A stretch of DNA of 64,000 nt from Candidatus Undinarchaeota archaeon (GTDB lineage Archaea; SpSt-1190; JASMDC01). Of this stretch, positions 1 to 64,000 are shown piece after piece. The notes under the pieces are model-generated. The model searched no databases. It was not told the origin of the DNA and worked only from the letters and a program-made list of their open reading frames with translations. Both the position numbers and the translations under genes were made by a program. The first letter of the stretch is position 1, and each line of letters begins with the position of its first letter. Location of the stretch: assembly GCA_964519305.1 (NCBI GenBank), contig CAZFHY010000004.1, forward strand, positions 122,774 to 186,773, read 5' to 3'.

Positions 1-657
1 GAGCTCCTGTAGCCCGCCCAGGGTCATCTGGAGCCCGATGCAGCAGATGAGCACAGCGACGAACCGGGAGATGAACTCCAGCTTGTGAAGGTCGAAGGTC
101 GCTTCAGTGAAGGCCTTGGTCTTCCCCAGGGTCAGTCCGATGACGAACCCGCCCTTGCGGTCCTTCTTGTGACTGCTGGCCGTTGCGAAACGTGTAGCAA
201 TGTACATCACGACGAAGAGCACCGCCAGTGCAGCAAAAGTGTATCCAAGGACCGTGGTGCGACCGATGGCGGGATCGGCCACCTGTGTCAGGAGCACGGT
301 GATGAACCCGGGACCTGTGGAGAGAGGGAAGGCAAGCATCGTCGACAGTGTCTCCACACCCTCGGCCTTCGTGTCCAGTACGCGCTTCGAACCCTTGGTC
401 GCCACGTTGAAGCCCAGGTAGAATACGAGGATCCCACCTACGGTCCGGAGGGTCGGGAGCTTCACGTGGAAGAGCTCCAGCAGGAGGGGACCGGTGACGA
501 TGAAGAAGAGCGAGATGAGCACACATGAGATGGCTGTTATGTGCAGCAGACGTCCCATGTCCTTCTTGGACAGGTCCTTGCCCAGGAACAGCATGACAAA
601 GAACTTGTCCAGGGGATTGATGATGACCAGTAGCTCGAGCAACTGGGCAGGGATCAT
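1..657 (-). CDS. MarC family integral membrane protein (3' end runs off the window; not in the ORF track)
   Basis: My translation from ATG 657: MIPAQLLELLVIINPLDKFFVML...RTVGGILVFYLG...LAFPLSTGPGFITVLL...ISRFVAVLICCIGLQM. The INP, GG and PLxxGPG motifs and several hydrophobic helices match MarC. A TATA-like box lies at 681-689. Confidence 0.8.
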   Translation of the reverse strand, partial: MIPAQLLELLVIINPLDKFFVMLFLGKDLSKKDMGRLLHITAISCVLISLFFIVTGPLLLELFHVKLPTLRTVGGILVFYLGFNVATKGSKRVLDTKAEGVETLSTMLAFPLSTGPGFITVLLTQVADPAIGRTTVLGYTFAALAVLFVVMYIATRFATASSHKKDRKGGFVIGLTLGKTKAFTEATFDLHKLEFISRFVAVLICCIGLQMTLGGLQEL

Positions 658-797
658 GAGGGAGGGCTCGGGCGTTCAGACTTATAAAGCCTGACGTGGG
701 GCTCGATGCGAGACCTCACGAGTAAATACCATACATTTTTGTTATATACTTCGACATATTCACAACTCTTAAATATCATTAACTTGACATTTTTGTC

Positions 798-2993
798 ATG
801 TCACCCCCCAAGGAACGCTCATCATCAAAGAACGAGAAGGCCATGCTGCGGGTGGTGTCCGGAGGCACCTCCGGCGAGCTCCAGGACTTCAAGCCAAGTC
901 GCATCAAGGCATCCCTAATGACGGAGGTGGGTCTCGATGAAGAGACCGCCCATCGCATCGCGTTCAATGTATCGCGCACACTTCACAAGCGTGCTGACCA
1001 GGACGGGGAGGGCGTTTTCAACGTCGAGGAGGTCAGGTCGCTCGTCAACACCCAACTGTGGAAAATGGGTCTCCAGGACGAGGCCCGTAACTACACACGC
1101 CTAGGGCTGTCGGTGTTCGACATCCAGCGCCTCCTGGACGGGAGCCACGACTGGTTCCAGGAGAACGGTAACCTCACACCTGACGTGAACACGGTGCAGA
1201 AGTTCATGAGCGATATGCTCCTAAAAGAGTACACCCTGAAATATCTCATCCCCCAGCGTATAGGTGACGAGCACGCTCTCGCGCACCTGGACGGACGCAT
1301 CCATATCCACGACCTCGACTACTTCATGCTCCGCCCCTACTGCTCCAACCTCGATCTCCGACTCCTCCTCCGGAAGGGATTCGCCGTCCCTGCTGGTGGT
1401 GCGGTCTCCAAGCCCCCCAAGCACCTTGGTGTGGCAGCAGTGGCCGCCGCTAACTTCCTGGCCATCATGCAGACACAGATGGCCGGCGGTGTTGGCTATT
1501 CTTACTGGAACATGTTCCTTGCGCCGTTCCTGGCACGCAGTGACGCCCGTGATAAGTACCGTGCAGCACGCCAGGCGGTCCAGACCTTCATCTTCCAGGT
1601 GGGTCAGCTCTGGGGTGCCTACCGCGGCTCCCAGCTCATCTTCGCCGATATCGACTTCGTCTCCAACATACCACGCATCTGGCAGGACGTGCCGGCCGTT
1701 CTGCCCGGAGGCCACGTATCGGACGGGCTCACCTATGGCGACTTCGAGGAGGAGGCGCGCATCCTCATGCGTGCAGCGCTCCACGAATACTATGACGGCG
1801 ACGGTTCAGGGGCGCCCTTCAAGTTCCCCAAGCCCGCATTCAAGATCACGGAGAGAACGCTCAAGGACGATCTCCTGGACGACATCGCCCGCACCATCGC
1901 CCAGAACGGCACTCCCTACCTCGCCAACGGCGTGCAGTATGATCTGGAGAACAAGTGCATCCAGTGCTGTCGATACGTGACGGACTTCGATGAGTCGGTC
2001 ATCCAGCAGGGCCATTACCTCCGCCTGGGGGCGCTCCAGGTGGTCTCCCTCAACTTCCCCAACGCGGCCCTTCTGGCCAAGGGCGATGACGATAAACTGG
2101 TGGAACAGCTCACCTCCCGTGTGGACCTCGCGCGGGACATCTTCACGACCAAGGCAGAGATCATCAAGAACAAGATCGATAGTGGCATGCTTCCGATCCT
2201 GGGACGGACGGTGTACCCTGACGCCACCGGCGGCTATATCGCTGACAAGAAACGGGACGGTGAACCGCTCTGGAACATCGACCGCCTTGACCGCATCGTG
2301 GGCGTTGTCGGTCTCAACGAGTGCCTCAAGCTCCACACCGACGAGGAGCTGCACGAGAGCGATGATGCCTGGCGGACCGGGCTCAAGCTCGTGCAACAGG
2401 TGAGCGACTACTGCAAGGAGGTCCGGGAAGAGACTGGCGAGCGCATCATCTTCGGCCAGACCCCCGCGGAGTCCGCTGCAGGACGCCTTGCGATGATCGA
2501 CGCTCGTAACCATCCGAACGCCATATCCCAGGGGACGGGAGATGCCAAGTACTACACTAACTCCACCTTCGTGCGCCAGGGGGCCGATGTCCCCCTCCCC
2601 CGGAAGGTCCAGATCGAGTCGGCGTTCCATCCCATGGAGCAGGCAGAGACCATGCTCCACATATGGCTCGGAGAGGCCCACCCCGATCCCGAGGGCATCA
2701 AGACGCTCATCGAGAAGACGGTGCGCAACACGCTAGCGGCCGTGTTCTCGTTCACCAAGGACTTCGCCATATGCATGAGCTGCAACCGCCACTATCCTGT
2801 GGTCGCACCGGAGGACCTCAGGTCGCTCGTGTGCTCATGTGGAAGCCACCGGTTCGATGTGGTGTCGCGGGTGACCGGGTACTACTCATCCATCGGCGTG
2901 TTCGACCGCGGGCAGCTCGTGACCCAGAACTGGAACAACGGGAAGGTGGCGGAGTGGCACGAGCGTCTCCACTACGGCCTGGCGTCCCCGTGA
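798..2993 (+). CDS. nrdD: Anaerobic (class III) ribonucleoside-triphosphate reductase with N-terminal ATP cone
   Basis: ATP-cone-like N-terminus, IHIHDLDY..PYC, QCCR thiyl loop, TPAESAAGRLA, YYTNS, CxxC..CxC zinc site and the glycyl radical motif SRVTGY. Confidence 0.95.
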   Translation: MSPPKERSSSKNEKAMLRVVSGGTSGELQDFKPSRIKASLMTEVGLDEETAHRIAFNVSRTLHKRADQDGEGVFNVEEVRSLVNTQLWKMGLQDEARNYTRLGLSVFDIQRLLDGSHDWFQENGNLTPDVNTVQKFMSDMLLKEYTLKYLIPQRIGDEHALAHLDGRIHIHDLDYFMLRPYCSNLDLRLLLRKGFAVPAGGAVSKPPKHLGVAAVAAANFLAIMQTQMAGGVGYSYWNMFLAPFLARSDARDKYRAARQAVQTFIFQVGQLWGAYRGSQLIFADIDFVSNIPRIWQDVPAVLPGGHVSDGLTYGDFEEEARILMRAALHEYYDGDGSGAPFKFPKPAFKITERTLKDDLLDDIARTIAQNGTPYLANGVQYDLENKCIQCCRYVTDFDESVIQQGHYLRLGALQVVSLNFPNAALLAKGDDDKLVEQLTSRVDLARDIFTTKAEIIKNKIDSGMLPILGRTVYPDATGGYIADKKRDGEPLWNIDRLDRIVGVVGLNECLKLHTDEELHESDDAWRTGLKLVQQVSDYCKEVREETGERIIFGQTPAESAAGRLAMIDARNHPNAISQGTGDAKYYTNSTFVRQGADVPLPRKVQIESAFHPMEQAETMLHIWLGEAHPDPEGIKTLIEKTVRNTLAAVFSFTKDFAICMSCNRHYPVVAPEDLRSLVCSCGSHRFDVVSRVTGYYSSIGVFDRGQLVTQNWNNGKVAEWHERLHYGLASP

Positions 2994-3006
2994 AATGTAA
3001 AGCCAC

Positions 3007-3301
3007 GTGAACTACCCCTCGCGTAGTAGAGGGGCTTCCCGCTTCGACGCTGTTCCCAGCTCCACGGGCGCATCGGGTGGTCCCCACCCGGATCGATCCT
3101 GAATGATGATCGCTGCGTTCAGGTCGCGGTCTATCGTTAGCTCGCTGTTCCAGCAGCTACGTACTCGAGCCGATAATCCTTCTTAACTAGCATGCCGCAC
3201 CGGCTGCATATCTGAGTGGTGTTCTTCGAATCAACCAGTACTACCTTCCCACCAGCCTCTTCCGCTTTGTAGGTCGTGTACTGGAGGAGTTGGTTCCAGG
3301 A
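3007..3301 (-). pseudogene. tnpB: Decayed IS200/IS605-family tnpB 3' fragment with element right end
   Basis: The minus strand reads SWNQLLQYTTYKAEEAGGKVVLVDSKNTTQICSRCGMLVKKD, has a 1-nt frameshift near 3175, then continues LSARVRSCWNSELTIDRDLNAA...KREAPLLREG. A subterminal hairpin CCCCTC-N8-GAGGGG (3015-3034) is followed by TAGTTCAC. Confidence 0.9.
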
Positions 3302-3548
3302 ACAATAACAAGGGACTTTGCATTGGCCGGACCTAAGTCTGCAGGATGTGATTGCTGGTTTTAGTACAATAATCGTCCTTGGTTATGACCCCCAATAGAT
3401 AATTGGCCGTTCATCATTATTTATCAGAGGGAGGTGGCGTACCGGTACTCGTCCGGCAAGTAACTTTCAGGTCCATCCCCACCCTCTCGAAAGGTGACTT
3501 CCCGCCGAAACAAAAAAGAGTTAAAGGGTGGCCCGTTCACGGGGGACC

Positions 3549-3908
3549 ATGGGAGATGAGGAGTCAGTGCAGGAGGGTGCATGGCCCGAGAGCGTGCCAG
3601 ACCTCACCGAAGATAGCTTCGAATCGTTCATCACGAAGTATGACAAGGTCGTCGTCGACTGCTGGGCTGAGTGGTGCGGGCCCTGCAAGATGATGGGTCC
3701 CGTGATCGACAAGATGGCCGAGGACCACAAGGGCAGCATCGCTTTCGCCAAGCTCAACGTGGACAAGAACAGCTCGGTGTCCACCAAGTACGCCATCATG
3801 GCGATCCCTGCGTTCCTGGTGTTCAAGAACGGCGAGTTCGTCAACAGCATCGTGGGGGCGCTCCCCCAGGCCTCGATGGAGGCTAAGCTGGACAAGCTGT
3901 TCGGGTGA
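3549..3908 (+). CDS. trxA: Thioredoxin
   Basis: WAEWCGPC active site, FAKLNVD and AIP motifs. ATG 3549 is preferred because it lies about 21 nt after a TTAAA box. Confidence 0.95.
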   Translation: MGDEESVQEGAWPESVPDLTEDSFESFITKYDKVVVDCWAEWCGPCKMMGPVIDKMAEDHKGSIAFAKLNVDKNSSVSTKYAIMAIPAFLVFKNGEFVNSIVGALPQASMEAKLDKLFG

Positions 3909-4096
3909 TCCCTTTGTCCGTCTCGGTCGATAAGGACGTCTGTATAGGCTGTGGCCTCTGCACCAGTGTGTGCGAAGAGGTCTTCGAGCTAGGCGACGAC
4001 GGGAAGTCCCAGGTCATCGATGGGGCCGACACGTCACTATCATGTGTCGAGGACGCTGCGGACCAGTGTCCAGCTTCCGCTATTACCGTTGAATAG
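3905..4096 (+). CDS. Small monocluster ferredoxin
   Basis: CIGCGLC...CP motif in a 63 aa acidic protein; the GTG start overlaps the thioredoxin stop. Confidence 0.9.
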   Translation: MIPLSVSVDKDVCIGCGLCTSVCEEVFELGDDGKSQVIDGADTSLSCVEDAADQCPASAITVE

Positions 4097-4117
4097 CGGT
4101 CTGGCACACCCGCGAGC

Positions 4118-5929
4118 CTAGATGTCGTAGCTGACGTCCCGCTCCTGGATGGCCACGTCCACGGTGTCACCGTAGTTAGCGGCCAGCCGCTCGTGGAACG
4201 CCTCGAGCTGGTCAGGATCACCGTGCACGAGGTGGACGTTGGGTGTCTGCCCGTACTCCTTCGAAACGAAGTCCGCATACGTGTCCACGCGCTCGTCCAG
4301 GTCGGACATGTCCGCATGCCCGCTGTACAGGCCGTTGAGGGCCGCGGTCTCACTGTGCACGGGGTAGGTGCCCCTGATGTACTGCATGTCCTGGTTAGGC
4401 CCATCGCCCACGGGCTTGTTGAACCTGAGCGAGACAGTGTCCTCCCCGTCGAGGAGGGAGCGTCCGGGGGTTCCGTCGCCCTGGTAGCCGACCGTTATGA
4501 CGGTGGCCGACGGGTCCATGAGCACCCGTGACGCATAGAAGGGGGACTTCCCTCCCGTGATCATGCCCGATGCCGCCAGGACGATCTTCACATCGTCCCT
4601 GGGCGGACCGTTCCTGTCGTCGATGTCGCGCGCCAGGTAGATATTGGGTGAGTCGAAGATATGCTTCATACCGAAGCGCTTGAGGTCCGCGTTCGTCTTG
4701 TCACTGTACTCCTCGCGGTGCTTGCTGTAGATCTCGGTGGCAGCCTCTCCCAGGGACGAGTCGATGACGAGCGATACATCCTTGGGGATCTGGCCTTCCT
4801 TCTGAAGTCGGATGATGTCCCAAGCGACCTCTTGGAGCCGGTCCACTGAGAACACCGGAATGAGAACGTGACCCTTCTCGGCACCCAGAGGGTAGTCACC
4901 GCGTCCCGAAAGAAGGTCCTTGCTGACCTCCAACTGGTCATTGAGCGCATCGGGACCGTATTCTTTTATGATCGCCCGTCGCTCCCGACCTCCGCGAGCA
5001 TGGCGGAGCTTCTCCTCCATCTCGGCGAGGCGGGCCTCGACGTGCTTCTGATGCCCTTTTAGGACGCTCCTGCGTCCGCTGGTGTCCTGGGCATTCTGGT
5101 AAGCGGAGTTGAGGACGTCTGCGAGCTTGGACGTGTCCGACTTGTCCTGGTGCTCGCGGGCGCCGTATGTCGATTCGATGAGCATGATGTTCTCGGTGAC
5201 ATCCTTATGGATCCCGACATCCTCGGGCCGCAGGGGTTTGTACTCCGGGTCCTTGAGAATGGGATGTCCTCCCTTCCCCAGGTCGCCGGTGACGTACATG
5301 TAGGTGAGCTTCTCGCCCTCCTCGATGAACAGCTGGACCGATGATGAACCGCCGATATGGCCGGCGTTCTGGAACACGGCGGTGACGCGGTTGTCGCCCT
5401 TCTCAAGAGTGTAGACCTCCCCGCGGTCAATTGGATGGAACTGTCCGGCCAGGTCGTAGATGTCCTGCTCACCGTACATGGGCTCCTTGGTCCAGCCCTT
5501 CTGCTTGATGGGGCGTAGCTCGTTCACCCGTTCACACTCTTGCTCCTGGATCCGGGCGGAATCGGCGTTGATCTCCTTGGCCAGTTCCAGGCTCGCAGGC
5601 GTGCCGACGACCTCGCCAGCGAAGCCTTCGTGAATGAGATAGCCCAACTTACCGCTGTGGTCGAAGTGAGCGTGGGTGAGCATCACGGCGTCCAGCTCCT
5701 GGTAGGGTACGCCGTTAGGTACGCGGTTGGTCTCGTTCCAGTGGCCGTCAGGGCCCTCTAGCTGGGATTCGAACCAGTTCTTGGTCGGATCGATCTTGTC
5801 GACACCCTTGCCTTGGAACATCCCCGCATCGATGAGCAGTTCGATCTTGTCATCGCCCGTGCCCACCTCAAGGTAATGTTCGGACCCGGTTACGACGCCC
5901 GCAGCACCTTTAGAGGTCAGTTTCGCCAT
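4118..5929 (-). CDS. MBL-fold metallo-hydrolase, beta-CASP ribonuclease family
   Basis: VTGS, LLIDAG, THAHFDHSG, AGHIGGS, GDLG, ESTYG, ASGM, SGHAD and VHGD motifs. Confidence 0.9.
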   Translation of the reverse strand: MAKLTSKGAAGVVTGSEHYLEVGTGDDKIELLIDAGMFQGKGVDKIDPTKNWFESQLEGPDGHWNETNRVPNGVPYQELDAVMLTHAHFDHSGKLGYLIHEGFAGEVVGTPASLELAKEINADSARIQEQECERVNELRPIKQKGWTKEPMYGEQDIYDLAGQFHPIDRGEVYTLEKGDNRVTAVFQNAGHIGGSSSVQLFIEEGEKLTYMYVTGDLGKGGHPILKDPEYKPLRPEDVGIHKDVTENIMLIESTYGAREHQDKSDTSKLADVLNSAYQNAQDTSGRRSVLKGHQKHVEARLAEMEEKLRHARGGRERRAIIKEYGPDALNDQLEVSKDLLSGRGDYPLGAEKGHVLIPVFSVDRLQEVAWDIIRLQKEGQIPKDVSLVIDSSLGEAATEIYSKHREEYSDKTNADLKRFGMKHIFDSPNIYLARDIDDRNGPPRDDVKIVLAASGMITGGKSPFYASRVLMDPSATVITVGYQGDGTPGRSLLDGEDTVSLRFNKPVGDGPNQDMQYIRGTYPVHSETAALNGLYSGHADMSDLDERVDTYADFVSKEYGQTPNVHLVHGDPDQLEAFHERLAANYGDTVDVAIQERDVSYDI

Positions 5930-6152
5930 GGTAGACCCATCCGTTCCGTCCGCACGAAAAAATGCACCCTAGCCGCCTTATATACGTTACCTTTTTCAGG
6001 TAGTGACAATTATTGTCATCGAGTGATCATATGCGAGAGTGCCCTCCAAGTCCGGGTAAAGTGTCGATGAATGCGAGCCCTTGAGAGCTCCGGGCGGATG
6101 GCCGAGGATAACATTTATTAACGACCTTACCTGCAGGGGAGTACATCAGGCT

Positions 6153-6923
6153 ATGCCTGAAGGGGTAGTGGGTACAACGGACGTGAGCTATTCTCTCAAC
6201 GGGCCGGAGCATGATGAACAGGACAAGAGCTCGGCCTATATCGATTGGGACCTCGACCGTGCCATCCATAAGGAGTCGTGGTGGGAGGACGACCAGGCCG
6301 AGATCAACGAGGCCCTCGCCGCCCCCTACGGTGTCGGTCACAACGACCGGTACATCTGCATCGATGATGCATACAAGGTCAACATCGGCCGTGAGAAGTA
6401 CCTGCGTATCGCCCTCGTTGAGTTCGAGAAAGGCGAGGACATGACCCCCTACCTCCAGGGCGACCGCGATGCATTCCGAGAGAAGATGAAGGAAGGCAAG
6501 TTCCGACAGATCGACATCGTCATGGACTCCTGGAAGCCCTACGAGGACGATTTCGTCGCCGACGTCACCAACAAGGCCATCGCAGAGATGGCTCACGGTG
6601 AGGCCGTGGACATCTACGCGTGCAATTTCTTCAAGCCCTACATCGGCGGGCAGCACGACGACATCGTGTTCGCTTCGGGCCACAGGCGTAACCAGTACAG
6701 GCGGTACGTCAAGACCGCCGACGTGGCCACGAAGTGGATGGACGACGGCGAGCCCTCGCTCGCCGAGTTCGTTAAGGAGGTGGACAGGTTCTGGAAGGAC
6801 AATCCCGGCGTCAGGGGCCATGAGACCTTCGACCTCAACGGGCGCACCGTCCATGTCTCTGATGAGGTGCGCAAGCACTACCACTCCCTCAACGAGGAGC
6901 CGGCCCACGCCCGTGCGGCCTAG
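6153..6923 (+). CDS. Hypothetical protein, paralog of 7018..7761
   Basis: Long ORF with genome-typical codon use; shares DRYICIDDAYKV, RQID, YACNFF and FASGHRRN with the next gene. The start is uncertain. Confidence 0.8.
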   Translation: MPEGVVGTTDVSYSLNGPEHDEQDKSSAYIDWDLDRAIHKESWWEDDQAEINEALAAPYGVGHNDRYICIDDAYKVNIGREKYLRIALVEFEKGEDMTPYLQGDRDAFREKMKEGKFRQIDIVMDSWKPYEDDFVADVTNKAIAEMAHGEAVDIYACNFFKPYIGGQHDDIVFASGHRRNQYRRYVKTADVATKWMDDGEPSLAEFVKEVDRFWKDNPGVRGHETFDLNGRTVHVSDEVRKHYHSLNEEPAHARAA

Positions 6924-7017
6924 GTGGACCAATGGTCACCAAAAACAACACTTAATAGGCAGCGCCCTCACGATTCGCCACATCCGGGACATCCCGGAGC
7001 GGACGGGTTAACCATAG

Positions 7018-7761
7018 ATGACCTACATCCTAGATGAGGCCGATAGCGCCACGATGGAGACGGGAACAGCTTACCTAGAGCCCGTGCTCCCCCAGGTCCT
7101 CGGCCCAGGGCATCCCGACGAGACCGACCCTGCCTGGATCGAGCGTCTCATCAAGCAGCCCTATAACGAGGGCCGGCGCGACCGGTACATCTGTATCGAT
7201 GATGCCTACAAGGTGAAGATGGGCGATGAGTGGTTCGTCCGTGTGGCCGTCGCATCGTTCGAGAAGGGTGAGGACATCAGACCTTACCTGTATGGGGACC
7301 AGGATGCGTTCAAGCGGAAGATGGAGGACGGTTCTCTCCGTCAGATCGACATGATCATAGACTCGTGGGAACCCACTGAGGACTACTTCGTCGGCACCAT
7401 GACACAGCGGGCCATCGAGGAACTGGCAGACGGTGAACGAGTGGATGTCTACGCCTGTAACTTCTTCCGCGACTACCTCGAGACCGGTCACCCTAACTAT
7501 ACGTTCGCCTCGGGTCACCGACGGAACCGCCACCAGCGGTTCGTGAAGCTCGCCGATGCTGCAAGTAAGTGGATGGACAAGGACGAACCCGTGATCGTGG
7601 ACTACGTGAACGCCGTAAGGGACCACTGGGAGGAGAATCCCCAGCTCAAGGGCGAGGAGTCGTTCACGTTCGGGAAGCGCGAGGTGCTGGTCTCTCCCGA
7701 GGTCCAGAAGCGGTACGACGGTCCTTTCCACAAGCTACGTTCTCTGTCCAAGGCAGCGTGA
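7018..7761 (+). CDS. Hypothetical protein, paralog of 6153..6923
   Basis: Same conserved blocks as the upstream gene. Confidence 0.8.
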   Translation: MTYILDEADSATMETGTAYLEPVLPQVLGPGHPDETDPAWIERLIKQPYNEGRRDRYICIDDAYKVKMGDEWFVRVAVASFEKGEDIRPYLYGDQDAFKRKMEDGSLRQIDMIIDSWEPTEDYFVGTMTQRAIEELADGERVDVYACNFFRDYLETGHPNYTFASGHRRNRHQRFVKLADAASKWMDKDEPVIVDYVNAVRDHWEENPQLKGEESFTFGKREVLVSPEVQKRYDGPFHKLRSLSKAA

Positions 7762-7889
7762 ACGCTGTACGGAGGCCTTGTCGAATAACATCTGATATTT
7801 GTTAGGAGCCCGGAATAGGTCTTCACAGGCTCTATTCTTACCATACTCATTAGTAAGACTTAAATACCGAACGGTATCCGGAGCCCCCA

Positions 7890-8344
7890 TGATGATCGAA
7901 AACTCGTATGAAAACCAGGACAATGAGGCGGTCGCCCACCTAATGTACGTCCAGGAGGTGGAGAGGCCTGGTGTCGATGATCAGTCCCTCTATCAACGTC
8001 CGGAGCGCTCTGGTAACTTCCCCATCGACCTGGTCCTCATAGCACAGACCGTTGGCCAGCACCACCCGGAGCCCTTCGGCACCTATCGTGTAGAGCCCTA
8101 CGAGCGGATCACGGATAGCGAGCACGGTAGTGTTGTCGAGCGAGGCGTGGCGCTGGAGTACGTCGGTTGTGAGGACGGTCTTATCGAGCTGGTCACCGAG
8201 ATCGCCGCCGCAGGGTACGGCCTTCCAGAGGTCAAGGAGGCCTTTGCCGATCCGCTGCGGCCCGAGGGGTCCAGGCGTGGATACCAAGCCGTGCTGGAGA
8301 CCGCGCTCTCAATCTCAAAGGACAAGAACAATCCTTCCCGCTGA
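7890..8344 (+). CDS. Hypothetical acidic protein
   Basis: The ORF fills the gap; ATG follows a CTTAAATA box near 7859. No recognisable motif. Confidence 0.55.
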
Positions 8345-8350
8345 GCGACA

Positions 8351-9685
8351 CTAAGGAGTCCGGACCTTCCAGATGCGCTTGCCCTTGTGAGCATCTTGGA
8401 GGTATGCCAGATAGGACGCGCACATCGCACGTCGCTCGGGGTGTAGCAGGTCGCGTACCGGGCACTGGTCCATGAGACCTAGGTCGATGACCGTCGGATC
8501 ACAGAACGCCCCGAATGACAGGAGCACCAGGTCACTGTCCAGGGATGTCTGCCGACCTACGAGGGCAGCGAGCACGCGCTGGAGGGCCGAGGCGCCGAGC
8601 CCCATGGCCTCGCGGCCGGTAAGGTGAGGCGCAGCCGCTGCCGACAGCCTGGCGGTCGCCAGGGCCGGGTAGGTGCTCCAGAGGTGCGCTGTCCGCTCCA
8701 CGGCACTTGCGAGAGCGTCCACGTCCGCCACATCGTGCACAGGCACCAGTTCCTCCCCGTGACGCACCAGGGGATAGATAAGGTCTGCCGGGCACCAGCG
8801 CTGACCAGCTAGGCGAAGGAAGGCCGCTAGTACCTTCTGGAAGGCGACCACTCTTGCCATGGTCACCGCACCATCGGTAGATCCGGTGGCCAGAGCAATC
8901 AGCTCGTCTGGGCGCAAAGGCTGTACCCGTCGTTCCTTCGGTCCAGGTCGGAATGCGTATGACCGGAAGGAGATCCCCCGCACGCAAGGACTCCGTGAGG
9001 CAAGCTCCATGAGCATGCCGAAGGGACGTTCGTTCACGCCCGACACCACAACTGACTCGATGAAGGCAGTGGCTCCCAGAGTGTCCAGATTGTCGAGTGC
9101 CGTGAGCTTGGCGTCCAGTACATCGGATCCCCGCAGGCGGGCCAGGACGGCCGGATCAAGGGTGTCGAGCTCTAGTCGCACCTCGCGGACGCCGGCGTTC
9201 ACAAGCGCCCGTGCATAGGCGGGATCGACAAGCCTTAGGCCATTGGTGAACACGACGGGTTCGCCCCCGGCATCGCGTATAGCGGACACTATCTCGAACA
9301 GGTCCGCACGCTCAGTGGGTTCGCCACCGAACACGCTCACACGGGGCGCATGCAGCCCCTCAAGTGCTGAGCGCACCTCGAAGACCGAGGGCTCATGGTA
9401 GCCGTCCAGACACTGGTTGGTAAAACAGGTGGGGCATTGCTCTTGGCACCGGGGAGTCACATAGAGAGAGTAGCTCTCCCCGCCGCCACGGCCCAGCCCG
9501 AGACGCTCTCGCAGAGGCAGCAGCTCGCGAAGTGCCATGCCTTCCCGGGCGAGGAGCACCTCTACGGGCCCATGGTCCTCGCATTCCTTTTCCATTACTA
9601 CGATATCTCCCCGGTCGACTATGCGGGCCTCGACCTCCCGCAGGCAGGTCGGGCATACGCTCCGGGTGAGGCGAAGTAGTTCCAT
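8351..9685 (-). CDS. Radical SAM protein with Tes/MJ0619-like N-terminal metal-binding domain
   Basis: TRSVCPTC...MEKECEDHG N-terminal domain, CQEQCPTC cluster motif, GGEPT, TNG and C-terminal FCD...C...C. Start reassigned to ATG 9685. Confidence 0.8.
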   Translation of the reverse strand: MELLRLTRSVCPTCLREVEARIVDRGDIVVMEKECEDHGPVEVLLAREGMALRELLPLRERLGLGRGGGESYSLYVTPRCQEQCPTCFTNQCLDGYHEPSVFEVRSALEGLHAPRVSVFGGEPTERADLFEIVSAIRDAGGEPVVFTNGLRLVDPAYARALVNAGVREVRLELDTLDPAVLARLRGSDVLDAKLTALDNLDTLGATAFIESVVVSGVNERPFGMLMELASRSPCVRGISFRSYAFRPGPKERRVQPLRPDELIALATGSTDGAVTMARVVAFQKVLAAFLRLAGQRWCPADLIYPLVRHGEELVPVHDVADVDALASAVERTAHLWSTYPALATARLSAAAAPHLTGREAMGLGASALQRVLAALVGRQTSLDSDLVLLSFGAFCDPTVIDLGLMDQCPVRDLLHPERRAMCASYLAYLQDAHKGKRIWKVRTP

Positions 9686-9748
9686 GAAGGCCCCTGAACA
9701 AGGATGGGCTCGACCCATTTTTAAATCTTCGCGCACCTCTCCCGGTCC

Positions 9749-11419
9749 ATGCGTGTGCTGGGCCTCCAGGACATCAGCCACGACAGCTCTGCCTGCCTGG
9801 TCGAGGATGGGCGTGTGACCGCTGCGGTCGAGGAAGAGCGGTTCACACGTGTCAAGCACGCTGACGGCTTCTACTATGGTGGAGATCCCCCTGCCCACGC
9901 CATAGAGTGGTGCCTGCGTTCGCGTGGGCTGGACCTGGACGACGTCGACGCGGTGGCCCTCGGATTCGATATCGGGCTGGCAGGCTGGTACCGGATGACC
10001 TACGACGTGTTCCGGTACGTCAATGCCATCGAGCCCATCGCCACAAAGGCCAGGGATCCTGACCGCCAGGACACCAGCAGCTATGTGGAGGGGCTCGTGG
10101 CCGGTTATCCCAGGCGGGTGCGCTGGCTGCGCGCTATCGCCAAGCGGGTCGGCCGCATCGTACATGTGCCACACCACACGGCGCACGCCGCGTCCGCCTA
10201 CTACGCGTCAGGGTTCGATCACGCTGCGGTCCTCGTTATGGACGGCGCCGGTGAGCGCGAGTCGACATCCCTGTTCGTTGGTAGGGGTCGCGAGCTCGAG
10301 CTGATGGAGCGTCTGCCCATCAGCGGCTCTCTAGGCCTACTCTACGATCAGGTGACCCAGATACTGGGGATGGGCCAGTTCGGCGAGGGGAAGACCATGG
10401 GTCTTGCCCCGTACGGACGGTACGACAACGTCCTTGGCCCCATGACAGACTATCGGCGCGGCCGCATGGTCATCAACAATGACCGGATCCGGGCCGCTCG
10501 CCGACTGACGCGGCACGATGGCAAGCTCACCGATGAGCACAAGAACCTGGCCGCCACGCTCCAGACCGACCTCGAGCAGGCCGCCCTCGCTCTCGCCGAT
10601 CACATCTACGACCGAACCGGACTCAGACGTCTCTGCCTTGCCGGGGGAGTGACGCTCAACTGCTCTATGAACGGTAGACTGCTGGGCAGCGAGCACGTGC
10701 GCGAGGTGTTCATCCAGCCCGCGGCCAACGATGCCGGCTGCTCCGTAGGAGCGGCGCTCGTTGTGGCCGCAGAGGATGGAGAGCCCGCGTGGACCATGGC
10801 CCATCCTTACCTGGGTCCAGGCATAGACGGTGAGGAGGCTGAGCGCGTGCTGCAGGAGGAGGGGTTCGATGTCGAGCGTGTGGACGATCCCGCTACCGTG
10901 GCCGCAGAACTGCTCGCCGATGGCAAGGTCGTCGGCTGGGTCCAAGGCGCTCTTGAGTTCGGGCCCCGGGCACTGGGCAACCGGTCCGTGCTCGCTGATC
11001 CCCGTAACAGGGCGATGCACACCCGTGTGAACGAGGTCAAGCGACGGGAGCAGTGGCGTCCGCTAGCGCCCTCCATCCTGGTCGAAGAGACCGGTAAGTG
11101 GTTCGACCGCAACGACCCGTCACCATTCATGCTTCTCACCTATGGTGTGCGCGAGGAGCGGCGCGATGAGGTGCCCGCTATCGTCCACGTGGACGGTACC
11201 GCGCGGCTCCAGACCGTAGACCGAAAGACCAATCCCCGATACCACGCGCTCATCTCCGCCTTTGCTAAGGAGACGGGAGTACCGCTCGTGCTCAACACGT
11301 CGTTCAACGACCGGGGTGAGCCCATCGTACGGACCCCAAGGGAGGCGGTGCGCACATTCCGCAGCTCGGGGATGGACGTGCTGGTCATGGACGACCTGGT
11401 CGTGCAACAGGCAGGGTGA
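9749..11419 (+). CDS. Carbamoyltransferase, NodU/CmcH/TobZ family
   Basis: HDSSACL, EEERFTRVKH, HHTAHAASAYY, DGAGE, EGKTMGLAPYG, LAGGVTLN, EFGPRALGNRS, HVDGTARLQTV and LNTSFN. Confidence 0.95.
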   Translation: MRVLGLQDISHDSSACLVEDGRVTAAVEEERFTRVKHADGFYYGGDPPAHAIEWCLRSRGLDLDDVDAVALGFDIGLAGWYRMTYDVFRYVNAIEPIATKARDPDRQDTSSYVEGLVAGYPRRVRWLRAIAKRVGRIVHVPHHTAHAASAYYASGFDHAAVLVMDGAGERESTSLFVGRGRELELMERLPISGSLGLLYDQVTQILGMGQFGEGKTMGLAPYGRYDNVLGPMTDYRRGRMVINNDRIRAARRLTRHDGKLTDEHKNLAATLQTDLEQAALALADHIYDRTGLRRLCLAGGVTLNCSMNGRLLGSEHVREVFIQPAANDAGCSVGAALVVAAEDGEPAWTMAHPYLGPGIDGEEAERVLQEEGFDVERVDDPATVAAELLADGKVVGWVQGALEFGPRALGNRSVLADPRNRAMHTRVNEVKRREQWRPLAPSILVEETGKWFDRNDPSPFMLLTYGVREERRDEVPAIVHVDGTARLQTVDRKTNPRYHALISAFAKETGVPLVLNTSFNDRGEPIVRTPREAVRTFRSSGMDVLVMDDLVVQQAG

Positions 11420-11420
11420 G

Positions 11421-12353
11421 ATGGACTCCCGGACATTGAAGGCCGGCATCCCGGTGACCATATCCCTGATCCTGCTCGTCCATGTCCTCCGGGACGTGAA
11501 CCCTCACGGTGTACTCCAGCGTTTGGGCGGGATTGGTCTGGCCCCAATCGTTGCAGTGCTGGCACTCCAAGTGGCCATCATCATCATCATCTCTCTGCGG
11601 TGGCGGCTCATTATCCAACATACCGGGTGCGAGCTTCCCCTAAGCGAGGCCATGATGGTGTATGTAGGCGTCGCCCCGGCCGAGATAGTGCTCCCCGCCA
11701 AGACCGCCGATCTCATCAAGGCGAACTACCTGCATGTCCACCAGTGTCTTCCCTTTTCGAAGGGCGTGTCCACAATCCTCTTGGATAACCTGTTCGACCT
11801 GGCGGCACTGATTTGCATTCTCTCACTGGGCGTGGCGGTCTCAGGTGAGGTCGTGCCCGGGCAGGCTGTCTGGGTGCTCGCGGGGGTCGGCACGCTGGTG
11901 GCAGGCGTAGCGGCCGCTTCCCGTTTCGTGGATCACCCGGTGTTCGCCAGCTTTCAGGCCCTCGGTCCCAGACTTATCGCCACGCTGTTCGTCCTCGCCC
12001 TGAGCGTCTGGTTGCTGGTGGTGGCCAGTGTCACGCTCTACTTTTCCATGGCGGACATAGACGTCCCCCCCACGGCGGTGATGCTCTATCTTCCCCTGAC
12101 GGTGGTACTGGCCGCCCTCCCCATCACCGTTGGTGGTGTGGGGAGCATGGAGTGGACCATGCGTCTGTTCTACGGTCGATTCGGACCTGTCGAGGCGATC
12201 ATCACTGCCGCTGTGGTCCAGCGCTTGGTGACCACGGCCTTCCCCATCGTGGTGGGTCTGCCCATCATTTCCCGAGTAATCTGGTCCGACGCCACCGATC
12301 CGAGCGGTGCTCGGGCACTGTCCGGCGCTTTTGACGAGGAGGAAGAGGAATGA
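11421..12353 (+). CDS. UPF0104 / lysylphosphatidylglycerol synthase TM-domain (flippase-like) membrane protein
   Basis: LRW, LPAKTAD, DNLFDL, LPITVGGVGSME and QR motifs with multiple TM helices. Confidence 0.85.
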   Translation: MDSRTLKAGIPVTISLILLVHVLRDVNPHGVLQRLGGIGLAPIVAVLALQVAIIIIISLRWRLIIQHTGCELPLSEAMMVYVGVAPAEIVLPAKTADLIKANYLHVHQCLPFSKGVSTILLDNLFDLAALICILSLGVAVSGEVVPGQAVWVLAGVGTLVAGVAAASRFVDHPVFASFQALGPRLIATLFVLALSVWLLVVASVTLYFSMADIDVPPTAVMLYLPLTVVLAALPITVGGVGSMEWTMRLFYGRFGPVEAIITAAVVQRLVTTAFPIVVGLPIISRVIWSDATDPSGARALSGAFDEEEEE

Positions 12354-12442
12354 GAACGGCTATCCCGCTACCCTCTTTTTAAATCTTCACGGCCCATCCG
12401 CACCCATGCAAGCCTCGGGACCTGGCCCCGGGAGGGCGTGAG

Positions 12443-13387
12443 ATGTCCAAACGCATCATCCGCACCATCTTCCCCGTGGCGTTCTCGATGTTCCTGCTGT
12501 GGTACACGCTCCGTAACATCGACCTTGTGGACGTACGCCAGCGACTGGCCTCCGTCGATCCAGTTTCCGTGCTCATCGTGCTCGTAATAGAGCTCGGGAT
12601 CATCGCGATCCTTTCACTTCGATGGCAGCGCATCCTCCAGAACACGGGATGCACCATACCTGTATCAGAAGCGGTCATGGTGTACTGCGGTGCATCGCCC
12701 GCCGAGGTCATCCTACCCATGAAGACCTCTGACCTCCTCAAGGCCAACTACCTGCGTGTGACCCGCTCGTTCCCATTCGTAAAGGGCGTGTCCTCGGTGT
12801 TCCTGGACAACGTCTTCGACCTTGCTGCGCTCGTTACGGTCTCATTTCTGGGGCTCGCGCTCTCCGGCCATGTCCTGGGAACGCGGTTCACATGGATCCT
12901 CGGGGCGGTCTGCGTTTTCATACTGGCCGCTGCCGCTGCCTCGCGTCTTGTCGACCACCCCGTGTTCGCCAGTTTCCGCGCACTGGGACGACAGAACGTG
13001 CTCGAGCTCTACGCTCTGGCCCTCGCCGTATGGCTCAGCGTCTGCTACATGAACACCCTGTACTTCTCCATGGCGGGGATGCACGTACCGTTCACAACTG
13101 TCATGCTATATCTGCCGCTGACCATCATGCTGGCCGCCGTGCCGGTAACCGTGGGCGGGCTGGGGAGCGTTGAATGGTGCATGCTCACGTTCTACGAGGG
13201 CCTGGGATCTCCCGAAGCCATCATCACAGCGGACCTGCTCCAGCGTATCTTCGCCAGCGGGTTCCCCATGCTGATCGGTCTCCCTTTCATCGCCAGGGTC
13301 ATGTGGCCCGAGGCACCGAAGGACGAGGGGGACGTTGCCCCTGAAACGGAAGAGGATTATGACGGGGAGGAGGGTGAGGAAGCGTGA
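12443..13387 (+). CDS. UPF0104 flippase-like membrane protein (tandem paralog)
   Basis: LRW, LPMKTSD, DNVFDL and VPVTVGGLGSVE; colinear with the previous gene. Confidence 0.85.
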   Translation: MSKRIIRTIFPVAFSMFLLWYTLRNIDLVDVRQRLASVDPVSVLIVLVIELGIIAILSLRWQRILQNTGCTIPVSEAVMVYCGASPAEVILPMKTSDLLKANYLRVTRSFPFVKGVSSVFLDNVFDLAALVTVSFLGLALSGHVLGTRFTWILGAVCVFILAAAAASRLVDHPVFASFRALGRQNVLELYALALAVWLSVCYMNTLYFSMAGMHVPFTTVMLYLPLTIMLAAVPVTVGGLGSVEWCMLTFYEGLGSPEAIITADLLQRIFASGFPMLIGLPFIARVMWPEAPKDEGDVAPETEEDYDGEEGEEA

Positions 13388-14187
13388 GCGACGAGAAGAG
13401 CACATCGACGGACGTTCCATGTGTCGTGCTCTACTCTGGCGGTTCCGACTCCACCCTCGCCGCCGTGCTCATGTCCCGTCGTTTCCATCCCGTTCACCTC
13501 CTCACCTACGACCGCCAGACCGTGCGCAGGGGTGTGCTCACATTCCCCGGGCTCCGCGACATATCCAAGTCGAGCATTAACGCCAAGCGGCTCGAGGAGG
13601 CGTTCGGGAAGGATCGGTTCGTCCATCACATGAACGATTACACCGCGCTATTCCGCCGCATCGCCGTGGACGACGTGGACGCAGACCGGCGGCAGTTCGG
13701 CTCGCGCCTGTTCCTTTTGATCTGCATGGGATGCAAGCTGGCCATGCATGCTCAGGCGATCGCCGACTGTCTCGAACTGGGTGTCCGACGCGTGGCCGAC
13801 GGGGCCAGTAGGGAGGAGGCGTTCTACCCGGCACAGACTCAGGGTGTCATGGACCGGCTCCGAGGTCTGTACGAGGAGCAGGGCATCACCTACGAGAACC
13901 CCGTCTACAGTCTTCCGAACAAGAACGCCGTGCACGATGCCCTAGAGGAGGCAGGCATCCGGATGGAGCGGCCCGCCGAAGGCGTGTTATCCCCCAGGCG
14001 CTACCGTGAAGCGTTCCTCTCGTTCCCCACCCAGGCATGGTGCTGGTTCGGGCTCCAAGCCGCCATGTACAACAAGTTCTACTACGGTCCGCTCCACGAC
14101 AAGGACCGGGAGCCAGATGCCATTGCGTACATCGATGCCAAGATGGACGTCGTGCGCGAGTACCTTGAAGAGCGCGGCGTCAAGTAA
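13384..14187 (+). CDS. PP-loop (adenine nucleotide alpha-hydrolase fold) ATP pyrophosphatase
   Basis: N-terminal LYSGGSDST PP-loop and internal CMGC; start overlaps the upstream stop. Confidence 0.8.
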   Translation: MSDEKSTSTDVPCVVLYSGGSDSTLAAVLMSRRFHPVHLLTYDRQTVRRGVLTFPGLRDISKSSINAKRLEEAFGKDRFVHHMNDYTALFRRIAVDDVDADRRQFGSRLFLLICMGCKLAMHAQAIADCLELGVRRVADGASREEAFYPAQTQGVMDRLRGLYEEQGITYENPVYSLPNKNAVHDALEEAGIRMERPAEGVLSPRRYREAFLSFPTQAWCWFGLQAAMYNKFYYGPLHDKDREPDAIAYIDAKMDVVREYLEERGVK

Positions 14188-14292
14188 AAGTCAAGGTGAA
14201 TATACGCATCACACCTGCGGAAACCCTCCCTTGCAGGAACCGGAACGGTCCCGCGGGAAGGTTTATAAGGCGGACACGGTGCCTGTCTGTTC

Positions 14293-15072
14293 GTGTACGA
14301 CCTGGTGGAGCAGGAGGAGCTCGTGGCCCACGGACGGGAGCTCGTCGACTCGTACCTCGAGAAGGTGTACGGCGAGGGCGCGCCCGACGTGCCGGCCTAC
14401 GTTCTCGACTCCAAGCAATTCCACCGCAAGGCACAGCGGGACCCGTTGGAGCTTTCTGGTCGGGTGGAGGTAGGCTTCTACAGCCCCCACCGCAACCTAT
14501 TGCAGGGGATGCACAAGGCCGTGTACCTTGAGGACCAGGACGAGCACCGTGAGAAGTGCGTACCACGCTATCAGCAGATGCGTGACCAAGCTGCGGACGA
14601 TACGTGGGACACGGGGCGCGCCGCGGCCATCGACCGCCAGCTCGCCTTCTGGGAGGCCATGACCCCCGAGGTCGTAACCGTCCACGAGTACGGCCATGTA
14701 TTCCTCGACGACTATACGGGCAATCCGACATGGAAGGACGAGCACACGTCCGAGGGATTTGCTACCTTTACTGAGATGGCAGTGCTCGAGGGCTCGGGCT
14801 ACTTCGACGAAGATTATGTCGCGTCGTACAAGGCCGCCCGGCTCCCCGCTCTCATGGACTCCCAGCGGGAAGGGATGGCGAAGTTCCAGCGCCTATGGGA
14901 GGAGAGCCCGTCGCCCGAGTTCTTCGCTGCCTCGGTCAAGCGGCTGGGAGAGCGCAAGGGCTGGTTCTCCCGCGTGTGGATCGACGACTACATGACGGCG
15001 CTCGACGATGTGTCGCCCGAGGAACTGGCCGCTGCCAGCGACATGTGCGAGATCGTGATTCGAGATCGGTGA
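14293..15072 (+). CDS. Putative zinc metallopeptidase (HExxH, gluzincin-like)
   Basis: VHEYGH followed by SEGFATF; TTTATAA box 22 nt upstream of the GTG. Confidence 0.6.
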   Translation: MYDLVEQEELVAHGRELVDSYLEKVYGEGAPDVPAYVLDSKQFHRKAQRDPLELSGRVEVGFYSPHRNLLQGMHKAVYLEDQDEHREKCVPRYQQMRDQAADDTWDTGRAAAIDRQLAFWEAMTPEVVTVHEYGHVFLDDYTGNPTWKDEHTSEGFATFTEMAVLEGSGYFDEDYVASYKAARLPALMDSQREGMAKFQRLWEESPSPEFFAASVKRLGERKGWFSRVWIDDYMTALDDVSPEELAAASDMCEIVIRDR

Positions 15073-15079
15073 GCTCGCC

Positions 15080-16243
15080 GTGGACCTCTCCGCCCGCGCC
15101 CCCTATGCAATTCTTGCCTCCTACTGGGGCATGTACGCCATCATCATCCTCTTCTTCTCCCTCCACCTCCGCGAGATCGGGGGCAGCTATCTCCACGTGG
15201 CGTCACTGACCACGGTGATGGCGCTGGCCACCTTGCTAGCCGTGAACGTCTGGACCGCACTGCGTGACACCTACGGACGCACTCGTCCCTTCCTCGTTGC
15301 GGGGACGATGGCAATGGTCCTCACCATGGCGGTGCCGTTCATCGTGACCAGCCCCGACTCCTTCGTAGTTATGGTGGCCGCGCTCGCCCTGGTGCACTGC
15401 AGCGTCAATCCCCTGGTAAACGCCTACGTCACAGTCACATCCGGAGTGTCCTCGGGAGAGGCGGCCGGTGACCTCCAGACTGTCGGCTCCGGTGGTTTCT
15501 TCGCAGCGTCCCTTATCGGTGGTTTCCTATACGGGATGGGGGGCGTCAACGCCACCGCCATCCTCGGTCTCGTGGGATGCGGTACGGCCGTGATCCTGGC
15601 GCTCCTCATCGAAGAGGACGGTCACGGGGAGCAGCAGGTCGGCGGTATGGACCTCTCCTTCATCTTCTCCAATCGTGCTCTGATGGCCGTGTGCACCATC
15701 GGTCTCCTCCTCAACGCCGCCCGGTTCGGGTTCAGTTCGCTATTCCCGCTATACTTCATCTCCATCGGGGGGAGCGGCTCATGGCTCGGGTACCTTAACG
15801 CCACCGCCACGCTCCTTGCCGTGCTGAGCGCCCGTCGCATCGGGAGGATGGTAGGCTCCGGCGGCGGGATGACCTTCATGCTGGCCGGCATCAGCGGGTA
15901 CCTTGTGGTGTTCCTCGGGATGCTCGCGCTCCCCATGCTCCCTGAAGCGGGCATGCGGCTCTGGGCCGTCATGTTGATGTGGGCCGTCCCCATGTACGTG
16001 CTCGTGGAGGTCCCCACGATCTCGCTCGTGGCCAATCACACCAGTGAGGAGGAACGGGCCCGCGGCATGGGGGCGCTGACCTTCGCCTACAACGCTGGTG
16101 CCGTCATCGGCCCGCTCGCGACCGGCTTCCTGGCGACACGCACCGGTGACTTCACACCGGCCATCGCCTTCGCGGCCGTGGTGACCGCGCTCACGCTCGC
16201 CTACGGTGGGTTCGCGCTGCCCCGGGAACGTGAAACGGACTAG
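15080..16243 (+). CDS. MFS transporter
   Basis: About 12 hydrophobic helices in two halves; DTYGRTRP loop motif and ERARGMG...G.VIGP. Confidence 0.9.
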   Translation: MDLSARAPYAILASYWGMYAIIILFFSLHLREIGGSYLHVASLTTVMALATLLAVNVWTALRDTYGRTRPFLVAGTMAMVLTMAVPFIVTSPDSFVVMVAALALVHCSVNPLVNAYVTVTSGVSSGEAAGDLQTVGSGGFFAASLIGGFLYGMGGVNATAILGLVGCGTAVILALLIEEDGHGEQQVGGMDLSFIFSNRALMAVCTIGLLLNAARFGFSSLFPLYFISIGGSGSWLGYLNATATLLAVLSARRIGRMVGSGGGMTFMLAGISGYLVVFLGMLALPMLPEAGMRLWAVMLMWAVPMYVLVEVPTISLVANHTSEEERARGMGALTFAYNAGAVIGPLATGFLATRTGDFTPAIAFAAVVTALTLAYGGFALPRERETD

Positions 16244-16251
16244 CTCCGCGT

Positions 16252-17337
16252 TCAATGTCCCGGGAGAAAATCACGATAGTAGCAGGTTAGGTCAGTGCAC
16301 TCCCCACTGTACCCTTGACGGAAGGTGCGACGGGTGCGGGTGTAGAGCGCACTGTCGGGGATCGTGTCGTCCTTCGCGGCCTTGAGGATGTCGGTGATGA
16401 AGCGCACGTCCTGGAGCTTGCGGGCCATGTCGTTGGGCCGGCCGTCGATCTTGACCGCAGTGATCCCTGCCCTGAGGAGCGTTCGGAGGACACAAGCTCC
16501 GCAGTCCACACCGGTCTTACCACCGAAGTGGCCTCCCATCCGTTGTCTGGCCGCGGCCATCCCCTCCAATGGGACGCTACCGATCGTCACTGGTGATACA
16601 TTGTAGTCGAGCAGGCATGGTGCAGGCCGGAGGCCGGGAAGACGGCGCACATGCCGCAGCGCACGCTTGGGGACGAATTTGGCCGCCTGCAGCGCCCATC
16701 GACTGTTGAGGAGGCCGAACCCGATGCGCCCCGTGAGCGGCCGGACCGCTTCGTCCATGCCGTCCACGAAGGTGCAGAACCCGTCGACGTTCACGCACCG
16801 GTTGTTTAGCACGAACACCTCCAGCTCCACGGGCGAGTCGCGTGCCAGTGCCACGATCTCCTCGGGAGTGAGCTGCTGTGGCAGCACCACACGGCTGGCG
16901 CCCAGGCCCTCGTAGAACTCCAGAGCAGCACTGTTGAAGGCGGGAGCGATGGTGCTCACATGGAGACGCACGTCCGGATGCTCGGTCCGTGCACGGACCA
17001 TGGTGGGCACGTCGGCGATTAGGAATCCGTCCACGCCCGCGTCAGCAGCAGCGTCCATCAACCGGCCCAGATGCTCGCGCTGGCGGTGGGTGTAGTAGTC
17101 GAGGTTGAGGGTAAGGGTCACCGGCGCCTTTCGTTCGTGAGCGCGGTCCACGGCATCCTTGAGCTCTTCTAACGAAGGGAAGTTCGCACCAACAGCGGGC
17201 TCCTGGTTGCCGGCCACGAGGGTGGAGAAGGCCTTGCGCCAGTCGGCGGTCAGCACTCCTGCATAGAAGGCGGTGGCTCCGGCATCCACCAGGGGATCCA
17301 CCTCGAAGGCACGAGTGAGCGGGGAGAGGACCTCCAC
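16252..17337 (-). CDS. U32 family Fe-S protein (paralog 1)
   Basis: LSP..GA..FYAG, DGFLIAD, HVST, FNS, GASRVVLP, EVFV, CVNVDGFC, CGAC and KIDGR. The GTG start is set by alignment with the paralogs. Confidence 0.9.
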   Translation of the reverse strand: MEVLSPLTRAFEVDPLVDAGATAFYAGVLTADWRKAFSTLVAGNQEPAVGANFPSLEELKDAVDRAHERKAPVTLTLNLDYYTHRQREHLGRLMDAAADAGVDGFLIADVPTMVRARTEHPDVRLHVSTIAPAFNSAALEFYEGLGASRVVLPQQLTPEEIVALARDSPVELEVFVLNNRCVNVDGFCTFVDGMDEAVRPLTGRIGFGLLNSRWALQAAKFVPKRALRHVRRLPGLRPAPCLLDYNVSPVTIGSVPLEGMAAARQRMGGHFGGKTGVDCGACVLRTLLRAGITAVKIDGRPNDMARKLQDVRFITDILKAAKDDTIPDSALYTRTRRTFRQGYSGECTDLTCYYRDFLPGH

Positions 17338-17358
17338 GTCTGGAAGGGCGACGCCAAC

Positions 17359-17368
17359 CTTGATAAAG
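17359..17368. promoter_or_regulatory. Bidirectional TATA-like element between U32 and queD
   Basis: CTTGATAAAG (reverse complement of CTTTATCAAG) lies exactly 21 nt from both divergent starts (17337 and 17390). Confidence 0.75.
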
Positions 17369-17389
17369 GTACGCGGGGAGAACGGGAGC

Positions 17390-17824
17390 ATGCTGATCAC
17401 CGTCTCCGGCCTCGGGTTCGCGGCCTCCCACTTCCTGGCAGGCCATCCCACGTGCGGGCGCCTCCACGGCCATAACTACCGCGTCGAGATCGTGTGCGAG
17501 GGCGAACCTGACGACAGGGGCATGGTGGCCGACTTCCACGTGATCAAAGCGGCCGCTGCTACCGTGCTCGATGAGGTGGACCACCGGACCCTTCTTCCCG
17601 GGGAGAACGACGAGATCAAGATATCGGTCGAGGGTGACGAGGTCAGGGTCACGGGCTGCAAGACACTAGTGCTCCCACGCGAGGACGTAGTGGTGCTGCC
17701 TGTGAGGAACACGACCTGCGAGGAGCTGGTTAAATGGCTCCACGGCAGAATGGCAGAACACATCCCCTCCCTTGTGAACGTCAGGCTGTGGGAGAACGAG
17801 CGCTCGTCAGCGGCATATCCCTAG
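17390..17824 (+). CDS. queD: 6-carboxy-5,6,7,8-tetrahydropterin synthase / 6-pyruvoyl-H4-pterin synthase
   Basis: FAASH, CGRLHGHNY, GMVADF, DH, TTCE and WE motifs. Confidence 0.88.
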   Translation: MLITVSGLGFAASHFLAGHPTCGRLHGHNYRVEIVCEGEPDDRGMVADFHVIKAAAATVLDEVDHRTLLPGENDEIKISVEGDEVRVTGCKTLVLPREDVVVLPVRNTTCEELVKWLHGRMAEHIPSLVNVRLWENERSSAAYP

Positions 17825-20235
17825 GTTATGATCCCATGCCGCAGGCCCAGGAGGGCGAAGTTGGCGGCGAAGTGGAACATTATCGGTACGGCCAACGAGC
17901 GTGATCTCCTTAGAAGGATCCCCGCTGCGTAACCGAACAGGGCGAGCATGATGAACACCATGGGAGAGATGCTCTTTCCAAAGTGGGCAGCAGCGAAGAG
18001 CAGTGCCTGTATCGTGCACGCGAGCTCGAACGGGAATGCCTTGGCCAGTGAGTGCAGGAGCGCGCCACGGAACCACAGTTCCTCGGCAACTGCGGTGAAT
18101 GCTGCGGTGATCACCACCCAGAGGACCAGGTTCGAGCCCCTGGGAAAGAGGAGCGTGGGCTCCCTCAACTCTTCGCCGACATATCCCCATGCCAGACCGA
18201 GAATCAGGGCACCGATGACGAAAAGAAGGGTGGGCCGCTCAAGGTACCCCTCCCGTCCCGCGATGATCACGTAGGGGAGCGACGCCTGGATGACCACAAG
18301 GTTCGCCAACAGCGTCCCGAGATGGATGGAGATGCCGAACAAATCACCGGTGAACACCGACACGAGTATGTGGAGGAGAAGGAGGATGAGGAACACGGAG
18401 AAGCCCTCCATGGCGTGCGACAGCCTTTTCGTGAACACGCCCCGGCACCCGAGCGACCAGAACGAGAGGACGTATAGGAAGGCGATTAGCAGCATGAACT
18501 GGGAGAGCCCCGGGGTCCCATATCGAAGGATTGCTGTGTACCCGGTGATGCCCAACGCGATCCAGGCGAGAACGAAATTGTCCTCGCCGCCACCGATGAA
18601 ATCCCTGGAGATCCATTGCCCCGCATGGTACAGGAAGAGCGGCAGGGCGCCCAAGTAGAAGGCGGCCGACACGACCAGCAGGTCGGCGAAGAACTTGGTA
18701 AGCATCACCCGTGTGAGGGGTTTGAGCGAGGGCGCCCACCGGAGGTTGAGCGTGTTCTTCACATTGCCCACATGTGCCTCTATCTCCGAGAACCCGTAGA
18801 GCACGGTATAGTTGGTTATGTAGAGCATGGACATGCTGAACAGCAGTAAGTACACGATCCAGCGACGCTCCTCTTGCCTGGCCAGGGCATGGAACCCGAG
18901 GATTAGCACCATTGTGAGGATGAGGAGGCTGGTGACGTCCAGCGGGATTGTCATCCCGAAGAGGGCTGGCGCGTCGGTTATGAGCTGGGTCCGCATGTCG
19001 ACGCCGATGATACCCGTCTGCGGATTGATACGCCGCAGCGTGATCCATGGGTTGAAGAGGAAGGTGAGGACAAGCGCGCACGCCACTCCCATCATCGGGG
19101 CGTACGACTTCACCTGTTCAAGGCGCTCGCCCTTCACATCCATCATCATGAGCAGCCATATGCCCATGGGAAGGAGGAGCAGGAGGAACAGACTGATCAC
19201 ACCGATGGCATACAGGAAGACGGTGAACCAGAGCTCCGCCCCCTGGTAGCGGATCGTCTCCGAATAGAGGAGGTGACTGAGCGGCTCGTGATGCTCGAGA
19301 CAGACGTCCTTGTACATCTGAGCCTGCGCGGGGCCCAGGCCCCTGCCGCGGGGCGAGCAGAGCACGTTCATGTAGAACGGATCGAGCTCGCTCCCCAGCA
19401 CGTACGGGATGAGGAAGTAGCCCGCGTCGGCCAGACCACGGGATATGAGGATGACGGACAGTCCCAGATGGAACAGACGGGGGGTCGTGAACAGCTTGGC
19501 GATGGTGAAGATGAAAGAGCGCTCCATATCGTCGATCTGGTTGGCGAACCCCGACGCGGATATCTGCTCGGAGAAGTGGAGGAAGTAGAGCGTGGAGATG
19601 AGGAAGAGCGCCTTGTCCACCGACGTTATCATCCACTGGGTGATGGGATCGAAGATGATCAGGAAGAACGCGATGAGGATGTAGTAGGAGAGGAGGTAGC
19701 GCGCCAGGACCATGAGCAGTGATGCTTCTTTCCCGTCCAGGTGCTGATCCAGCGGAGAACGGGCAAAACGCTCCCAGACCTTGTCCACATCCACCGAACG
19801 CACGTTGGCGAGCGCTGTCAGTATAATGTGGACCACTGAGTACAGCACACCCGGCCGGTCGAACGTGAACGTGATAGCGATATAGATGCACACGAGGTTG
19901 AGGATCACCTGGCCGAACACGAGCGAGTCGAACAGGAGGGTCGCCCGCCAGGCCTTGCTGATCTGGATGAGGTCCGTGGATGATTCCAGGGTGAGGACGT
20001 GCTTGAACGCGATCACGTAGAAGGCAAGCAGGATGAACTTGTTCAGGCGCCAATCCTCGCGGCCGAACACGTTCTCGGGCAGGTCGAACTCGTACCACAG
20101 GATGACGAGCATGAGGTAGGCCAGCGTCTTCTCGAACAGGTCGAGCTCGGGTGTTAGGAGTCCTAGGAAGTCGCCCATGGCAAGGAGCATACCCGAGATT
20201 ATCAGGAAGAAGCCTACTAGCTGCCGGGGCTCCAT
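17821..20235 (-). CDS. Large polytopic membrane protein with C-terminal CPBP (CAAX/Abi) intramembrane protease domain
   Basis: C-terminal EELWFRG, LFAAAH and HFAAN motifs; many TM helices upstream. Confidence 0.8.
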   Translation of the reverse strand: MEPRQLVGFFLIISGMLLAMGDFLGLLTPELDLFEKTLAYLMLVILWYEFDLPENVFGREDWRLNKFILLAFYVIAFKHVLTLESSTDLIQISKAWRATLLFDSLVFGQVILNLVCIYIAITFTFDRPGVLYSVVHIILTALANVRSVDVDKVWERFARSPLDQHLDGKEASLLMVLARYLLSYYILIAFFLIIFDPITQWMITSVDKALFLISTLYFLHFSEQISASGFANQIDDMERSFIFTIAKLFTTPRLFHLGLSVILISRGLADAGYFLIPYVLGSELDPFYMNVLCSPRGRGLGPAQAQMYKDVCLEHHEPLSHLLYSETIRYQGAELWFTVFLYAIGVISLFLLLLLPMGIWLLMMMDVKGERLEQVKSYAPMMGVACALVLTFLFNPWITLRRINPQTGIIGVDMRTQLITDAPALFGMTIPLDVTSLLILTMVLILGFHALARQEERRWIVYLLLFSMSMLYITNYTVLYGFSEIEAHVGNVKNTLNLRWAPSLKPLTRVMLTKFFADLLVVSAAFYLGALPLFLYHAGQWISRDFIGGGEDNFVLAWIALGITGYTAILRYGTPGLSQFMLLIAFLYVLSFWSLGCRGVFTKRLSHAMEGFSVFLILLLLHILVSVFTGDLFGISIHLGTLLANLVVIQASLPYVIIAGREGYLERPTLLFVIGALILGLAWGYVGEELREPTLLFPRGSNLVLWVVITAAFTAVAEELWFRGALLHSLAKAFPFELACTIQALLFAAAHFGKSISPMVFIMLALFGYAAGILLRRSRSLAVPIMFHFAANFALLGLRHGIIT

Positions 20236-20288
20236 GTTCCTGATGCCCGTTTTTTCGCTGTTCCCACCCGGGGGCGTCCCCTCCTGTG

Positions 20289-20978
20289 TCAGCGGGGCCC
20301 ACCTCCAGAGCAGAGGCGGGAGAGCATGACAGCGAGCTCGGCCATATCATCGGTACGTTGAGGGCATACGGCCAGCACCTCCTCGTCATGGGCGCGGAAG
20401 GCGATGGAATGCCCGGCCAGACGTAGCATGGGGATGTCGGGGCGTGCGTCGCCCACGGTAGCACAATCCGCTGGCGTCAGACCACGCTCGTCCAGCGCCG
20501 CTGCGAGGAGCTCGCCCTTGTTGTCTAGAGAGCACACCACTTCGACGCCTTCCACCAGCCCGTTCCTGTAGGTCAGCCGGTTGGTTATGTAGGGTACGGT
20601 CAGCTCTTTGCTGACACGCTCTGCGAGCACGTCGAGTCCGGAGGAGATTATCAGGTTCTGGGCTCCGGCTTCTGTGACCGCGGCCACTGCTTCGCGGGCG
20701 CCGGGGGTCAGCGGGATGTCGGCTACCAGCTGCTCCAGCCGTTCCCGCGGTGTACCGCGCATGAGCGCCACGTCCAGCTCGGCCCAGCGCTGATAGCTGA
20801 TCTTACCAGAGAAGTATAGCTCCTTGTTGGCGTCGCAGGCCTTGCCGTGCCCCAGGGTGCGCAGCAGATGGTCCCAGATGCTACGGACCTCGGTGAGCAC
20901 GCCGTCCAGGTCCCACACGACGAGACGGACAGGGAGTGCAGTCGTTCGCGCTGTGTCATCAGGTCCGTCAAATCCCAT
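20289..20978 (-). CDS. HAD-IB phosphatase (phosphoserine phosphatase-like)
   Basis: WDLDGVLT, ISSG, NK and VGDARPD motifs. Confidence 0.85.
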   Translation of the reverse strand: MGFDGPDDTARTTALPVRLVVWDLDGVLTEVRSIWDHLLRTLGHGKACDANKELYFSGKISYQRWAELDVALMRGTPRERLEQLVADIPLTPGAREAVAAVTEAGAQNLIISSGLDVLAERVSKELTVPYITNRLTYRNGLVEGVEVVCSLDNKGELLAAALDERGLTPADCATVGDARPDIPMLRLAGHSIAFRAHDEEVLAVCPQRTDDMAELAVMLSRLCSGGGPR

Positions 20979-21026
20979 CGCGCCGTCCTTCCCCTCTCGT
21001 TCTCCTGTTCGGTGCTCCTATCGTCC

Positions 21027-21707
21027 CTACCAGCAGGGCCCCTTCGTGATGCAGTCGCCGCACACGGTCTCCTCGTTGGTGAGGGCACCTTCCAGGATAG
21101 CGTCGTCCAGGTGGGCCCGGCAGAGGTCCGCGCCCCGCAGGTCCGCGCCGGTGAGGTCAGCGTCGATGAACTGCGTGTCGTGGCAGCTGGCACCCCGGAG
21201 GTTCGCACCACGGAGGTCGGCCATGGCCAACTGCGCTCCGTGTAGGAACGCGTCGGAGAGGTCCGCACCACGAAGGGTGGCGTTGTTCATGCGGACACCC
21301 GGCGCGCGGGCCCAGGAGAGGTCCGCCATGGTCAGATCTGCTTTGGTGAGTACCGTGCCCATGAGATTCGCCTCCTTCATGACCGCTCCTGCGAGATTGG
21401 CGCCCCTGAGCTCCGCGAACTGGAGGTCCGCCTTCTCAAGATCGCATGCAAGGCAGGAGTTAGCGACCAGGAGATAGTTCACCTCGTTGCCCGTCCGGGG
21501 CCGTGGTGTGGGCCGTGCGGACGGGAGGGGTGTGGCCACGGGTGTCGGCCGGGGGTCACCAGGGGCCGGCGTGGGCGTCGGCCCTTCGGACAACATCGCT
21601 GGAGGAAGGAGCGCTACGTCCATCCCGAGGTCGAGCCCTTCCATGCAGCCGGCGCTGGCGACGAGGGCCAACAGGACGCAGGCGATGAAAGCGTTCGACC
21701 TATCCAA
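21027..21707 (-). CDS. Pentapeptide repeat protein with lipoprotein-like signal
   Basis: Hydrophobic N-terminus ending LVASAGC, a Pro/Thr linker and tandem A(D/N)Lxx repeats. The start codon is TTG. Confidence 0.85.
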   Translation of the reverse strand: MDRSNAFIACVLLALVASAGCMEGLDLGMDVALLPPAMLSEGPTPTPAPGDPRPTPVATPLPSARPTPRPRTGNEVNYLLVANSCLACDLEKADLQFAELRGANLAGAVMKEANLMGTVLTKADLTMADLSWARAPGVRMNNATLRGADLSDAFLHGAQLAMADLRGANLRGASCHDTQFIDADLTGADLRGADLCRAHLDDAILEGALTNEETVCGDCITKGPCW

Positions 21708-21837
21708 GTCTAACTACCTAGGCAGTGGTGAGCGACTACCCATTATAAAACTACTCTCCTTGGAGGCGGATGGAGGACAGTGGTTCTTTGATGGATACAT
21801 GTCCGCAAAGAAGTCCCTCTCACAAAGGTGAGAAATA

Positions 21838-24800
21838 ATGGTAAGGAGTGAGGGCATTCAAGGAAAACGATTGAGCCTTGAGAGCGAAGACTATCTACTA
21901 AGCGTCCTGCTCGCCCTCACTATCATATTCTGCATCCTCCACGGGACATCGCTCGAGCTCAAGGACTTCACGAACAGGGCAATCGGTATCTCTGTTGTCG
22001 CGGGGATCGATGCTCCCTATCGTGGTCTCCTCTATTTCGTTGCCATCGGAGCGTCGATAGTACTGATCATCGGCAATCTGTTGATCTTCGGGACCGTGAA
22101 CACACATCTTCGAAAGAAACCGCTATATGCGCTCGATAATGAGCTGCGTGCCCTCCTCTTCGACGTATCCCTCTTCGCACTTATGATGTTCTCCCTATTC
22201 CTGCTGACCGGGGAGGACCTCTTCTTCAACATCATGTGCCTTTTCTTCGTATACCTGATCATCCTATACTGCTATGTCGTCGTCAGGGCGATCGCACGGA
22301 CATGCGATGCCACCTTCATTGACACGTGGTCCCCGGACAGACAAGTCCTCGTCTACGGCCTGCTCTTCCCATACCCGCTCTTCTTCATCCACTGGACCTT
22401 GACGGACAGCACGTTCACCGTGAGCTCCTGGCACCTGATCGCGTACCCGTTCCTTGTGTGCGTCTTCTTCCTGGTCTATGCCGCTCTCATCGAGGCGCTC
22501 CGTGCCCTTTCTATCAAGAGGGCACGGCTCGACGACGCCCTCGCCCTCTCCTCCATATTGTATGTGCTCATACCGATATCGGTCCCGCTCATGAACGAGC
22601 TGCAGTACACGCTCTCGTCCCGGTCAACGGTCCCCCCTCAGACCCTCGCATTGTTGACCTGCGGGCTCCTTGTTCTCACGAGCGTCCTCCTGTTCCTCGT
22701 CTCGCTCCTTCGTCCGTTCACCCGTCCGACGTGCTACCGGATAGTCGAGTGGTACTACCTCCCGCTCATCATCGCCACCGTCACGCTCTACGCATGGCAC
22801 GAACACGTCCTATCCTATGTCTGTTACGACCTCCACCACCTCGGTCAAGAGATGCTCGCCTCCCACCAGCTCTACAATTTCGGGAGTGTTCCCTACATCG
22901 ACATCCTCCCCACCCACGGAATGACCGAGGCCGTACCAAAGATAGTCTATTCCCTCGTCAACGGATACCGTCTCGTCGAGCCCATGCTGTGGAACTGGCT
23001 CCTCATGATACCGGCCATGCTCATCATCTACGCCTTTCTATCGGTCGTGGCCGGGCCCACGTTCGCGTTCATCAGCGTGCTGACGCTCCCAATGATCAGG
23101 GGGACCTATGGGACGTTCGGTCTCATGCACGGTTCCTACTATTACGAATCGCTCCTTTTCACCCTCCTTCCCATTCTCCTTCTGCCGCGGCTGCTGCGAG
23201 GCGGGAGGTTCCCTCATCTGGTGCTCTTCTGGTCGTACCAGTTCCTCCTCTTCTTCTGGAGGATGGACCTGTGCTTCGCTTCCCTCGGGGCGTCCACCCT
23301 CATCTGGGCCTTCGTATTCCTCAGCAGGTGGCACCGGGCCGATCCACAAGACCATGTGCCCGCGAGGGAGGTGGTCTACTCCTTCCTCCTCGCGTTCGTG
23401 TCCACGGCCTCGCTGTACATGGCCATCGTCCTGGTGACCAGTGATGTCCCGCTGTCCACCCTTCTTGAACGGTACCGGGACTTCCTGAGCGTGGGCGGTC
23501 GCGCCCTCACGGCGGAGTCCCTCTTCGACACACGGACGCATCAAATCTCCCGCATCCTCTTCCAGTACCTCCTCATCCCCTCGGTCTCGGTCGTGTACAT
23601 CTGCTATGCCATCATCAAGGGCTTCTTCCAGCGAGCGCCGCTCACGACCCGGCAGCTGACCCTCCTGCACCTCAGCATCTACACTATGGCCCTCTTCGTC
23701 AGGTCCGTGATCCGCTATAGTCTCTTCCGGGTCGGATACTGCACCTTTTTCTCCTATTTCCTGGCCATGTGCATTCTGTTCTACTTCGAGATCAGGCGTA
23801 CTGACCTGGCCAAGGCGTTCTTCGTGCTACTGGCCCTGCTCTATATCGCTGCCTTCCCGCGTATCGACATCCTGCTCGATGACGACCTGTTCAGCTTCCA
23901 TGAATGGGTGCCCGGTATGACGAGATTGAGGGACAATGACGTCCAGTACGGGCGCATCGTCGAGTTCTTCGATCATCACCTCGGTCCCGAGCAGACCTTC
24001 TTCGACTTCACAAATCTCCCCCTTCTATACGTGATGGCCGACAGGAGGGTCGTCACCTCGATCCCTGTGAACTTGGCCCAGACGTCGGAAAGGATCCAGA
24101 CCTCGGTATTGGAAGAGCTCGAGGCTGCGAATAGTGTGGAGCTTATCCCGTTCGTCGTGTTCAAGCAGAACGGTGCCTCGTGCAATATGAAAGGTATGGA
24201 CTGGGACCGTGCGGACGGCGTTTCGAACGAAGTGCGTAGTTACCGCGTGGCCGAGTTCATCTACCGTAACTATCATCCATTGGGACGTGTTGGATCCTAT
24301 GAGCTATGGATCGACAACGATGAGGCGTTCCAGGCAAGGGCGCCGGCGGAGGTCGTGCTGCCCATCACGCGCAAGACCATCGGGCCCGACACGGCTACCG
24401 ATGCCGATGGGCCGATATCATGCCCTTATAATGGAGGACCTTGTCTGCGGATGTGGGATTTCCTCGACCTCAGCGGCCTCGCCACGAGCGAGCTGGGCAG
24501 GAAGCGGGGGACATCGAGCACCCTGAACCTCACCTACGTGAGCTCAAAGAAGAGCAGCGGACTGATCAGGTTCGACTGTCGCTATCCATCCCACGTGGTC
24601 GGCTTGTTCGAACCCTTCCCCATCAAGGATCAGGAGAGGACGGAAGTGTCAATCCCGCTCCCTGAAGACTGCATGGTAGGTGAGCTCGAGAACATTACAC
24701 TGGACGTCCCGACCGACGCCACGTTCGAGGTCATGGATGCACGTATCGTAGAGAGGCGCTCGTTCAGTCAAGCGGACTCTGTGGTCACTCAGCATTTCGA

Positions 24801-25191
24801 GCTCAGGGAGCTACCGCGCATCTGGGCATCGTTCGATGAGAAGGATGCCACCCACAGAACCGATGTCATCGCCACGCCCTATGATGGTCCCGAGGAGCTG
24901 ATCGTAGATTGGCAGGACATCACGCTGCCCGTCGATCCCAACATCGATAAGCGGTCCGGTAACTATCTCCACATCAGGGCGAGGGCGAACGATGCTGCTA
25001 CCATTTTCGTGCGATATGGGACGATGGGGTCCACGTTCTCGTTCAATGTCCGCCAGTCCGAGGAATTCAACGATTATCTCATCCGTCTGAGCACTCAGTG
25101 GTCATGGATGACGGAGGATATCGATGCGTTCCATGTGACCGCCTCGTATCCGGTCAGGATAGAGAGCGTATACGTCAGGGGAGGGGACTGA
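21838..25191 (+). CDS. Very large polytopic membrane protein with soluble C-terminal region, possibly GT-C-like
   Basis: 1117 aa with many TM helices, a loop motif DLHHLG..G.VPY.D..PTHG and a beta-rich C-terminus. Confidence 0.6.
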   Translation: MVRSEGIQGKRLSLESEDYLLSVLLALTIIFCILHGTSLELKDFTNRAIGISVVAGIDAPYRGLLYFVAIGASIVLIIGNLLIFGTVNTHLRKKPLYALDNELRALLFDVSLFALMMFSLFLLTGEDLFFNIMCLFFVYLIILYCYVVVRAIARTCDATFIDTWSPDRQVLVYGLLFPYPLFFIHWTLTDSTFTVSSWHLIAYPFLVCVFFLVYAALIEALRALSIKRARLDDALALSSILYVLIPISVPLMNELQYTLSSRSTVPPQTLALLTCGLLVLTSVLLFLVSLLRPFTRPTCYRIVEWYYLPLIIATVTLYAWHEHVLSYVCYDLHHLGQEMLASHQLYNFGSVPYIDILPTHGMTEAVPKIVYSLVNGYRLVEPMLWNWLLMIPAMLIIYAFLSVVAGPTFAFISVLTLPMIRGTYGTFGLMHGSYYYESLLFTLLPILLLPRLLRGGRFPHLVLFWSYQFLLFFWRMDLCFASLGASTLIWAFVFLSRWHRADPQDHVPAREVVYSFLLAFVSTASLYMAIVLVTSDVPLSTLLERYRDFLSVGGRALTAESLFDTRTHQISRILFQYLLIPSVSVVYICYAIIKGFFQRAPLTTRQLTLLHLSIYTMALFVRSVIRYSLFRVGYCTFFSYFLAMCILFYFEIRRTDLAKAFFVLLALLYIAAFPRIDILLDDDLFSFHEWVPGMTRLRDNDVQYGRIVEFFDHHLGPEQTFFDFTNLPLLYVMADRRVVTSIPVNLAQTSERIQTSVLEELEAANSVELIPFVVFKQNGASCNMKGMDWDRADGVSNEVRSYRVAEFIYRNYHPLGRVGSYELWIDNDEAFQARAPAEVVLPITRKTIGPDTATDADGPISCPYNGGPCLRMWDFLDLSGLATSELGRKRGTSSTLNLTYVSSKKSSGLIRFDCRYPSHVVGLFEPFPIKDQERTEVSIPLPEDCMVGELENITLDVPTDATFEVMDARIVERRSFSQADSVVTQHFELRELPRIWASFDEKDATHRTDVIATPYDGPEELIVDWQDITLPVDPNIDKRSGNYLHIRARANDAATIFVRYGTMGSTFSFNVRQSEEFNDYLIRLSTQWSWMTEDIDAFHVTASYPVRIESVYVRGGD

Positions 25192-25194
25192 TCC

Positions 25195-26712
25195 CTACAT
25201 GAACGCGTCCACGTCGCGTTCCGTTATCTCGACACCGTTCTCGTAGTCGCTGGCCGCGTCCTCCAGCCCGCGTGCGTGGGACGGCTCGCTGGACCGGCGG
25301 CGGCGCACCTTGATGAAGGCCGGGTAGTTGACCGCCGCGCCTACGACGAGAGCCTCGCCCACCCGCAGGCTAGAGATGGTGTTCAGGACCTCGCGAGATA
25401 TCCCCTCGCTGGATCGTCCGATGTGGTCGAGGTCGTATGGATTGGTGACCCTGAGGATTATATGGGTGTTGCACTGGGACAGGGCGGTGGTGGAGAGCTG
25501 GATGGGACGCTGGCTGATGAGGCAGAGACCAGCGTAGAACTTACGTCCCTCCCGAGCGATCTTCTGGATGATGGAGCGTGACAGCGCCTGCTCCCGTGCT
25601 TCGCCCCCGGGCACGTAGTTGTGTGCTTCCTCGACCACCTGCACGTACGGGCACACCTCGCCCCGCTGCCGGAGCTTGAAGATGGTCCGTGACACGTGAG
25701 TGACGATGATCTGCTTGGCCCGGAGGCTAGTGAGGGGGGACATGTCGATGATGACGGCCTTCCCCGGTTTGACCAATCGCTTGAGGCTGGGCCGGTCCTT
25801 CTTGGCGAAGAGCTTGGTGGCATGCAGGTCATTGAGCCAGCCGACGAGGGCGGGCACGATGTTCTCATGGATGGACTCGTCGCTCCTCACTAGCTCGATC
25901 AGGTCGGTCAGGTCGTATTTGCCGCGCATCTCCTCCCGCGCCCGAGCGATGACCCGCGACAGTTCCCTCCGCTGGGCAGACGACATCCTGGGGAGGTATT
26001 CCGCGATTCCGAAGGCGGATAGCTTGGGCACGGCGATGCGGTAGTCGTCCCCTCCGACCACTGTGACCTTGCCAGCGCCCACGGGATCATCGGCCTGGCC
26101 AAGGGAGGTGTACTCCCCGTGGCCGTCGAGCACCACGAGCGCTACGCGGCCTTTGCCCTCGGGGCGCGACAGCAGTTCCTCCATGAGCACGGTCGTGAGG
26201 TAGGACTTTCCAGCGCCCGAGAGCGCGAGGATGGCCACATGCTTCTGGAAGAGACGGGTGAGGTTGAGCCGGGCGTCCAGGTCGTGATGGGCCACGCTCC
26301 CGATATGTATCCCGTCGGTCTCGATACCAAGGAATGTCCTCAGTGTATCGCTGTCGGCCAGGGCCACCTTGGTGCCCGGTGACGGGGGGAAGGAGGGACG
26401 CTGGACACCATCGCGGAGCACTCCCAGGGGGACGGCGTCGCCCACCAGGAACTCCCACCGGTCGGTGGGAAAGAGTGCGCCCAGTGTGGAGCCACCGCGC
26501 TCGTACTCCTTGACAGACTCGGCCCTTGCGAAATATCGGTTCGTCTTGCGCAGGTCCACGACCCGGGCGATAAGGGTGCCCTCCTCGCAGTCGACCTTGA
26601 CGAACTGGTCCTTGCGCACGGGCATGGGTTCGCCGCCCTCCCGCACGACGAACGAGAAACGAGTAGGGGACGGCCCCTCCAGCGAGGAGATCACGGTGCC
26701 GACCTCGTCCAT
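25195..26712 (-). CDS. herA: HerA-family ATPase/helicase
   Basis: N-terminal HAS-barrel-like region, HVAILALSGAGKS Walker A, DGHGEY, EEAHNY, IAREGRKF and SQRP. Confidence 0.9.
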   Translation of the reverse strand: MDEVGTVISSLEGPSPTRFSFVVREGGEPMPVRKDQFVKVDCEEGTLIARVVDLRKTNRYFARAESVKEYERGGSTLGALFPTDRWEFLVGDAVPLGVLRDGVQRPSFPPSPGTKVALADSDTLRTFLGIETDGIHIGSVAHHDLDARLNLTRLFQKHVAILALSGAGKSYLTTVLMEELLSRPEGKGRVALVVLDGHGEYTSLGQADDPVGAGKVTVVGGDDYRIAVPKLSAFGIAEYLPRMSSAQRRELSRVIARAREEMRGKYDLTDLIELVRSDESIHENIVPALVGWLNDLHATKLFAKKDRPSLKRLVKPGKAVIIDMSPLTSLRAKQIIVTHVSRTIFKLRQRGEVCPYVQVVEEAHNYVPGGEAREQALSRSIIQKIAREGRKFYAGLCLISQRPIQLSTTALSQCNTHIILRVTNPYDLDHIGRSSEGISREVLNTISSLRVGEALVVGAAVNYPAFIKVRRRRSSEPSHARGLEDAASDYENGVEITERDVDAFM

Positions 26713-26783
26713 CGATGGACTCCACCGCACCTTTAAATAAAAAGATTTACTCACAACTGTTCCAGTTAATACGGGGCCATACA

Positions 26784-27602
26784 ATGCCGACACTAGGACG
26801 ACGGGTCATCCGGAAGGTCATCAAGAAGCCCACACCGCCCGAGGGCCCAAGCCGCGAGATCGTAGACCGCATAGAGCGGGATAAAGCCCGCCTCCACAAC
26901 TGGATGGAGGGTAACATCGACCGCATCAAAGGGTGGAAGGGTGAGGAGCGCCGCATCCGGGAGCTCGAGCACCGCTTCGAGGAGGTCGAGGAAGAGGCAT
27001 CGGTCCCCATCACCGTCGACGAATCTCGGATACTCGAGCACGACATCGGGCTGCTAGAGGACCACATCACTGCCCTTGAGCGGTCCAGTGCTTTCAAGGA
27101 GCTGAAGGGCCAGCCCGCTCCGAAAGCAACAACTCAGGTCCGTACGACCGCGGCCGGGCCGGTGCCCCGTGTCCGTCCGGCATCGACAGCACCTATGCAG
27201 GGACCGAGAGGTCCACCCCGACCGGGACCCGGTGAGAGGAAGGCCACTGACGATGTGCTCGACCGCATCGACGGTGTGCTCGACAAGATGGAGTCGACCA
27301 TGGGCGTGTGGGCCAACGCTACCCGCATCTCACCCGAGAAGGTCATGCGCTCCAAACGGCGGTCCGGTGAGGGGCTACCACAGGACAATTACCAGCTCGT
27401 CGGCCGGTTCCTCGCCAACCTGGTGCAGAAGGGCACGCTCGGGCCCCCCAGCGCTATAACGCGCGAGCGCGTTCTCCGGGCCTTGCCCGGCATCTATGCA
27501 GGCGTCGCCAAGTACCTGAAGGTCACACCCGAGGAGGTCAGGCTCTCTCCACAGGAGGAAGAGAAGCTGGCCGCCGAGCTCGTTCGGGCCGTTTCCCAGT
27601 AG
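26784..27602 (+). CDS. Hypothetical protein (coiled coil, Pro-rich linker, helical C-terminus)
   Basis: The ORF fills the gap, divergent from herA, and has typical codon use. Confidence 0.6.
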   Translation: MPTLGRRVIRKVIKKPTPPEGPSREIVDRIERDKARLHNWMEGNIDRIKGWKGEERRIRELEHRFEEVEEEASVPITVDESRILEHDIGLLEDHITALERSSAFKELKGQPAPKATTQVRTTAAGPVPRVRPASTAPMQGPRGPPRPGPGERKATDDVLDRIDGVLDKMESTMGVWANATRISPEKVMRSKRRSGEGLPQDNYQLVGRFLANLVQKGTLGPPSAITRERVLRALPGIYAGVAKYLKVTPEEVRLSPQEEEKLAAELVRAVSQ

Positions 27603-27607
27603 AGGAC

Positions 27608-28828
27608 CTAGATAGGCCGATCCGGCGTTCGGGAGTATCTATCGGAGCAGTATGTACAGTTCCCGTCCTTACCCAGGACATTATCGCAGTAAGGGCAGTG
27701 ACCCCGCTCGGGCCTGTTGCGTAGGATGAAGGATGTGCCGATAAGGGTGAGCAGTACAACGATCACAGCCAGGGCTGCGCGCACCCTGCCCTGGAGACGC
27801 TGACGTTCGACGTTCTCAAGCGTCGTGTTCACGACCTCCACACGCTCAGCTGCCAGGTCCATAGAGCCCCGCTCGGCCATAGTCTGCCCTTCCTCCAGGG
27901 AGGCGAGAATCCCTGCGACCTGCCCGTCGGTGAGCAGACCATTGAAGTAGGCCTCTTCCGTCCTGGTGCGGAGCACGGCCACGTCCTTGATCATCGAGGA
28001 CCTGACCTCGGGATTGGGACCTGTGTCATCGGGCGTTGATGCACGTGTGCTGAACTGGGGGATGTGTAGCGCTACAGCCACCGAATCATCTATAGGGACC
28101 CAGTCCTCGGTGCCTGTGGGGCGGAAGGCCGTCCTGCAGGAGAGCCACCGTTCACCGGCGCGTTCAGAAGCCAAGGCAACGTCGTGTTCCACTGTCCCGT
28201 TCGGACCGATGACAAGTGGTCCTATGGTTATGTGTGTGGTGGGGTTCTCGCCCGGAGGCCCGAGCCCGGCGGGAAGCTCACACGATGCCATAACCTCCAC
28301 AGCCATCTCCACATCAGTGTTGGCCCCCAGAACCTTGAGCACCGCCGGAGAGTCCGGAGCGGAGGCTGGATAATCGTCAAAGGTCATCGATGGAATGACC
28401 GGGAGCTGGTCGAGGACCAGGATCACGAGCTCGCGCTCGAGAGTGATGATGGGGGCACCCTCATCTCCAGCAGGGAACGAGACTGCGAACGCTATGGTAC
28501 GCGGAGCGTTCGCGTCCACCCTTAGCATAAGGTCCCCGGTGATTACCTCGTGGGCTCCGAGGACCGCCTCGTGGACGATCGGTATGCCGGGCCCCAGCGG
28601 GACTGTGGCATTGACCAATACCACACCCTCGGGAATCCCGATAGTGACCGTTGCGTTTCTGGGCAATCGCAGGTTGTTTACTAGGGTGAAAGTCAGGACG
28701 GTCGTCTGACCATGCTCCACGCCCGGGGGCTCGAGCGTCACGTCCACGTTCATGGCGGGGGATGGTGGAAGAGCGACCACCAGCATCGCTGCGAGGGCAA
28801 TGACCATGACCGCCGTGCGCCAACCCAT
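27608..28828 (-). CDS. Secreted/membrane-anchored protein with Ig-like region and C-terminal zinc ribbon
   Basis: Signal peptide, beta-rich domains, C-terminal TM helix, then CPYC...CTYC. Confidence 0.7.
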   Translation of the reverse strand: MGWRTAVMVIALAAMLVVALPPSPAMNVDVTLEPPGVEHGQTTVLTFTLVNNLRLPRNATVTIGIPEGVVLVNATVPLGPGIPIVHEAVLGAHEVITGDLMLRVDANAPRTIAFAVSFPAGDEGAPIITLERELVILVLDQLPVIPSMTFDDYPASAPDSPAVLKVLGANTDVEMAVEVMASCELPAGLGPPGENPTTHITIGPLVIGPNGTVEHDVALASERAGERWLSCRTAFRPTGTEDWVPIDDSVAVALHIPQFSTRASTPDDTGPNPEVRSSMIKDVAVLRTRTEEAYFNGLLTDGQVAGILASLEEGQTMAERGSMDLAAERVEVVNTTLENVERQRLQGRVRAALAVIVVLLTLIGTSFILRNRPERGHCPYCDNVLGKDGNCTYCSDRYSRTPDRPI

Positions 28829-28829
28829 C

Positions 28830-29948
28830 CTAGAACGGCCTCCCATGCCGTCGAAGGTCCATCGATCCCGGCGGCCCGCCCATAACATCGGCGATGAGCG
28901 CGTGGACCATCTCGATATCGTCCTGTGATAGCTTGGCCCGACCGTCGGCCTCGATGAGCACCGTAGGGATGCCGTAGAGGTCGTGGTGGCCCGATATCGC
29001 CAGGAGCGTGGCGGCCAGTGCGTCGGCCTGCCTGCTGATGTTCCCTGCCGAGGCAAGGAAGTCTACCCGGACCGGCCTGTCGAGGGCCGCGGTCCTGAGG
29101 TAGAACGAGTGCACCCGCTCGCCCCACGTGCCCAGGTCCCTGAGCATGGGATGGTCGTAAGCGCGTCGAGAGTACTTGAACACGAAGGTCCGTTCCCTCT
29201 GTTCCATGAGGTGAGCCAGTAGGGGCGTATCCCTGCTCCTGCGAAGCATGTCACCCGCGTTGGCGTTCACGATCCCAGGGTTCAGATTGGGGACGATCCT
29301 GTCCGCCAGAACCATCGAGAACCGGGTCCCCCGGGAGTCCTCCACAACTCCCGCAAGCTGGCTGCCAGCACGTTCACAGGCCTTGTAAAGGTCCACGTAC
29401 CGCTCCATTAGGGCGCTGTACATGTCCTTCAGCGTCGAGTCGGCCGGGGGTTGGAGGGAGGGATGAGGTGCCACGGAGCCGTCCATGAGCAGGAGGTCCG
29501 GAGAGTGTGTGCGTGCCATCCGGGCGGCCGCGGCCAGTTCGGCCATCTGACGCTCCATCCCGGCCCGAAGGCGGAGGTCGCTCTCTGATAGAGGATCGGA
29601 CACCACAGTGATCGTGGGCGTGACGATAGGGGCGGGCAGGTAGTCGCAATGCTCGATCCTGCCGTCGGCGTACCCGAAACGGACACCTACCGCCCGGGTC
29701 ATTATGATGTCGATACCGTGGCACTCGCGTGTCAGGAGCCCTCCATCGATCCCCGCAACAGTAGTGTGGGCTGCGTCCCCCTTCACCCGCTCGAGGAGCC
29801 GGTCGTCGATGACGGTCTCACCGTGCTCGTCGACCTCGGTGATGGATACCTCCCGGTGCACCTGGCGAAGCGAGTACGCCAGGTCCTTGCGCCGTGCGGC
29901 CTCGCCCTTGAGACGCTGGGCGAGCGCGCGTATCTCCCCCTCGAGCAT
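28830..29948 (-). CDS. nurA: NurA DNA double-strand break repair nuclease
   Basis: AGIDGG, RxxxE, LLMDGS, GVVED, RVDF and YGIPTVLIEAD..AKLS. Confidence 0.88.
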   Translation of the reverse strand: MLEGEIRALAQRLKGEAARRKDLAYSLRQVHREVSITEVDEHGETVIDDRLLERVKGDAAHTTVAGIDGGLLTRECHGIDIIMTRAVGVRFGYADGRIEHCDYLPAPIVTPTITVVSDPLSESDLRLRAGMERQMAELAAAARMARTHSPDLLLMDGSVAPHPSLQPPADSTLKDMYSALMERYVDLYKACERAGSQLAGVVEDSRGTRFSMVLADRIVPNLNPGIVNANAGDMLRRSRDTPLLAHLMEQRERTFVFKYSRRAYDHPMLRDLGTWGERVHSFYLRTAALDRPVRVDFLASAGNISRQADALAATLLAISGHHDLYGIPTVLIEADGRAKLSQDDIEMVHALIADVMGGPPGSMDLRRHGRPF

Positions 29949-30140
29949 CGCGGGTCTCCAGTAGACACTATGTGCCCTGAGAGTTAAAAAGATGTTGGAC
30001 GCCGCGCGGGGGTGAATACAGCAGGAGGCATGACTGATGGAAAAGCATGCGAGGATGCGGCACGGCAGCACGCACCTACATCCACGGCCCCCTCGGGGAA
30101 CATATTAAAATCTACTCTCCGTGCATCCAATGGGACGTCC

Positions 30141-32165
30141 ATGACTGAAAGATACATCGTCACATCGGCGCTGCCGTACGTCAACAACATCCCCCACTTA
30201 GGGAACCTCATCGGATCGGTCCTCCCGGCGGACGTATACTCCCGCTGGCTGCGGATGAAGGGCAAAGAGGTCATCTATATCTGCGGGACCGACGAACATG
30301 GGACGCCCATCACCGTGTCCGCCAAGAAGGAGGGCGTGACACCGCGGGAGCTCGCTGACAAGTACTATGCTATCATCAAGGACTGCTTCGAGCGGTTCGA
30401 TATCAAGTTCGATAACTTCTCACGGACCACTAAGCCCATCCATTACGAGATGACAACGCGCTTCTTTTCCAAGCTGCACGAGAACGGCTTCATCCACAAG
30501 GAGGACATGAACCTCCCCTTCTGCCCCACTTGTGAGCATTTCCTACCGGACCGGTACGTGGAGGGCATCTGCCCCAACTGCGGCGCTGAGGGCGCGCGTG
30601 GTGACCAGTGCGATGCCTGTCAGACCGTCCACGATCCTGAGGACCTGGAAGAACCGTACTGCGTCACATGTCACACGACGCCCGAGTGGAAGATCACGGC
30701 CCACTGGTTCCTTGACCTACCAAAGCTCGCACCCGAGCTGAAGACATGGCTCGAGGAAAAGACCTACTGGCCGGCCAACGCCCGTAACTTCCCCTTGGGA
30801 TGGATCAAGGAGGGCCTCAAGCCCCGTGCCATCACACGGGACATTGAGTGGGGTGTCCCCGTCCCCCTGGAGGACGCCAAGGGCAAGGTCATCTACGTAT
30901 GGTTCGACGCCCCCATCGGCTACATATCATCCACCATCGAGTGGTGCGAGAACGAGGGCAGAACGGACGAGTGGAAGAAGTACTGGTACAATGATGAGGC
31001 CAAGCTCATCCACTTCCTCGGAAAGGATAACGTACCCTTCCACACGATCATCTGGCCTGGCATGCTCATCGGCATGCGCGAGGACTTCACCCTCCCCCAC
31101 TACATCGCCAGCTTCGAGTACCTCAACTTCGAGGGGCAGAAGTTCTCCAAGAGCCGCGGAGTGGGCATATGGATCGACCAAGCGCTGGACCTGCATCCCG
31201 TCGATTATTGGCGGTACGCCCTGGTCGCCAATGCGCCCCAGACACGGGATACGGACTTCTCCTTGAACGAGCTCAAGCGGCGTATCAACGACGAGCTCGC
31301 CGACATCATGGGCAACTTCGTCCACCGGACACTCACGTTCACCCACCGGTTCTTCGGCGGAAAGATCCCCGAACGGGGTCCTCTCGCCGAGGCGGACCAG
31401 GAGCTCCTGGCCGCGATCGAGAAGGCACGACAGAAGATCGACGCGCGCATGGACGTCTATGACCTGAAAGGCGCTCTCCATGAGGTCATCATGCTGGCCA
31501 AGGAGGGCAACCGTTACTTCAACGACCGTAAGCCTTGGAAGACAATGAAGACTGATCCGGTCGCTGCGGGCACGACCATCAACCTATGTGCCCAGGTCGT
31601 AGGTGCGCTTGCGGTAGTCAGCTCGCCGTTCATCCCACGGTCCGCCCAGCGGATGTGGGAGGCCGTCGCTTGCGAGGGACTCGCCGAGGAGCAGACATGG
31701 GACGCTGTGGTCACTGTCGAGGCCGGCACCACGGTGCCCGAGCCCACGCCCCTTTTCGTGAAGATCGAGGACGAGGACAAGAAGAAGGCCGCAAAACCCA
31801 AGCCGGTGGCGAAGGAAAAGAAGAAAGAAGGTGGAAAAACTATGATTACGTTCGATGAGTTCGAGAAGATCGACCTCCGTGTGGCCGTCATCAAGACGGC
31901 CGAGCAAGTGGAGGGCACCAAGAAACTCCTTAAGCTCACGGTGGACGTGGGCGAGGAGGAGACGCGCACGGTTGTAGCAGGCATCGCCGATCAGTACAAG
32001 GCCGAGGACCTGCCCGGACGACGAATCGTCGTCGTGGTCAACCTCAAGCCCGCGAAGATCCGCGGCATCAAGTCGAACGGCATGCTCCTGGCAGCAGAGG
32101 TGGGCGAGGACGTTGGTCTCCTCACCATCGATAAGGAGCTGGACGCAGGGGCCAAGGTGCTCTGA
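30141..32165 (+). CDS. metG: Methionine--tRNA ligase with C-terminal tRNA-binding domain
   Basis: [18 protein letters not shown], zinc knuckles, YVWFDA, KFSKS and a C-terminal EMAP/Trbp111 domain. Confidence 0.97.
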
Positions 32166-32166
32166 G

Positions 32167-32706
32167 ATGTACGAGGTGCGGTTCCATGGCCGAGGGGGCC
32201 AGGGCTCCGTTACGGCGGCCAAACTGTTAGCTCATGCCGCCTTCCTGGAGGACAACCATACACAGGCGTTCCCGCATTTCGGCTGCGAACGGAGGGGCGC
32301 GCCCGTGGTGGCTTTCACCCGGATCGACGACGCGGAGATCCGTATCCATACGCAGATCCACGAACCAGACTGCGTCGTCGTGCTCGATTCCCCCCTGCTG
32401 AAGGTCCTCGACGTCACATCGGGACTAAAGTCAGGTGGCATCGTTGTGGTCAACACCGAGCGCTCCGCGAAGGAGCTGGGGCTCCCCGAGGGCACAAAGG
32501 TGGCCACAGTGGACGCGCTCACTATCGCCACGGAAGAGCTGGGGCGACCCATCGTCAACACACCTATCCTCGGTGCCCTGAGCAAGGCCACCGGTATCGT
32601 AAAGCTCGAGTCCCTTGTGAAGGCGATCAAGGAGGTCTTCAACGAGAAGATCGCAGAGAAGAACGTACGGGCCGTTACCCGTGCCTACGAGGAGGCGAAG
32701 GTATGA
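32167..32706 (+). CDS. porC: Pyruvate/2-oxoacid:ferredoxin oxidoreductase gamma subunit
   Basis: [11 protein letters not shown] and ERRGAPV motifs. Confidence 0.92.
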
Positions 32707-32975
32707 CCACAGTGAAGCTGAAGCGTGGAGTGCCCATATGTGCTATGTCCGTACCCCAGAAGGGGGCCATGGGCCACACCGGCGACTGGCGCACCGAGAA
32801 ACCGGACAAGGACGACGAGAAGTGCACGTCGTGCGGCCTGTGCGTCACGTTCTGCCCCGAGGGCTGCATCGAGCCTAAGACGATCACCATCGATATGAAC
32901 TATTGTAAAGGCTGTGGCGTGTGCGCCGAGGAGTGTCCCGTCAAGGCCATCACCATGGGGAGGGAAACACTATGA
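32703..32975 (+). CDS. porD: Pyruvate/2-oxoacid:ferredoxin oxidoreductase delta subunit
   Basis: TGDWR and two CxxCxxCxxxCP motifs ([13 protein letters not shown]). Confidence 0.92.
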
Positions 32976-34138
32976 CCACTCGGGAATTCGTCACCGGTAA
33001 CATGGCCGCCGCTCACGGTGCCCGCCTGGCGCGGACGGACGTGGTGCCCGCTTATCCCATCACGCCCCAGACACAAATCGTCGAGCACATCTCCGAGTTC
33101 GTGGCCGACGGAAAGATGGACTGTGAGTTCATCCGCGTCGAGAGCGAGCACTCGGCCATGGCGGCCTCCATCGGCGCTGCCTTCGGCGGTGTCCGTGTGT
33201 TCACGGCCACCTCATCCCACGGTCTTGCGTACATGCACGAGATGCTCCACTGGGCGGCCCACGCCCGTCTGCCCATCGTCATGGGCATGGTCAACCGTTC
33301 CATGGGCCCGCCATGGGCCATCTGGTCAGACCACCAAGACAGCATCTCCGCCCGGGACACCGGATGGATCCAGCTCTACGTGGAGAACAACCAAGAGGTG
33401 CTGGACACATGCATCCAGGCGTTCAAGGTGGCCGAACACCCGGATGTACAGCTCCCGCTGTTCTTCTGTCAGGACGCGTTCATCCTCTCACATACGTCCG
33501 CCGAGGTTGAGATGCCCGATCAGGCGATGGTCGACCGGTTCATCGGGAAGCGCAAGCCACTGTTCAAGATGGACTGTGACAATCCCGCCACCTTCGGTAA
33601 CATCATGAGCCCTGATTACTACATGGAGCTCAAGTACCAGATCGAGGAGTCCATGGCCGCGGCCAAGCGAGTATTGGTAGAGGTCGGCAAGGAGTTCGGC
33701 GATGTGTTCGGACGCCCCTACGGTCTCGTGGAGGAGTACAAGTGCGAGGACGCTGATGCCGTCCTTGTCGCGGTCGGGGCCGTGGCGGGCAACGCCCGTG
33801 TCGCCGTGGACAGTCTGCGGAAGAAGGGCAAGAATGTGGGGCTCCTCAAGCTCCGTTCCTACCGGCCGTTCCCTGACGAGGACGTTCGCCGACTGGCCGC
33901 CAAGGTCAAGACGCTGGCGGTCCTTGACCGTGCCATGCCCATGGGCGCCCGGAGCCAGATCGCCTCGGACATCATGGCCGCTTGCTACGACATGAACGAC
34001 CGTCCTGCGATCCAATCCCATGTCACCGGTATCGGTGGCAGGGAGGTCTCACCCGCACAGATCGAGGCCATCGGCGAGAAGGCCCTCAAGGGTGGCTCGT
34101 CCACGCACCCCACATGGTTGGGGCTCAAGGAGGCATGA
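32972..34138 (+). CDS. porA: Pyruvate/2-oxoacid:ferredoxin oxidoreductase alpha subunit
   Basis: AYPITPQT, VESEHSA, TATSSHG and RPFP motifs. Confidence 0.93.
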   Translation: MTTREFVTGNMAAAHGARLARTDVVPAYPITPQTQIVEHISEFVADGKMDCEFIRVESEHSAMAASIGAAFGGVRVFTATSSHGLAYMHEMLHWAAHARLPIVMGMVNRSMGPPWAIWSDHQDSISARDTGWIQLYVENNQEVLDTCIQAFKVAEHPDVQLPLFFCQDAFILSHTSAEVEMPDQAMVDRFIGKRKPLFKMDCDNPATFGNIMSPDYYMELKYQIEESMAAAKRVLVEVGKEFGDVFGRPYGLVEEYKCEDADAVLVAVGAVAGNARVAVDSLRKKGKNVGLLKLRSYRPFPDEDVRRLAAKVKTLAVLDRAMPMGARSQIASDIMAACYDMNDRPAIQSHVTGIGGREVSPAQIEAIGEKALKGGSSTHPTWLGLKEA

Positions 34139-35067
34139 TGACGATGACCGACAAGCTTGTTGGAACGGATGACACCGAAACGGTTATGCTCCCTGGTAAC
34201 GCTGCCTGCCCCGGATGCGGCGGATCCCTTGCGATCCGGTTGGCCCTGGAGACGCTGGGAAAAAAGACAATGGTCGTAGTGCCCGCGTGCTGCATGTCCG
34301 TTATCGAGGGGCTCTACCCGAAGAGCTGCTTCAACGTACCGATCATGAACATCGCGTTCGCGTCGGCCGGCGCTGCAGTGTCCGGGCTGGAGGCGGCCCT
34401 AAAGCGCCGCGGTGACGCGGACGAGACCACAATCCTGGCCTTTGCTGGCGATGGTGGTACTGTGGACATCGGCATCCAGGCCCTCTCGGGGGCCATCGAG
34501 CGCGGCCATGATTTCATCTACATATGCTACGACAACGAGGCCTACATGAACACGGGCATCCAGCGCTCGGGATCCACTCCTTACGGGGCCTGGACCACGA
34601 CGACACCCGTGGGTACGAACCGGCATTACAAACGGGAGTTCAAGAAGGACATCCCAAGTATCATCGCCGCCCACAACATCCCTTACATGGCCACGGCGTC
34701 AGTTGGCTACCCCAAGGACTTCCAGAAGAAGGTCAAAGCGGCCAAGGATATCAAGGGACCCGCCTTCATCCAGGTGCACGCTCCGTGCCCGGCGGGATGG
34801 AAGTACGAGGGTCGGTTGAGCATCAAGCTCGCCCGGATGGCCCATGCCTGCGGGATGTGGAAGCTCTTCGAGCTCAAGGAAGGACAGACATCCATCCAGC
34901 GAAGACCGAAGGCCTTCGAGCCCATCAAGCCCTATGTGCGGGCACAGGGGCGGTTCGGCCACCTCAACGACGAGGAGATCTCCGATATGCAGGAACGGGT
35001 GGATGCGGACATCCGTGACTTCTACGGCATCGAGGGCGAGATCCCCGTCAAAGAGCCAAAAGCCTAG
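34135..35067 (+). CDS. porB: Pyruvate/2-oxoacid:ferredoxin oxidoreductase beta subunit
   Basis: ACPGCG, the GDGG TPP-binding motif and DNEAYMNTGIQRS. Confidence 0.93.
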   Translation: MMTMTDKLVGTDDTETVMLPGNAACPGCGGSLAIRLALETLGKKTMVVVPACCMSVIEGLYPKSCFNVPIMNIAFASAGAAVSGLEAALKRRGDADETTILAFAGDGGTVDIGIQALSGAIERGHDFIYICYDNEAYMNTGIQRSGSTPYGAWTTTTPVGTNRHYKREFKKDIPSIIAAHNIPYMATASVGYPKDFQKKVKAAKDIKGPAFIQVHAPCPAGWKYEGRLSIKLARMAHACGMWKLFELKEGQTSIQRRPKAFEPIKPYVRAQGRFGHLNDEEISDMQERVDADIRDFYGIEGEIPVKEPKA

Positions 35068-35079
35068 ATAGGGAACCAC

Positions 35080-35107
35080 GACGGGTCCCGTTCATGCGGG
35101 GCCCGTC
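35080..35107 (+). terminator. GC-rich hairpin after the por operon
   Basis: GACGGGTCCCG-TTCATG-CGGGGCCCGTC forms an 11-bp stem with one G-U pair, 12 nt after the porB stop. Confidence 0.5.
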
Positions 35108-35229
35108 ATTCCTTACAGAAAGCTGCTAAATGGCAGATTCTAATTCATCTGTTAGTGAAATATTTGTAATATATACCATATATACCTTTTTAACCTAATC
35201 TATATACACTCAAAGGACTAGGTGATATT

Positions 35230-35331
35230 AGGGAGCCGCGTGTGCCACCCGTGTCTCCTTAGGGGGGCGGAGTCTCCCTGAGCGACTAGACGTCTTGTAC
35301 ATTTAGCTGCCACCTCCGTCCCCTGTTTTTC
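35230..35331 (+). ncRNA. Candidate structured small RNA
   Basis: A GC-rich island in an AT-rich spacer, preceded by TATA-like boxes (35187-35207), with two predicted hairpins and a T-run. Confidence 0.3.
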
Positions 35332-35404
35332 ATCCCAGTTCTAACAATAACTGGCAGAAATGAACACATCGGTCGTTCTGACGGGCAGCGAACAGTGCGC
35401 TACC

Positions 35405-35623
35405 TCATCCCTCAACGAGGAACACGTGGAGGATTATGAAGAGGAGCACGGCCACGGAAAAGTAGGAAACGGCGTCCTTGAGGTACACGAGGGCCCCCTC
35501 CGCGCCCTCTTCCTCACCAATGATGTCAAGAAGGAAGATGGCCAGGAGGACCAGAGCACCAGCGAGAGTGGTCACAAAGATAACGGAAAGAGGATCGATG
35601 CCGTTCTCATCAAGTCCGAGCAT
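35405..35623 (-). CDS. Small two-TM membrane protein
   Basis: 72 aa with two hydrophobic stretches; TTTATAA on the minus strand near 35694. Confidence 0.55.
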   Translation of the reverse strand: MLGLDENGIDPLSVIFVTTLAGALVLLAIFLLDIIGEEEGAEGALVYLKDAVSYFSVAVLLFIILHVFLVEG

Positions 35624-35722
35624 CCATGTTACCTCACATTACTGCGTCGTTCTCGCCTTCCGACGCCCTGTCATCGACGGCCCCTATCAAACATTATAAA
35701 GCTTGTCCAGCGCGCCGCACGC

Positions 35723-36919
35723 TCATTTCTTCGCCATTATGGAGACGACAGCACCGTCGTCCAACACGTGCGATTCGCCCATCCGTCGCTTGGAGCGGCC
35801 GTCGATTGCGCATACGAACTTCTCCCCGATGTCCGTGTGTATCCTGTAGGCCAGCTGGCGGGCCGTTGTGCCTTCTGGGACCAGATGAGCGTCAGGGAGC
35901 ACGTTGCCCTTACCGTCCGCCCATTTGTTCTCGTCCTCGACGGGGTATACGACGATGAGCTTCAGCAGGTCCCTTACCGCAGTGTCAAGCACCTTCTGGA
36001 TACCGGTGCCCTTCAGGGGCCTGATAACACGGTCGCGTATGAGCTCCAGACCGAGCCGCTGTTTGTCGTTTAGGTCCGCATCCTCATGGATGTTGAAATC
36101 CTCGGCCCCGGGGACGTAGTCCACAACACCACCGCGGGCAGCGTTGCGAAGGGCCAGTTCGGCCTCGGCGCAGGTGGGGATGACGAGCATGTCAGGGAAG
36201 GTCTTTCGCAGCAGCTCTAGGTTCTCTGCGGCCTTCGGCGTGTCTGCCTTGTTGGCGGCGATGATGATCGGTTTTGCGATAGCTCGTAGTGCTGAGCAGA
36301 ACTTATGGATGTCATCGTCCGACCACTGGGCCGGCTTCTCGGCATCTACACCGGAGAGCCTGAGCGCGTCGCGCACATGGTCCTCGCTCACACCGAGACC
36401 CGTGAACTGCTCCGCCACGACTACCTCGAACTTTAGGTGCTCGAACTGTACGCGCCGGGCGAACCGGGTCCAGCTCTTCTTTAGGATGCCCGCGAACCAT
36501 GCGACGATCTCCTCCTCCAGGAACCTCACATCCTCGCAGGGATCGTGCTCGTCGCACGCCTTGCCCTCGATGTCGGTATTACCTGAGACGTCCACGACGT
36601 GGATGAGCACCGATGCCTGTCGAAGGTCGTCGAGGAACTGGATCCCTAGACCTTTGCCCTCGCTGGCCCCCGGGACCAGTCCCGCCACATCGATCATCCG
36701 CATTGGGACCAGCCGGATGCCCTCTGCACACTCCGAGTTGCGCGGGGAGCAGGGTGTGCCCAGCTCTGTGTGGGGACAGGGCGCCCGTGTATATCCCACA
36801 CCCACGTTCGCCTTAATCGTCGTGAAGGGATAGTTCGCGACCTCGGCCTCCGCCAGAGTAGCTGCGCGGAAGAAGGTTGATTTGCCCACATTGGGCTTGC
36901 CGACAATGCCGACCTCCAT
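35723..36919 (-). CDS. ychF: YchF/Obg-family NTPase with TGS domain
   Basis: GKPNVGKST, NYPFTTI, DVAGLV, ANKAD and a C-terminal TGS domain (IHTDIG). Confidence 0.93.
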   Translation of the reverse strand: MEVGIVGKPNVGKSTFFRAATLAEAEVANYPFTTIKANVGVGYTRAPCPHTELGTPCSPRNSECAEGIRLVPMRMIDVAGLVPGASEGKGLGIQFLDDLRQASVLIHVVDVSGNTDIEGKACDEHDPCEDVRFLEEEIVAWFAGILKKSWTRFARRVQFEHLKFEVVVAEQFTGLGVSEDHVRDALRLSGVDAEKPAQWSDDDIHKFCSALRAIAKPIIIAANKADTPKAAENLELLRKTFPDMLVIPTCAEAELALRNAARGGVVDYVPGAEDFNIHEDADLNDKQRLGLELIRDRVIRPLKGTGIQKVLDTAVRDLLKLIVVYPVEDENKWADGKGNVLPDAHLVPEGTTARQLAYRIHTDIGEKFVCAIDGRSKRRMGESHVLDDGAVVSIMAKK

Positions 36920-36974
36920 GGCGAACGGGGTGCGGGATAAGCTTAATATATCTACGGAGACCCAATACTTGTAT

Positions 36975-38960
36975 ATGCGTAGTCCTCTCGCGACACTCCT
37001 CCTGGTGCTCGCTCTTGCATCGGCCTATGACTGTGCGCCCTTCAACGTAGAGGTCAATAGCACCAGTGCTGTTACCCTTCGCGTGGCGATAGTCTGTGCG
37101 GACTGCACTGATCCGGTGAACGTGACGGCCATGCAGTGCGACATCGAGGACGACCCGGACTGTGACGAGATGGTGAACGTCACCGGTGACCTGCCATGGC
37201 AGCTCTGGTCCCCCGGGGATGGTGACGTGACGCTGCGCATCACGACCAACAAGAACAATCAGGCCGGAGAGTACCGTATCGCCGTAGCAACGGATAACGA
37301 AGATGCGATCTGCTGTATCGTCGACTTCGACAACAAGGACGGCGAGCTGGAGGAGACGGGGTGCGTCGATCGGCCGTGGGGCTCGTGCTGCTACGACTCC
37401 GACTGGCCTTTGTGCAACAGCGGTCAGGCAGTGAATGGGCTGCACTGTCCAGGCGAACCTTGTGAGAACAACGACACATGCATCACCGGTCTGTGCGCGG
37501 GTGTGCATAGTGACGTATCCAATATCCAGCGCTGCTGCGTCTCAGAGACGACCGACGAGGTCTGGCAGGTGACAGCAGGCAAGTGCTGGACGGACTACGA
37601 CTGGTACTGCACGACCGACGGTCAGCAGAGCTACCAGCAGAAGAACGAGTGCCCCATGCAAAAGATGCTGTGCGAGGAGGGCGAATACCGCGAGGTCAAC
37701 TACATCTGCGAGCCCACCGAGGGATGCATCAGGGACGAGGATAACGTCGTTGAAATGGAGCCCGACTCATCTATCGAAGCATGTGATTGTATGGACTATC
37801 GCTGGGTGCTCGACCGGTGCTGCCACAGTACGGCCTCATTCATCCACCAGGACCTCCTCTGTGCCAGAGGGCGTACATACTCCTGCAACGTGACCTGGGG
37901 ACGGGTCGATGCGTGCACGACCAGCGTGTACGACGGATCTACCAGCTGGTGGTGCGACCGGTACGGGAGCCTGACCTGGAACGAGAAGAAGACACTAGGG
38001 TGCGAGTGCGAGCAGCCCACCGAGTGCGCGAGTGGTATCTGCTCGGACACAAGACCTCTTCCACCGGATCCACCGATCCAGGACTATTGCTGCGCTGAGG
38101 CCTGTCCGTCCCCCAAGGAGGTCATCAGGGCTGAGGGCTTCACCTGCCGCAAGCAGTCCTGTACGTTCATGTGCAAGAAGTTCAGGGGCCTGTGCGGAGA
38201 GGCTCCGCTCCAGTGCGGGGACCTCGGTGAGGTGGGGGACGACTGTGCGTATGCCATTAATTACTTGGGGGTCACCGTACCCGATACATCATGCAACCGC
38301 ACTGAGACCTGCGCCCGGGCCCAGAGCGAGGCGGTGGCCTGCGGTAAGGTCTGCATCAAGAAGTGCGTATGCGGGGAGACCGGCTGGATGTGCGATGCGG
38401 ATAAGTCCAAGCCCACATCGCTGAAGAGCACCGAGGCCGCTGTGTGTAGCAGGAACGGGTGGAGGGTCATATCGGTGCTCCAGAACCGCTTCGTCAACCT
38501 GCCCTACAATACGACGCCGGTCCGGCTGGGCGAGCGTATCTATTATCCCTTCCAGGTGCGCAATCCGTCACACGCTATGAGGTTCGTGTCCATTCAGGTG
38601 TACAGTCCCTCGGGAGGGGTCCAGTTCGAGGGCAAGGACTTCACGGCGATAGGGGACCAGTACTCGTCCGACATGGCACTTGTACCAGGGGGCCTGCGGA
38701 ACATGGCCATCTTCATCACCCCGCTCAAGCTCGGTTTCACGAACGTAACAATCCGTGTATGCGATGCTGTGGAAAAGAAGTTCGGGTGCGGTCCCGGGCA
38801 GGACTCACTGGACACCAAGAACCTCGTGCTCTGGAGCTTCTCAAACGTCAAGACCATGGTGTTCTCGGGCAGGAGCGCGCCAGGGCTCACACCGGTAACG
38901 GTGATGATGCTCGCTGTCCTCGCTGCAGGTCACGTTGGGTGGCGCCGCCGAGATCTGTAA
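36975..38960 (+). CDS. Cysteine-rich secreted surface protein with PGF-CTERM-like tail
   Basis: Signal peptide, about 54 Cys by my count, NxT/S sequons and C-terminal APGL-TM-WRRR. Confidence 0.8.
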   Translation: MRSPLATLLLVLALASAYDCAPFNVEVNSTSAVTLRVAIVCADCTDPVNVTAMQCDIEDDPDCDEMVNVTGDLPWQLWSPGDGDVTLRITTNKNNQAGEYRIAVATDNEDAICCIVDFDNKDGELEETGCVDRPWGSCCYDSDWPLCNSGQAVNGLHCPGEPCENNDTCITGLCAGVHSDVSNIQRCCVSETTDEVWQVTAGKCWTDYDWYCTTDGQQSYQQKNECPMQKMLCEEGEYREVNYICEPTEGCIRDEDNVVEMEPDSSIEACDCMDYRWVLDRCCHSTASFIHQDLLCARGRTYSCNVTWGRVDACTTSVYDGSTSWWCDRYGSLTWNEKKTLGCECEQPTECASGICSDTRPLPPDPPIQDYCCAEACPSPKEVIRAEGFTCRKQSCTFMCKKFRGLCGEAPLQCGDLGEVGDDCAYAINYLGVTVPDTSCNRTETCARAQSEAVACGKVCIKKCVCGETGWMCDADKSKPTSLKSTEAAVCSRNGWRVISVLQNRFVNLPYNTTPVRLGERIYYPFQVRNPSHAMRFVSIQVYSPSGGVQFEGKDFTAIGDQYSSDMALVPGGLRNMAIFITPLKLGFTNVTIRVCDAVEKKFGCGPGQDSLDTKNLVLWSFSNVKTMVFSGRSAPGLTPVTVMMLAVLAAGHVGWRRRDL

Positions 38961-38975
38961 TGGATACCGCTCGGA

Positions 38976-39707
38976 TCAATTACCCGACATCTTGGTGATA
39001 TGAGCTACCACATCGTCGAGTCGCCGCTCAAGCTTGGAGCGCTCCTTCTCCAGCCTGTCATACTCAGCAGGGAGGGCACGCTCACCGGAGACAATATGGT
39101 TCCGGACCGATTCAAGGACATCGGTCAGTTCCGCGAAGCGTCCGGCCAGGTCGTCCTTATGGTTCTCGAGTATCTCCATCCTGCTATCGAGCCTGCGGAC
39201 GAGCTTTAGCTCCCGTTCGACACGGTCGAGCTCTTCCTTTACGGTCTTGCTCTCCCTGTTTATCGAACGCTCCATTGTCCTGATAAGGGCCGCCAGCTGT
39301 TTGAGGTGCTCCTTGTTGTCCTGGCCGAGCTGGGCGTTCTTGGCCGTGGCGTTCTCGAGCGTGACGGTGTCCACACCCTCGAGCAGGTCCTTGAGATCCT
39401 CAAGACGTACAACGATGGCCGCCGTATCCTCGGAGAGAGCGTCCGCCCGACGGTTCACACGGGAGAGCGCGTCGGTGTTCTCGTTGACATGCACCTCGAT
39501 GAGCTTAAGGTCCTTCATGGTAGTCTTCTGGAATCCCTCTAGCCCCTTGGTCGCAGATGCCACCACGGTGGACCGCATTTTGTCCAAAGATGATTCGAGC
39601 GTAGCGATGCGCTCGTGCGCCCTCTTGAGGTCGTCCTTGAGGGCCGCGATCTCCACGAGCACGTCATGCTCAAGGTTCTCCCGCGGCTCGTCCTCGCCCT
39701 CCGCCAT
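38976..39707 (-). CDS. Long coiled-coil protein
   Basis: Heptad-rich, E/K/L/R-rich sequence over the full length. Confidence 0.7.
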   Translation of the reverse strand: MAEGEDEPRENLEHDVLVEIAALKDDLKRAHERIATLESSLDKMRSTVVASATKGLEGFQKTTMKDLKLIEVHVNENTDALSRVNRRADALSEDTAAIVVRLEDLKDLLEGVDTVTLENATAKNAQLGQDNKEHLKQLAALIRTMERSINRESKTVKEELDRVERELKLVRRLDSRMEILENHKDDLAGRFAELTDVLESVRNHIVSGERALPAEYDRLEKERSKLERRLDDVVAHITKMSGN

Positions 39708-39808
39708 GAGAAATCATCCACCATCATCCTATTTATAGGGCATCGCGCTCGGACACGGCGGCCTACCAAGGTTTAAAAAGCAGGCACGCCATCCCCCTGA
39801 CGGTCCGT

Positions 39809-40090
39809 ATGGGAGAGAATTGTTCCGTCTGCGGCGGCCCCGCCGTCTCCAAGACCTTCCTCGAAGATGGAGAGGTGTTCTACCGGTGCGACCGGCACCT
39901 CCACATCGACGCGGAGCGGTACAAGCGTGGTGAGGTGGAGGTCGTCTCTCGCCAGAACTGGCGTGATGCTCTAATCTCAGATTTCGCTCCGTTCTTCCTA
40001 CGTGACGACAACACTGAGCGTGATGTCGAACGCCTGCTCCGGGATTTCGCCGCACGCCTTGAAGCACAGCTTGCGAGGGATCGCCGATGA
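39809..40090 (+). CDS. Small zinc-finger protein
   Basis: CSVC...CDRH; TTTAAAA box upstream; ATGA overlap with asd. Confidence 0.65.
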   Translation: MGENCSVCGGPAVSKTFLEDGEVFYRCDRHLHIDAERYKRGEVEVVSRQNWRDALISDFAPFFLRDDNTERDVERLLRDFAARLEAQLARDRR

Positions 40091-41145
40091 GACGCATCGG
40101 CGTGGGTGTTCTCGGTGCTACCGGGATGGTAGGCCAGCGTTTCCTCTCGCTGCTGGACGGCCACCCCTGGTTCGATGTTAAGTTCCTGGGCGCTTCGGAG
40201 CGGTCAGCCGGGAAGCAATACATCGATGCTGCCCACTGGGTGCTCGATGCTCCTATGCCCGAGTGGGCGGGCGATATAACTGTCGGAGCGTGCAATCCCG
40301 CGGCCTCTGGTGCGGACGAATGCGATGTACTGTTCTCCGCGCTCCCTTCGTCGGTCGCTGGACCGGTGGAAGAGGCATTCGCGCGCGCGGGTCGCGTCGT
40401 TGCCACGAACGCCGCCAGTCACCGCATGGACCCCTATGTCCCAATCCTCATCCCTGAGGTAAACGCTGATCATCTGGACGTCGTGGACGTCCAGCGCGAA
40501 CGCCGTGGATGGGAGGGCGCTATCGTCACCAATGCGAACTGCACCACCACGGGTCTTGCCCTGGGTCTGTGCCCATTGATGGACCTCGGCCTCTCACGCG
40601 TGGCCGTGACCACCCTCCAGGCGCTCTCCGGTGCGGGGTATCCCGGGGTCCCCTCCATGGCGATCATCGACAACGTCATCCCGTTCATCGGTGGTGAGGA
40701 GGAGAAGGTGGCCGCCGAGGTCAGGAAGATCCTAGGAAAATGGTCGGCCGAGGATGGGTTCACGGACGCTCCTGTGGACGTGAGCGCCACGTGTACAAGG
40801 GTGAACGTCTCCGATGGCCACCTCGAGTCGGTCTTCGCTTCCCTTGATGGTGGACCCGAGGATGTGAAGAACGCCGTCCGCGACTTCAAGGACCCCATGA
40901 CCGACCTCGATCTCCCCACATCACCTCCGCAAGCACTGATGCTCCTGGAAGAGGATGACCGGCCACAACCACGCAGGGACCGTAATCGAGGGAAAGGTAT
41001 GACCGTCAGCATCGGTCGCGTACGCCCCGACGTCGTGCTGGGTGTGCGGTTCATGCTCCTTGTCCACAACACTATCAGGGGCGCTGCCGGCGCGTCCATC
41101 ATAAATGCCGAGCTCATGGTGCGCAGGGGCATCGTGCCTGGTTGA
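40087..41145 (+). CDS. asd: Aspartate-semialdehyde dehydrogenase (archaeal type)
   Basis: GATGMVGQRF, NANCTT, QALSGAGYPG, DNVIPFI.GEEEK and HNTIRGAAG. Confidence 0.95.
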   Translation: MRRIGVGVLGATGMVGQRFLSLLDGHPWFDVKFLGASERSAGKQYIDAAHWVLDAPMPEWAGDITVGACNPAASGADECDVLFSALPSSVAGPVEEAFARAGRVVATNAASHRMDPYVPILIPEVNADHLDVVDVQRERRGWEGAIVTNANCTTTGLALGLCPLMDLGLSRVAVTTLQALSGAGYPGVPSMAIIDNVIPFIGGEEEKVAAEVRKILGKWSAEDGFTDAPVDVSATCTRVNVSDGHLESVFASLDGGPEDVKNAVRDFKDPMTDLDLPTSPPQALMLLEEDDRPQPRRDRNRGKGMTVSIGRVRPDVVLGVRFMLLVHNTIRGAAGASIINAELMVRRGIVPG

Positions 41146-41152
41146 GGGAGCC

Positions 41153-42016
41153 GTGGTGACGCGGTACTCTCTGGGTCTCGGGTGGCGCTGCAACAACCAA
41201 TGCACGTTCTGCTGCGCCGGTACGAACGTGTACGATGAGCTCCCCCCTGATCAGGTCCGCTGCCTGCTCAAGATAGCGGCAGACGATGGAGCGGACGAGC
41301 TCGTGCTGACCGGGGGAGAGCCCACCTGTCGCGACGACCTCTTCGATATAGTGCGCGAGGCACGAAAGCTCGGGTATACGACCGTGCAGCTCCAGACCAA
41401 CGGTCGCATGCTCTATTACCCCGACTATACAGCCCAGCTCATAGACGCTGGCATCACCGAGTTCATCGTCACCGTTTCTGGCCACACGGCACAGCTCCAT
41501 GAGGGACAGACGAAGGTCCGCGGCTCACATCACCAGACCATGGCCGCGATCCGGAACATCAGACGGTTGGGTGGGTTCGTCGCTGCCAATGTCGTCGCTA
41601 CGAAGGCAGTGGCCCCCCATCTCCCTGCTATCGCCCGGGATCTGGTGAAGCGGGACGTTTCGCAAGTGCAAGTGGCATTCCCGGAACCGGCGGGCAGGGC
41701 GTACCTCGCCATGGACGAGGTCGTGCCCCGGCTCCGCGATATCCGGGCCCCACTTCGCGAGGCCCTGGCCGTGGTGCTGGAGGCGGAGCGGTTCGCCACG
41801 ATCGAGGGTTTCCCCCTCTGTACATCGCCTATCCACCTCCGCAATACCGTTGAGTGGATGGAGGGTGAGGGCGGTGCGGTCCCTGTCTGGGAACGTCGGG
41901 TCCACGGCGCGGCCTGTGATCAGTGCACTATTGCAGAGCGCTGCCCCGGCATGTGGTCTACGTACATGGACCGCTGGGGCGATGATGAGCTCGAACCGGT
42001 GACCTCTGTCATTTGA
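41153..42016 (+). CDS. Radical SAM protein (CNNxCxFC type, C-terminal CxxCx5C)
   Basis: CNNQCTFC, GGEPT, QLQTNGRM, FPLC and CDQCTIAERCPG. Confidence 0.9.
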   Translation: MVTRYSLGLGWRCNNQCTFCCAGTNVYDELPPDQVRCLLKIAADDGADELVLTGGEPTCRDDLFDIVREARKLGYTTVQLQTNGRMLYYPDYTAQLIDAGITEFIVTVSGHTAQLHEGQTKVRGSHHQTMAAIRNIRRLGGFVAANVVATKAVAPHLPAIARDLVKRDVSQVQVAFPEPAGRAYLAMDEVVPRLRDIRAPLREALAVVLEAERFATIEGFPLCTSPIHLRNTVEWMEGEGGAVPVWERRVHGAACDQCTIAERCPGMWSTYMDRWGDDELEPVTSVI

Positions 42017-42947
42017 GGTGGGCCTGAGCGAGGTCGGCCGTCGAATCCACAGGGCTCCCGGGGACAGGTACGAACTCGTCCCATCCGAACCGATCAGGAT
42101 ACTCGCGCCACACACCCTCACAGACACTTACGAACCGGCACTGTGAGCACCGAGGTCCCTTGGCCTTTCCCTCTGCAACGCGGGTCGTGTCGAAATCCGT
42201 GTCGAGCCCCTCAGGGCTGTCAACCTCAGTGGGGGGCAGGTAGAGCTCCGAGGCCAGGGATTCCCTTCCATGCAAGAGACATAGGGGCACGGCCTCCACA
42301 TGCGCGTCCAGCCCACGGGACCCGGCGAGGTCCAGGGCGGCGGTGATAGGTGGTACTGCGTCCTTCATCCGGGGGACCACCTGATCGAACTCATCCCGGG
42401 CGTTGCCCTCGGCATGTACGAAAGCGGCCTGGTAGCCACGCGCGCCACTGTCAGCGGCGATCCGTGCGATGTCCACGAGCTCCCCGAGATTGGACCGTAC
42501 GACCACGGTCTTGATGACAACCTGCACCCCTGCTGCGACGAGGTTGTCAATGCCTCCCCGGGTCTGGTCGAAGGCACCCGGTGCTCGCACCAGCCCATCG
42601 TGCGTGGACGGCGTTGCGCCATGAAGCGCGACCACCGCTTCAGTGAGCCCGGCCTGGGCCAGGTCGACCGCCAGACCCCGATAGCTCGCCATCCGCCCGT
42701 TGGTCTGGAGCTGGATACGACCGTAACCAAGTCTGTGGGCTGCTGACACCAGCTCCACGAGGTCCGATCGTACCGACGGTTCCCCGCCCGTGATGACAAC
42801 CTCGGTGGCCTCGGGTCGTGCGCGCTCCAGCGCAGCGACTAGCATATCGGTACCCCGGTCGGGATTGGCGCGCCGGCGGGCAACGACACAGAAGCGGCAG
42901 TTATTATTGCAGGAATAGCCCACCTTGAGGTCCAGGCGTCGGACCAT
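42009..42947 (-). CDS. Radical SAM protein, paralog of 41153..42016
   Basis: CNNNCRFC, GGEPS, QLQTNGRM, VPLC and CSQCRFVSVCEG. Confidence 0.9.
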   Translation of the reverse strand: MVRRLDLKVGYSCNNNCRFCVVARRRANPDRGTDMLVAALERARPEATEVVITGGEPSVRSDLVELVSAAHRLGYGRIQLQTNGRMASYRGLAVDLAQAGLTEAVVALHGATPSTHDGLVRAPGAFDQTRGGIDNLVAAGVQVVIKTVVVRSNLGELVDIARIAADSGARGYQAAFVHAEGNARDEFDQVVPRMKDAVPPITAALDLAGSRGLDAHVEAVPLCLLHGRESLASELYLPPTEVDSPEGLDTDFDTTRVAEGKAKGPRCSQCRFVSVCEGVWREYPDRFGWDEFVPVPGSPVDSTADLAQAHLK

Positions 42948-42998
42948 GATGGCGTTGTGAGGCGCAAAGGATTTATCTTCTCCCACGGAAGGGTCGGT

Positions 42999-43979
42999 GT
43001 GAGGCTCTGGAACAAGCTCGCGGCCGCCCGGGCGGTAGCGCTTGCGCACCTGACAGGGCGACGTACACCGCTGTCCGTGTCCTTCCACGTTACGAACAGG
43101 TGTAATTACGCCTGCTCCTACTGCGACGTTCCGGGAACACCGACCGACGAGATGACCCTCGATGAGGTGTACGACATCATCGACGGGCTCGCCAGGCTGG
43201 GATGTCAGCGCATCGGCCTCACAGGCGGCGAGCCACTGGTCCGCGACGATATCGGGGACATCGTCAGACGATGCCAGGACAACGGTATATTCACGGGACT
43301 TGTGTCCAACGGCGCGCTGGTGACACGCAGGCTCAAGGACATCACCTCGCTCGACCTGCTCCAGCTCTCACTCGACGGACCTGCGAAAGTGCACGACGCC
43401 GTCAGGGAGCCTGGAGCACACGACAGGGCTGTAGAGGCCATCGCCGCAGCAAGAGCCGAGGACATGACCGTCTGGCTCACCACCGTGCTCACAAACGATA
43501 GTGTCGAGCACGTTGACCATGTGCTCGACATCGCTCGTCACTACGACCTTCAGGTGTACTTCCAGCCTGTCGTGGACTATGATATTTGCGGACCGGGTGC
43601 GAAGAAGCTCCTACCCGACGCAGAGCGCTTGCGCGAGGTCCTAACATACCTCATGATGGTAAAGCGCTCAGAGGGGCTGATCGGTAACTCGATCGAGGGT
43701 CTTGAGCACCTTATGCACTGGCCCGAGCACCCCCGGGACGTGCATTGCTGGGCAGGGTCCCTCTACGCACATATCTACACCGACGGTCGGTTGTACCCCT
43801 GCTTCAACATGGTCGGAGGCCCTGCACCCGACGCTCGGGCAGCAGGTATCGAGAGAGCGTTCTCTGAGCTTGAACCGCCATCGTGCGCGGGGTGCTGGAC
43901 CTACGCCAATCTAGAGCTCAACCTTCTATTCTCGCTGGACCCGGGCGTGGTGATGAACACACTCAGGCTCCTTAGATGA
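42999..43979 (+). CDS. Radical SAM protein with twitch/SPASM-like domain
   Basis: CNYACSYC, GGEPL, LSLDG, CWAG...DGRLYPC and CAGC. Confidence 0.9.
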   Translation: MRLWNKLAAARAVALAHLTGRRTPLSVSFHVTNRCNYACSYCDVPGTPTDEMTLDEVYDIIDGLARLGCQRIGLTGGEPLVRDDIGDIVRRCQDNGIFTGLVSNGALVTRRLKDITSLDLLQLSLDGPAKVHDAVREPGAHDRAVEAIAAARAEDMTVWLTTVLTNDSVEHVDHVLDIARHYDLQVYFQPVVDYDICGPGAKKLLPDAERLREVLTYLMMVKRSEGLIGNSIEGLEHLMHWPEHPRDVHCWAGSLYAHIYTDGRLYPCFNMVGGPAPDARAAGIERAFSELEPPSCAGCWTYANLELNLLFSLDPGVVMNTLRLLR

Positions 43980-44649
43980 CGGATTCCACGTGAGCACAGA
44001 GGTCCGCCAATGGACACTCGCTGCACCGTGGTGACCGGGGCCGGCACACGTCCTTACCAAGGGCCACGAAGAGGGCGTGGTACTCGTTGTAGAGGTGGAC
44101 GTCCTCGGGCATATGGGTGATGAACAAGTATTGGAGCTCATCATACTTCACATCCGCCGTGCAGAGACCCAACCGCGAGCAGATCCGGCGTGTGTAGGCA
44201 TCGATGACGAACGACGGCATCCCTGCTGCGTACAAGAGGATGGAATCGGCTGTCTCGGGGCCCACACCCGTGACGTCGAGCAGGTCCTCACGCAGTCGGG
44301 AGAGAGGGCGGGAGAAGAGGATGTCCAGCCCACCTGCATTATCGATGAACGCCACCAGACCTTTGAGGCGCCGGGCCTTCTGGTTGAAGTATCCGGCAGG
44401 CCGTATCAGGGCCGCCAGCTTGGTCTCGGGAAGCTCGCGAATACCATCGGGGGAGAGAGCACCGGCCTGCGACAAGGCAGCGATGGCCCGTTCCACGTTC
44501 GTCCAGGCGGTATTCTGTGTGAGCAGCGCTCCGACGACTATCTCGAAGGGTGTGTCCCCCGGCCACCAGTGCTGAGGGCCGAACCGCGCGAACAGTCGCT
44601 CGTAGACCTCTGACACCAGGTGCGTTGGGTCCGTGTCGGGTCCCGTCAC
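43972..44649 (-). CDS. Endonuclease III-related HhH-GPD glycosylase
   Basis: WWP..TPFE, LTQNT.W, GVGPETAD and C-terminal Cx6CxxCx5C. Confidence 0.9.
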   Translation of the reverse strand: MTGPDTDPTHLVSEVYERLFARFGPQHWWPGDTPFEIVVGALLTQNTAWTNVERAIAALSQAGALSPDGIRELPETKLAALIRPAGYFNQKARRLKGLVAFIDNAGGLDILFSRPLSRLREDLLDVTGVGPETADSILLYAAGMPSFVIDAYTRRICSRLGLCTADVKYDELQYLFITHMPEDVHLYNEYHALFVALGKDVCRPRSPRCSECPLADLCAHVESVI

Positions 44650-44670
44650 GGCCCCCGCGGCACCGAGAAA

Positions 44671-44680
44671 CTTTATCAAG
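44671..44680. promoter_or_regulatory. Bidirectional TATA-like element between the endonuclease III gene and U32
   Basis: CTTTATCAAG lies exactly 21 nt from both divergent GTG starts (44649 and 44702). Confidence 0.75.
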
Positions 44681-44701
44681 GTTGGTGTCACCCTTCCCGG
44701 C

Positions 44702-45784
44702 GTGGAGCTGCTCTCCCCGCTAACTCGCGTCCACGAGGTTGATCCGCTCATCGACGCCGGAGCAACCGAGCTCTTCGCCGGTGTGCTCACGCCTGAGTGG
44801 AAAGAGGCGTTCTCCACCCTGGTCGCCAGTAACCGTCGTGACACTTCAGTGGGCAACTTCCCCTCGCTCGAGGAACTCGAGGAGGCCGTGGGCCGGGCCC
44901 ACGAACGGAACGTGCCCGTCAACCTTACTCTTAACCTCTCCTTCTACACAGCGCGCCAGCACGAGCGTGTCGGCAGGCTCATGGACGCCGCTGCAGGACT
45001 GGGTATCGATGGATTCCTCATAGCCGATCTCCCAACCATGCTCCGGGCCCGCGATGAGTACCCGGATATCGCCCTGCACATAAGCACCATCGCTCCCAGC
45101 TTCAACCGCTCGACCCTGCAGTTCTATGCCGAGCTCGGGGCCGAGCGAGCAGTGCTCCCCCGTCACGTTAGTCTTGACGAGGTGACCGGTCTCGTAAAAG
45201 ATACCCCACTCGATCTCGAGGTGTTCGTGCTCAACAATCCATGCCTGAACGTCGATGGGTTCTGCACATTCACTCATGGTGTCCATGAGGCCACAGTATC
45301 CCTTGTGGGCAGTCTTGGGCGCGCTCTTCGTCACAGCCACTGGGCCATAGCCCTGGCACGGCATGCGCCCACCGATCTGCTCAGGCTGGCCCGCAAGCTG
45401 CCTGGCCTCACACCACCACCATGCATGCTTCCCTACGATATCGACGTAGTGGCCGTTGGGGGATTGGCTTTGGACGGGGTGGCCGCGTCCCGGGCACGCG
45501 TCTCGGCCAACCTCAGACCGAAGACCGGTGTCGACTGCGGTGCCTGCTCACTGCGCACCCTTCTGAACGCTGGTGTGAAGGCGATCAAGATCGACGGAAG
45601 GACCAACGACACGCCGCGTAAGATAAAGGACGTGCGCTACCTTGCGGCACTGCTCGAGCTCGCGGGCGACAACAGCATCACCGATACCGAGCTCTACCAG
45701 CGCACTCGTGAGAGGTTCCAGGAGGAGTACAGCGGAGTATGCGCGGACCGCTCCTGCTACTACCGGGAGTTCGTTCCCAGATAA
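44702..45784 (+). CDS. U32 family Fe-S protein (paralog 2)
   Basis: LSPL, GATELFAG, DGFLIAD, HIST, CLNVDGFC, CGAC, KIDGR and CADRSCYY. Confidence 0.9.
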   Translation: MELLSPLTRVHEVDPLIDAGATELFAGVLTPEWKEAFSTLVASNRRDTSVGNFPSLEELEEAVGRAHERNVPVNLTLNLSFYTARQHERVGRLMDAAAGLGIDGFLIADLPTMLRARDEYPDIALHISTIAPSFNRSTLQFYAELGAERAVLPRHVSLDEVTGLVKDTPLDLEVFVLNNPCLNVDGFCTFTHGVHEATVSLVGSLGRALRHSHWAIALARHAPTDLLRLARKLPGLTPPPCMLPYDIDVVAVGGLALDGVAASRARVSANLRPKTGVDCGACSLRTLLNAGVKAIKIDGRTNDTPRKIKDVRYLAALLELAGDNSITDTELYQRTRERFQEEYSGVCADRSCYYREFVPR

Positions 45785-45787
45785 GGG

Positions 45788-46888
45788 ATGGTCATCATGG
45801 ATATCCTCTCGCCCCTCACACGCGCCGAAGAAGTGAACCCGCTGGTGGACGCTGGCGCCACCGAGTTCTATGCAGGCGTGCTAACCCCCGAATGGAGACG
45901 TGCGTACACGACCCTCGTATCAGGCAACCAGCAGCATACCACTTGGGGCAACTTTCTATCTCTGGAGGACCTATCCGACGCTGTCGAGAGGGCCCATGAA
46001 CGAAAGACGACCGTCAACCTTACCGTCAACACCGCCTACTACACGACAGCCCAGCACGAGCTGGTAGGTAAGGTCCTGGACGCCGGTGCCGACATGGGCG
46101 TCGACGGGTTCATCATCGCCGATGTACCCACAATGCTACGCGCCCGCCAGGAACATCCGGACGTCACCGTCCACGTGAGCACCCTCGCCCCCTGTTTCAA
46201 CCGCTCGACGCTTGCGTTCTTCGCGGACCTGGGCGCCTCCCGCATAGTGCTCCCCCAACAACTCACTCCTGACGAGATCGCGACACTAGCCCAAGATGCT
46301 CCACTTGACATCGAGGTATTCGTGCTCAACAACCGATGCCTGAACGTTGACGGATTCTGCACCTTTACCCATGGCGTAGAGGAGGCCACCCGTGCCCATG
46401 ACACAGGTCTCGGCCACGCCCTCCTACACAGCAGGTGGGCGATGACGGCCGCCCGGACCCTCCCAAGAGCCGTGCTCCAGCGAATACGGCGGTTCTCCAT
46501 GTTCCGTCCCCCTCCATGCATGATCGAATATACCACCGAACCGCTCTCCGTGAGAGGGGCGCCGCTCGAGGGACTGGCCGCTGCCCGAGAGCGGATGTCA
46601 TCCCATTTCAAAGGGAAGACTGGGATTGACTGCGGCGCCTGTGTCCTCCGCACACTTATGCGTGCTGGTGTGAGAGCGGTGAAGATCGACGGTAGGACCA
46701 ACGACCTGACGCGCAAGCTCATGGACGTCCGGTTCCTTGCGAACCTGCTAGAGGCAGCCAAAGACGACACTATCACGGACGAGGTACTGTACGCGCGTAC
46801 ACGTAGCGCCTTCCGCGAGCAGTACGCAGGATCCTGCACGGACATATCATGCTACTACCGGGAATTCCTGCCAAAGTCATCCCGATGA
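45788..46888 (+). CDS. U32 family Fe-S protein (paralog 3)
   Basis: Same motif set: CLNVDGFC, CGAC, KIDGR and CTDISCYY. Confidence 0.9.
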   Translation: MVIMDILSPLTRAEEVNPLVDAGATEFYAGVLTPEWRRAYTTLVSGNQQHTTWGNFLSLEDLSDAVERAHERKTTVNLTVNTAYYTTAQHELVGKVLDAGADMGVDGFIIADVPTMLRARQEHPDVTVHVSTLAPCFNRSTLAFFADLGASRIVLPQQLTPDEIATLAQDAPLDIEVFVLNNRCLNVDGFCTFTHGVEEATRAHDTGLGHALLHSRWAMTAARTLPRAVLQRIRRFSMFRPPPCMIEYTTEPLSVRGAPLEGLAAARERMSSHFKGKTGIDCGACVLRTLMRAGVRAVKIDGRTNDLTRKLMDVRFLANLLEAAKDDTITDEVLYARTRSAFREQYAGSCTDISCYYREFLPKSSR

Positions 46889-46967
46889 CGTCCGGCGCGC
46901 GTGCAAGACCACCCGTCATAGGACATATCATCCCGAGTGGATATCCCCAGTAGGGGAGGACTACATC

Positions 46968-48710
46968 CTAATCGGCCTTACCGACAAGCTCGATCCTGGA
47001 TAGCTGGAGGTCGGTGAACAGGGCCGACATCTCCCCCCCGGGCGCGGTAACACGCTGAATCGGGACGATCTTGAAAGAACTGTCCAGTGCGGGTGTGAGA
47101 ATGTTCCTGTCCCTGTCCGATCCGTATAGGTACACGCATGAACCCTTATCGAGCAGTGCTCTCACGTCCTTGCGAATCGTGGCCGCCATCAGTTCACGTG
47201 GGAATCGCTTCGGCTCGGTATCGACGACGATGACACGCCGACGCCACATGTGTTGGGGACGTATGGATTCTACGGCCAATATATAGCATTCAGGACCAAC
47301 GAGAGTTCGCCAGCCGTCGATGATACGCGCCTCCCATGCGAGTGTCTCACGTATAGGACGGTGCACACCATCGTTGGTCGTGATGGTCTTATAGAGGCAG
47401 GGAACGAGCACTATACATGATATGGTTACGACGACAAGGAGTCGTCGTCCCCCTTCTCCCACCCGCCACAAGGCCCAGAGCAGGACCGTTAGGGGAAGAA
47501 CGAGGTGGAGGACGCCGAGCGACCGGCCCATCGCTTCCGGGAGCTCGAATCCGTACCATGTGTCATAGGCGAACGGTAGGTGAAAAGCGCCGGACAGGAT
47601 GATAGCACCGATGAGGACATGGCTCCTAGGGGCCAGCGCTCTCGCACCTGCACCACAGGCCATGGCGAACGGGGCAGAGAGAAGGAGCATGTAGCGGGGG
47701 ATAAAGGTCTCGGACGTCTGGAGAAGGTACACGAAGAGTCGCACCACCCACCAAGAGGCCGCGAGCGTCCCGTACGGCGAGGGGAGACGCCACATGACCA
47801 CACACCCCATCATGGCGAGTGCGGTGAACAGGAACGGTTGGTGGAACCCGTCGAACCAGTAGAACACGTAGGAGACGTTACCTACCACCTGGCTAAGGTC
47901 CAAACGCTGTGAGATGCCCTGGTATCCGAAGTGGAGCTCGCTCCACGACATATAGGTGGGCGCGATCAGTACGAGTGCCACGATCCAGGGGGTTAGCGAT
48001 GGGCGTGGGTAGTCGGACCACCGTCGGTATACGACAATGAGAGGGACAATGATCAGTACGCTCTCTACTCTCATCGTCAAGAGGAATGCGGTGCAGGCAG
48101 CGGAGAGCCACCCAAGCGCTGCCCTGCGTGTTCTCACATGGACAATGGCCGCGAGCACGGCAAGGGTCTCAAGGAGAATGGAAGACACTTCGGAGCGGGT
48201 GGTGACCGCGTATCTCACGTGCATTGGGAGAAGGGCAATGACCAGAGCGGCCACGAGAGCTACACGACGGTCCCGGCCGACCAGCGTCACAAGAAGGTAG
48301 ACGCATCCCACGGTGAGCACTCCTCCGACCACACCCACCACTCGTGCCGCCAAGTCGGAGAAGCCGAACAGGGTGGATGTCAGGGAAAGGATGAGGGGGT
48401 AGCCGATTGGAAAGAACGTATCGAACCTCTGACAGTCGCCACTCATGCCCAATGTACAGAACGCGTTGATGTGATGTTGGGCGAGGACCGTGGATTGTTC
48501 GTGGTAGAACAACTCATCGTCGATGAGGATAGGACGATAGGGATTGAGAACGCGCACGCTGAAAGCGATGAGTAGGACGAGGAACAGTGCGCTTCGCCCA
48601 TTTCGGGAACGCGGGACGAACGCCCACAGCTCCCTACGCGAGGCCACGAGCGCCCCGGTGATGAGCAGGAGGTTCGCGATCCCCACGGGCAGTGCCAGGG
48701 ACACCGGCAT
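46968..48710 (-). CDS. GT-C fold glycosyltransferase (ArnT/PMT_2, family 39/83-like)
   Basis: Acidic DDE motif in the first loop, PIGYP, AAR, PMHVRYA..SE, R.E and PRY motifs; many TM helices. Confidence 0.85.
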   Translation of the reverse strand: MPVSLALPVGIANLLLITGALVASRRELWAFVPRSRNGRSALFLVLLIAFSVRVLNPYRPILIDDELFYHEQSTVLAQHHINAFCTLGMSGDCQRFDTFFPIGYPLILSLTSTLFGFSDLAARVVGVVGGVLTVGCVYLLVTLVGRDRRVALVAALVIALLPMHVRYAVTTRSEVSSILLETLAVLAAIVHVRTRRAALGWLSAACTAFLLTMRVESVLIIVPLIVVYRRWSDYPRPSLTPWIVALVLIAPTYMSWSELHFGYQGISQRLDLSQVVGNVSYVFYWFDGFHQPFLFTALAMMGCVVMWRLPSPYGTLAASWWVVRLFVYLLQTSETFIPRYMLLLSAPFAMACGAGARALAPRSHVLIGAIILSGAFHLPFAYDTWYGFELPEAMGRSLGVLHLVLPLTVLLWALWRVGEGGRRLLVVVTISCIVLVPCLYKTITTNDGVHRPIRETLAWEARIIDGWRTLVGPECYILAVESIRPQHMWRRRVIVVDTEPKRFPRELMAATIRKDVRALLDKGSCVYLYGSDRDRNILTPALDSSFKIVPIQRVTAPGGEMSALFTDLQLSRIELVGKAD

Positions 48711-48777
48711 GGGATGACGAGGTACTCGATCCTTTATAAATAGAGGCAGGTCCGCGTCAGTGTATCCTGCCTACTCC

Positions 48778-50535
48778 CTACTGGGACTGGCGCCTACCCC
48801 TCACACGGTAGAAGGCGATCTCCTCGAGGAGCTGTATTGCATCAGGGGACTCATTATTTACATCGATCAGGTCCAACAGTTCTAGCACATAGTTCTCGTG
48901 AAGGACGGACGCGGTCCACCCGCGTGGCCTCGGTTCGTAGAAGAATACACATTCTCCATCACGTAGTAACGGATCCAGTTCCACCGCCAACATCTCACTT
49001 ACCGTCTCCGTGGAGAAGAAGTTGAAGTTGGCAACGACCGTAGGCCGCTGCCACAAGTATCGCGGACGCACGGGCTCTACGACGACGACGTGACAGTCTT
49101 GGCCGACCAGATAGCGCCATCCATCGATCGTGCGCTCCTCCAGTGCGAACGCCTCACGATGGGCATGATGCACGCCATCAGTTGTCTCTATCAGGGTGTA
49201 TAGGAGCGGGACAAGGAACAGACAGGCTACCGCTATTACTACATGGGGTCGCGGCTCCCGCGACCGCCACGCCGCCCAGAGCAGCAGTGCAAGTGGGAGG
49301 AATAAGTGGACAGCTGCCATCGTCGAACTGATGCCCTCGGCTAGTTCGATCCCATATCGAACACTGTAGGCAAAGGGCAGGTGCGCTATACCGGACAGCA
49401 CTACGGCAATAACTATGAAAGAGACTACGGGCGAGAATATGTTTGCACCGGCGCCGGCGAGCAGTGCGAACGGAACGGAGAGGCTGAGCATGAAACGAGG
49501 ATTGAACTCCCGGAAGTGGTTGAGGAGGTACACGCCCATCCGGACCAGCAACCAGGAGGCAGCGAGTCGAGCGTACGGTACGGGAAGCCCTCGAACGGCC
49601 ACGGCACCCATAAGGGCGAGGCCTGTGAAGAGGAACGGGACGAAGTACCCATCCAGCCAGTACCTGACGTACCATAGATTGCGTGGTATGTGCTTGGGAT
49701 GAAGGGGGACCTCCCGGTCCTCGGCCTGCGTGGAGCTCAGATGGAAGGTAGAGCCCATGTTGAGTTCGTTGAACCCGCTCATGTGAGGTGTGAGCAGTAC
49801 GAAGGCCACTATCCAGGGGAGGGCGGACCTTCGTGCTCTTCCCCCGCTACTATAGACGGCCAGGACCGGGACAATCGCCAGCGGGTTCTCCCGTCGCACG
49901 GTCACATGGAACGCGAGGGAGGCGGCTGCGAGCCAGGCATTAGCCGGGCGCCCCGTCCTTACATGGAGGAGCGCTCCTAGGACCGCCAAGGCCTCTGTCA
50001 GCAAGGAGACCATCTCGGAGGACGTCGCCATGGCGTACCTCACATGCATGGGAAGGAGGGCAATTACGAGCGATGCCACGAGCGCGGTCCGCTCGTTCCG
50101 GACGAGGAGACGTGCCAGCAAGTATGTGACCAGCACGGTCGCGATACCGCACATGATCCCCACTGCACGTGCTGCGACATCGGTGAACCCGAAGATCGAG
50201 GACGCTAGCGAGAGGACCACAGGATAACCGATCGGATAGAACACGCCGAACCGTCCGCAGTCGTCCATGTCACCGTATGTGCAGAACACGTTGAGACGAT
50301 GATGGACAAGCGCATGGGACTGGTCGATGTAGAGCCACTCGTCCTCGAATGGCATCGGACGGTAGGGATTGAGAACTCGTACGCTGAACGCGATGAGGAG
50401 CACGAGCAACAGCGCTCTGCGCTCACGAGGGGCCCGCGGGATTAGCTTCCAGAACTCCCGACGCGATGCCACCAGCGCCCCGGCGATGAGCAGGAGGTTC
50501 GCCAGCGCCATGGGGAGCGCCAGGGGCGACGGCAT
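48778..50535 (-). CDS. GT-C fold glycosyltransferase (tandem paralog)
   Basis: EDE, YPIGYP, PMHVRYA..SE, RRE and PRF motifs; colinear with the neighbour. Confidence 0.85.
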   Translation of the reverse strand: MPSPLALPMALANLLLIAGALVASRREFWKLIPRAPRERRALLLVLLIAFSVRVLNPYRPMPFEDEWLYIDQSHALVHHRLNVFCTYGDMDDCGRFGVFYPIGYPVVLSLASSIFGFTDVAARAVGIMCGIATVLVTYLLARLLVRNERTALVASLVIALLPMHVRYAMATSSEMVSLLTEALAVLGALLHVRTGRPANAWLAAASLAFHVTVRRENPLAIVPVLAVYSSGGRARRSALPWIVAFVLLTPHMSGFNELNMGSTFHLSSTQAEDREVPLHPKHIPRNLWYVRYWLDGYFVPFLFTGLALMGAVAVRGLPVPYARLAASWLLVRMGVYLLNHFREFNPRFMLSLSVPFALLAGAGANIFSPVVSFIVIAVVLSGIAHLPFAYSVRYGIELAEGISSTMAAVHLFLPLALLLWAAWRSREPRPHVVIAVACLFLVPLLYTLIETTDGVHHAHREAFALEERTIDGWRYLVGQDCHVVVVEPVRPRYLWQRPTVVANFNFFSTETVSEMLAVELDPLLRDGECVFFYEPRPRGWTASVLHENYVLELLDLIDVNNESPDAIQLLEEIAFYRVRGRRQSQ

Positions 50536-50585
50536 AGGACGAGATGGGGTGCTGAAGCTTCAAAAAGTTACCCCGTACAACAGCG

Positions 50586-51380
50586 TCATACAGGCAGGCC
50601 CGGCGCATGGACCACACGGTCGATGCCTCGCGCTTCCAGGTCGTCGGGGAGATGGTCGTTGCGGTAGAACTGGGTATTCCCCGCGAGCACAAGCGGTACG
50701 GGCATGTGTCTCGTGATGAGGCGGAAGGGGCCGTAACGCAGGCACTCCTTCCCGCATGGGGTAAGGCTCGGCCGCGCACCGCTATTACCACATAAGGCGA
50801 CAGGACAGCATCGGCTCGTAGTGACGTATGCATAAGGGTAGTGCAGAGAGCCTTTCAGACCTGATCCCGTCAGGTCGTCATCGATGCCCTGGAGGAGGTT
50901 ATCCAGTTCCACACGAAGCACACCTTGCTCGCGCAGGAACGCCTGGAAAGCGGGCGCACTGACATTGGAACGACGGTAATGATGAAAGGCTGCCGGTGGG
51001 ATACGTTCCTCAAGAAGGGTGACCCGGGGGCCGCGTTTCTGCTTAGTAAGCAGACGTCCGAGCACGGGTCGCAGGTCCCATCCATTCTCTCGAATGAGCG
51101 TTAGGATACCAAGATCGTTCACGACTACCTCGGACCCGGGCGCCCTGTCGTGCAGTCGCCCAATCAGTTCTGTCGTCCGCTCGAGCGCCGTGTCGGTAAC
51201 AAACGGAGTGACAAGTGTAAGGTCCGCGTCCCGGTCCCGGGCGAATCCTATCGCGGTATCTAGCCCGGCAATGTCAGGGAGGATACGCTGGCAGAACTCC
51301 TGTCCGAAATGGAGCCTAGTGTACCGGTCCTCCCACCGGTCCAAGTCACTTACCTTTGTCACGTAGAGGGCGTTCTCCAT
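50586..51380 (-). CDS. Divergent short U32-like protein
   Basis: RLHFGQEFC, LVTP, EVVVNDLG, LGRLL, RVELDN and TTSRCC..C..PCGKEC; starts 1 nt after the stop of a U32 gene. Confidence 0.6.
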   Translation of the reverse strand: MENALYVTKVSDLDRWEDRYTRLHFGQEFCQRILPDIAGLDTAIGFARDRDADLTLVTPFVTDTALERTTELIGRLHDRAPGSEVVVNDLGILTLIRENGWDLRPVLGRLLTKQKRGPRVTLLEERIPPAAFHHYRRSNVSAPAFQAFLREQGVLRVELDNLLQGIDDDLTGSGLKGSLHYPYAYVTTSRCCPVALCGNSGARPSLTPCGKECLRYGPFRLITRHMPVPLVLAGNTQFYRNDHLPDDLEARGIDRVVHAPGLPV

Positions 51381-51381
51381 G

Positions 51382-52467
51382 TCAGCCCACCAGATTGTTG
51401 CAGTAGTCGTCGTCACAGGCGAAGCCTCGGAGGGCACCGAACCTCTCCCGGGCACGGTCGCAGAACGCGTTGTCGTCGGTCGTGCGTTCCATCTCTTTCA
51501 GCATCGTCTTGATGAAGGTTATGTTGTTGAGCCGGTCGCCGAGCGGGGCTGCCCGGTCCTCGGTCTTGACCACTGAAATGCCCATACGGGCAAGTTGCGG
51601 GAGCGCGCATGCGCCACACCCGTACATCCGCTCGTGCTCATATGCGTTCGATAGCATAGGTGACAGGCAGGACCTGACGCGAGCGAGTTCGCCCTCCTCC
51701 ATCGCCTCCATCGGCTCGATGTCGTACCTCAGACAGCAAGCAGCGCGGTCCGCAAGGAACGTGTGCTCCTGGAGGAAACGCCGAAGCCGCCCTGCGCCCT
51801 TGCGCTGGTACGTCCTTATGATACCGCTCTGGAGCGGGTTGTTGAGGACGAACCTAGAGAGCTGCGGGTGCCGTGCCTCGATGACGCCATGTTGGAACCG
51901 ACAGAGTGCTTCCACGTTGTTGCAGCCCACTGTGAGGATGAAACTCTCCAGTACCATGTCACCGCGGTCTGCGGCGATGGAGTCGATCTCCTCCAGCGTG
52001 AGCTGCTTGGGCAGAACCACCCGCGAAGCACCGAGCTCCCGATAGAAGGCCACGGTACGTGAGTTGAACGCGCCACCGACAACGCTGACGTGGAGCTCCA
52101 CGCCCGTGTCCATGGCGACAAGTGTGCGCATGAGCCCGATGTCAGCGGCTATTATCCCGTCCACACCGGCGGACACCGCGCGCTCCACCTCCTTCTCTAG
52201 GAGATTGTATTGGTCGCGGCTGTAGTAGTACGAGTTGTAGGTAGCAAAGACCTTGGCGTCGTGTGAGTGGGCCACTTCCACCACATGTCGCAGCTCGTCG
52301 AAGTCGGTCAGATTGTGGAAGCGCGAGGGACTGCCGTTGATGGTCCCAGTATGAGCGAAGCTCCTCTGCCATGCAGGAGTGAGCACACCGCAGTACACCT
52401 CGTCCGCGCCAGCAGAGACAACCTTCTCGATCTCGCTGACGTTGTTGACCGGAGAGAGGACCTTCAT
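51382..52467 (-). CDS. U32 family Fe-S protein (paralog 4, more divergent)
   Basis: MKVLSP, GADEVYCG, DGIIAAD, HVS, FNS, GASRVVLP, CNNVEALC and CGAC. An alternative GTG start lies at 52476. Confidence 0.9.
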   Translation of the reverse strand: MKVLSPVNNVSEIEKVVSAGADEVYCGVLTPAWQRSFAHTGTINGSPSRFHNLTDFDELRHVVEVAHSHDAKVFATYNSYYYSRDQYNLLEKEVERAVSAGVDGIIAADIGLMRTLVAMDTGVELHVSVVGGAFNSRTVAFYRELGASRVVLPKQLTLEEIDSIAADRGDMVLESFILTVGCNNVEALCRFQHGVIEARHPQLSRFVLNNPLQSGIIRTYQRKGAGRLRRFLQEHTFLADRAACCLRYDIEPMEAMEEGELARVRSCLSPMLSNAYEHERMYGCGACALPQLARMGISVVKTEDRAAPLGDRLNNITFIKTMLKEMERTTDDNAFCDRARERFGALRGFACDDDYCNNLVG

Positions 52468-52531
52468 CCCGTCCACTCATGAGTGGGTGAGCTTTTTAAC
52501 GTTGTCCGCGAGGGCGTGGCCACTGCGACAC

Positions 52532-52541
52532 CTTTATCAAG
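52532..52541 (+). promoter_or_regulatory. TATA-like element upstream of U32 paralog 5
   Basis: CTTTATCAAG exactly 21 nt before GTG 52563. Confidence 0.7.
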
Positions 52542-52562
52542 CTTGGGCGACCCCCCTGCCCC

Positions 52563-53648
52563 GTGGAGCTCATCTCGCCCCTTACTGCGGTCCGGGAGGT
52601 TGCGCCTCTAGTCGAAGCTGGTGCCACTGAGCTCTACGCGGGTGTTCTGACACGAGGGTGGAAGGACTCCTTTTCGACGTTCGTGTCGAACAACGACCGT
52701 GACAGCGTCGTCGGTAACTTCTCGGACATTGAAGAGCTGCGCGAGGCGGTCGACATGGCCCATGAGCTGAAGGTACCCGTCCACCTCACACTCAATCCCG
52801 CCTACTACACGGCAGCACAGGCCGACCAACTGGCACGGCTCATGGACGATGCGGTCGATGCCGGAATCGACGGTTTCCTCATCTCGGACCTCCCGACCAT
52901 GCTCCGTGCTCGTCGCGAACATCCTGACCTATCGGTCCACGTAAGCACTATCTCCCCTGCGTTCAACAGCGCAGCGCTCGCGTTCTACGCGGGCCTGGGC
53001 GCCGAACGAGCGATCCTCCCCCAGCACCTCACTCCTGACGAGATCGCCGACCTTGCCCGTGATCCGCCACTGGACCTGGAGGTGTTCGTGCTCAACGACC
53101 GCTGCATGAACGTGGATGGTTTCTGCACCTTCATGGACGGACTCCAGGAGGCAGAGGATCCACGCAGCGGAGGCCTGGGACGCTCCGTCCTCCACAGTCG
53201 TGCGGCACTGATGGCCGCCCGTCACGTGCCCCGTCGCTTGCTCCGCATGGCCCGGCGACTTCCCGGGCTCAGGCCCGAACCCTGTCTGCTCGATTACGGG
53301 ACCGAGCCGGTGACCATCGGCCCCGTTCCGCTGGAGGGGATCGCAGCCGCCCGGTCACGGATGGAGCGGCATTTCCATGCCAAGACGGGTATCGACTGCG
53401 GTGCCTGCGTACTTCGCACGCTCATGAACGCTGGTGTGAAGGCCGTCAAGATCGCGGGACGCTCGAACGACACCCGTCGCAAGCTCCAAGACGTGCGTTT
53501 CATAGCTGCTCTGCTACGTCTTGCTGAGGATAACAATGTCAGTGATGAAGAGCTCTATGTGCAGACGCGAAAGGCGTTCCGTGACGACTACAGCGGCTCG
53601 TGTCGCGACGAGGTCTGCTACTACCGCACCTTCCTGCCTCGTGCGTGA
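52563..53648 (+). CDS. U32 family Fe-S protein (paralog 5)
   Basis: ISPL, GATELYAG, CMNVDGFC, CGAC, KIAGR and CRDEVCYY. Confidence 0.9.
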   Translation: MELISPLTAVREVAPLVEAGATELYAGVLTRGWKDSFSTFVSNNDRDSVVGNFSDIEELREAVDMAHELKVPVHLTLNPAYYTAAQADQLARLMDDAVDAGIDGFLISDLPTMLRARREHPDLSVHVSTISPAFNSAALAFYAGLGAERAILPQHLTPDEIADLARDPPLDLEVFVLNDRCMNVDGFCTFMDGLQEAEDPRSGGLGRSVLHSRAALMAARHVPRRLLRMARRLPGLRPEPCLLDYGTEPVTIGPVPLEGIAAARSRMERHFHAKTGIDCGACVLRTLMNAGVKAVKIAGRSNDTRRKLQDVRFIAALLRLAEDNNVSDEELYVQTRKAFRDDYSGSCRDEVCYYRTFLPRA

Positions 53649-53657
53649 ACTGGCACC

Positions 53658-54524
53658 TCAGCCCGCTACGGGCGTCCGTGAGACAGGCCCGTGCGCTGCC
53701 AGACGTGCTCCTGCAGGCGTGAGGCACATGAACCTCCGATTAGGACTGAGTCTCACCAATCCTTCCCGTTCCAGGGCGGTCACGAGTCGGGAGAACGCTG
53801 CCTTTGACATCTTGAGCGACCGTCGCAGAGTGGAGCACTCCCGCTCCCCGCGTCGAACAGCCCGCACCACGGTCAAGGCGGCCTTTCGTCGCGCGGACCG
53901 GGAGGATACGGAACGGAGGTCGTTCGCTGCGATATCCCCGAGAGTGCGTCCCGCACGGCCTTCCCAAGTGACGGCGGGCGGCCCGCCAGCGAGCTCGTGC
54001 AGCTTAGGGAAGCAGCGTCCGAAATGGGCTGTCGCATAGCCAAGTAGCACGGGCTCCACTCCCAGAGCATCACGGTACGCTGCACTGTCACCAGCGACCC
54101 GGAAGTCCATCCCGGACGAGGCCAGCACGTCCCGCAGCACACGCGGATCGTGACATGGTGCGGTGAACACCGCTGCCTCGGCCCCACCACGGTTCACGAC
54201 CGGCGCCATGACCTGAGTGGAGACGCGGTCGAGAGTGAGGTTCGCTAAGCTCTCCCGGGCCGGGTACCGTGTATGGATGTGCATTAATCGCCCTCCGGTC
54301 CGCTCGGGACCGAGGAGGACGCGATGGAGGTTGTGCCGTCGACGCACATCATCCAGCATACCGGGGAGCGCACGTCCATCAGGATCATGAACTACACAGT
54401 CGTAGTACGCGTACCCTTCCCAGACGTGACTGAGGGCGCTGAGCGATGCCGTACCATGACGTTCTGCAGCATCTATCCCACGACATTCGTGCCAGCCGTG
54501 CACGTAGAATACGTTTTCCCCCAT
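53658..54524 (-). CDS. Hypothetical protein with C-terminal winged HTH (putative regulator)
   Basis: LRRSLKMSKAAFSRLVTALEREGLV is a MarR-like wHTH. Confidence 0.6.
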   Translation of the reverse strand: MGENVFYVHGWHECRGIDAAERHGTASLSALSHVWEGYAYYDCVVHDPDGRALPGMLDDVRRRHNLHRVLLGPERTGGRLMHIHTRYPARESLANLTLDRVSTQVMAPVVNRGGAEAAVFTAPCHDPRVLRDVLASSGMDFRVAGDSAAYRDALGVEPVLLGYATAHFGRCFPKLHELAGGPPAVTWEGRAGRTLGDIAANDLRSVSSRSARRKAALTVVRAVRRGERECSTLRRSLKMSKAAFSRLVTALEREGLVRLSPNRRFMCLTPAGARLAAHGPVSRTPVAG

Positions 54525-54561
54525 CCCAATTGCATTAGACTACGATAACCTTTAAATTGGT

Positions 54562-55803
54562 TTGGTGCGATGTAACGACCCGGGAGGGACACCGACGGAC
54601 GGGGGATTTGAACAGGAGGCCGAGTATCTTCTCACCCATATCGACGAGTACCGCCGACAGGAGCGACGGGTAGGCATCGAGTACGAGCTCCTGGTCGTCG
54701 ACAAGGATCTACAGCCCTACCCCACCGCGGTGTCGTCCTTCCTTGCGAGGGACCACGAGGGATACGATACTGAGCAGCATACGGACACTATCGAAGTGCG
54801 CACGGAGCCTTACCCTGTGGACGCGTTCGATTCCATGGTCGGCCAGCTCTATGACCGCGTGGGGGGCTTCCTCTCCGCAGAACCGGAGGCGGCCGTGCTC
54901 GGACTGGGCGCGCACCCGGTGAAGTTGTACGACGACATCGAGATTACGAGCAGTGGTAGATACGGCCGGGTAATCGACGAGCTCGCAGGTTACCGCACCG
55001 AGCTGGAAGGGCTGACCGCGGGCATCCACGTCAATCTTCAGGCACGTGACGAAGTCGAGCTCGTGGACGATCTCAATCATGCTGTCATGCTAAGCCCGTA
55101 CGTGGTGGCAGTCGCCGCCAACTCCAGCCTGCTCATGGGGGGTGATACCGGGGCTGTGGAGGCGCGGCTCCCTCTCATCGAGAACTGCCTGGGATTGCCA
55201 GAGCGCACGGGCATGCCGCGATACTATCGTGACCTTGCCGACTACCTCGACGAACGTGAACAGTGGGATGACGTGGCCGGTGTCTCCGGACTTGACGGTC
55301 GTCTTTCAACAGATTGGCACGAGGTGCGGATTCGCGTAGGTCCGGACCGGACTCTGCGGACCGAGTTCCGGGCCATCCCCCAGCAGCCGACCATCGACGA
55401 GTCGCTGGCGTGCGTGGCCCTCTATCTGGGACTTATCGAGCATTACCGCGGGACTGCGCTGCTAGACCATGGGCTGGTTGAGCTCAACCGAGAGGAGGCC
55501 ATGCATCACGGGCTCAGCGGTGAGCTCTACGACCCCGAGGGGCGGTTGCGGCCCGCATGGGAGGTGGTCCACGACGAACTGGAAAAAGCTGCCGAAGGGC
55601 TTGATGTGCTGGGGATCGATCCCGATTATCTGGCACCGTTGTACGACCGGGTTCGCCGTCGCTCGTCGCCAGGCGAGGACGTGGCGCAAGATGCGCGGGT
55701 CCTGGCAGGGCTCCTCGATGTGCGGACCGCACGTATAACGTCGGCGCGACGCCGGCTCCAGGGTGCCGATGGTCGCTTGATGGCCTACGCTTCAGGCCCG
55801 TAA
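54562..55803 (+). CDS. Glutamate--cysteine ligase (GCS2) family carboxylate-amine ligase
   Basis: VGIEYE, IEVRT, GIHVNL, AANS, W.EVR and EFR..PQQPT motifs. The start is uncertain. Confidence 0.8.
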   Translation: MVRCNDPGGTPTDGGFEQEAEYLLTHIDEYRRQERRVGIEYELLVVDKDLQPYPTAVSSFLARDHEGYDTEQHTDTIEVRTEPYPVDAFDSMVGQLYDRVGGFLSAEPEAAVLGLGAHPVKLYDDIEITSSGRYGRVIDELAGYRTELEGLTAGIHVNLQARDEVELVDDLNHAVMLSPYVVAVAANSSLLMGGDTGAVEARLPLIENCLGLPERTGMPRYYRDLADYLDEREQWDDVAGVSGLDGRLSTDWHEVRIRVGPDRTLRTEFRAIPQQPTIDESLACVALYLGLIEHYRGTALLDHGLVELNREEAMHHGLSGELYDPEGRLRPAWEVVHDELEKAAEGLDVLGIDPDYLAPLYDRVRRRSSPGEDVAQDARVLAGLLDVRTARITSARRRLQGADGRLMAYASGP

Positions 55804-58547
55804 TCCTGTGACAGGCGGACCCTGGTAGTCCCATCGCGCTCCTCCAGGAGGAAGGATTCGGAGTGGCCCAGGATGTGCTCAATCTCTTGTATGAGCCCTA
55901 CAGTGCAGATGTCACGACGGAATCGGCGCACACGTGTACCTATCAGGCCTATCCGTTCGAAGGGTCGAAGTGCCACCTCAAGTACACCGATGTAGAGCTC
56001 GCTCTCATGTGTCACGTTCTCGATAAGGTGTTTGACGAGGCGCTCCTTGGAGACAACGCCGCCGTTGCGGGCGATGATGTTACGGATATGCTTCTTTATC
56101 ACGCTCGACCGACCGTGTCGGATGTACTCCACACCGAAGATGACACCGATCAGACCGGGGAGCAGGTACCCGATGAACATGGCCGCTGCCTTGAACTGCT
56201 CGTACGAGAGGGTCGGCTCGTGCACGACCTTCTCTACGGCCTCGCTGATGTGAGTGGCGAAGTAGATGAAGTAGACGAAGATGATGAAGATCTCCAAGAT
56301 CTCCAGCGTACCCTGCATGAGACGCATCTCGTCGAAGATGGACACGAACTGGTCCTGCAGCTCGATGTTCCGCTCCCGCATCTCCATGGTATAGGAGGAT
56401 TGGACCAGCGAATCGAGGTCGTTGAGCTTCTCCTTGATCGATGTATGGAGGACATCGATGCGGAACTCCTTCATCGTCTGGTTAAGAACATCGTGAAGGA
56501 GCATGGACTGTATGTGCATGTCGAGCTTGATGGCGTCCACCAGCCGCGTCTTTGTCTTGGCGATGTCTAGGAACGCCAATCGTAGCTTCTCCAGTTCCTC
56601 TGCACCCTTGTGGCGCTTCAGCGCCATGCGATGCTCAAGGAGAAGGGCGTCGATCTCTGCATCGATGCGGGCCAGCATAACCTCGCGCATACCTAGGAGC
56701 TCAACGGTGAGGATCAGATCCTGCATGAAGCCGCGGTACTGCTCGCTCTCGGCCGCCAGTGGCATGTTGAGCAGCAGCCCCTTCTCGGTGAGCAGGATGA
56801 GCTCGGTTGTGGAGTTGGAGATGTCGTTATCGATGACCCGTTGTACGAAGGATGGCCGATAGTCACGCCATGCGGTAGCTGCCGAGCGGGCCAGTCCCAC
56901 CACCTGCTTGTTCTTCTCAGAGTAAGGATCGGCGTCCAGGAAGAGGCGCTCGTCCATGAACAGACGGATTACGAAGCGATGGTAGATCACCTCACGGTAG
57001 GCGTCGCCGTCGCGTCGGTACACGGTGCCTGTCTTTGCGATGCGTATGCCCGATTCCAGGGCGAATGGGATCCTACTCTCCTCGTCACGCTCGTAGCAGT
57101 CGTTCCAGCATACGGCGAACGTCCGCCACACGGCTGTGGCGATGCGAACCATCCGGCCCGAAAGCTTCGATTCCAGCCGAGAGATGTCAGCAAGGTCCAT
57201 GTCACTTGTTCTGGGGCGGGCGCGCAGGCGGATGCTCACGATCCCAGCTTCGGATATGCGCACTTCGGGGCTGAACACTTCGACCTTGTCGCTCCCGATA
57301 CGCAGCACCTCCCAGTACTCCTCACCCTCGAGACGGGATACGTACTGGAATCCCTTGATCGTTGTGTAAGAAGCATCCTTTCCTTTCGAGCGCACGCGAG
57401 TGATGATGTTCTTCGAGGCCAGCCCTTCAAGTGCCGCCGCTACACGCCACTCGCTCCCCTCAACGAACTGGTTGATCTCGGTAACTGTCGCGGTCTTGCG
57501 TCGGGTCTGGGCGCACACTTCGCCGATGGCGTTCACGAGCTCGAGCTCGGCCTCGGAGAGGCGGACTATGTTCTGCTCCATTGAGGATGGCACGATGCGC
57601 AGAGGTACGTACTTCGTGGCGAACTCCTCGGTGAACGCCTGCTCATGTTTACGACCCTCACGACCGATCGAGCGGAAGTAGGTGATACGCTTGGCATAGA
57701 GCTCCACCATCTTCTCCACGGTATTGAGGCGCTCCATGTTCTCCACCGCAGGGATGGGGACGTTGAGGTGATAGAGCGACACCATCCGTCCTATGAGCAC
57801 AGAGGCCTCGAACACGAACGACTCGAGCGCCTTGAGGTAGGCGACGGCCTTCCCGAGGATCTTGGGATTCTGGAATTCGGCGGCCATCTCGACAAGTCGG
57901 ACGTGCTCCCGGGCGTTCCCAAGGTGGAACTCCTTGCTCTGCAGCGTTGCAAGGACGTCCTTTGTGGCGGTACCGTCGGGGATGTAGCACATGGACTTAG
58001 CGAGATTCGTGTACCGACGGGTCATCTCGCCCAGCACGTACTCCTTGCTGCGTGAGTGGTCCTTCCGCAGGTCGAGCTCGTCACCCTCGATGGATGAGAG
58101 CAGGCCAAGACACATAGTGAAAGCATCGGTGAGCTTATTGATCGTCTCGTTGATGAGCTGCTCTAGGTCCGCGGTATTGTTGCACAGGAGGTAGAGGAGT
58201 ATGATATTGAGGTCCGAACTGGTGAGGAGCTTGGTCTTCCCACGCAGTTCCACGAACCCCCTCCACGTCAACTTCGTCCCCAATAAGGTGGAGATCGATT
58301 CCGCGAAGTCCTTACCTGAGAACGAACGGTCACGCTCGATGAGAGATACAGCATGGCGGACCTGCGGGATGCTCACCGAGTAGAAGGGAACATCAAGCTC
58401 ATGGAGCCTCATCCCTAGACCGTCGAGGTCCAGCTCTGAGACCTTAGGATTCTTTGCGACCTCCATGAGATCGAAGGTAAATATGTAGTAGAGGTCGGGT
58501 GCCCTGAAAACCAGGGGATTCTCTGCAGGGGGCTCTCCCTTGGGCAT
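55785..58547 (-). CDS. Large hypothetical protein with internal wHTH and CorA-like helical/two-TM C-terminal region
   Basis: 920 aa; ATVTEI...VAAALEGLASKNIITRV wHTH; long helices ending in two TM segments. Confidence 0.6.
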   Translation of the reverse strand: MPKGEPPAENPLVFRAPDLYYIFTFDLMEVAKNPKVSELDLDGLGMRLHELDVPFYSVSIPQVRHAVSLIERDRSFSGKDFAESISTLLGTKLTWRGFVELRGKTKLLTSSDLNIILLYLLCNNTADLEQLINETINKLTDAFTMCLGLLSSIEGDELDLRKDHSRSKEYVLGEMTRRYTNLAKSMCYIPDGTATKDVLATLQSKEFHLGNAREHVRLVEMAAEFQNPKILGKAVAYLKALESFVFEASVLIGRMVSLYHLNVPIPAVENMERLNTVEKMVELYAKRITYFRSIGREGRKHEQAFTEEFATKYVPLRIVPSSMEQNIVRLSEAELELVNAIGEVCAQTRRKTATVTEINQFVEGSEWRVAAALEGLASKNIITRVRSKGKDASYTTIKGFQYVSRLEGEEYWEVLRIGSDKVEVFSPEVRISEAGIVSIRLRARPRTSDMDLADISRLESKLSGRMVRIATAVWRTFAVCWNDCYERDEESRIPFALESGIRIAKTGTVYRRDGDAYREVIYHRFVIRLFMDERLFLDADPYSEKNKQVVGLARSAATAWRDYRPSFVQRVIDNDISNSTTELILLTEKGLLLNMPLAAESEQYRGFMQDLILTVELLGMREVMLARIDAEIDALLLEHRMALKRHKGAEELEKLRLAFLDIAKTKTRLVDAIKLDMHIQSMLLHDVLNQTMKEFRIDVLHTSIKEKLNDLDSLVQSSYTMEMRERNIELQDQFVSIFDEMRLMQGTLEILEIFIIFVYFIYFATHISEAVEKVVHEPTLSYEQFKAAAMFIGYLLPGLIGVIFGVEYIRHGRSSVIKKHIRNIIARNGGVVSKERLVKHLIENVTHESELYIGVLEVALRPFERIGLIGTRVRRFRRDICTVGLIQEIEHILGHSESFLLEERDGTTRVRLSQDYGPEA

Positions 58548-59150
58548 CTATCTCTTCTCCTTGCCCCCCACACGCTTCAGTTCCTTCTCGACCTTGTCCT
58601 CTTTCTGCTTGACCTCTTCGAGCTCCTTCTCAATCCGCTCCTCGTCGGCCTCGACCTTCTCGAGCTCCTTCTCGACACGTTCCTCTTCCCGCTTCACATC
58701 ATCGATGTCGCGGTCCATTTCCGTGACTACGCGGCCTACGAGACGTGACCGGCGGACCTCGTCCTTCTTGACCTCTTCGAGCTCGCGTTCGATCTCTTCT
58801 TCCTCGGCCTCGACCTTCTCGAGCTCCCTCTCCACGCGCTCCTCCTCACGTCGTACCTCCTCGAGCTCACGCTCAAGGATCTCCTCTTCGGCCTCGACCT
58901 TCTCTATCTCGACCTCCTGGGAGCAGATGCGCACCTCGAGGTGGGCAAGGTGGAGCCATAGCTCACCTATGCAAATGAGGATGATTATCTCAGTGCAGGC
59001 CGTGAACACGAGCATGTTCAGGTCCTGTATGTTCCCTGCCACCCTGATGGCGAGGAAGAACAACGAGAATATCAGCATGAGCACGACTAGGTCGTGATAC
59101 TCATGAGGTTTGAAGCTGGAAACGCGGGGCATGTATAAGTCACCCATCAT
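58548..59150 (-). CDS. Two-TM protein with repetitive E/K/R coiled-coil tail
   Basis: Two hydrophobic helices followed by ELE(K/E)V units on a 14-residue period. Confidence 0.7.
   Translation of the reverse strand: MMGDLYMPRVSSFKPHEYHDLVVLMLIFSLFFLAIRVAGNIQDLNMLVFTACTEIIILICIGELWLHLAHLEVRICSQEVEIEKVEAEEEILERELEEVRREEERVERELEKVEAEEEEIERELEEVKKDEVRRSRLVGRVVTEMDRDIDDVKREEERVEKELEKVEADEERIEKELEEVKQKEDKVEKELKRVGGKEKR
58645..58904. repeat. Intragenic direct repeats
   Basis: TCGGCCTCGACCTTCTC occurs at 58645, 58804 and 58888, with in-frame spacings of 159 and 84 nt. Confidence 0.8.
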
Positions 59151-59198
59151 ACAATGTCATGTCAAGCTTGAAATAGCTTTACTTCCCGTCCTCTATCC

Positions 59199-60137
59199 AT
59201 GGTGGCCAAGAACGTCATCGAGACCCACGACCGGATCAAGGACATGAGCATACGCGGAGCGGAGCGGATCGCTGTCGGAGCTACCTCTGCCATGCGTGAC
59301 TCCTTGGCAGCAGAACGGGCCGACGACGTGGATAAACTGATGGCCCGACTCGAGGAGGACGGCGAATACCTCGCAAAAGCACGCCCCTCGGCCGTCACTC
59401 TCCCGAACGCTGTTAACTTCGTTCTCGTGACCGCGCGGAGGCTGGTTGCTGAGAACCCGGGAGCAGACCCGTTCCGTCGAGAGCTCACCAAGGTAATTGA
59501 GGCGTTCATCAAAGAGACTAGGGAGGCCATCCCGAAGATCGGACGTATCGGTGCTCGTCGGGTGCAGGACGGGTACACGATCATGACCCACTGCAACTCG
59601 TCCACGGCCATCGCGGTCATCGCAGAAGCGCACCGACAGGGGAAGGACGTTCGCGCCATCTGTCATGAGACACGACCTTGGGGCCAGGGATACCTCACCG
59701 CGCAGCAGCTGTCCGAGGCGGGTGTGCCCACAACGCTCATAGTGGACTCGGGCATGCGCTACATGATGAAGAAGGAGAAGGTGGACCTGGTCGTCGTAGG
59801 TGCTGACTCGATCACGGCCCACGGTGCTGTGGTCAACAAGATCGGTACGAGCATCCTTGGTGTATGCGCCAAGGAGTCGCGTATCCAGTTCCTGGTGGCC
59901 GCACAGACGCTGAAGTTCGATCCGCGCACAATCATGGGCGACCTCGAGATCATCGAGGAACGCGATACCAGCGAGATCACCGACAAGAAGCTTCCGGGGG
60001 TCGAATTGCGGAACCCGGTGTTCGATATCACGCCCGCCGAGTATATCGACCTCATCATCACCGAGATCGGTGCGCTCCCGCCCAGCTACGTCATGAACGT
60101 ACTGAACGACAGGTTCGGGTGGGCCAAGGAAGAGTAG
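59199..60137 (+). CDS. Ribose-1,5-bisphosphate isomerase (eIF-2B family)
   Basis: IRGA, RPSAVTLPNA, THCNS, ETRP..QG, GAD, NKIGT and NPVFDITP. Confidence 0.88.
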   Translation: MVAKNVIETHDRIKDMSIRGAERIAVGATSAMRDSLAAERADDVDKLMARLEEDGEYLAKARPSAVTLPNAVNFVLVTARRLVAENPGADPFRRELTKVIEAFIKETREAIPKIGRIGARRVQDGYTIMTHCNSSTAIAVIAEAHRQGKDVRAICHETRPWGQGYLTAQQLSEAGVPTTLIVDSGMRYMMKKEKVDLVVVGADSITAHGAVVNKIGTSILGVCAKESRIQFLVAAQTLKFDPRTIMGDLEIIEERDTSEITDKKLPGVELRNPVFDITPAEYIDLIITEIGALPPSYVMNVLNDRFGWAKEE

Positions 60138-60176
60138 GCCGCCGTTCCTTGAGCGCCGGCACGGAGGTGGTAGCGA

Positions 60177-60881
60177 ATGAACAGTGATGACCGATGCGTG
60201 CTCGTGTTAGTCAACCAACCTGCCCCTGATGACATCAGGTCCCAACTGTCCGTCTCCCTTGGTACAGAGGTGGCCGCAGGCCTCTATCGCTGCTTCGTGG
60301 AGGATACGTTGGCTGCAGTTGACGAGATAGGAGTGCCTGTTGTGGTCTACGTCCATCCGCCTGACACCGTAGATGACGTGACAACCTGGCTCGGCAAGGA
60401 CCGAGCATTTAGACCGCAGAAAGGGGACGACCGTGGATCGCGGATGGCCGGTGCCTTCCGAACGGTCTTTGAGGAGGGGTACGAAAGGATCGTGCTCGTG
60501 AGCAGCAACAGCCCTGACCTCGATCCAGCTCTGGTGAGAGAGGCGCTCGATGCGCTGGATGGTTGCGACTCGGTCATCGGGCCAGCGCAGGATGGCGGTT
60601 ATTACCTCATCGGATTCTCGCGCAAGGGCTTCACGGCTGACGTGTTCGCTGATATCCCCTGGGGCACGTTCGATGTGCTCGGATGCACGCTCGACATTCT
60701 CGCACAGGCACGTCGCACGCTCCATTTCCTCCCTCCGTGGGGTGATGTGGACACCCTTGCGGACGTTCGGACGCTAGTCACGCGCAACCGGCACACAGCG
60801 TTCGTCTCATCCCGGACGATGGCGTTCCTGAAGAAGATCGAGAAGCTCCTTGACGATGAGCGAGCGCTCTCGGTAGAATAG
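60177..60881 (+). CDS. DUF2064 / TIGR04282-like glycosyltransferase
   Basis: Q.GDD.G.RM, SPDL, IGPAQDGGYYLIG, IPWGT and DVDT..D motifs. Confidence 0.85.
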   Translation: MNSDDRCVLVLVNQPAPDDIRSQLSVSLGTEVAAGLYRCFVEDTLAAVDEIGVPVVVYVHPPDTVDDVTTWLGKDRAFRPQKGDDRGSRMAGAFRTVFEEGYERIVLVSSNSPDLDPALVREALDALDGCDSVIGPAQDGGYYLIGFSRKGFTADVFADIPWGTFDVLGCTLDILAQARRTLHFLPPWGDVDTLADVRTLVTRNRHTAFVSSRTMAFLKKIEKLLDDERALSVE

Positions 60882-60943
60882 CGGTATCGCGCCGGGGAGG
60901 CACGTTAAATAATCCACTGTCTAATCTACATCGAGGTATCGAC

Positions 60944-61411
60944 ATGAACGACGTGACAGTCATCCAGATCAAACCCCAGACCGTGATAGGTCTGCGCAAG
61001 CGTGGACCGTACAGCCTAATCCCTACGCTGCTCAAGGAACTGTACGAGTTCGCCATGGAGAAGGGCATCCCTGTCACGGGTCACCCGACGTTCGTGTGTC
61101 ATGAGACCGCCGAGGAGGCCATGGAGGCGATGAAGACCGGTAACGCTGACGTCGAGGTCGCAGTTCCTGTGTCAGGGAAGGTCGAAGTGACAGGGGACAT
61201 CAAATGCTATGAGCTACCCGGGGGCACCATGGCCCGGATCATTCACAAGGGGCCGTACGGGGCGTGCGAGCCAACCTACCTGCGTCTCTTCGCCTGGCTG
61301 GAGGAGAACGGTAAGCAGCTTGCAGGTCCCACCCGCGAGCTCTATCTCAACGATCCTCGAGAGGTCGGCCCCAGCGAGACCCTGACGGAGATCCATGCTC
61401 CGATCGAATAA
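60944..61411 (+). CDS. GyrI-like small-molecule-binding protein
   Basis: LPGG, HKGPY and RELYLNDP...TEI..P motifs. Confidence 0.88.
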   Translation: MNDVTVIQIKPQTVIGLRKRGPYSLIPTLLKELYEFAMEKGIPVTGHPTFVCHETAEEAMEAMKTGNADVEVAVPVSGKVEVTGDIKCYELPGGTMARIIHKGPYGACEPTYLRLFAWLEENGKQLAGPTRELYLNDPREVGPSETLTEIHAPIE

Positions 61412-61483
61412 CCCTACTAGAAGTGCTTTCCCGCGTCGGGCATAGGGCTTTAAACTATAGGTCGTCCCGTCGACCGGACGGAC

Positions 61484-62086
61484 ATGGCCCCTGACGAACT
61501 GTGGAAACGGCTCGCCGCATTGGAACCCGCCGAGGTCGCCCGCAGGGCCGGGGTCAGGTTGGACGTCGACGGCGTGTACCTTGTGGACGTGCTGGATGAG
61601 GTCTATCGCGTCGATCCGCGTGCTCGTAATATCATCCGGACCGAGCCGTCGGATCCGACCCGGCCTGATTTCAACCTCAACATCGCTCTGATCGCTTACC
61701 TGATCGGTGCCGAGGCAGTCGATCCTGCCGGTGAATGGGTGGGGCCACGCGACCTCCCCGGCGGCCGCGAGTTCTTCATCAGGCATCACGAGGTGCCCGT
61801 CCGCAGGATCGTCGAGCGCTTCGGGAGCGACCAGGAGGCGTTCGAGAAGGCGTGCAAGCAGCTTGGAGGCAAACCTGAGCGGTACGCGGATGCAGCGTTC
61901 TCCTTCCAATTGCTCCCTCGCCTGCCTATCGCCGTCCTGCTCTGGGTGGAGGACGAGGAGTTCCCCGCACGGGCCACCATGATGGTGGACCGTACCGCTG
62001 GCCGACACTTCCAGCTCGATGCCCTCTGGGCCGGTATGAAGGTCGTCCGGAGCGCACTGGTCGCTGCCGCTGGCCCGAATGGTTAA
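61484..62086 (+). CDS. DUF3786-like protein
   Basis: YL, W...DLPGG..FF, LPRLP...LW..DEEFP and LD motifs. Confidence 0.75.
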   Translation: MAPDELWKRLAALEPAEVARRAGVRLDVDGVYLVDVLDEVYRVDPRARNIIRTEPSDPTRPDFNLNIALIAYLIGAEAVDPAGEWVGPRDLPGGREFFIRHHEVPVRRIVERFGSDQEAFEKACKQLGGKPERYADAAFSFQLLPRLPIAVLLWVEDEEFPARATMMVDRTAGRHFQLDALWAGMKVVRSALVAAAGPNG

Positions 62087-63968
62087 TAAGCTTGAACGGC
62101 AGATGAAGGACCGAATGGAGCTTAAGAAGGAGCTGAACCTCCTCCACCTTGTCGGCATCGCCTCTGGGGCGATGATCAGCTCGGGCCTCTTCGTACTGCC
62201 AGGGGTGGTGTTCGCGAAGACGGGGCCCGGTATCATCCTTGCTTATGCACTGGCAAGCCTCCTCGTGGTTCCCGGCCTGCTCTCCAAGGCCGAGATCTCC
62301 ACGGCCATGCCCAAGGCCGGCGGGGACTACTTCTTCATCGACCGGAGCATGGGCCCCCGGCTGGGGACAGTGGCCGGGTTCGCCGCGTGGTTCGCCTTGG
62401 CCCTGAAAAGCGCCTTCGCCCTCCTAGGAATGGGGGTGATGTTCGTGCTGCTGGAGCCGAGCATTCCCGTCACCCACATCAAGCTCACCGCCGTCGTCTG
62501 CTGCCTGTTCTTCACGGCGGTGAACATCGAGGGGATCAAGCTCACGGGCGGGCTCCAGACCACCATGGTGGCCGTCCTCATCCTGCTCCTCTTCGCCTAC
62601 GTGGGCCTCGGCGCCCGGGCAGTGGAGATGGACCGCCTCACCCCCCTCATGCCCTACGGTCTCGGCTCGGTGCTCGCGACGACGGGCGTCATCTTCATAT
62701 CGTTCGGGGGCCTCACGAAAGTGGCCAGCGTCTCGGAGGAGGTCAAGGATCCCGGGCGCGACCTCCCCCGGGGCATGTTCATCTCCTGGCTGCTGGTGTC
62801 GTTCCTTTATTTCGCGGTGATGTTCGTCACAGTGGGGCTGGTGGACGGTCAGGAGCTGGCGGGTTCCCTCACCCCAATCTCTCTTGGAGCTGGCTCGCTG
62901 GCGGGGTTCAGCGGTAGCGCTGTCATGGCCATCGCTGCCATCCTGGCCTTCATCACCACTGCCAACGCCGGGATCCTCGCCGCGTCACGGACAGCCATGG
63001 CCATGGGCAGGGACGAGCTCATCCCCCGCTGCTTCGAGCGGGTGTCGTCACGGGGCACCCCGTGGGTCGCCATCCTCGTCACATCCGCGTTCATGGTCGC
63101 CGTGATACTGTTCATTGACATCCCCACCCTCGTCAAGACGGCGTCCACCCTCTCGCTGATACTGTTCATGCTGGTGAACCTCGCCGTGATCCTCATGCGA
63201 GAGAGCAACGTGCAGTACTACCGCCCCAAGTTCCGCTGTCCGGGCTACCCGTGGGTCCAGATTATCGGGATCGTCTTCTATGGGCTCCTCATCGGGATGA
63301 TGGGCCTGACCCAGCTGGTCCTCGTGGGTGCGTTCGTCACCGCTTCCTTCCTGTGGTACCTCCTCTACGCCCGGGGTACCATCGACCGACAGTACGCCCT
63401 CCTCCACATGGTCGAGCGGATCGTCGGCATCAGGACCACCACCTATCTTCTCGACGAGGAGCTGAGGGAGATCCTGATGGTGCGGGACGACGTGAGTGAT
63501 GCTCGCTTCATCGAGCTGATCGGTAACGCCGTGGTGCTCGATCTACCGAAAGCTCCTACTCCGAGCTCGTTCTCACGCTCCGTGGCACGGGCCCTCGCAC
63601 CACGCCTGGACATGCGGACGAGCGACCTCTACCAGCTCCTGATGGAGCGGGAGGCGCGGGATACCAAGCTGATCAAGCCAGGGAGCGCCGTCCTGTCCGT
63701 CCCCATCAAGGGGCACAGCGGTTTCGAAATCGTCATGGTACGATGCAAGGACGGTATATCCCTGGGGAAGGGCTCTCCGCCGGTGTATGCTCTCTTCATC
63801 ATCGCCTCCTCCCATGACGAGCACACGTTCTACCTCCATACCGTCACATGGATCACCGAGGTGGTCGAGGAGACTATCTTCGACGGGGAGTGGCTGCTCG
63901 CCAGGGAACCGGAGGAGCTTCGTGACGTTATCCTGATGCTTAAGGGCATGGAAGAGGTCGAGCTCTGA
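62079..63968 (+). CDS. APC family amino acid permease with C-terminal PTS EIIA-like domain
   Basis: GAMISSGLF, MPKAGG.Y, SEEVKDP, ASR and GTP motifs; the soluble tail resembles EIIA (L.ERE...PVYALF..H). The start may be at a downstream ATG. Confidence 0.88.
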   Translation: MVNKLERQMKDRMELKKELNLLHLVGIASGAMISSGLFVLPGVVFAKTGPGIILAYALASLLVVPGLLSKAEISTAMPKAGGDYFFIDRSMGPRLGTVAGFAAWFALALKSAFALLGMGVMFVLLEPSIPVTHIKLTAVVCCLFFTAVNIEGIKLTGGLQTTMVAVLILLLFAYVGLGARAVEMDRLTPLMPYGLGSVLATTGVIFISFGGLTKVASVSEEVKDPGRDLPRGMFISWLLVSFLYFAVMFVTVGLVDGQELAGSLTPISLGAGSLAGFSGSAVMAIAAILAFITTANAGILAASRTAMAMGRDELIPRCFERVSSRGTPWVAILVTSAFMVAVILFIDIPTLVKTASTLSLILFMLVNLAVILMRESNVQYYRPKFRCPGYPWVQIIGIVFYGLLIGMMGLTQLVLVGAFVTASFLWYLLYARGTIDRQYALLHMVERIVGIRTTTYLLDEELREILMVRDDVSDARFIELIGNAVVLDLPKAPTPSSFSRSVARALAPRLDMRTSDLYQLLMEREARDTKLIKPGSAVLSVPIKGHSGFEIVMVRCKDGISLGKGSPPVYALFIIASSHDEHTFYLHTVTWITEVVEETIFDGEWLLAREPEELRDVILMLKGMEEVEL

Positions 63969-64000
63969 GCAAGAAAGGATAGGCGCCGAGGAGGGGATTT

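Follow-up and report, generated by a model that had tools for sequence, protein, structure and literature searches.

Five U32 paralogs from an undinarchaeal genome belong to a widespread clade with eight conserved cysteines, an optional basic insert and a plausible second metal site

We analysed five U32 open reading frames (ORFs) located in a stretch of 64,000 nucleotides of a Candidatus Undinarchaeota contig, hereafter the window. They lie at 16252-17451 (paralog 1, minus strand, 399 aa as called, with a conserved N-terminal extension), 44633-45784 (paralog 2, plus strand, 383 aa), 45788-46888 (paralog 3, plus strand, 366 aa), 51382-52476 (paralog 4, minus strand, 364 aa) and 52563-53648 (paralog 5, plus strand, 361 aa), with the stop of paralog 2 and the start of paralog 3 lying 3 nt apart. 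All five matched Pfam Peptidase_U32 (PF01136) above the gathering score (84-102 bits vs 22.4; E 9.5e-24 to 4.2e-29). In an alignment of the five proteins, paralogs 1, 2, 3 and 5 shared 57-63 % identity; paralog 4, which falls in a separate deep branch of the family, was 31-35 % identical to the other four. The architecture described in an earlier note on this DNA, i.e. Cx6C, a long insert, a lone Cys, CGAC and a C-terminal Cx4C, was recovered in all five ORFs by six-frame motif search and alignment. The Cx6C reads C.NVDGFC at 16774-16797 (minus strand), 45242-45265, 46337-46360 and 53103-53126 (plus strand), and CNNVEALC at 51901-51924 (minus strand); CGAC occurs once per ORF.

Radical SAM and glycosyltransferase genes were found in the same window. 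The product of 42957-43979 (plus strand; best match to the PTO1314 family, below cut-off) shares 33-38 % identity, over at least 90 % of the protein, with radical SAM genes that adjoin bacterial members of the U32 clade described below. Two further radical SAM genes at 41105-42016 (plus strand) and 42009-43088 (minus strand) are HxsC-like below cut-off, and a fourth at 8351-10186 (minus strand) encodes a protein with an N-terminal zinc ribbon that is TrsS/Tes-like, also below cut-off; elsewhere, 12 of 77 large U32 genes are immediately preceded by one of its homologues. The interval between paralogs 3 and 4 holds two paralogous membrane glycosyltransferase genes of the PMT_2 type (46968-50535, minus strand).

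Judging from the alignments, the cysteine pattern of the five paralogs marks a large clade and is not private to the window. All 150 cluster representatives among the matches listed aligned end to end (E < 1e-76), and a survey of species-representative genomes confirmed 158 homologues, the hosts of the clade including Omnitrophota, Thermodesulfobacteriota, Planctomycetes, Chloroflexota and Bathyarchaeia. The genome itself contains 11 large copies, nine of them long forms, i.e. carrying the insert. Seven cysteines are invariant across the five paralogs (C219, C226, C279, C317, C320, C385 and C390 in paralog-1 numbering), paralogs 1 and 5 having these seven and no other and paralog 2 also being a seven-Cys protein, and were conserved in 171-178 of 178 clade members (96-100 %) from anaerobic bacteria and archaea. 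An eighth, near residue 26, was present in 130 of the 178 and is carried in the window by paralog 4 (YCGV). Among the 77 genome-derived homologues from outside the genus, all seven were found in 76 and Cys26 in 75. The hallmark of the clade is this set of eight conserved cysteines (position 26 plus the seven of the window paralogs) together with an N-R-R loop after strand 2. No characterised or biochemically studied member of the clade was found in the literature.

The compact Cx6C-x~15-Cx3C motif that the earlier note took as reference holds for most U32 families (CX6CX15CX3/4C) but not for UbiU (CX6CX16CX38C) or UbiV (CXnCX12CX3C), according to Pelosi et al. 2019 (PMC6747719). A regular-expression search found the canonical CX6CX15CX3C in none of the 11 clade copies of the genome, where only its Cx6C part is present; it occurs in a separate 707-aa double-U32 protein of the same genome (C171, C178, C194 and C198). 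The closest named family by profile was UbiU (YhbU), which was the best NCBIfam match, aligned with the clade in hhalign (Prob 99.85 %, E 1.2e-30) and has in common with it the barrel, the VKIxGR strand and the Cx6C, aligned on UbiU C169/C176. The paralogs nevertheless scored 92.6-103.4 bits against the UbiU equivalog NF047963 (cut-off 440), over its N-terminal part only, and the clade has seven to eight conserved cysteines vs four in UbiU, which lacks both CGAC and the C-terminal Cx3-5C. The window also differs in its archaeal host and in a context devoid of ubiquinone genes, no SCP2 (UbiT) or Ubi match being found among the 36 window proteins scanned. The RNA hydroxylation factors TrhP (YegQ) and RlhA (YdcP) share the U32 domain with Cx6C; however, the paralogs reached only 56.7-62.9 bits with the TrhP model NF011996 (cut-off 534) and did not match Peptidase_U32_C (PF16325), and the DUF3656 that follows the U32 domain in RlhA (PMC5727448) gave no Pfam match in any of the five.

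The AlphaFold2 model of paralog 5 (pLDDT 94.4, pTM 0.93) has a (beta/alpha)8 barrel like that of MK0906 (PDB 5D88), an archaeal U32 protein of 247 residues consisting of the barrel only. This was the best structural match (VIA Z 17.5, rmsd 3.4 A, 218 of 247 residues, model range 1-304; Foldseek E 1.4e-6) and was also retrieved by sequence profile (E 6.5e-6). In the model, strands 7 and 8 are linked by an excursion of about 115 residues that includes the Cx6C, the variable insert, the lone Cys and the CGAC, whereas the Cx3-5C lies in a C-terminal tail. Profile search, Foldseek and VIA returned no solved counterpart of this excursion or tail, MK0906 being the only solved relative found.

Seven cysteines kept at 96-100 % and an eighth in most members are enough for two four-Cys sites, which makes a second metal or cluster plausible in the clade. 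We think it unlikely that each chain holds only one [4Fe-4S] cluster, with CGAC supplying a ligand in place of UbiU C193 or C232 and with the Cx4C and Cys26 being structural (zinc or disulfide) or regulatory. Of the four UbiU ligands (C169, C176, C193 and C232), the first two are matched by the Cx6C, but the mapping of the other two is ambiguous: the lone Cys falls on C232 in both the hhalign and the MAFFT alignment, whereas spacing puts it on C193 and the first CGAC Cys on C232, the short forms reading CX6CX16CX34C. If the first CGAC Cys is the fourth ligand, these short forms would fit the UbiU spacing with a single cluster, and RlhA too relies on distant C-terminal cysteines (C580 and C611) besides its Cx6C (PMC5727448). 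Against this, four further cysteines are conserved at 73-99 % (75-76 of 77 in the genome-derived homologues), which exceeds the need for one extra ligand.

Most clade members have a small Fe-S partner subunit resembling UbiV, as UbiU has UbiV itself, but four of the five window copies do not. The only small-subunit ORF of the window (50586-51455, minus strand, 289 aa as called) overlaps the end of paralog 4; paralogs 1, 2, 3 and 5 have no such neighbour and are referred to as orphans. Its product is a remote U32 barrel like UbiV (YhbV), with four invariant cysteines, one N-terminal and three C-terminal (CXnCX16CX3C vs CXnCX12CX3C in UbiV, from PMC6747719). Unlike UbiV, it was not recognised by any Pfam or NCBIfam model; the small family aligned with the large one in hhalign (Prob 94.5 %, E 7.9e-8). 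The genome has seven small-subunit ORFs, each adjoining a large one, for 11 large genes. Elsewhere, 42 of 77 large genes had an adjacent small gene, and 23 of 77 had none although the locus has room, so the orphan state is not unique to this genus. The four orphans grouped as one clade (support 100, stem length 0.93), with orthologues about 91 % identical in a congener. Cys26 was found in none of the four orphans vs six of the seven paired copies of the genome, which would leave one orphan site with three cysteines.

The orphans also vary in the loop that follows strand 2, which, according to the earlier note, may set specificity. This loop is the conserved N-R-R of the family, so its variation in the window looks like arginine loss rather than simple specificity tuning. 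It reads SNRRD in paralog 2 (44828-44842), the only orphan with N-R-R intact, GNQEP in paralog 1 (17197-17211, NQE), GNQQH in paralog 3 (45923-45937, NQQ) and SNNDR in paralog 5 (52686-52700, NDR). The STLV said to precede it is exact in paralogs 1 and 2 only, paralog 3 having TTLV, paralog 5 STFV and paralog 4 a different sequence. Each N-R-R arginine was found in 76 of the 77 homologues outside the genus; R46, aligned with UbiU R35 by hhalign and present in 133 of 159 clade members, is missing in paralogs 1 and 3, and R45 in paralog 5. Paralogs 1, 2, 3 and 5 form a lineage-specific offshoot devoid of the small partner and of Cys26, with part of the N-R-R loop also lost in three of the four.

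A dimer of the tandem paralogs 2 and 3 was predicted (ipSAE 0.64; best control 0.00), with at least 95 % of contacts agreeing between runs and a partner pLDDT of at least 81. Of 157 solved complexes, 116 attain this score, as do 2 of 215 mismatched pairs; these counts hold only roughly here since our own alignments were used. Close cousins passed too, so the score does not separate a 2/3 heterodimer from homodimers. The predicted interface includes Cys2 and Cys3. Some of orphans 1, 3 and 5 might be non-catalytic partners that replaced the small subunit after duplication, paralog 2 being the catalytic chain with its N-R-R. The arginine losses, the adjacency and predicted binding of paralogs 2 and 3 and the excess of large over small genes are in line with this proposal, which we nonetheless regard as improbable: all seven cysteines and the barrel motifs are kept, the congener orthologues are well conserved, N-R-R has no assigned role, and no partner of any kind lies next to paralog 1 or paralog 5.

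The insert lies between Cys2 and Cys3 and is 52-54 residues long in the five paralogs: 16618-16773 (minus strand, residues 227-278, net charge +7) in paralog 1, 45266-45421 (plus strand, residues 212-263) in paralog 2, 46361-46516 (plus strand, residues 192-243) in paralog 3, 51739-51900 (minus strand, residues 193-246) in paralog 4 and 53127-53282 (plus strand, residues 189-240) in paralog 5. A 30-residue string quoted earlier as an example sits at 16633-16722. The basic and amphipathic character ascribed to the insert is real, as judged by hydrophobic moment and net charge. Structure prediction, proposed at the time as a check, did not yield one long helix: in the AlphaFold2 model of paralog 5, the insert folds into four helices of 5-11 residues (194-198, 200-210, 213-219 and 224-230; pLDDT 89-92). 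The insert is optional: of 177 clade members, 85 are of the long form, 75 of the short form and 17 intermediate, and the short forms of this genome are two paired copies. A central Pro is conserved in 69 of the 85 long forms, and there are conserved R/K positions around an L-P motif. On the tree, long forms are mixed with short ones, and well-supported branches force at least seven changes. We read the insert as a basic helix-Pro-helix module of the Fe-S sub-domain that is ancestral yet optional.

The earlier note inferred that the insert is a membrane-docking helix. Spelled out, it would be an in-plane amphipathic helix by which the enzyme docks on the anionic surface of the membrane and reaches lipid-embedded substrates; an anchor of this kind would be expected to form a single continuous helix, strongly hydrophobic on one face and detached from the globular body. 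It does have the highest 18-residue hydrophobic moment of the protein in seven of the nine long-form copies of the genome, and its net charge (+4 to +7) stands against -5 to -15 for the rest of the protein; 58 of the 68 long forms from outside the genus are likewise basic here (at least +3). Radical SAM proteins of the Tes/TrsS-like kind are encoded nearby, as are membrane glycosyltransferases, and the substrate of UbiU-UbiV is a polyprenyl lipid (PMC6747719). We nevertheless give membrane docking a low probability. In seven of the nine copies, the best windows have a negative mean hydrophobicity (-0.14 to -0.56; +0.02 and +0.23 in the other two), and both the 75 members without insert, including the two paired copies of this genome, and the interspersed forms speak against it. 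Moreover, short Pro-split helices modelled at this pLDDT in a protein of pTM 0.93 would be more in keeping with a sub-domain packed onto the protein than with an anchor free to enter the membrane.

The insert could also be a positive surface by the cluster on which an acidic or phosphorylated partner docks, such as a ferredoxin-like electron carrier, a nucleotide-sugar or polyprenyl-phosphate head group, or RNA as in TrhP/RlhA, a view that we consider quite doubtful. It is flanked by two cluster-face cysteines at the predicted dimer interface, where the Arg-rich helices were not named; interface residues unnamed by the prediction are uncertain, not excluded. The conserved R/K positions, the requirement of UbiU-UbiV for an as yet unidentified electron acceptor (PMC10990095) and the DegT, hexapeptide-transferase and glycosyltransferase genes nearby would suit such a surface, but no partner gene is consistently adjacent. 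The RNA version is further opposed by the lack of an RNA-binding domain, the TrhP scores of 57-63 bits and the separate canonical double-U32 protein of the genome. In our view, the insert most likely serves as a structured, positively charged lid or surface close to the active site rather than as a detachable membrane anchor.

Prephenate-dependent hydroxylation has been proposed for U32 proteins, which are to our knowledge the only enzymes to hydroxylate without O2 using prephenate; we know of no assigned function for most U32 subfamilies. With modest confidence, we favour the reading that the five ORFs encode the large subunits of two-site Fe-S redox enzymes with a basic lid, members of a widespread clade of the U32 family, the orphans probably acting as large-large dimers. 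By homology to UbiU-UbiV, these enzymes would be of the O2-independent hydroxylase type, one cluster sitting on the face of the Cx6C and the lone Cys, through which the dimer is also predicted to form, and the remaining cysteines forming a second four-Cys site; the tandem pair 2/3 would probably act as a heterodimer. The genome encodes a chorismate synthase and has two CM_2 chorismate mutase matches, a route to prephenate that is necessary, not sufficient, for such a hydroxylase. Clade contexts are heterogeneous (rSAM, DegT, CCG, FAD oxidase, ETF) and indicate no substrate, yet the radical SAM, B12-radical SAM, DegT and glycosyltransferase neighbours suggest a lipid or glycan rather than RNA.

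A bolder and rather speculative extension, which we would expect to fail, is that the clade is a two-metal-site U32 oxidoreductase which, together with Tes/TrsS-like and B12 radical SAM enzymes, hydroxylates or oxidises the membrane lipids or lipid-linked glycans of anaerobes without O2. In this genus, duplication of the large subunit would have supplied a substitute for the UbiV-like partner; the resulting large-large heterodimers would hold one site-differentiated three-Cys cluster, and their basic lid would meet the membrane or the substrate head group. New here are the 11 copies, seven of them with a hidden UbiV-like small subunit, the lineage-specific orphan clade, the predicted 2/3 dimer and gene neighbours indicative of radical SAM, lipid or glycan chemistry. 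Twice the usual number of conserved cysteines and recurrent radical SAM neighbours make the clade a defined target for new anaerobic oxidation chemistry, and the seven-Cys orphans of the window are natural variants that could help to assign ligands to sites.

Five ORFs of the window exceeded the Pfam Peptidase_U32 cut-off (5/5), i.e. paralog 1 (16252-17451, minus strand), paralog 2 (44633-45784, plus strand), paralog 3 (45788-46888, plus strand), paralog 4 (51382-52476, minus strand) and paralog 5 (52563-53648, plus strand). Against the NCBIfam models they remained far under the equivalog thresholds, with 93-103 bits for UbiU (cut-off 440) and 57-63 bits for TrhP (cut-off 534). Paralogs 1, 2, 3 and 5 share 57-63 % pairwise identity, and paralog 4 shares 31-35 % with them. 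Seven cysteines are invariant, in paralog-5 numbering C181 and C188 (Cx6C), C241, C279 and C282 (CGAC), and C347 and C352 (Cx4C). The motifs quoted in the earlier note, which had described a rearranged cysteine set, were all located by motif search in these ORFs; its observation is correct, but this pattern is the hallmark of a large clade for which no characterisation was found. The His located two residues before the Gly in CTFxHG (equivalents of paralog-5 residue 192) is near-invariant in the family and is replaced by Asp in paralogs 1 and 5.

A clade profile search retrieved 11,563 cluster representatives when E-values up to 1e-3 were admitted and 1,317 when the limit was set to 1e-30; all of the 150 listed matched end to end with E < 1e-76. 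In a 178-row alignment, the seven cysteines were present in 171, 178, 177, 177, 176, 177 and 177 rows, respectively, and an eighth at position 26 (Cys26; Y-C-G, end of strand 2) in 130 rows. With one peptide pattern, a scan over species-representative genomes yielded 158 confirmed homologues, whose hosts include Omnitrophota, Thermodesulfobacteriota ('delta proteobacteria'), Planctomycetes, Chloroflexota/Dehalococcoidia, Bathyarchaeia, Nanoarchaeota, Kiritimatiellia and Lentisphaerae. Among the 77 large-subunit genes of the loci extracted outside the genus, all seven cysteines were found in 76, Cys26 in 75 and the arginines R45 and R46 of the loop following strand 2 in 76 each; as these genes were picked by the Cx6C pattern, the Cx6C count is circular and the other counts are not. 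Given the conservation in both sets, eight cysteines and an N-R-R loop were considered the clade standard. No published description of an eight-Cys U32 clade was found in the literature searched (peptidase U32/PepU32, prephenate hydroxylases, U32 with radical SAM/tetraether lipids), and the ESM Atlas returned only U32 clusters under generic names; the papers listed for TrsS were all selenoprotein surveys. The clade may coincide with one of PepU32#1-6 among the 12 U32 subfamilies defined by Kimura et al.

The source genome (3.63 Mb, 42 contigs) harbours 11 clade copies, as does its one congener, and searches of 39 further relatives, whose genomes are mostly of 0.6-2 Mb, detected none. At 3.63 Mb the source genome is unusually large for its group (about 3.8 Mb for the congener, against 0.6-1.2 Mb for the other same-class genomes searched). 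Seven of the large genes are accompanied by a small ORF of about 266-339 aa (six downstream, one upstream), including the one at 50586-51455, which adjoins paralog 4. This small-subunit family has four invariant cysteines (CXnCX16CX3C) and matches no Pfam or NCBIfam model; profile comparison with hhalign identified it as a remote U32 barrel (Prob 94.5 %, E 7.9e-8 over 105 columns). Elsewhere, a small neighbour was found beside 42 of the 77 large genes, and was absent despite room in 23 cases, the remaining 12 cases being cut by the locus end. A link between Cys26 and pairing outside the genus was rejected, this residue being present in 40/42 paired, 23/23 unpaired-with-room and 12/12 cut cases.

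The canonical CX6CX15CX3C motif occurs in 0/11 clade copies of the genome. It is carried by another U32 protein of this genome, which has two U32 domains in 707 aa (contig C1:75910-78033, i.e. L006:8911-11034; C171, C178, C194, C198), possibly the RNA-type U32 enzyme of this genome. In Pelosi et al. 2019 (PMC6747719), CX6CX15CX3/4C is given for most U32 families, CX6CX16CX38C for UbiU (C169, C176, C193, C232) and CXnCX12CX3C for UbiV; the compact motif that the earlier note had ascribed to known U32 enzymes thus fits the majority of families, UbiU itself being an exception. Using hhalign (Prob 99.85 %) and MAFFT, C181/C188 aligned on UbiU C169/C176 and C241 on UbiU C232, UbiU C193 standing opposite the insert (i.e. 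the basic segment between the second and third cysteines, paralog-5 residues 189-240) and CGAC opposite a Cys-free stretch. The short forms of the clade show the spacing CX6C-X16-C-X34-CXXC, which resembles the CX6CX16CX38C of UbiU; on this basis, C241 would correspond to UbiU C193 and C279 to UbiU C232. Under either mapping, the number of conserved cysteines would allow room for two four-Cys sites, one of which would retain three cysteines in copies devoid of Cys26. One ligand of UbiV is supplied by the loop that follows strand 2 (PMC6747719), and one ligand position of the small subunit of this clade lies likewise in that loop (alignment, hhalign); by analogy, Cys26 could be the strand-2-loop ligand of the large subunit. 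Kimura et al. 2017 (PMC5727448) report that RlhA requires C169 and C176 together with the distant C-terminal C580 and C611, which provides a precedent for extra C-terminal cysteines. A second metal site, as put forward in the earlier note, is plausible from the cysteine inventory of the clade.

The AlphaFold2 model of paralog 5, built from a 150-row alignment, reached a pLDDT of 94.4 and a pTM of 0.93. Its best structural match was the U32 barrel MK0906 (5D88; VIA Z 17.5, rmsd 3.4 Å, 218 residues aligned, model range 1-304; Foldseek E 1.4e-6), with further TIM barrels ranking below it; a profile search of the PDB returned 5D88 only and a single-sequence search nothing relevant. Barrel strands were modelled at residues 2-6, 23-26, 73-77, 104-107, 124-127, 149-151, 171-177 and 294-297, an order that would place residues ~178-293 in an excursion separating strand 7 from strand 8 on the barrel's catalytic face. 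This excursion, containing Cx6C, the insert, C241 and CGAC, had no solved counterpart in Foldseek and VIA searches with the whole model, which retrieved barrels only. Within it, the insert was modelled as four helices (194-198, 200-210, 213-219 and 224-230) with a pLDDT of 89-92, suggesting a packed sub-domain rather than a free anchor.

The spacing between the second and third cysteines is bimodal across the clade (177 rows: 75 with up to 24 residues, 17 with 25-38 and 85 with at least 39) and amounts to 52-54 residues in the window copies. In the long forms, two helices flank an (R/K)(R/K)-L-P-(R/K) motif, whose Pro is present in 69/85. The insert is basic clade-wide, with a net charge of at least +3 in 58 of the 68 long forms outside the genus (mean +5); in the four window copies devoid of a small partner, the insert bears +4 to +7 and the remainder of the protein -5 to -15. 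In 7 of the 9 long-form copies of the genome, the 18-residue stretch with the highest hydrophobic moment of the whole protein lies in the insert. Long and short forms are interspersed in the tree, where well-supported branches force at least seven changes (FastTree, local supports only). A tie between the insert and the small partner was rejected, since long and short forms alike are paired. Membrane docking, which the earlier note had favoured for the insert, is the weaker of its readings.

Paralogs 1, 2, 3 and 5 form, with six metagenomic relatives, a single clade with a support of 100, whose stem is long (0.93), and paralog 4 and the other copies of the genome are placed in several other deep branches. 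None of these four orphans has a small partner, and Cys26 is found in 0/4 of them versus 6/7 paired copies. Paralogs 1, 2 and 5 contain exactly seven cysteines in total and paralog 3 one extra (C136). The loop singled out in the earlier note as a possible specificity determinant corresponds to the N-R-R motif of the family (N in 145/159, R/K in 126/159 and R in 133/159 rows), whose R46 aligned with UbiU R35 (hhalign). Among the window paralogs this motif is kept only in paralog 2, the others having NDR (paralog 5), NQE (paralog 1), NQQ (paralog 3) and NGS (paralog 4).

Only 3 nt separate the genes of paralogs 2 and 3, and binding between their products was supported by ESMFold2, in a test that does not separate the heterodimer from homodimers (ipSAE 0.64 versus 0.00 for the best of three controls). 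This ipSAE mark is attained by 116/157 solved complexes as against 2/215 mismatched pairs, a calibration that is rough here since custom alignments were used. Contact agreement between runs was at least 95 % and partner pLDDT at least 81. The predicted interface is pseudo-symmetric and involves, in paralog-5 numbering, residues 38, 40, 80-87, 110-115, 132-141, 183-190 (including the second cysteine), 194-198 and 250-253; the third cysteine (241) is named for chain 2 only, and the Arg-rich helices of the insert are unnamed, an omission that leaves their participation uncertain and does not count against it. More distinctive than the cysteine pattern seen in the window are the clade standard of eight Cys, the existence of a hidden small subunit, the 11-fold expansion within this genus, and an orphan clade that is degenerate, has seven Cys and includes a predicted large-large dimer.

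Paralogs 2 and 3 are preceded by three radical SAM genes and followed by two PMT_2 glycosyltransferase genes; near paralog 1 are a zinc-ribbon radical SAM gene, a carbamoyltransferase, two LPG_synthase_TM proteins and an MFS transporter. The radical SAM protein at 42957-43979 shares 33-38 % identity over at least 90 % of its length with radical SAM proteins encoded next to bacterial clade members. That at 8351-10186 shares 26-29 % identity with products of genes immediately upstream of a large U32 gene, an arrangement found in 12/77 cases; the protein at 8351-10186 matched TrsS and the tetraether synthase Tes best among NCBIfam models, in both cases under cut-off, and a genome search for a true Tes gave none above cut-off. 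Other recurrent neighbours were B12-radical SAM (15 loci), CCG-domain proteins (11), FAD_binding_4 (9) and DegT (8), and the other loci of the genome contain DegT, hexapeptide transferase, B12-radical SAM, methyltransferase, asparagine synthase and many PMT_2 paralogs. These neighbour genes suggest the tailoring of lipids or glycans instead of RNA, and an RNA-enzyme reading of the clade was considered and ranked low. UbiU-UbiV takes its oxygen from prephenate (PMC10990095), a compound within the capacity of the host, whose genome has a chorismate synthase and two matches to chorismate mutase.

Seven zinc-ribbon TrsS/Tes-like radical SAM proteins, all under cut-off, are encoded on contigs C16, C5 and C2 and at window 8351-10186; the one at C2:33307-34665 lies immediately upstream of a U32 large/small pair. 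Interleaved with U32 pairs are at least nine paralogs of a membrane glycosyltransferase of PMT_2 type, with 40-50 % mutual identity (C1:271298-292818; window 46968-50535). A chorismate synthase gene, whose product feeds prephenate, lies about 700 nt downstream of a U32 small/large pair (C2:184429-188207, i.e. L005:9430-13208), and this group is flanked by AspRS and GT2 glycosyltransferase genes.

The window further encodes a HerA-like ATPase and a NurA nuclease close together (25195-26793 and 28830-30071), a class III ribonucleotide reductase (798-2993) and putative pyruvate:ferredoxin oxidoreductase-like ORFs (32921-35067), which together fit an anaerobic archaeon. Two adjacent paralogous ORFs of 280 and 247 aa (6081-6923 and 7018-7761) have no Pfam/NCBIfam match, and a 692-aa Cys-rich ORF (36882-38960) has no Pfam match. 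Finally, giant Cys-rich ORFs are present elsewhere in the genome, i.e. 5255 aa with 348 Cys (C2:14170-29937) and 2196 aa with 139 Cys (C1:68765-75355).

Follow-up and report, generated by a model that had tools for sequence, protein, structure and literature searches.

Gene content of the island

The window analysed here, a stretch of 64,000 nucleotides from an uncultured marine archaeon, carries between 41 and 54 kb an island of genes for radical SAM enzymes, U32 Fe-S proteins and GT-C transferases (Table 1). A sequence-only reading of this DNA had listed three radical SAM genes, four U32 paralogs, a divergent U32-like protein, two GT-C transferases and a wHTH gene. All are present and intact, as judged by Pfam profile scores, by the CX3CX2C motif found in each of rSAM1, rSAM2 and rSAM3, and by structure and profile comparison. 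An additional member, an EndoIII-like HhH-GPD gene, was missing from that list. The last gene of the island does exist, but its wHTH identity comes only from sub-threshold profile matches at residues 213-276 (HVO_A0261_N, 22.5 against a cut-off of 35 bits; MarR_2, 21.5 against 27 bits). The true start of rSAM1 is probably near 41153, past the asd stop at 41145, that of the HhH-GPD gene is probably near 44600, and that of X289 is probably at 51380.

Table 1. Genes of the island and related features of the window. Pfam cut-offs (bits): PF04055, 29.5; PF01136, 22.4; PMT_2, 26.1.
Feature	Position	Strand	Assignment and Pfam score
rSAM1	41105..42016	+	HxsC/HxsC4-like radical SAM enzyme; PF04055 68.4 bits
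rSAM2	42009..43088	-	rSAM1 paralog, HxsC/HxsC4-like; PF04055 68.8 bits
rSAM3	42957..43979	+	PTO1314-like radical SAM enzyme; PF04055 86.3 bits
HhH-GPD	43972..44922	-	EndoIII-like DNA glycosylase; HhH-GPD 57.9, EndIII_4Fe-2S 26.7 bits
U32a	44633/44699..45784	+	U32 Fe-S protein; PF01136 98.9 bits
U32b	45788..46888	+	U32; PF01136 101.9 bits
GTC1	46968..48710	-	ArnT/PMT_2-like GT-C transferase; PMT_2 36.9 bits
GTC2	48778..50535	-	ArnT/PMT_2-like GT-C transferase; PMT_2 37.0 bits
X289	50586..51380 (ORF to 51455)	-	UbiV-like partner subunit, 264 aa
U32c	51382..52476	-	UbiU-like large subunit; PF01136 84.4 bits
U32d	52563..53648	+	U32; PF01136 93.1 bits
Possible wHTH regulator	53658..54524	-	sub-threshold matches only
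Related cluster, same window	8351..17451		Pfam
Fifth U32 of the window (in related cluster)	16252..17451	-	U32

The genome of 3.63 Mb has 12 U32 genes, and four of these lie inside 9 kb. This clustering exceeds chance and is partly the result of local duplication, as U32a, U32b and U32d are mutually 59-60% identical. Intergenic gaps within the island are at most 100 nt. The HhH-GPD glycosylase is probably a passenger, being found among 80 related loci only at L007, which is of the same genus; the wHTH candidate also occurs only at the same-genus locus (92% identity). HhH-GPD, wHTH and GCS2 genes were found at none of the 76 other loci, and no linkage of the HhH-GPD, wHTH and asd genes to the island families was seen. 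The HhH-GPD, asd and GCS2 genes would be bystanders.

The U32 proteins and the U32c-X289 pair

That the four U32 paralogs lie outside the UbiU, TrhP and RlhA families is indicated by NCBIfam scores far under the cut-offs (UbiU, 92.6-97.6 against 440 bits; TrhP, 58.1-62.9 against 534 bits) and by phylogeny. In a tree of 77 rows, from which the B. subtilis sequences were left out, a branch with 100% SH-aLRT support sets every one of the 73 family members apart from UbiU, TrhP and RlhA of E. coli and from the RlhA-like protein of this genome. Placement inside TrhP or RlhA, which would have spoken against the sequence-only reading, is thus not seen. The large subunit has seven invariant cysteines in the pattern CX6C...C...CX2C...CX4C, kept in 73 of 73 family members.

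U32a, U32b and U32d form a genus-specific clade (7 rows, 99% SH-aLRT) and have no adjoining partner gene; they may be genus-specific extra large subunits. U32b starts 3 nt past the end of U32a, and U32d is transcribed divergently from U32c. The U32a-U32b tandem may act like TrhP1/TrhP2 of B. subtilis, which with TrmR (yrrO, yrrN, yrrM) carry out tRNA U34 hydroxylation followed by O-methylation; there the U32 genes are also in tandem, both are required, and the operon includes the gene for a SAM methyltransferase that acts on the hydroxyl so formed (PMC6599085). Fusions of partner and methyltransferase, and methyltransferase genes beside U32 pairs, add to the parallel. The island proteins are nevertheless outside the TrhP branch, and no RNA-related genes are near the island.

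X289 has no match among Pfam and NCBIfam models, and its family of 2179 cluster representatives is unannotated and has no model in either collection. That it is a divergent U32-like protein was confirmed by its predicted structure (pLDDT 94.9), for which the best match is the U32 structure 5d88 (E 1.4e-5, TM 0.50/0.53), and by profile comparison with the U32 paralogs (probability 72.6%, E 3.2e-5). Residues C30, C192, C209 and C213 are kept in 83-84 of 84 sequences, and their motif, CXnCX16CX3C, resembles the CXnCX12CX3C of UbiV.

The TGA stop of U32c lies one base ahead of the X289 ATG, an arrangement that strongly indicates translational coupling, and U32c is the first gene of the same-strand string U32c-X289-GTC2-GTC1. 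Complex prediction for U32c and X289 gave an ipSAE of 0.92 in three runs (best control 0.00), a mark that 116 of 157 solved complexes attained but only 2 of 215 mismatched pairs. At least 93% of contacts were common to the runs, the partner pLDDT was at least 90, and the predicted interface, U32c 186-195 and partner 185-204, lies beside the Cys motifs. The models predict a UbiU/UbiV-like heterodimer with conserved Cys motifs at its interface. The pairing is widespread: a U32 gene directly adjoins the partner gene in 58 of 79 cases under some 20 phylum labels (79 partner genes in 80 loci, with the U32 gene on the same strand directly upstream in 43 and directly downstream in 15). One representative (P0221) is a fusion of B12 radical SAM, GT1, partner and methyltransferase, and three further representatives have a partner-methyltransferase fusion.

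The ubiquinone hydroxylase UbiU-UbiV of E. coli, which works without O2 and depends on prephenate, is a demonstrated heterodimer (PMC6747719, PMC10990095). The two pairs share adjoining genes, a PF01136 large subunit with a smaller TIM-barrel partner, a first partner cysteine far upstream of a C..C-X3-C group, a conserved Cys set in each subunit suited to a [4Fe-4S] cluster, and an anaerobic host able to make prephenate. In contrast to UbiU-UbiV, the island proteins have no UbiV match, and the large subunit has the seven-cysteine pattern rather than CX6CX16CX38C and an unlike C-terminal half, only some 190 N-terminal residues being alignable with the E. coli proteins. Moreover, no UbiT or ubi genes are near, the neighbours being radical SAM, sugar and GT-C genes.

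Radical SAM enzymes

In Pfam, the three radical SAM genes match Radical_SAM and Fer4_12 alone. Among NCBIfam models, rSAM1 and rSAM2 match HxsC4 and HxsC best, but the scores are far under the cut-offs (HxsC4, 142.7 bits for rSAM1 and 167.7 for rSAM2 against 500; HxsC, 91.5 for rSAM1 and 91.5-109.1 over both against 267.9). The same is true of rSAM3 with PTO1314 (110 bits against 306). By sequence, the closest solved chain to rSAM2 (E 2.6e-14) and rSAM3 (E 6e-13) is BlsE (7vob), a cytosylglucuronate decarboxylase and thus a sugar-acting radical SAM enzyme. The alignment covers the radical SAM core only, the peptide maturases PqqE and SkfB, and MoaA or viperin, are just a few orders of magnitude behind in score, and rSAM2 reaches 66.9 bits against 400 on the NCBIfam BlsE model.

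The likeness of rSAM1 and rSAM2 to peptide maturases counts against a glycoconjugate substrate and raises the alternative that the U32 pair and HxsC-like enzymes modify a ribosomal peptide or exported protein, perhaps hydroxylating or cross-linking His, Tyr or Trp, and that PMT-like GT-C enzymes then O-glycosylate it outside the cell. PMT_2 is the protein O-mannosyltransferase family, and known U32 chemistry would fit aromatic side chains. The genome also has an HXS-type system built from paralogs of rSAM1 and rSAM2, with HxsB (424.7 bits, cut-off 370) and an ORF of His-Xaa-Ser repeats; HxsB and HxsC serve the maturation of a protein (PMC13128918). Against this, an HxsA repeat protein, an HxsB-type maturase and HxsD are all missing from the island, and Pfam and NCBIfam find no PqqD/RRE or HxsD-like domain on its three radical SAM genes. 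No His-rich or Cys-rich small ORF is present in the window, where matches resemble off-frame reads of GC-rich coding DNA, and the short intergenic gaps argue the same way. The recurrent neighbours of such clusters (DegT, hexapeptide acyltransferase, GT2, carbamoyltransferase, GFO/IDH/MocA) are sugar enzymes. We regard a peptide or protein substrate as unlikely.

GT-C transferases

The GTC2 model (pLDDT 69.7) best matches ArnT (5ezm, E 2.3e-7), followed by STT3, AglB, PglB, AftD, Emb, ALG and Pmt4, and all PDB matches at E <= 0.001 are GT-C enzymes. The likeness to ArnT does not go beyond the fold (TM 0.45-0.48, 14% identity). GTC1, with a D-D-E motif in its first loop, is an extra copy, as window positions 46873-48764 have no counterpart in the same-genus L007; GTC2 shares 79% identity with its ortholog at L007, and its neighbours 87-92% with theirs. 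Variation between strains is concentrated in the GT-C copies (52-79% identity, compared with 87-97% for neighbours), a pattern that fits surface-glycan diversification.

In extracytoplasmic glycosylation of the Arn and Gtr kind, the sugar is loaded onto polyprenyl phosphate by a GT2 enzyme, brought over by a flippase and transferred by a GT-C enzyme. Comparable elements here are the GT2 gene adjoining the GT-C genes of a second island in this genome, LPG_synthase_TM genes in related clusters, and the combination of DegT and acyltransferase, which recalls ArnB-type sugar amination. Unlike in the Arn system, the GT-C genes belong to a set of 15 in the genome, and to our knowledge U32 proteins with radical SAM partners are part of no known Arn or Gtr system.

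Related clusters in this and other genomes

The second island (C1:269759-307174) has the same families as the first: two U32-partner pairs, two rSAM3-like genes, the GT2, eight close GT-C paralogs and one more distant, a methyltransferase and AsnB. The cluster at the left of the window holds genes for an HMPTM/Tes-like radical SAM enzyme, a carbamoyltransferase, two LPG_synthase_TM, PP-loop/DUF7411 and MFS proteins. At L008 these families are contiguous with a partner and an rSAM3-like gene, and likewise at L078; both have hexapeptide acyltransferase, rSAM3-like, carbamoyltransferase and B12 radical SAM genes beside the partner gene and between them add GT2, GFO/IDH/MocA and LPG_synthase_TM, with a called U32 at L078 only. 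L003, in this genome, is an operon of DegT, U32, partner, hexapeptide acyltransferase and B12 radical SAM beside an NDP-sugar epimerase/dehydratase.

The radical SAM genes of about 345 aa next to U32-partner pairs align with rSAM3 over 89-98% of its length at 33-42% identity (L008, L078, L025, L023, L036, L038, L039, L040, L043, L058). Full-length homologs come from DPANN archaea, Omnitrophota and Planctomycetota, which strongly indicates that rSAM3 is one of a group of radical SAM enzymes accompanying U32-partner pairs in distant phyla. Their clusters also carry B12 radical SAM, DegT, acetyltransferase, carbamoyltransferase, methyltransferase, GT2 and GT-C genes; in Omnitrophota and Planctomycetota the order is AmOx-DegT-rSAM345-HMPTM rSAM-U32-partner-B12 rSAM, with PEMT and PMT_2 farther along. 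At L011, a pair homologous to rSAM1/rSAM2 (33-36% identity) adjoins the partner gene.

The predicted linkage of U32 genes to radical SAM, GT-C or carbamoyltransferase genes holds near partner genes in other phyla, but only at a subset of loci. In a search from the partner side, biased by the way loci were gathered, 73 loci outside the genus had within six genes of the partner a radical SAM gene in 20, a glycan-type gene in 14, both in 12 and GT-C in 5; carbamoyltransferase was found at 3 loci, and none of 14 Thermodesulfobacteriota loci showed any such linkage. The remaining 53 of 73, with no radical SAM neighbour, count against the glycoconjugate reading. Many loci have other contexts, such as FAD_binding_4/CCG/ETF, lipoate or acyl-CoA mutase/dehydratase genes. 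As most loci are without radical SAM genes and many contexts are unrelated, the U32-partner pair is a general module whose context is not freely transferable.

An isoprenoid lipid or quinone is another candidate substrate, which the pair and the radical SAM enzymes might, for instance, hydroxylate or methylate and the GT-C enzymes would then glycosylate. UbiU/UbiV, the closest characterised pair, acts on a polyprenyl phenol, ArnT, the top structural match of GTC2, glycosylates lipid A, PEMT/ICMT-type membrane methyltransferases, phytoene-desaturase-like AmOx and LPG_synthase_TM recur nearby, and the HMPTM-type enzymes by U32 pairs best match Tes and TrsS (111-162 bits). GDGT tails are modified by radical SAM and B12 radical SAM pairs, and the available part of that study names no GDGT hydroxylase (bioRxiv 10.1101/2023.10.20.563219). 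Tes is, however, under its cut-off throughout the genome (best 132 bits against 450), the two UbiA-family genes are far from the islands, prenyltransferase, SCP2/UbiT-like and quinone genes were not seen in the annotated loci, and sugars are a better fit for DegT, hexapeptide acyltransferase, GT2 and NDP-sugar enzymes. In our view a lipid or quinone substrate is somewhat less likely than a peptide or protein.

The proposal that the whole 13 kb is one pathway unit is not supported: the block is syntenic as a whole in the same genus only, both strands carry genes of it, some junctions being convergent and others divergent, and U32a, U32b and U32d are genus-specific. Expanded paralog families may simply be juxtaposed, serving separate processes, RNA hydroxylation perhaps among them. 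In that case the units would be the three radical SAM genes, the U32a/U32b tandem, U32c-X289-GTC2-GTC1 as the only functional unit, and U32d. The lack of partners for three U32 genes and the HhH-GPD gene in mid-block agree with this, and chance neighbours are the likelier because the genome is rich in the families concerned (26 B12 radical SAM, 10 carbamoyltransferase, 9 rSAM1/2-like and 8 rSAM3-like genes, besides the U32 and GT-C genes). But the same mix recurs in the second island and in unrelated phyla, rSAM3-like and partner genes share one cluster at L008 and L078, and rSAM1/2-like genes accompany rSAM3-like genes three times in the genome. Mere juxtaposition seems unlikely.

A possible route to a tailored glycoconjugate

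The sugar context comes from the paralogous and homologous clusters, not from the U32c-X289-GT-C operon, and counts to that extent against a glycoconjugate. The 41-54 kb island itself is without a nucleotide-sugar gene, GT2 or flippase, and GT-C genes of its own type were found only in this genus; both points weigh on the same side. So do the known U32 substrates, which are aromatic or pyrimidine sp2 carbons (PMC10990095) and not sugars.

In our estimate there is slightly less than an even chance that the island encodes part of a system which, without oxygen, tailors a glycoconjugate of the cell surface and transfers it across the membrane. The U32c-X289 heterodimer would hydroxylate a cytoplasmic precursor or oxidise it by two electrons, and the likeliest precursor is a sugar bound to a nucleotide or to polyprenyl phosphate. 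Genes for chorismate synthase, chorismate mutase and prephenate dehydratase are present in the genome, so that prephenate could donate the oxygen, as it does when ubiquinone is made. Radical steps would be due to rSAM3 and perhaps rSAM1 and rSAM2; the new group might then be methylated, carbamoylated, aminated or glycosylated, and the GT-C enzymes would attach the product at the outer face of the membrane. We found no published description of such U32-partner/radical SAM arrays in the literature, and oxygen-free tailoring of a surface glycoconjugate, the likeliest function of the island in our view, would be a route without earlier description.

Gene content of the island

The three radical SAM genes, four U32 genes, two GT-C transferase genes and X289, a gene matching no family, that had been read from the sequence alone are all present in the island at 41-54 kb of the window, with confirmation from Pfam and NCBIfam. 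The wHTH gene of that reading is present too, but its wHTH matches are all sub-threshold, and the HhH-GPD gene was absent from its list. rSAM1, rSAM2 and rSAM3 are identified as radical SAM genes by both the CX3CX2C motif and the PF04055 score. An aspartate-semialdehyde dehydrogenase gene flanks the island on the left, and genes for a GCS2-type ligase and a 920-aa protein without known family flank it on the right.

Genes of the island, in window coordinates
Gene	Position	Strand	Assignment
rSAM1	41105-42016	+	radical SAM (Pfam/NCBIfam)
rSAM2	42009-43088	-	radical SAM (Pfam/NCBIfam)
rSAM3	42957-43979	+	radical SAM (Pfam/NCBIfam)
HhH-GPD gene	43972-44922	-	EndoIII-like
U32a	44699-45784	+	PF01136
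U32b	45788-46888	+	PF01136
GTC1	46968-48710	-	PMT_2 GT-C
GTC2	48778-50535	-	PMT_2 GT-C
X289	50586-51455	-	no family match
U32c	51382-52476	-	PF01136
U32d	52563-53648	+	PF01136
Possible wHTH gene	53658-54524	-	sub-threshold wHTH matches only

No Rfam match was found anywhere in the window, and PADLOC detected no defence system, only weak viperin-type radical SAM matches. A sigma-70 promoter and terminator scan, which is not suited to archaea, gave the same counts as shuffled sequence. Elsewhere in the window, a 1117-aa ORF at 21838-25191(+) lies in its strongest stretch of negative GC and AT skew (GC -0.205 and AT -0.243 at 22001-24000).

A predicted UbiV-like partner family

X289 belongs to a family with no model in Pfam or NCBIfam. 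It does not match UbiV (NF047965) even at E 10, single-sequence and profile searches of the family against NCBIfam and PDB sequences gave nothing useful, and an hhalign comparison with E. coli UbiV as a single sequence returned a probability of 0.6%. Nor does the X289 sequence match PF01136; its likeness to U32 appears in fold and profile-profile comparison only. The latter gives 72.6% probability against the U32 paralogs. The predicted structure (pLDDT 94.9) finds its best match in 5d88, the only solved U32 domain (E 1.4e-5, TM 0.50/0.53); most of the rest are TIM barrels of a generic kind, GH18 chitinases among them. The protein atlas holds only ‘hypothetical’ clusters for the family, with PF01136 as the nearest named one (score 0.81, a lead only).

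Four X289 cysteines (C30, C192, C209 and C213) are shared by 83-84 of 84 family sequences. Their spacing, CXnCX16CX3C, is close to the CXnCX12CX3C of UbiV, whose four cysteines bind a [4Fe-4S] cluster (PMC6747719). Alignment places the start of X289 at Met26 (51380), and a single base separates the TGA stop of U32c from the X289 ATG. The host genome has seven X289 paralogs, each adjoining a U32 gene. X289 is a predicted UbiV-like partner of U32c, and we call its family the partner family. The family is large: 533 proteins match at E <= 1e-10, all named relatives being labelled ‘hypothetical’, and its profile, run against 1.84 billion representatives, finds 2179 at E <= 0.001; tightening the limit to 1e-10 leaves 1637, and to 1e-30 leaves 721.

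Complex prediction supports binding between U32c and X289. Three controls gave at most 0.00, whereas the modelled pair reached an ipSAE of 0.92 in three runs. This mark is attained by 116 of the 157 solved complexes and by 2 of the 215 mismatched pairs. At least 93% of the contacts agree between runs, the partner pLDDT is at least 90, and the predicted interface takes in the U32c stretches around Cys185 and Cys192 and the X289 stretches around Cys192 and Cys209. UbiU and UbiV are likewise products of adjacent genes that form a heterodimer; for the U32-partner pairs adjacency is seen in 58 of 79 cases, and the U32c-X289 heterodimer is predicted only. We know of no solved UbiU-UbiV complex.

A separate clade of U32 proteins

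All four island U32 proteins exceed the PF01136 gathering score (84.4-101.9 bits versus 22.4) and fall far short of the cut-offs for UbiU (NF047963; 92.6-97.6 bits versus 440) and TrhP (58.1-62.9 versus 534). Eleven of the 12 host U32 proteins align with one another over their whole length (29-64% identity), but in most pairs with E. coli UbiU, TrhP and RlhA only the first ~140-220 residues align (22-33%). The host has a separate RlhA-like gene of 707 aa, 37% identical to RlhA over 366 aa. This gene lies two genes downstream of one whose 2196-aa product combines LamG, FG-GAP, pentaxin and FGE-sulfatase domains (L001:766-7356, on host contig C1), a GNAT acetyltransferase gene standing between them.

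A quick-search tree of 77 rows (62 from related loci, 11 from the host, the three E. coli proteins and the RlhA-like protein, without UbiV) sets the 73 family members apart from the four references, with 100% SH-aLRT for the dividing branch. The expectation of the sequence-only reading that the paralogs lie outside the TrhP and RlhA clades is therefore borne out, in a tree whose sampling is biased because the related rows were gathered through the partner gene. Seven cysteines are invariant in all 73 members and would be enough for one cluster and a second metal site. UbiU has the motif CX6CX16CX38C; the large subunit of the present family keeps CX6C but places its remaining cysteines differently. 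U32a, U32b, U32d and a further copy at 16252-17451(-) of the window form a genus-only clade (99% support), and none of them adjoins a partner gene.

Linkage in other genomes

A scan of one genome per species gave 136 partner relatives, from which the best 80 loci, with about 20 phylum labels, were kept. Among these best loci, a U32 gene lies directly upstream of the partner in 43 of 79 and directly downstream in 15; the remaining 21 partner genes have no adjoining U32 call. The linkage to radical SAM and GT-C genes proposed from the sequence alone recurs among these homologs, but in a subset only. Outside the genus, and within six genes of the partner, radical SAM genes (the B12, HMPTM/Tes-like, ~345-aa and 466-aa groups) occur at 20 of 73 of the best loci, glycan-type genes (DegT, hexapeptide acyltransferase, carbamoyltransferase and GT-C) at 14, both at 12 and GT-C genes at 5. 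When loci are taken at full length, GT-C genes occur at 7 of 76. Within the same best 80, radical SAM linkage clusters in Omnitrophota (7 of 10) and Planctomycetota (3 of 4) as well as in DPANN-type archaea, and the HhH-GPD, wHTH and GCS2 genes were not found beyond the same-genus locus.

In 14 Thermodesulfobacteriota loci no radical SAM linkage was found, the pairs adjoining lipoate, chaperone or redox genes. In U32/partner clusters, ten loci encode ~345-aa radical SAM proteins (rSAM345) that match 89-98% of the length of rSAM3 at 33-42% identity; seven of these loci share the order rSAM345, HMPTM radical SAM, U32, partner. Two rSAM345 clusters with a partner gene, labelled Nanoarchaeota (L008) and Woesearchaeota (L078), have in common PP-loop, hexapeptide acyltransferase, carbamoyltransferase, B12 radical SAM and HMPTM radical SAM genes; L078 adds U32, LPG_synthase_TM and GFO/IDH/MocA genes, and L008 a methyltransferase and GT2. 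Families joined in these two loci stand split in the window, between 8351-17451 and the island. The rSAM1/rSAM2 pair has one homologous pair adjoining a partner gene, in locus L011.

Three bacterial loci (L018, L019 and L020) carry U32-partner pairs in co-directional strings with methylmalonyl-CoA-mutase-like, MeaB, FAD_binding_3, BcrAD and 2-hydroxyacyl-CoA dehydratase genes. These strings look like an anaerobic degradation pathway, and the pair therefore seems to be a reusable module.

Gene fusions were also found. Four of the 150 best partner-family representatives are far longer than the rest, and in three of these the partner is fused to a class I SAM methyltransferase. The fourth, P0221 (1220 aa), is an apparent fusion of B12-binding and radical SAM domains, a GT1 glycosyltransferase, a UbiV-like partner and a SAM methyltransferase. 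The partner-methyltransferase fusions echo the yrrM-yrrN-yrrO operon of B. subtilis, in which, according to the relevant passages of PMC6599085, two U32 proteins make a hydroxyl that the methyltransferase of the operon methylates. No U32-partner fusion was found among the related loci, and a 590-aa ‘partner’ in locus L079, with an Arg/Pro-rich extension, was set aside as a likely ORF-calling artefact.

GT-C genes and further copies in the host

GTC1 and GTC2 pass the PMT_2 cut-off (36.9 and 37.0 bits versus 26.1), every PDB match to the GTC2 model at E <= 0.001 is a GT-C enzyme, and acidic motifs D-D-E and E-D-E follow the first helices of the two proteins. GT-C genes of the island type were found in 3 of 41 genomes searched, namely the host, its genus mate and one distant genome (E 7.9e-23). 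The genus mate is syntenic with the island at 86.5% nucleotide identity and lacks GTC1; GTC2 is the least conserved island gene there (79% versus 87-92%).

A second island, at C1:269759-307174 of the host, repeats the mix with eight close GT-C paralogs and one more distant, two U32-partner pairs, two rSAM3-like genes, and B12 radical SAM, GT2, methyltransferase, AsnB and PP-loop genes. In its metagenome copies the GT-C genes are 52-75% identical, versus 87-97% for their neighbours. A metagenome scan from the GT-C side returned three loci, all same-genus copies of this second island, and so no independent support. On contig C13, an overlapping operon of DegT, U32, partner, hexapeptide acyltransferase and B12 radical SAM genes adjoins an NDP-sugar epimerase/dehydratase gene. 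The same contig encodes RuvB and RuvA of bacterial type (L003:1439-3083).

The window has another cluster, at 8351-17451, which corresponds in content to L078 and L008. It is made up of an HMPTM/Tes-like radical SAM gene, a carbamoyltransferase, two LPG_synthase_TM genes, PP-loop/DUF7411, an uncharacterised 259-aa gene, MFS and a fifth U32. The HMPTM/Tes-like ORF overlaps the next gene, so its true start is probably near 9700. BLAST counts in the host are 26 for B12 radical SAM, 15 for GT-C, 12 for U32, 10 for carbamoyltransferase, 9 for rSAM1/2-like, 8 for rSAM3-like, and 7 each for partner and HMPTM-type genes. The host genome (3.63 Mb, ~60% G+C, 42 contigs, 99.8% complete), whose closest public relative bears an Undinarchaeales label, is unusually large for its DPANN-type class, as 15 sampled genomes of that class measure 0.6-1.2 Mb; its one genus mate has 3.8 Mb.

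Proposed function

The sequence-only reading had proposed anaerobic tailoring of a membrane-linked substrate followed by glycosyl transfer. In the best-supported picture, tentative and a little short of evenly balanced, a surface glycoconjugate is tailored by an oxygen-free route. An oxidative step, for which we favour hydroxylation with prephenate as oxygen donor, would be the task of the U32c-X289 heterodimer; the radical SAM enzymes would perform further steps, and transfer of the product outside the membrane would fall to the ArnT/PMT-like GT-C enzymes. Computed results stand behind the heterodimer and the linkages; which substrate is acted on, by what chemistry and in what order is inferred. 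The host encodes chorismate synthase, two chorismate mutase domains and prephenate dehydratase. At L005:6930-10708 (G000:C2:184429-188207 of the host) a pair in the order partner-U32 precedes genes for FMN reductase and chorismate synthase, an arrangement that fits a link between U32 and the shikimate/prephenate branch.

A peptide or protein substrate is unlikely: rSAM1 and rSAM2 are HxsC-like and the host has an HXS-type locus elsewhere, but no precursor ORF was found in the island, nor any HxS-repeat ORF, HxsB or HxsD. The two proteins score 91.5 and 109.1 bits against the HxsC cut-off of 267.9, and rSAM3 scores 110 bits against 306.05 for PTO1314 (TIGR03961). The HXS-type locus, outside the window at G000:C1:105873-112258 (L104:12874-19259), encodes HxsB (424.7, cut-off 370), an HxsD-like protein (43.2, cut-off 41), a second HxsD just under its cut-off (48.5 versus 50), four HxsC-like radical SAM proteins and an ORF of ~112 aa that carries His-Xaa-Ser repeats and, at its N-terminus, a hydrophobic stretch. 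HXS is described in part of PMC13128918 as a bacterial antiphage system.

A lipid or quinone substrate is very unlikely, with no UbiA-family gene nearby and no Tes over its cut-off; a GDGT-lipid version was rejected, no Tes in the host reaching that cut-off. UbiT and ubiquinone genes were not found among the annotated loci. That the island genes serve no single pathway is a further, unlikely reading.

Beyond the surface-glycoconjugate route, heterodimers of the U32c-X289 type might form a second, widespread class of oxygen-independent hydroxylases or oxidases with two subunits, a speculative and rather doubtful generalization. They would act on sugars or glycoconjugates instead of quinones or RNA bases, and the hydroxyl or keto groups made would then be methylated, carbamoylated, aminated or glycosylated.

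Significance

In the parts of a 2024 paper (PMC10990095) and a 2024 review (PMC11574389) that concern the family, the established roles of U32 Fe-S proteins are ubiquinone and RNA hydroxylation only, and most of its twelve subfamilies are uncharacterised. Literature searches turned up no account of U32 pairs together with radical SAM and GT-C genes. Added here are the archaeal occurrence, the definition and size of the partner family, the predicted heterodimer, the fusions and the second island. Experiment is offered three handles: a UbiV-like family without a name in any model library, a confidently predicted heterodimer amenable to expression and testing, and recurring neighbours (radical SAM, DegT, acyltransferase, carbamoyltransferase, methyltransferase and GT-C genes) that point to a new substrate class.

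If the tailoring route is correct, it would show a way in which anaerobes put oxygen functions on surface glycans, and may partly explain the large genome of this lineage with its massively expanded families. If the class of sugar hydroxylases exists, prephenate-type oxygen-donor chemistry would extend to carbohydrate building in strict anaerobes, and an unannotated family of >2000 sequence clusters would gain a function.
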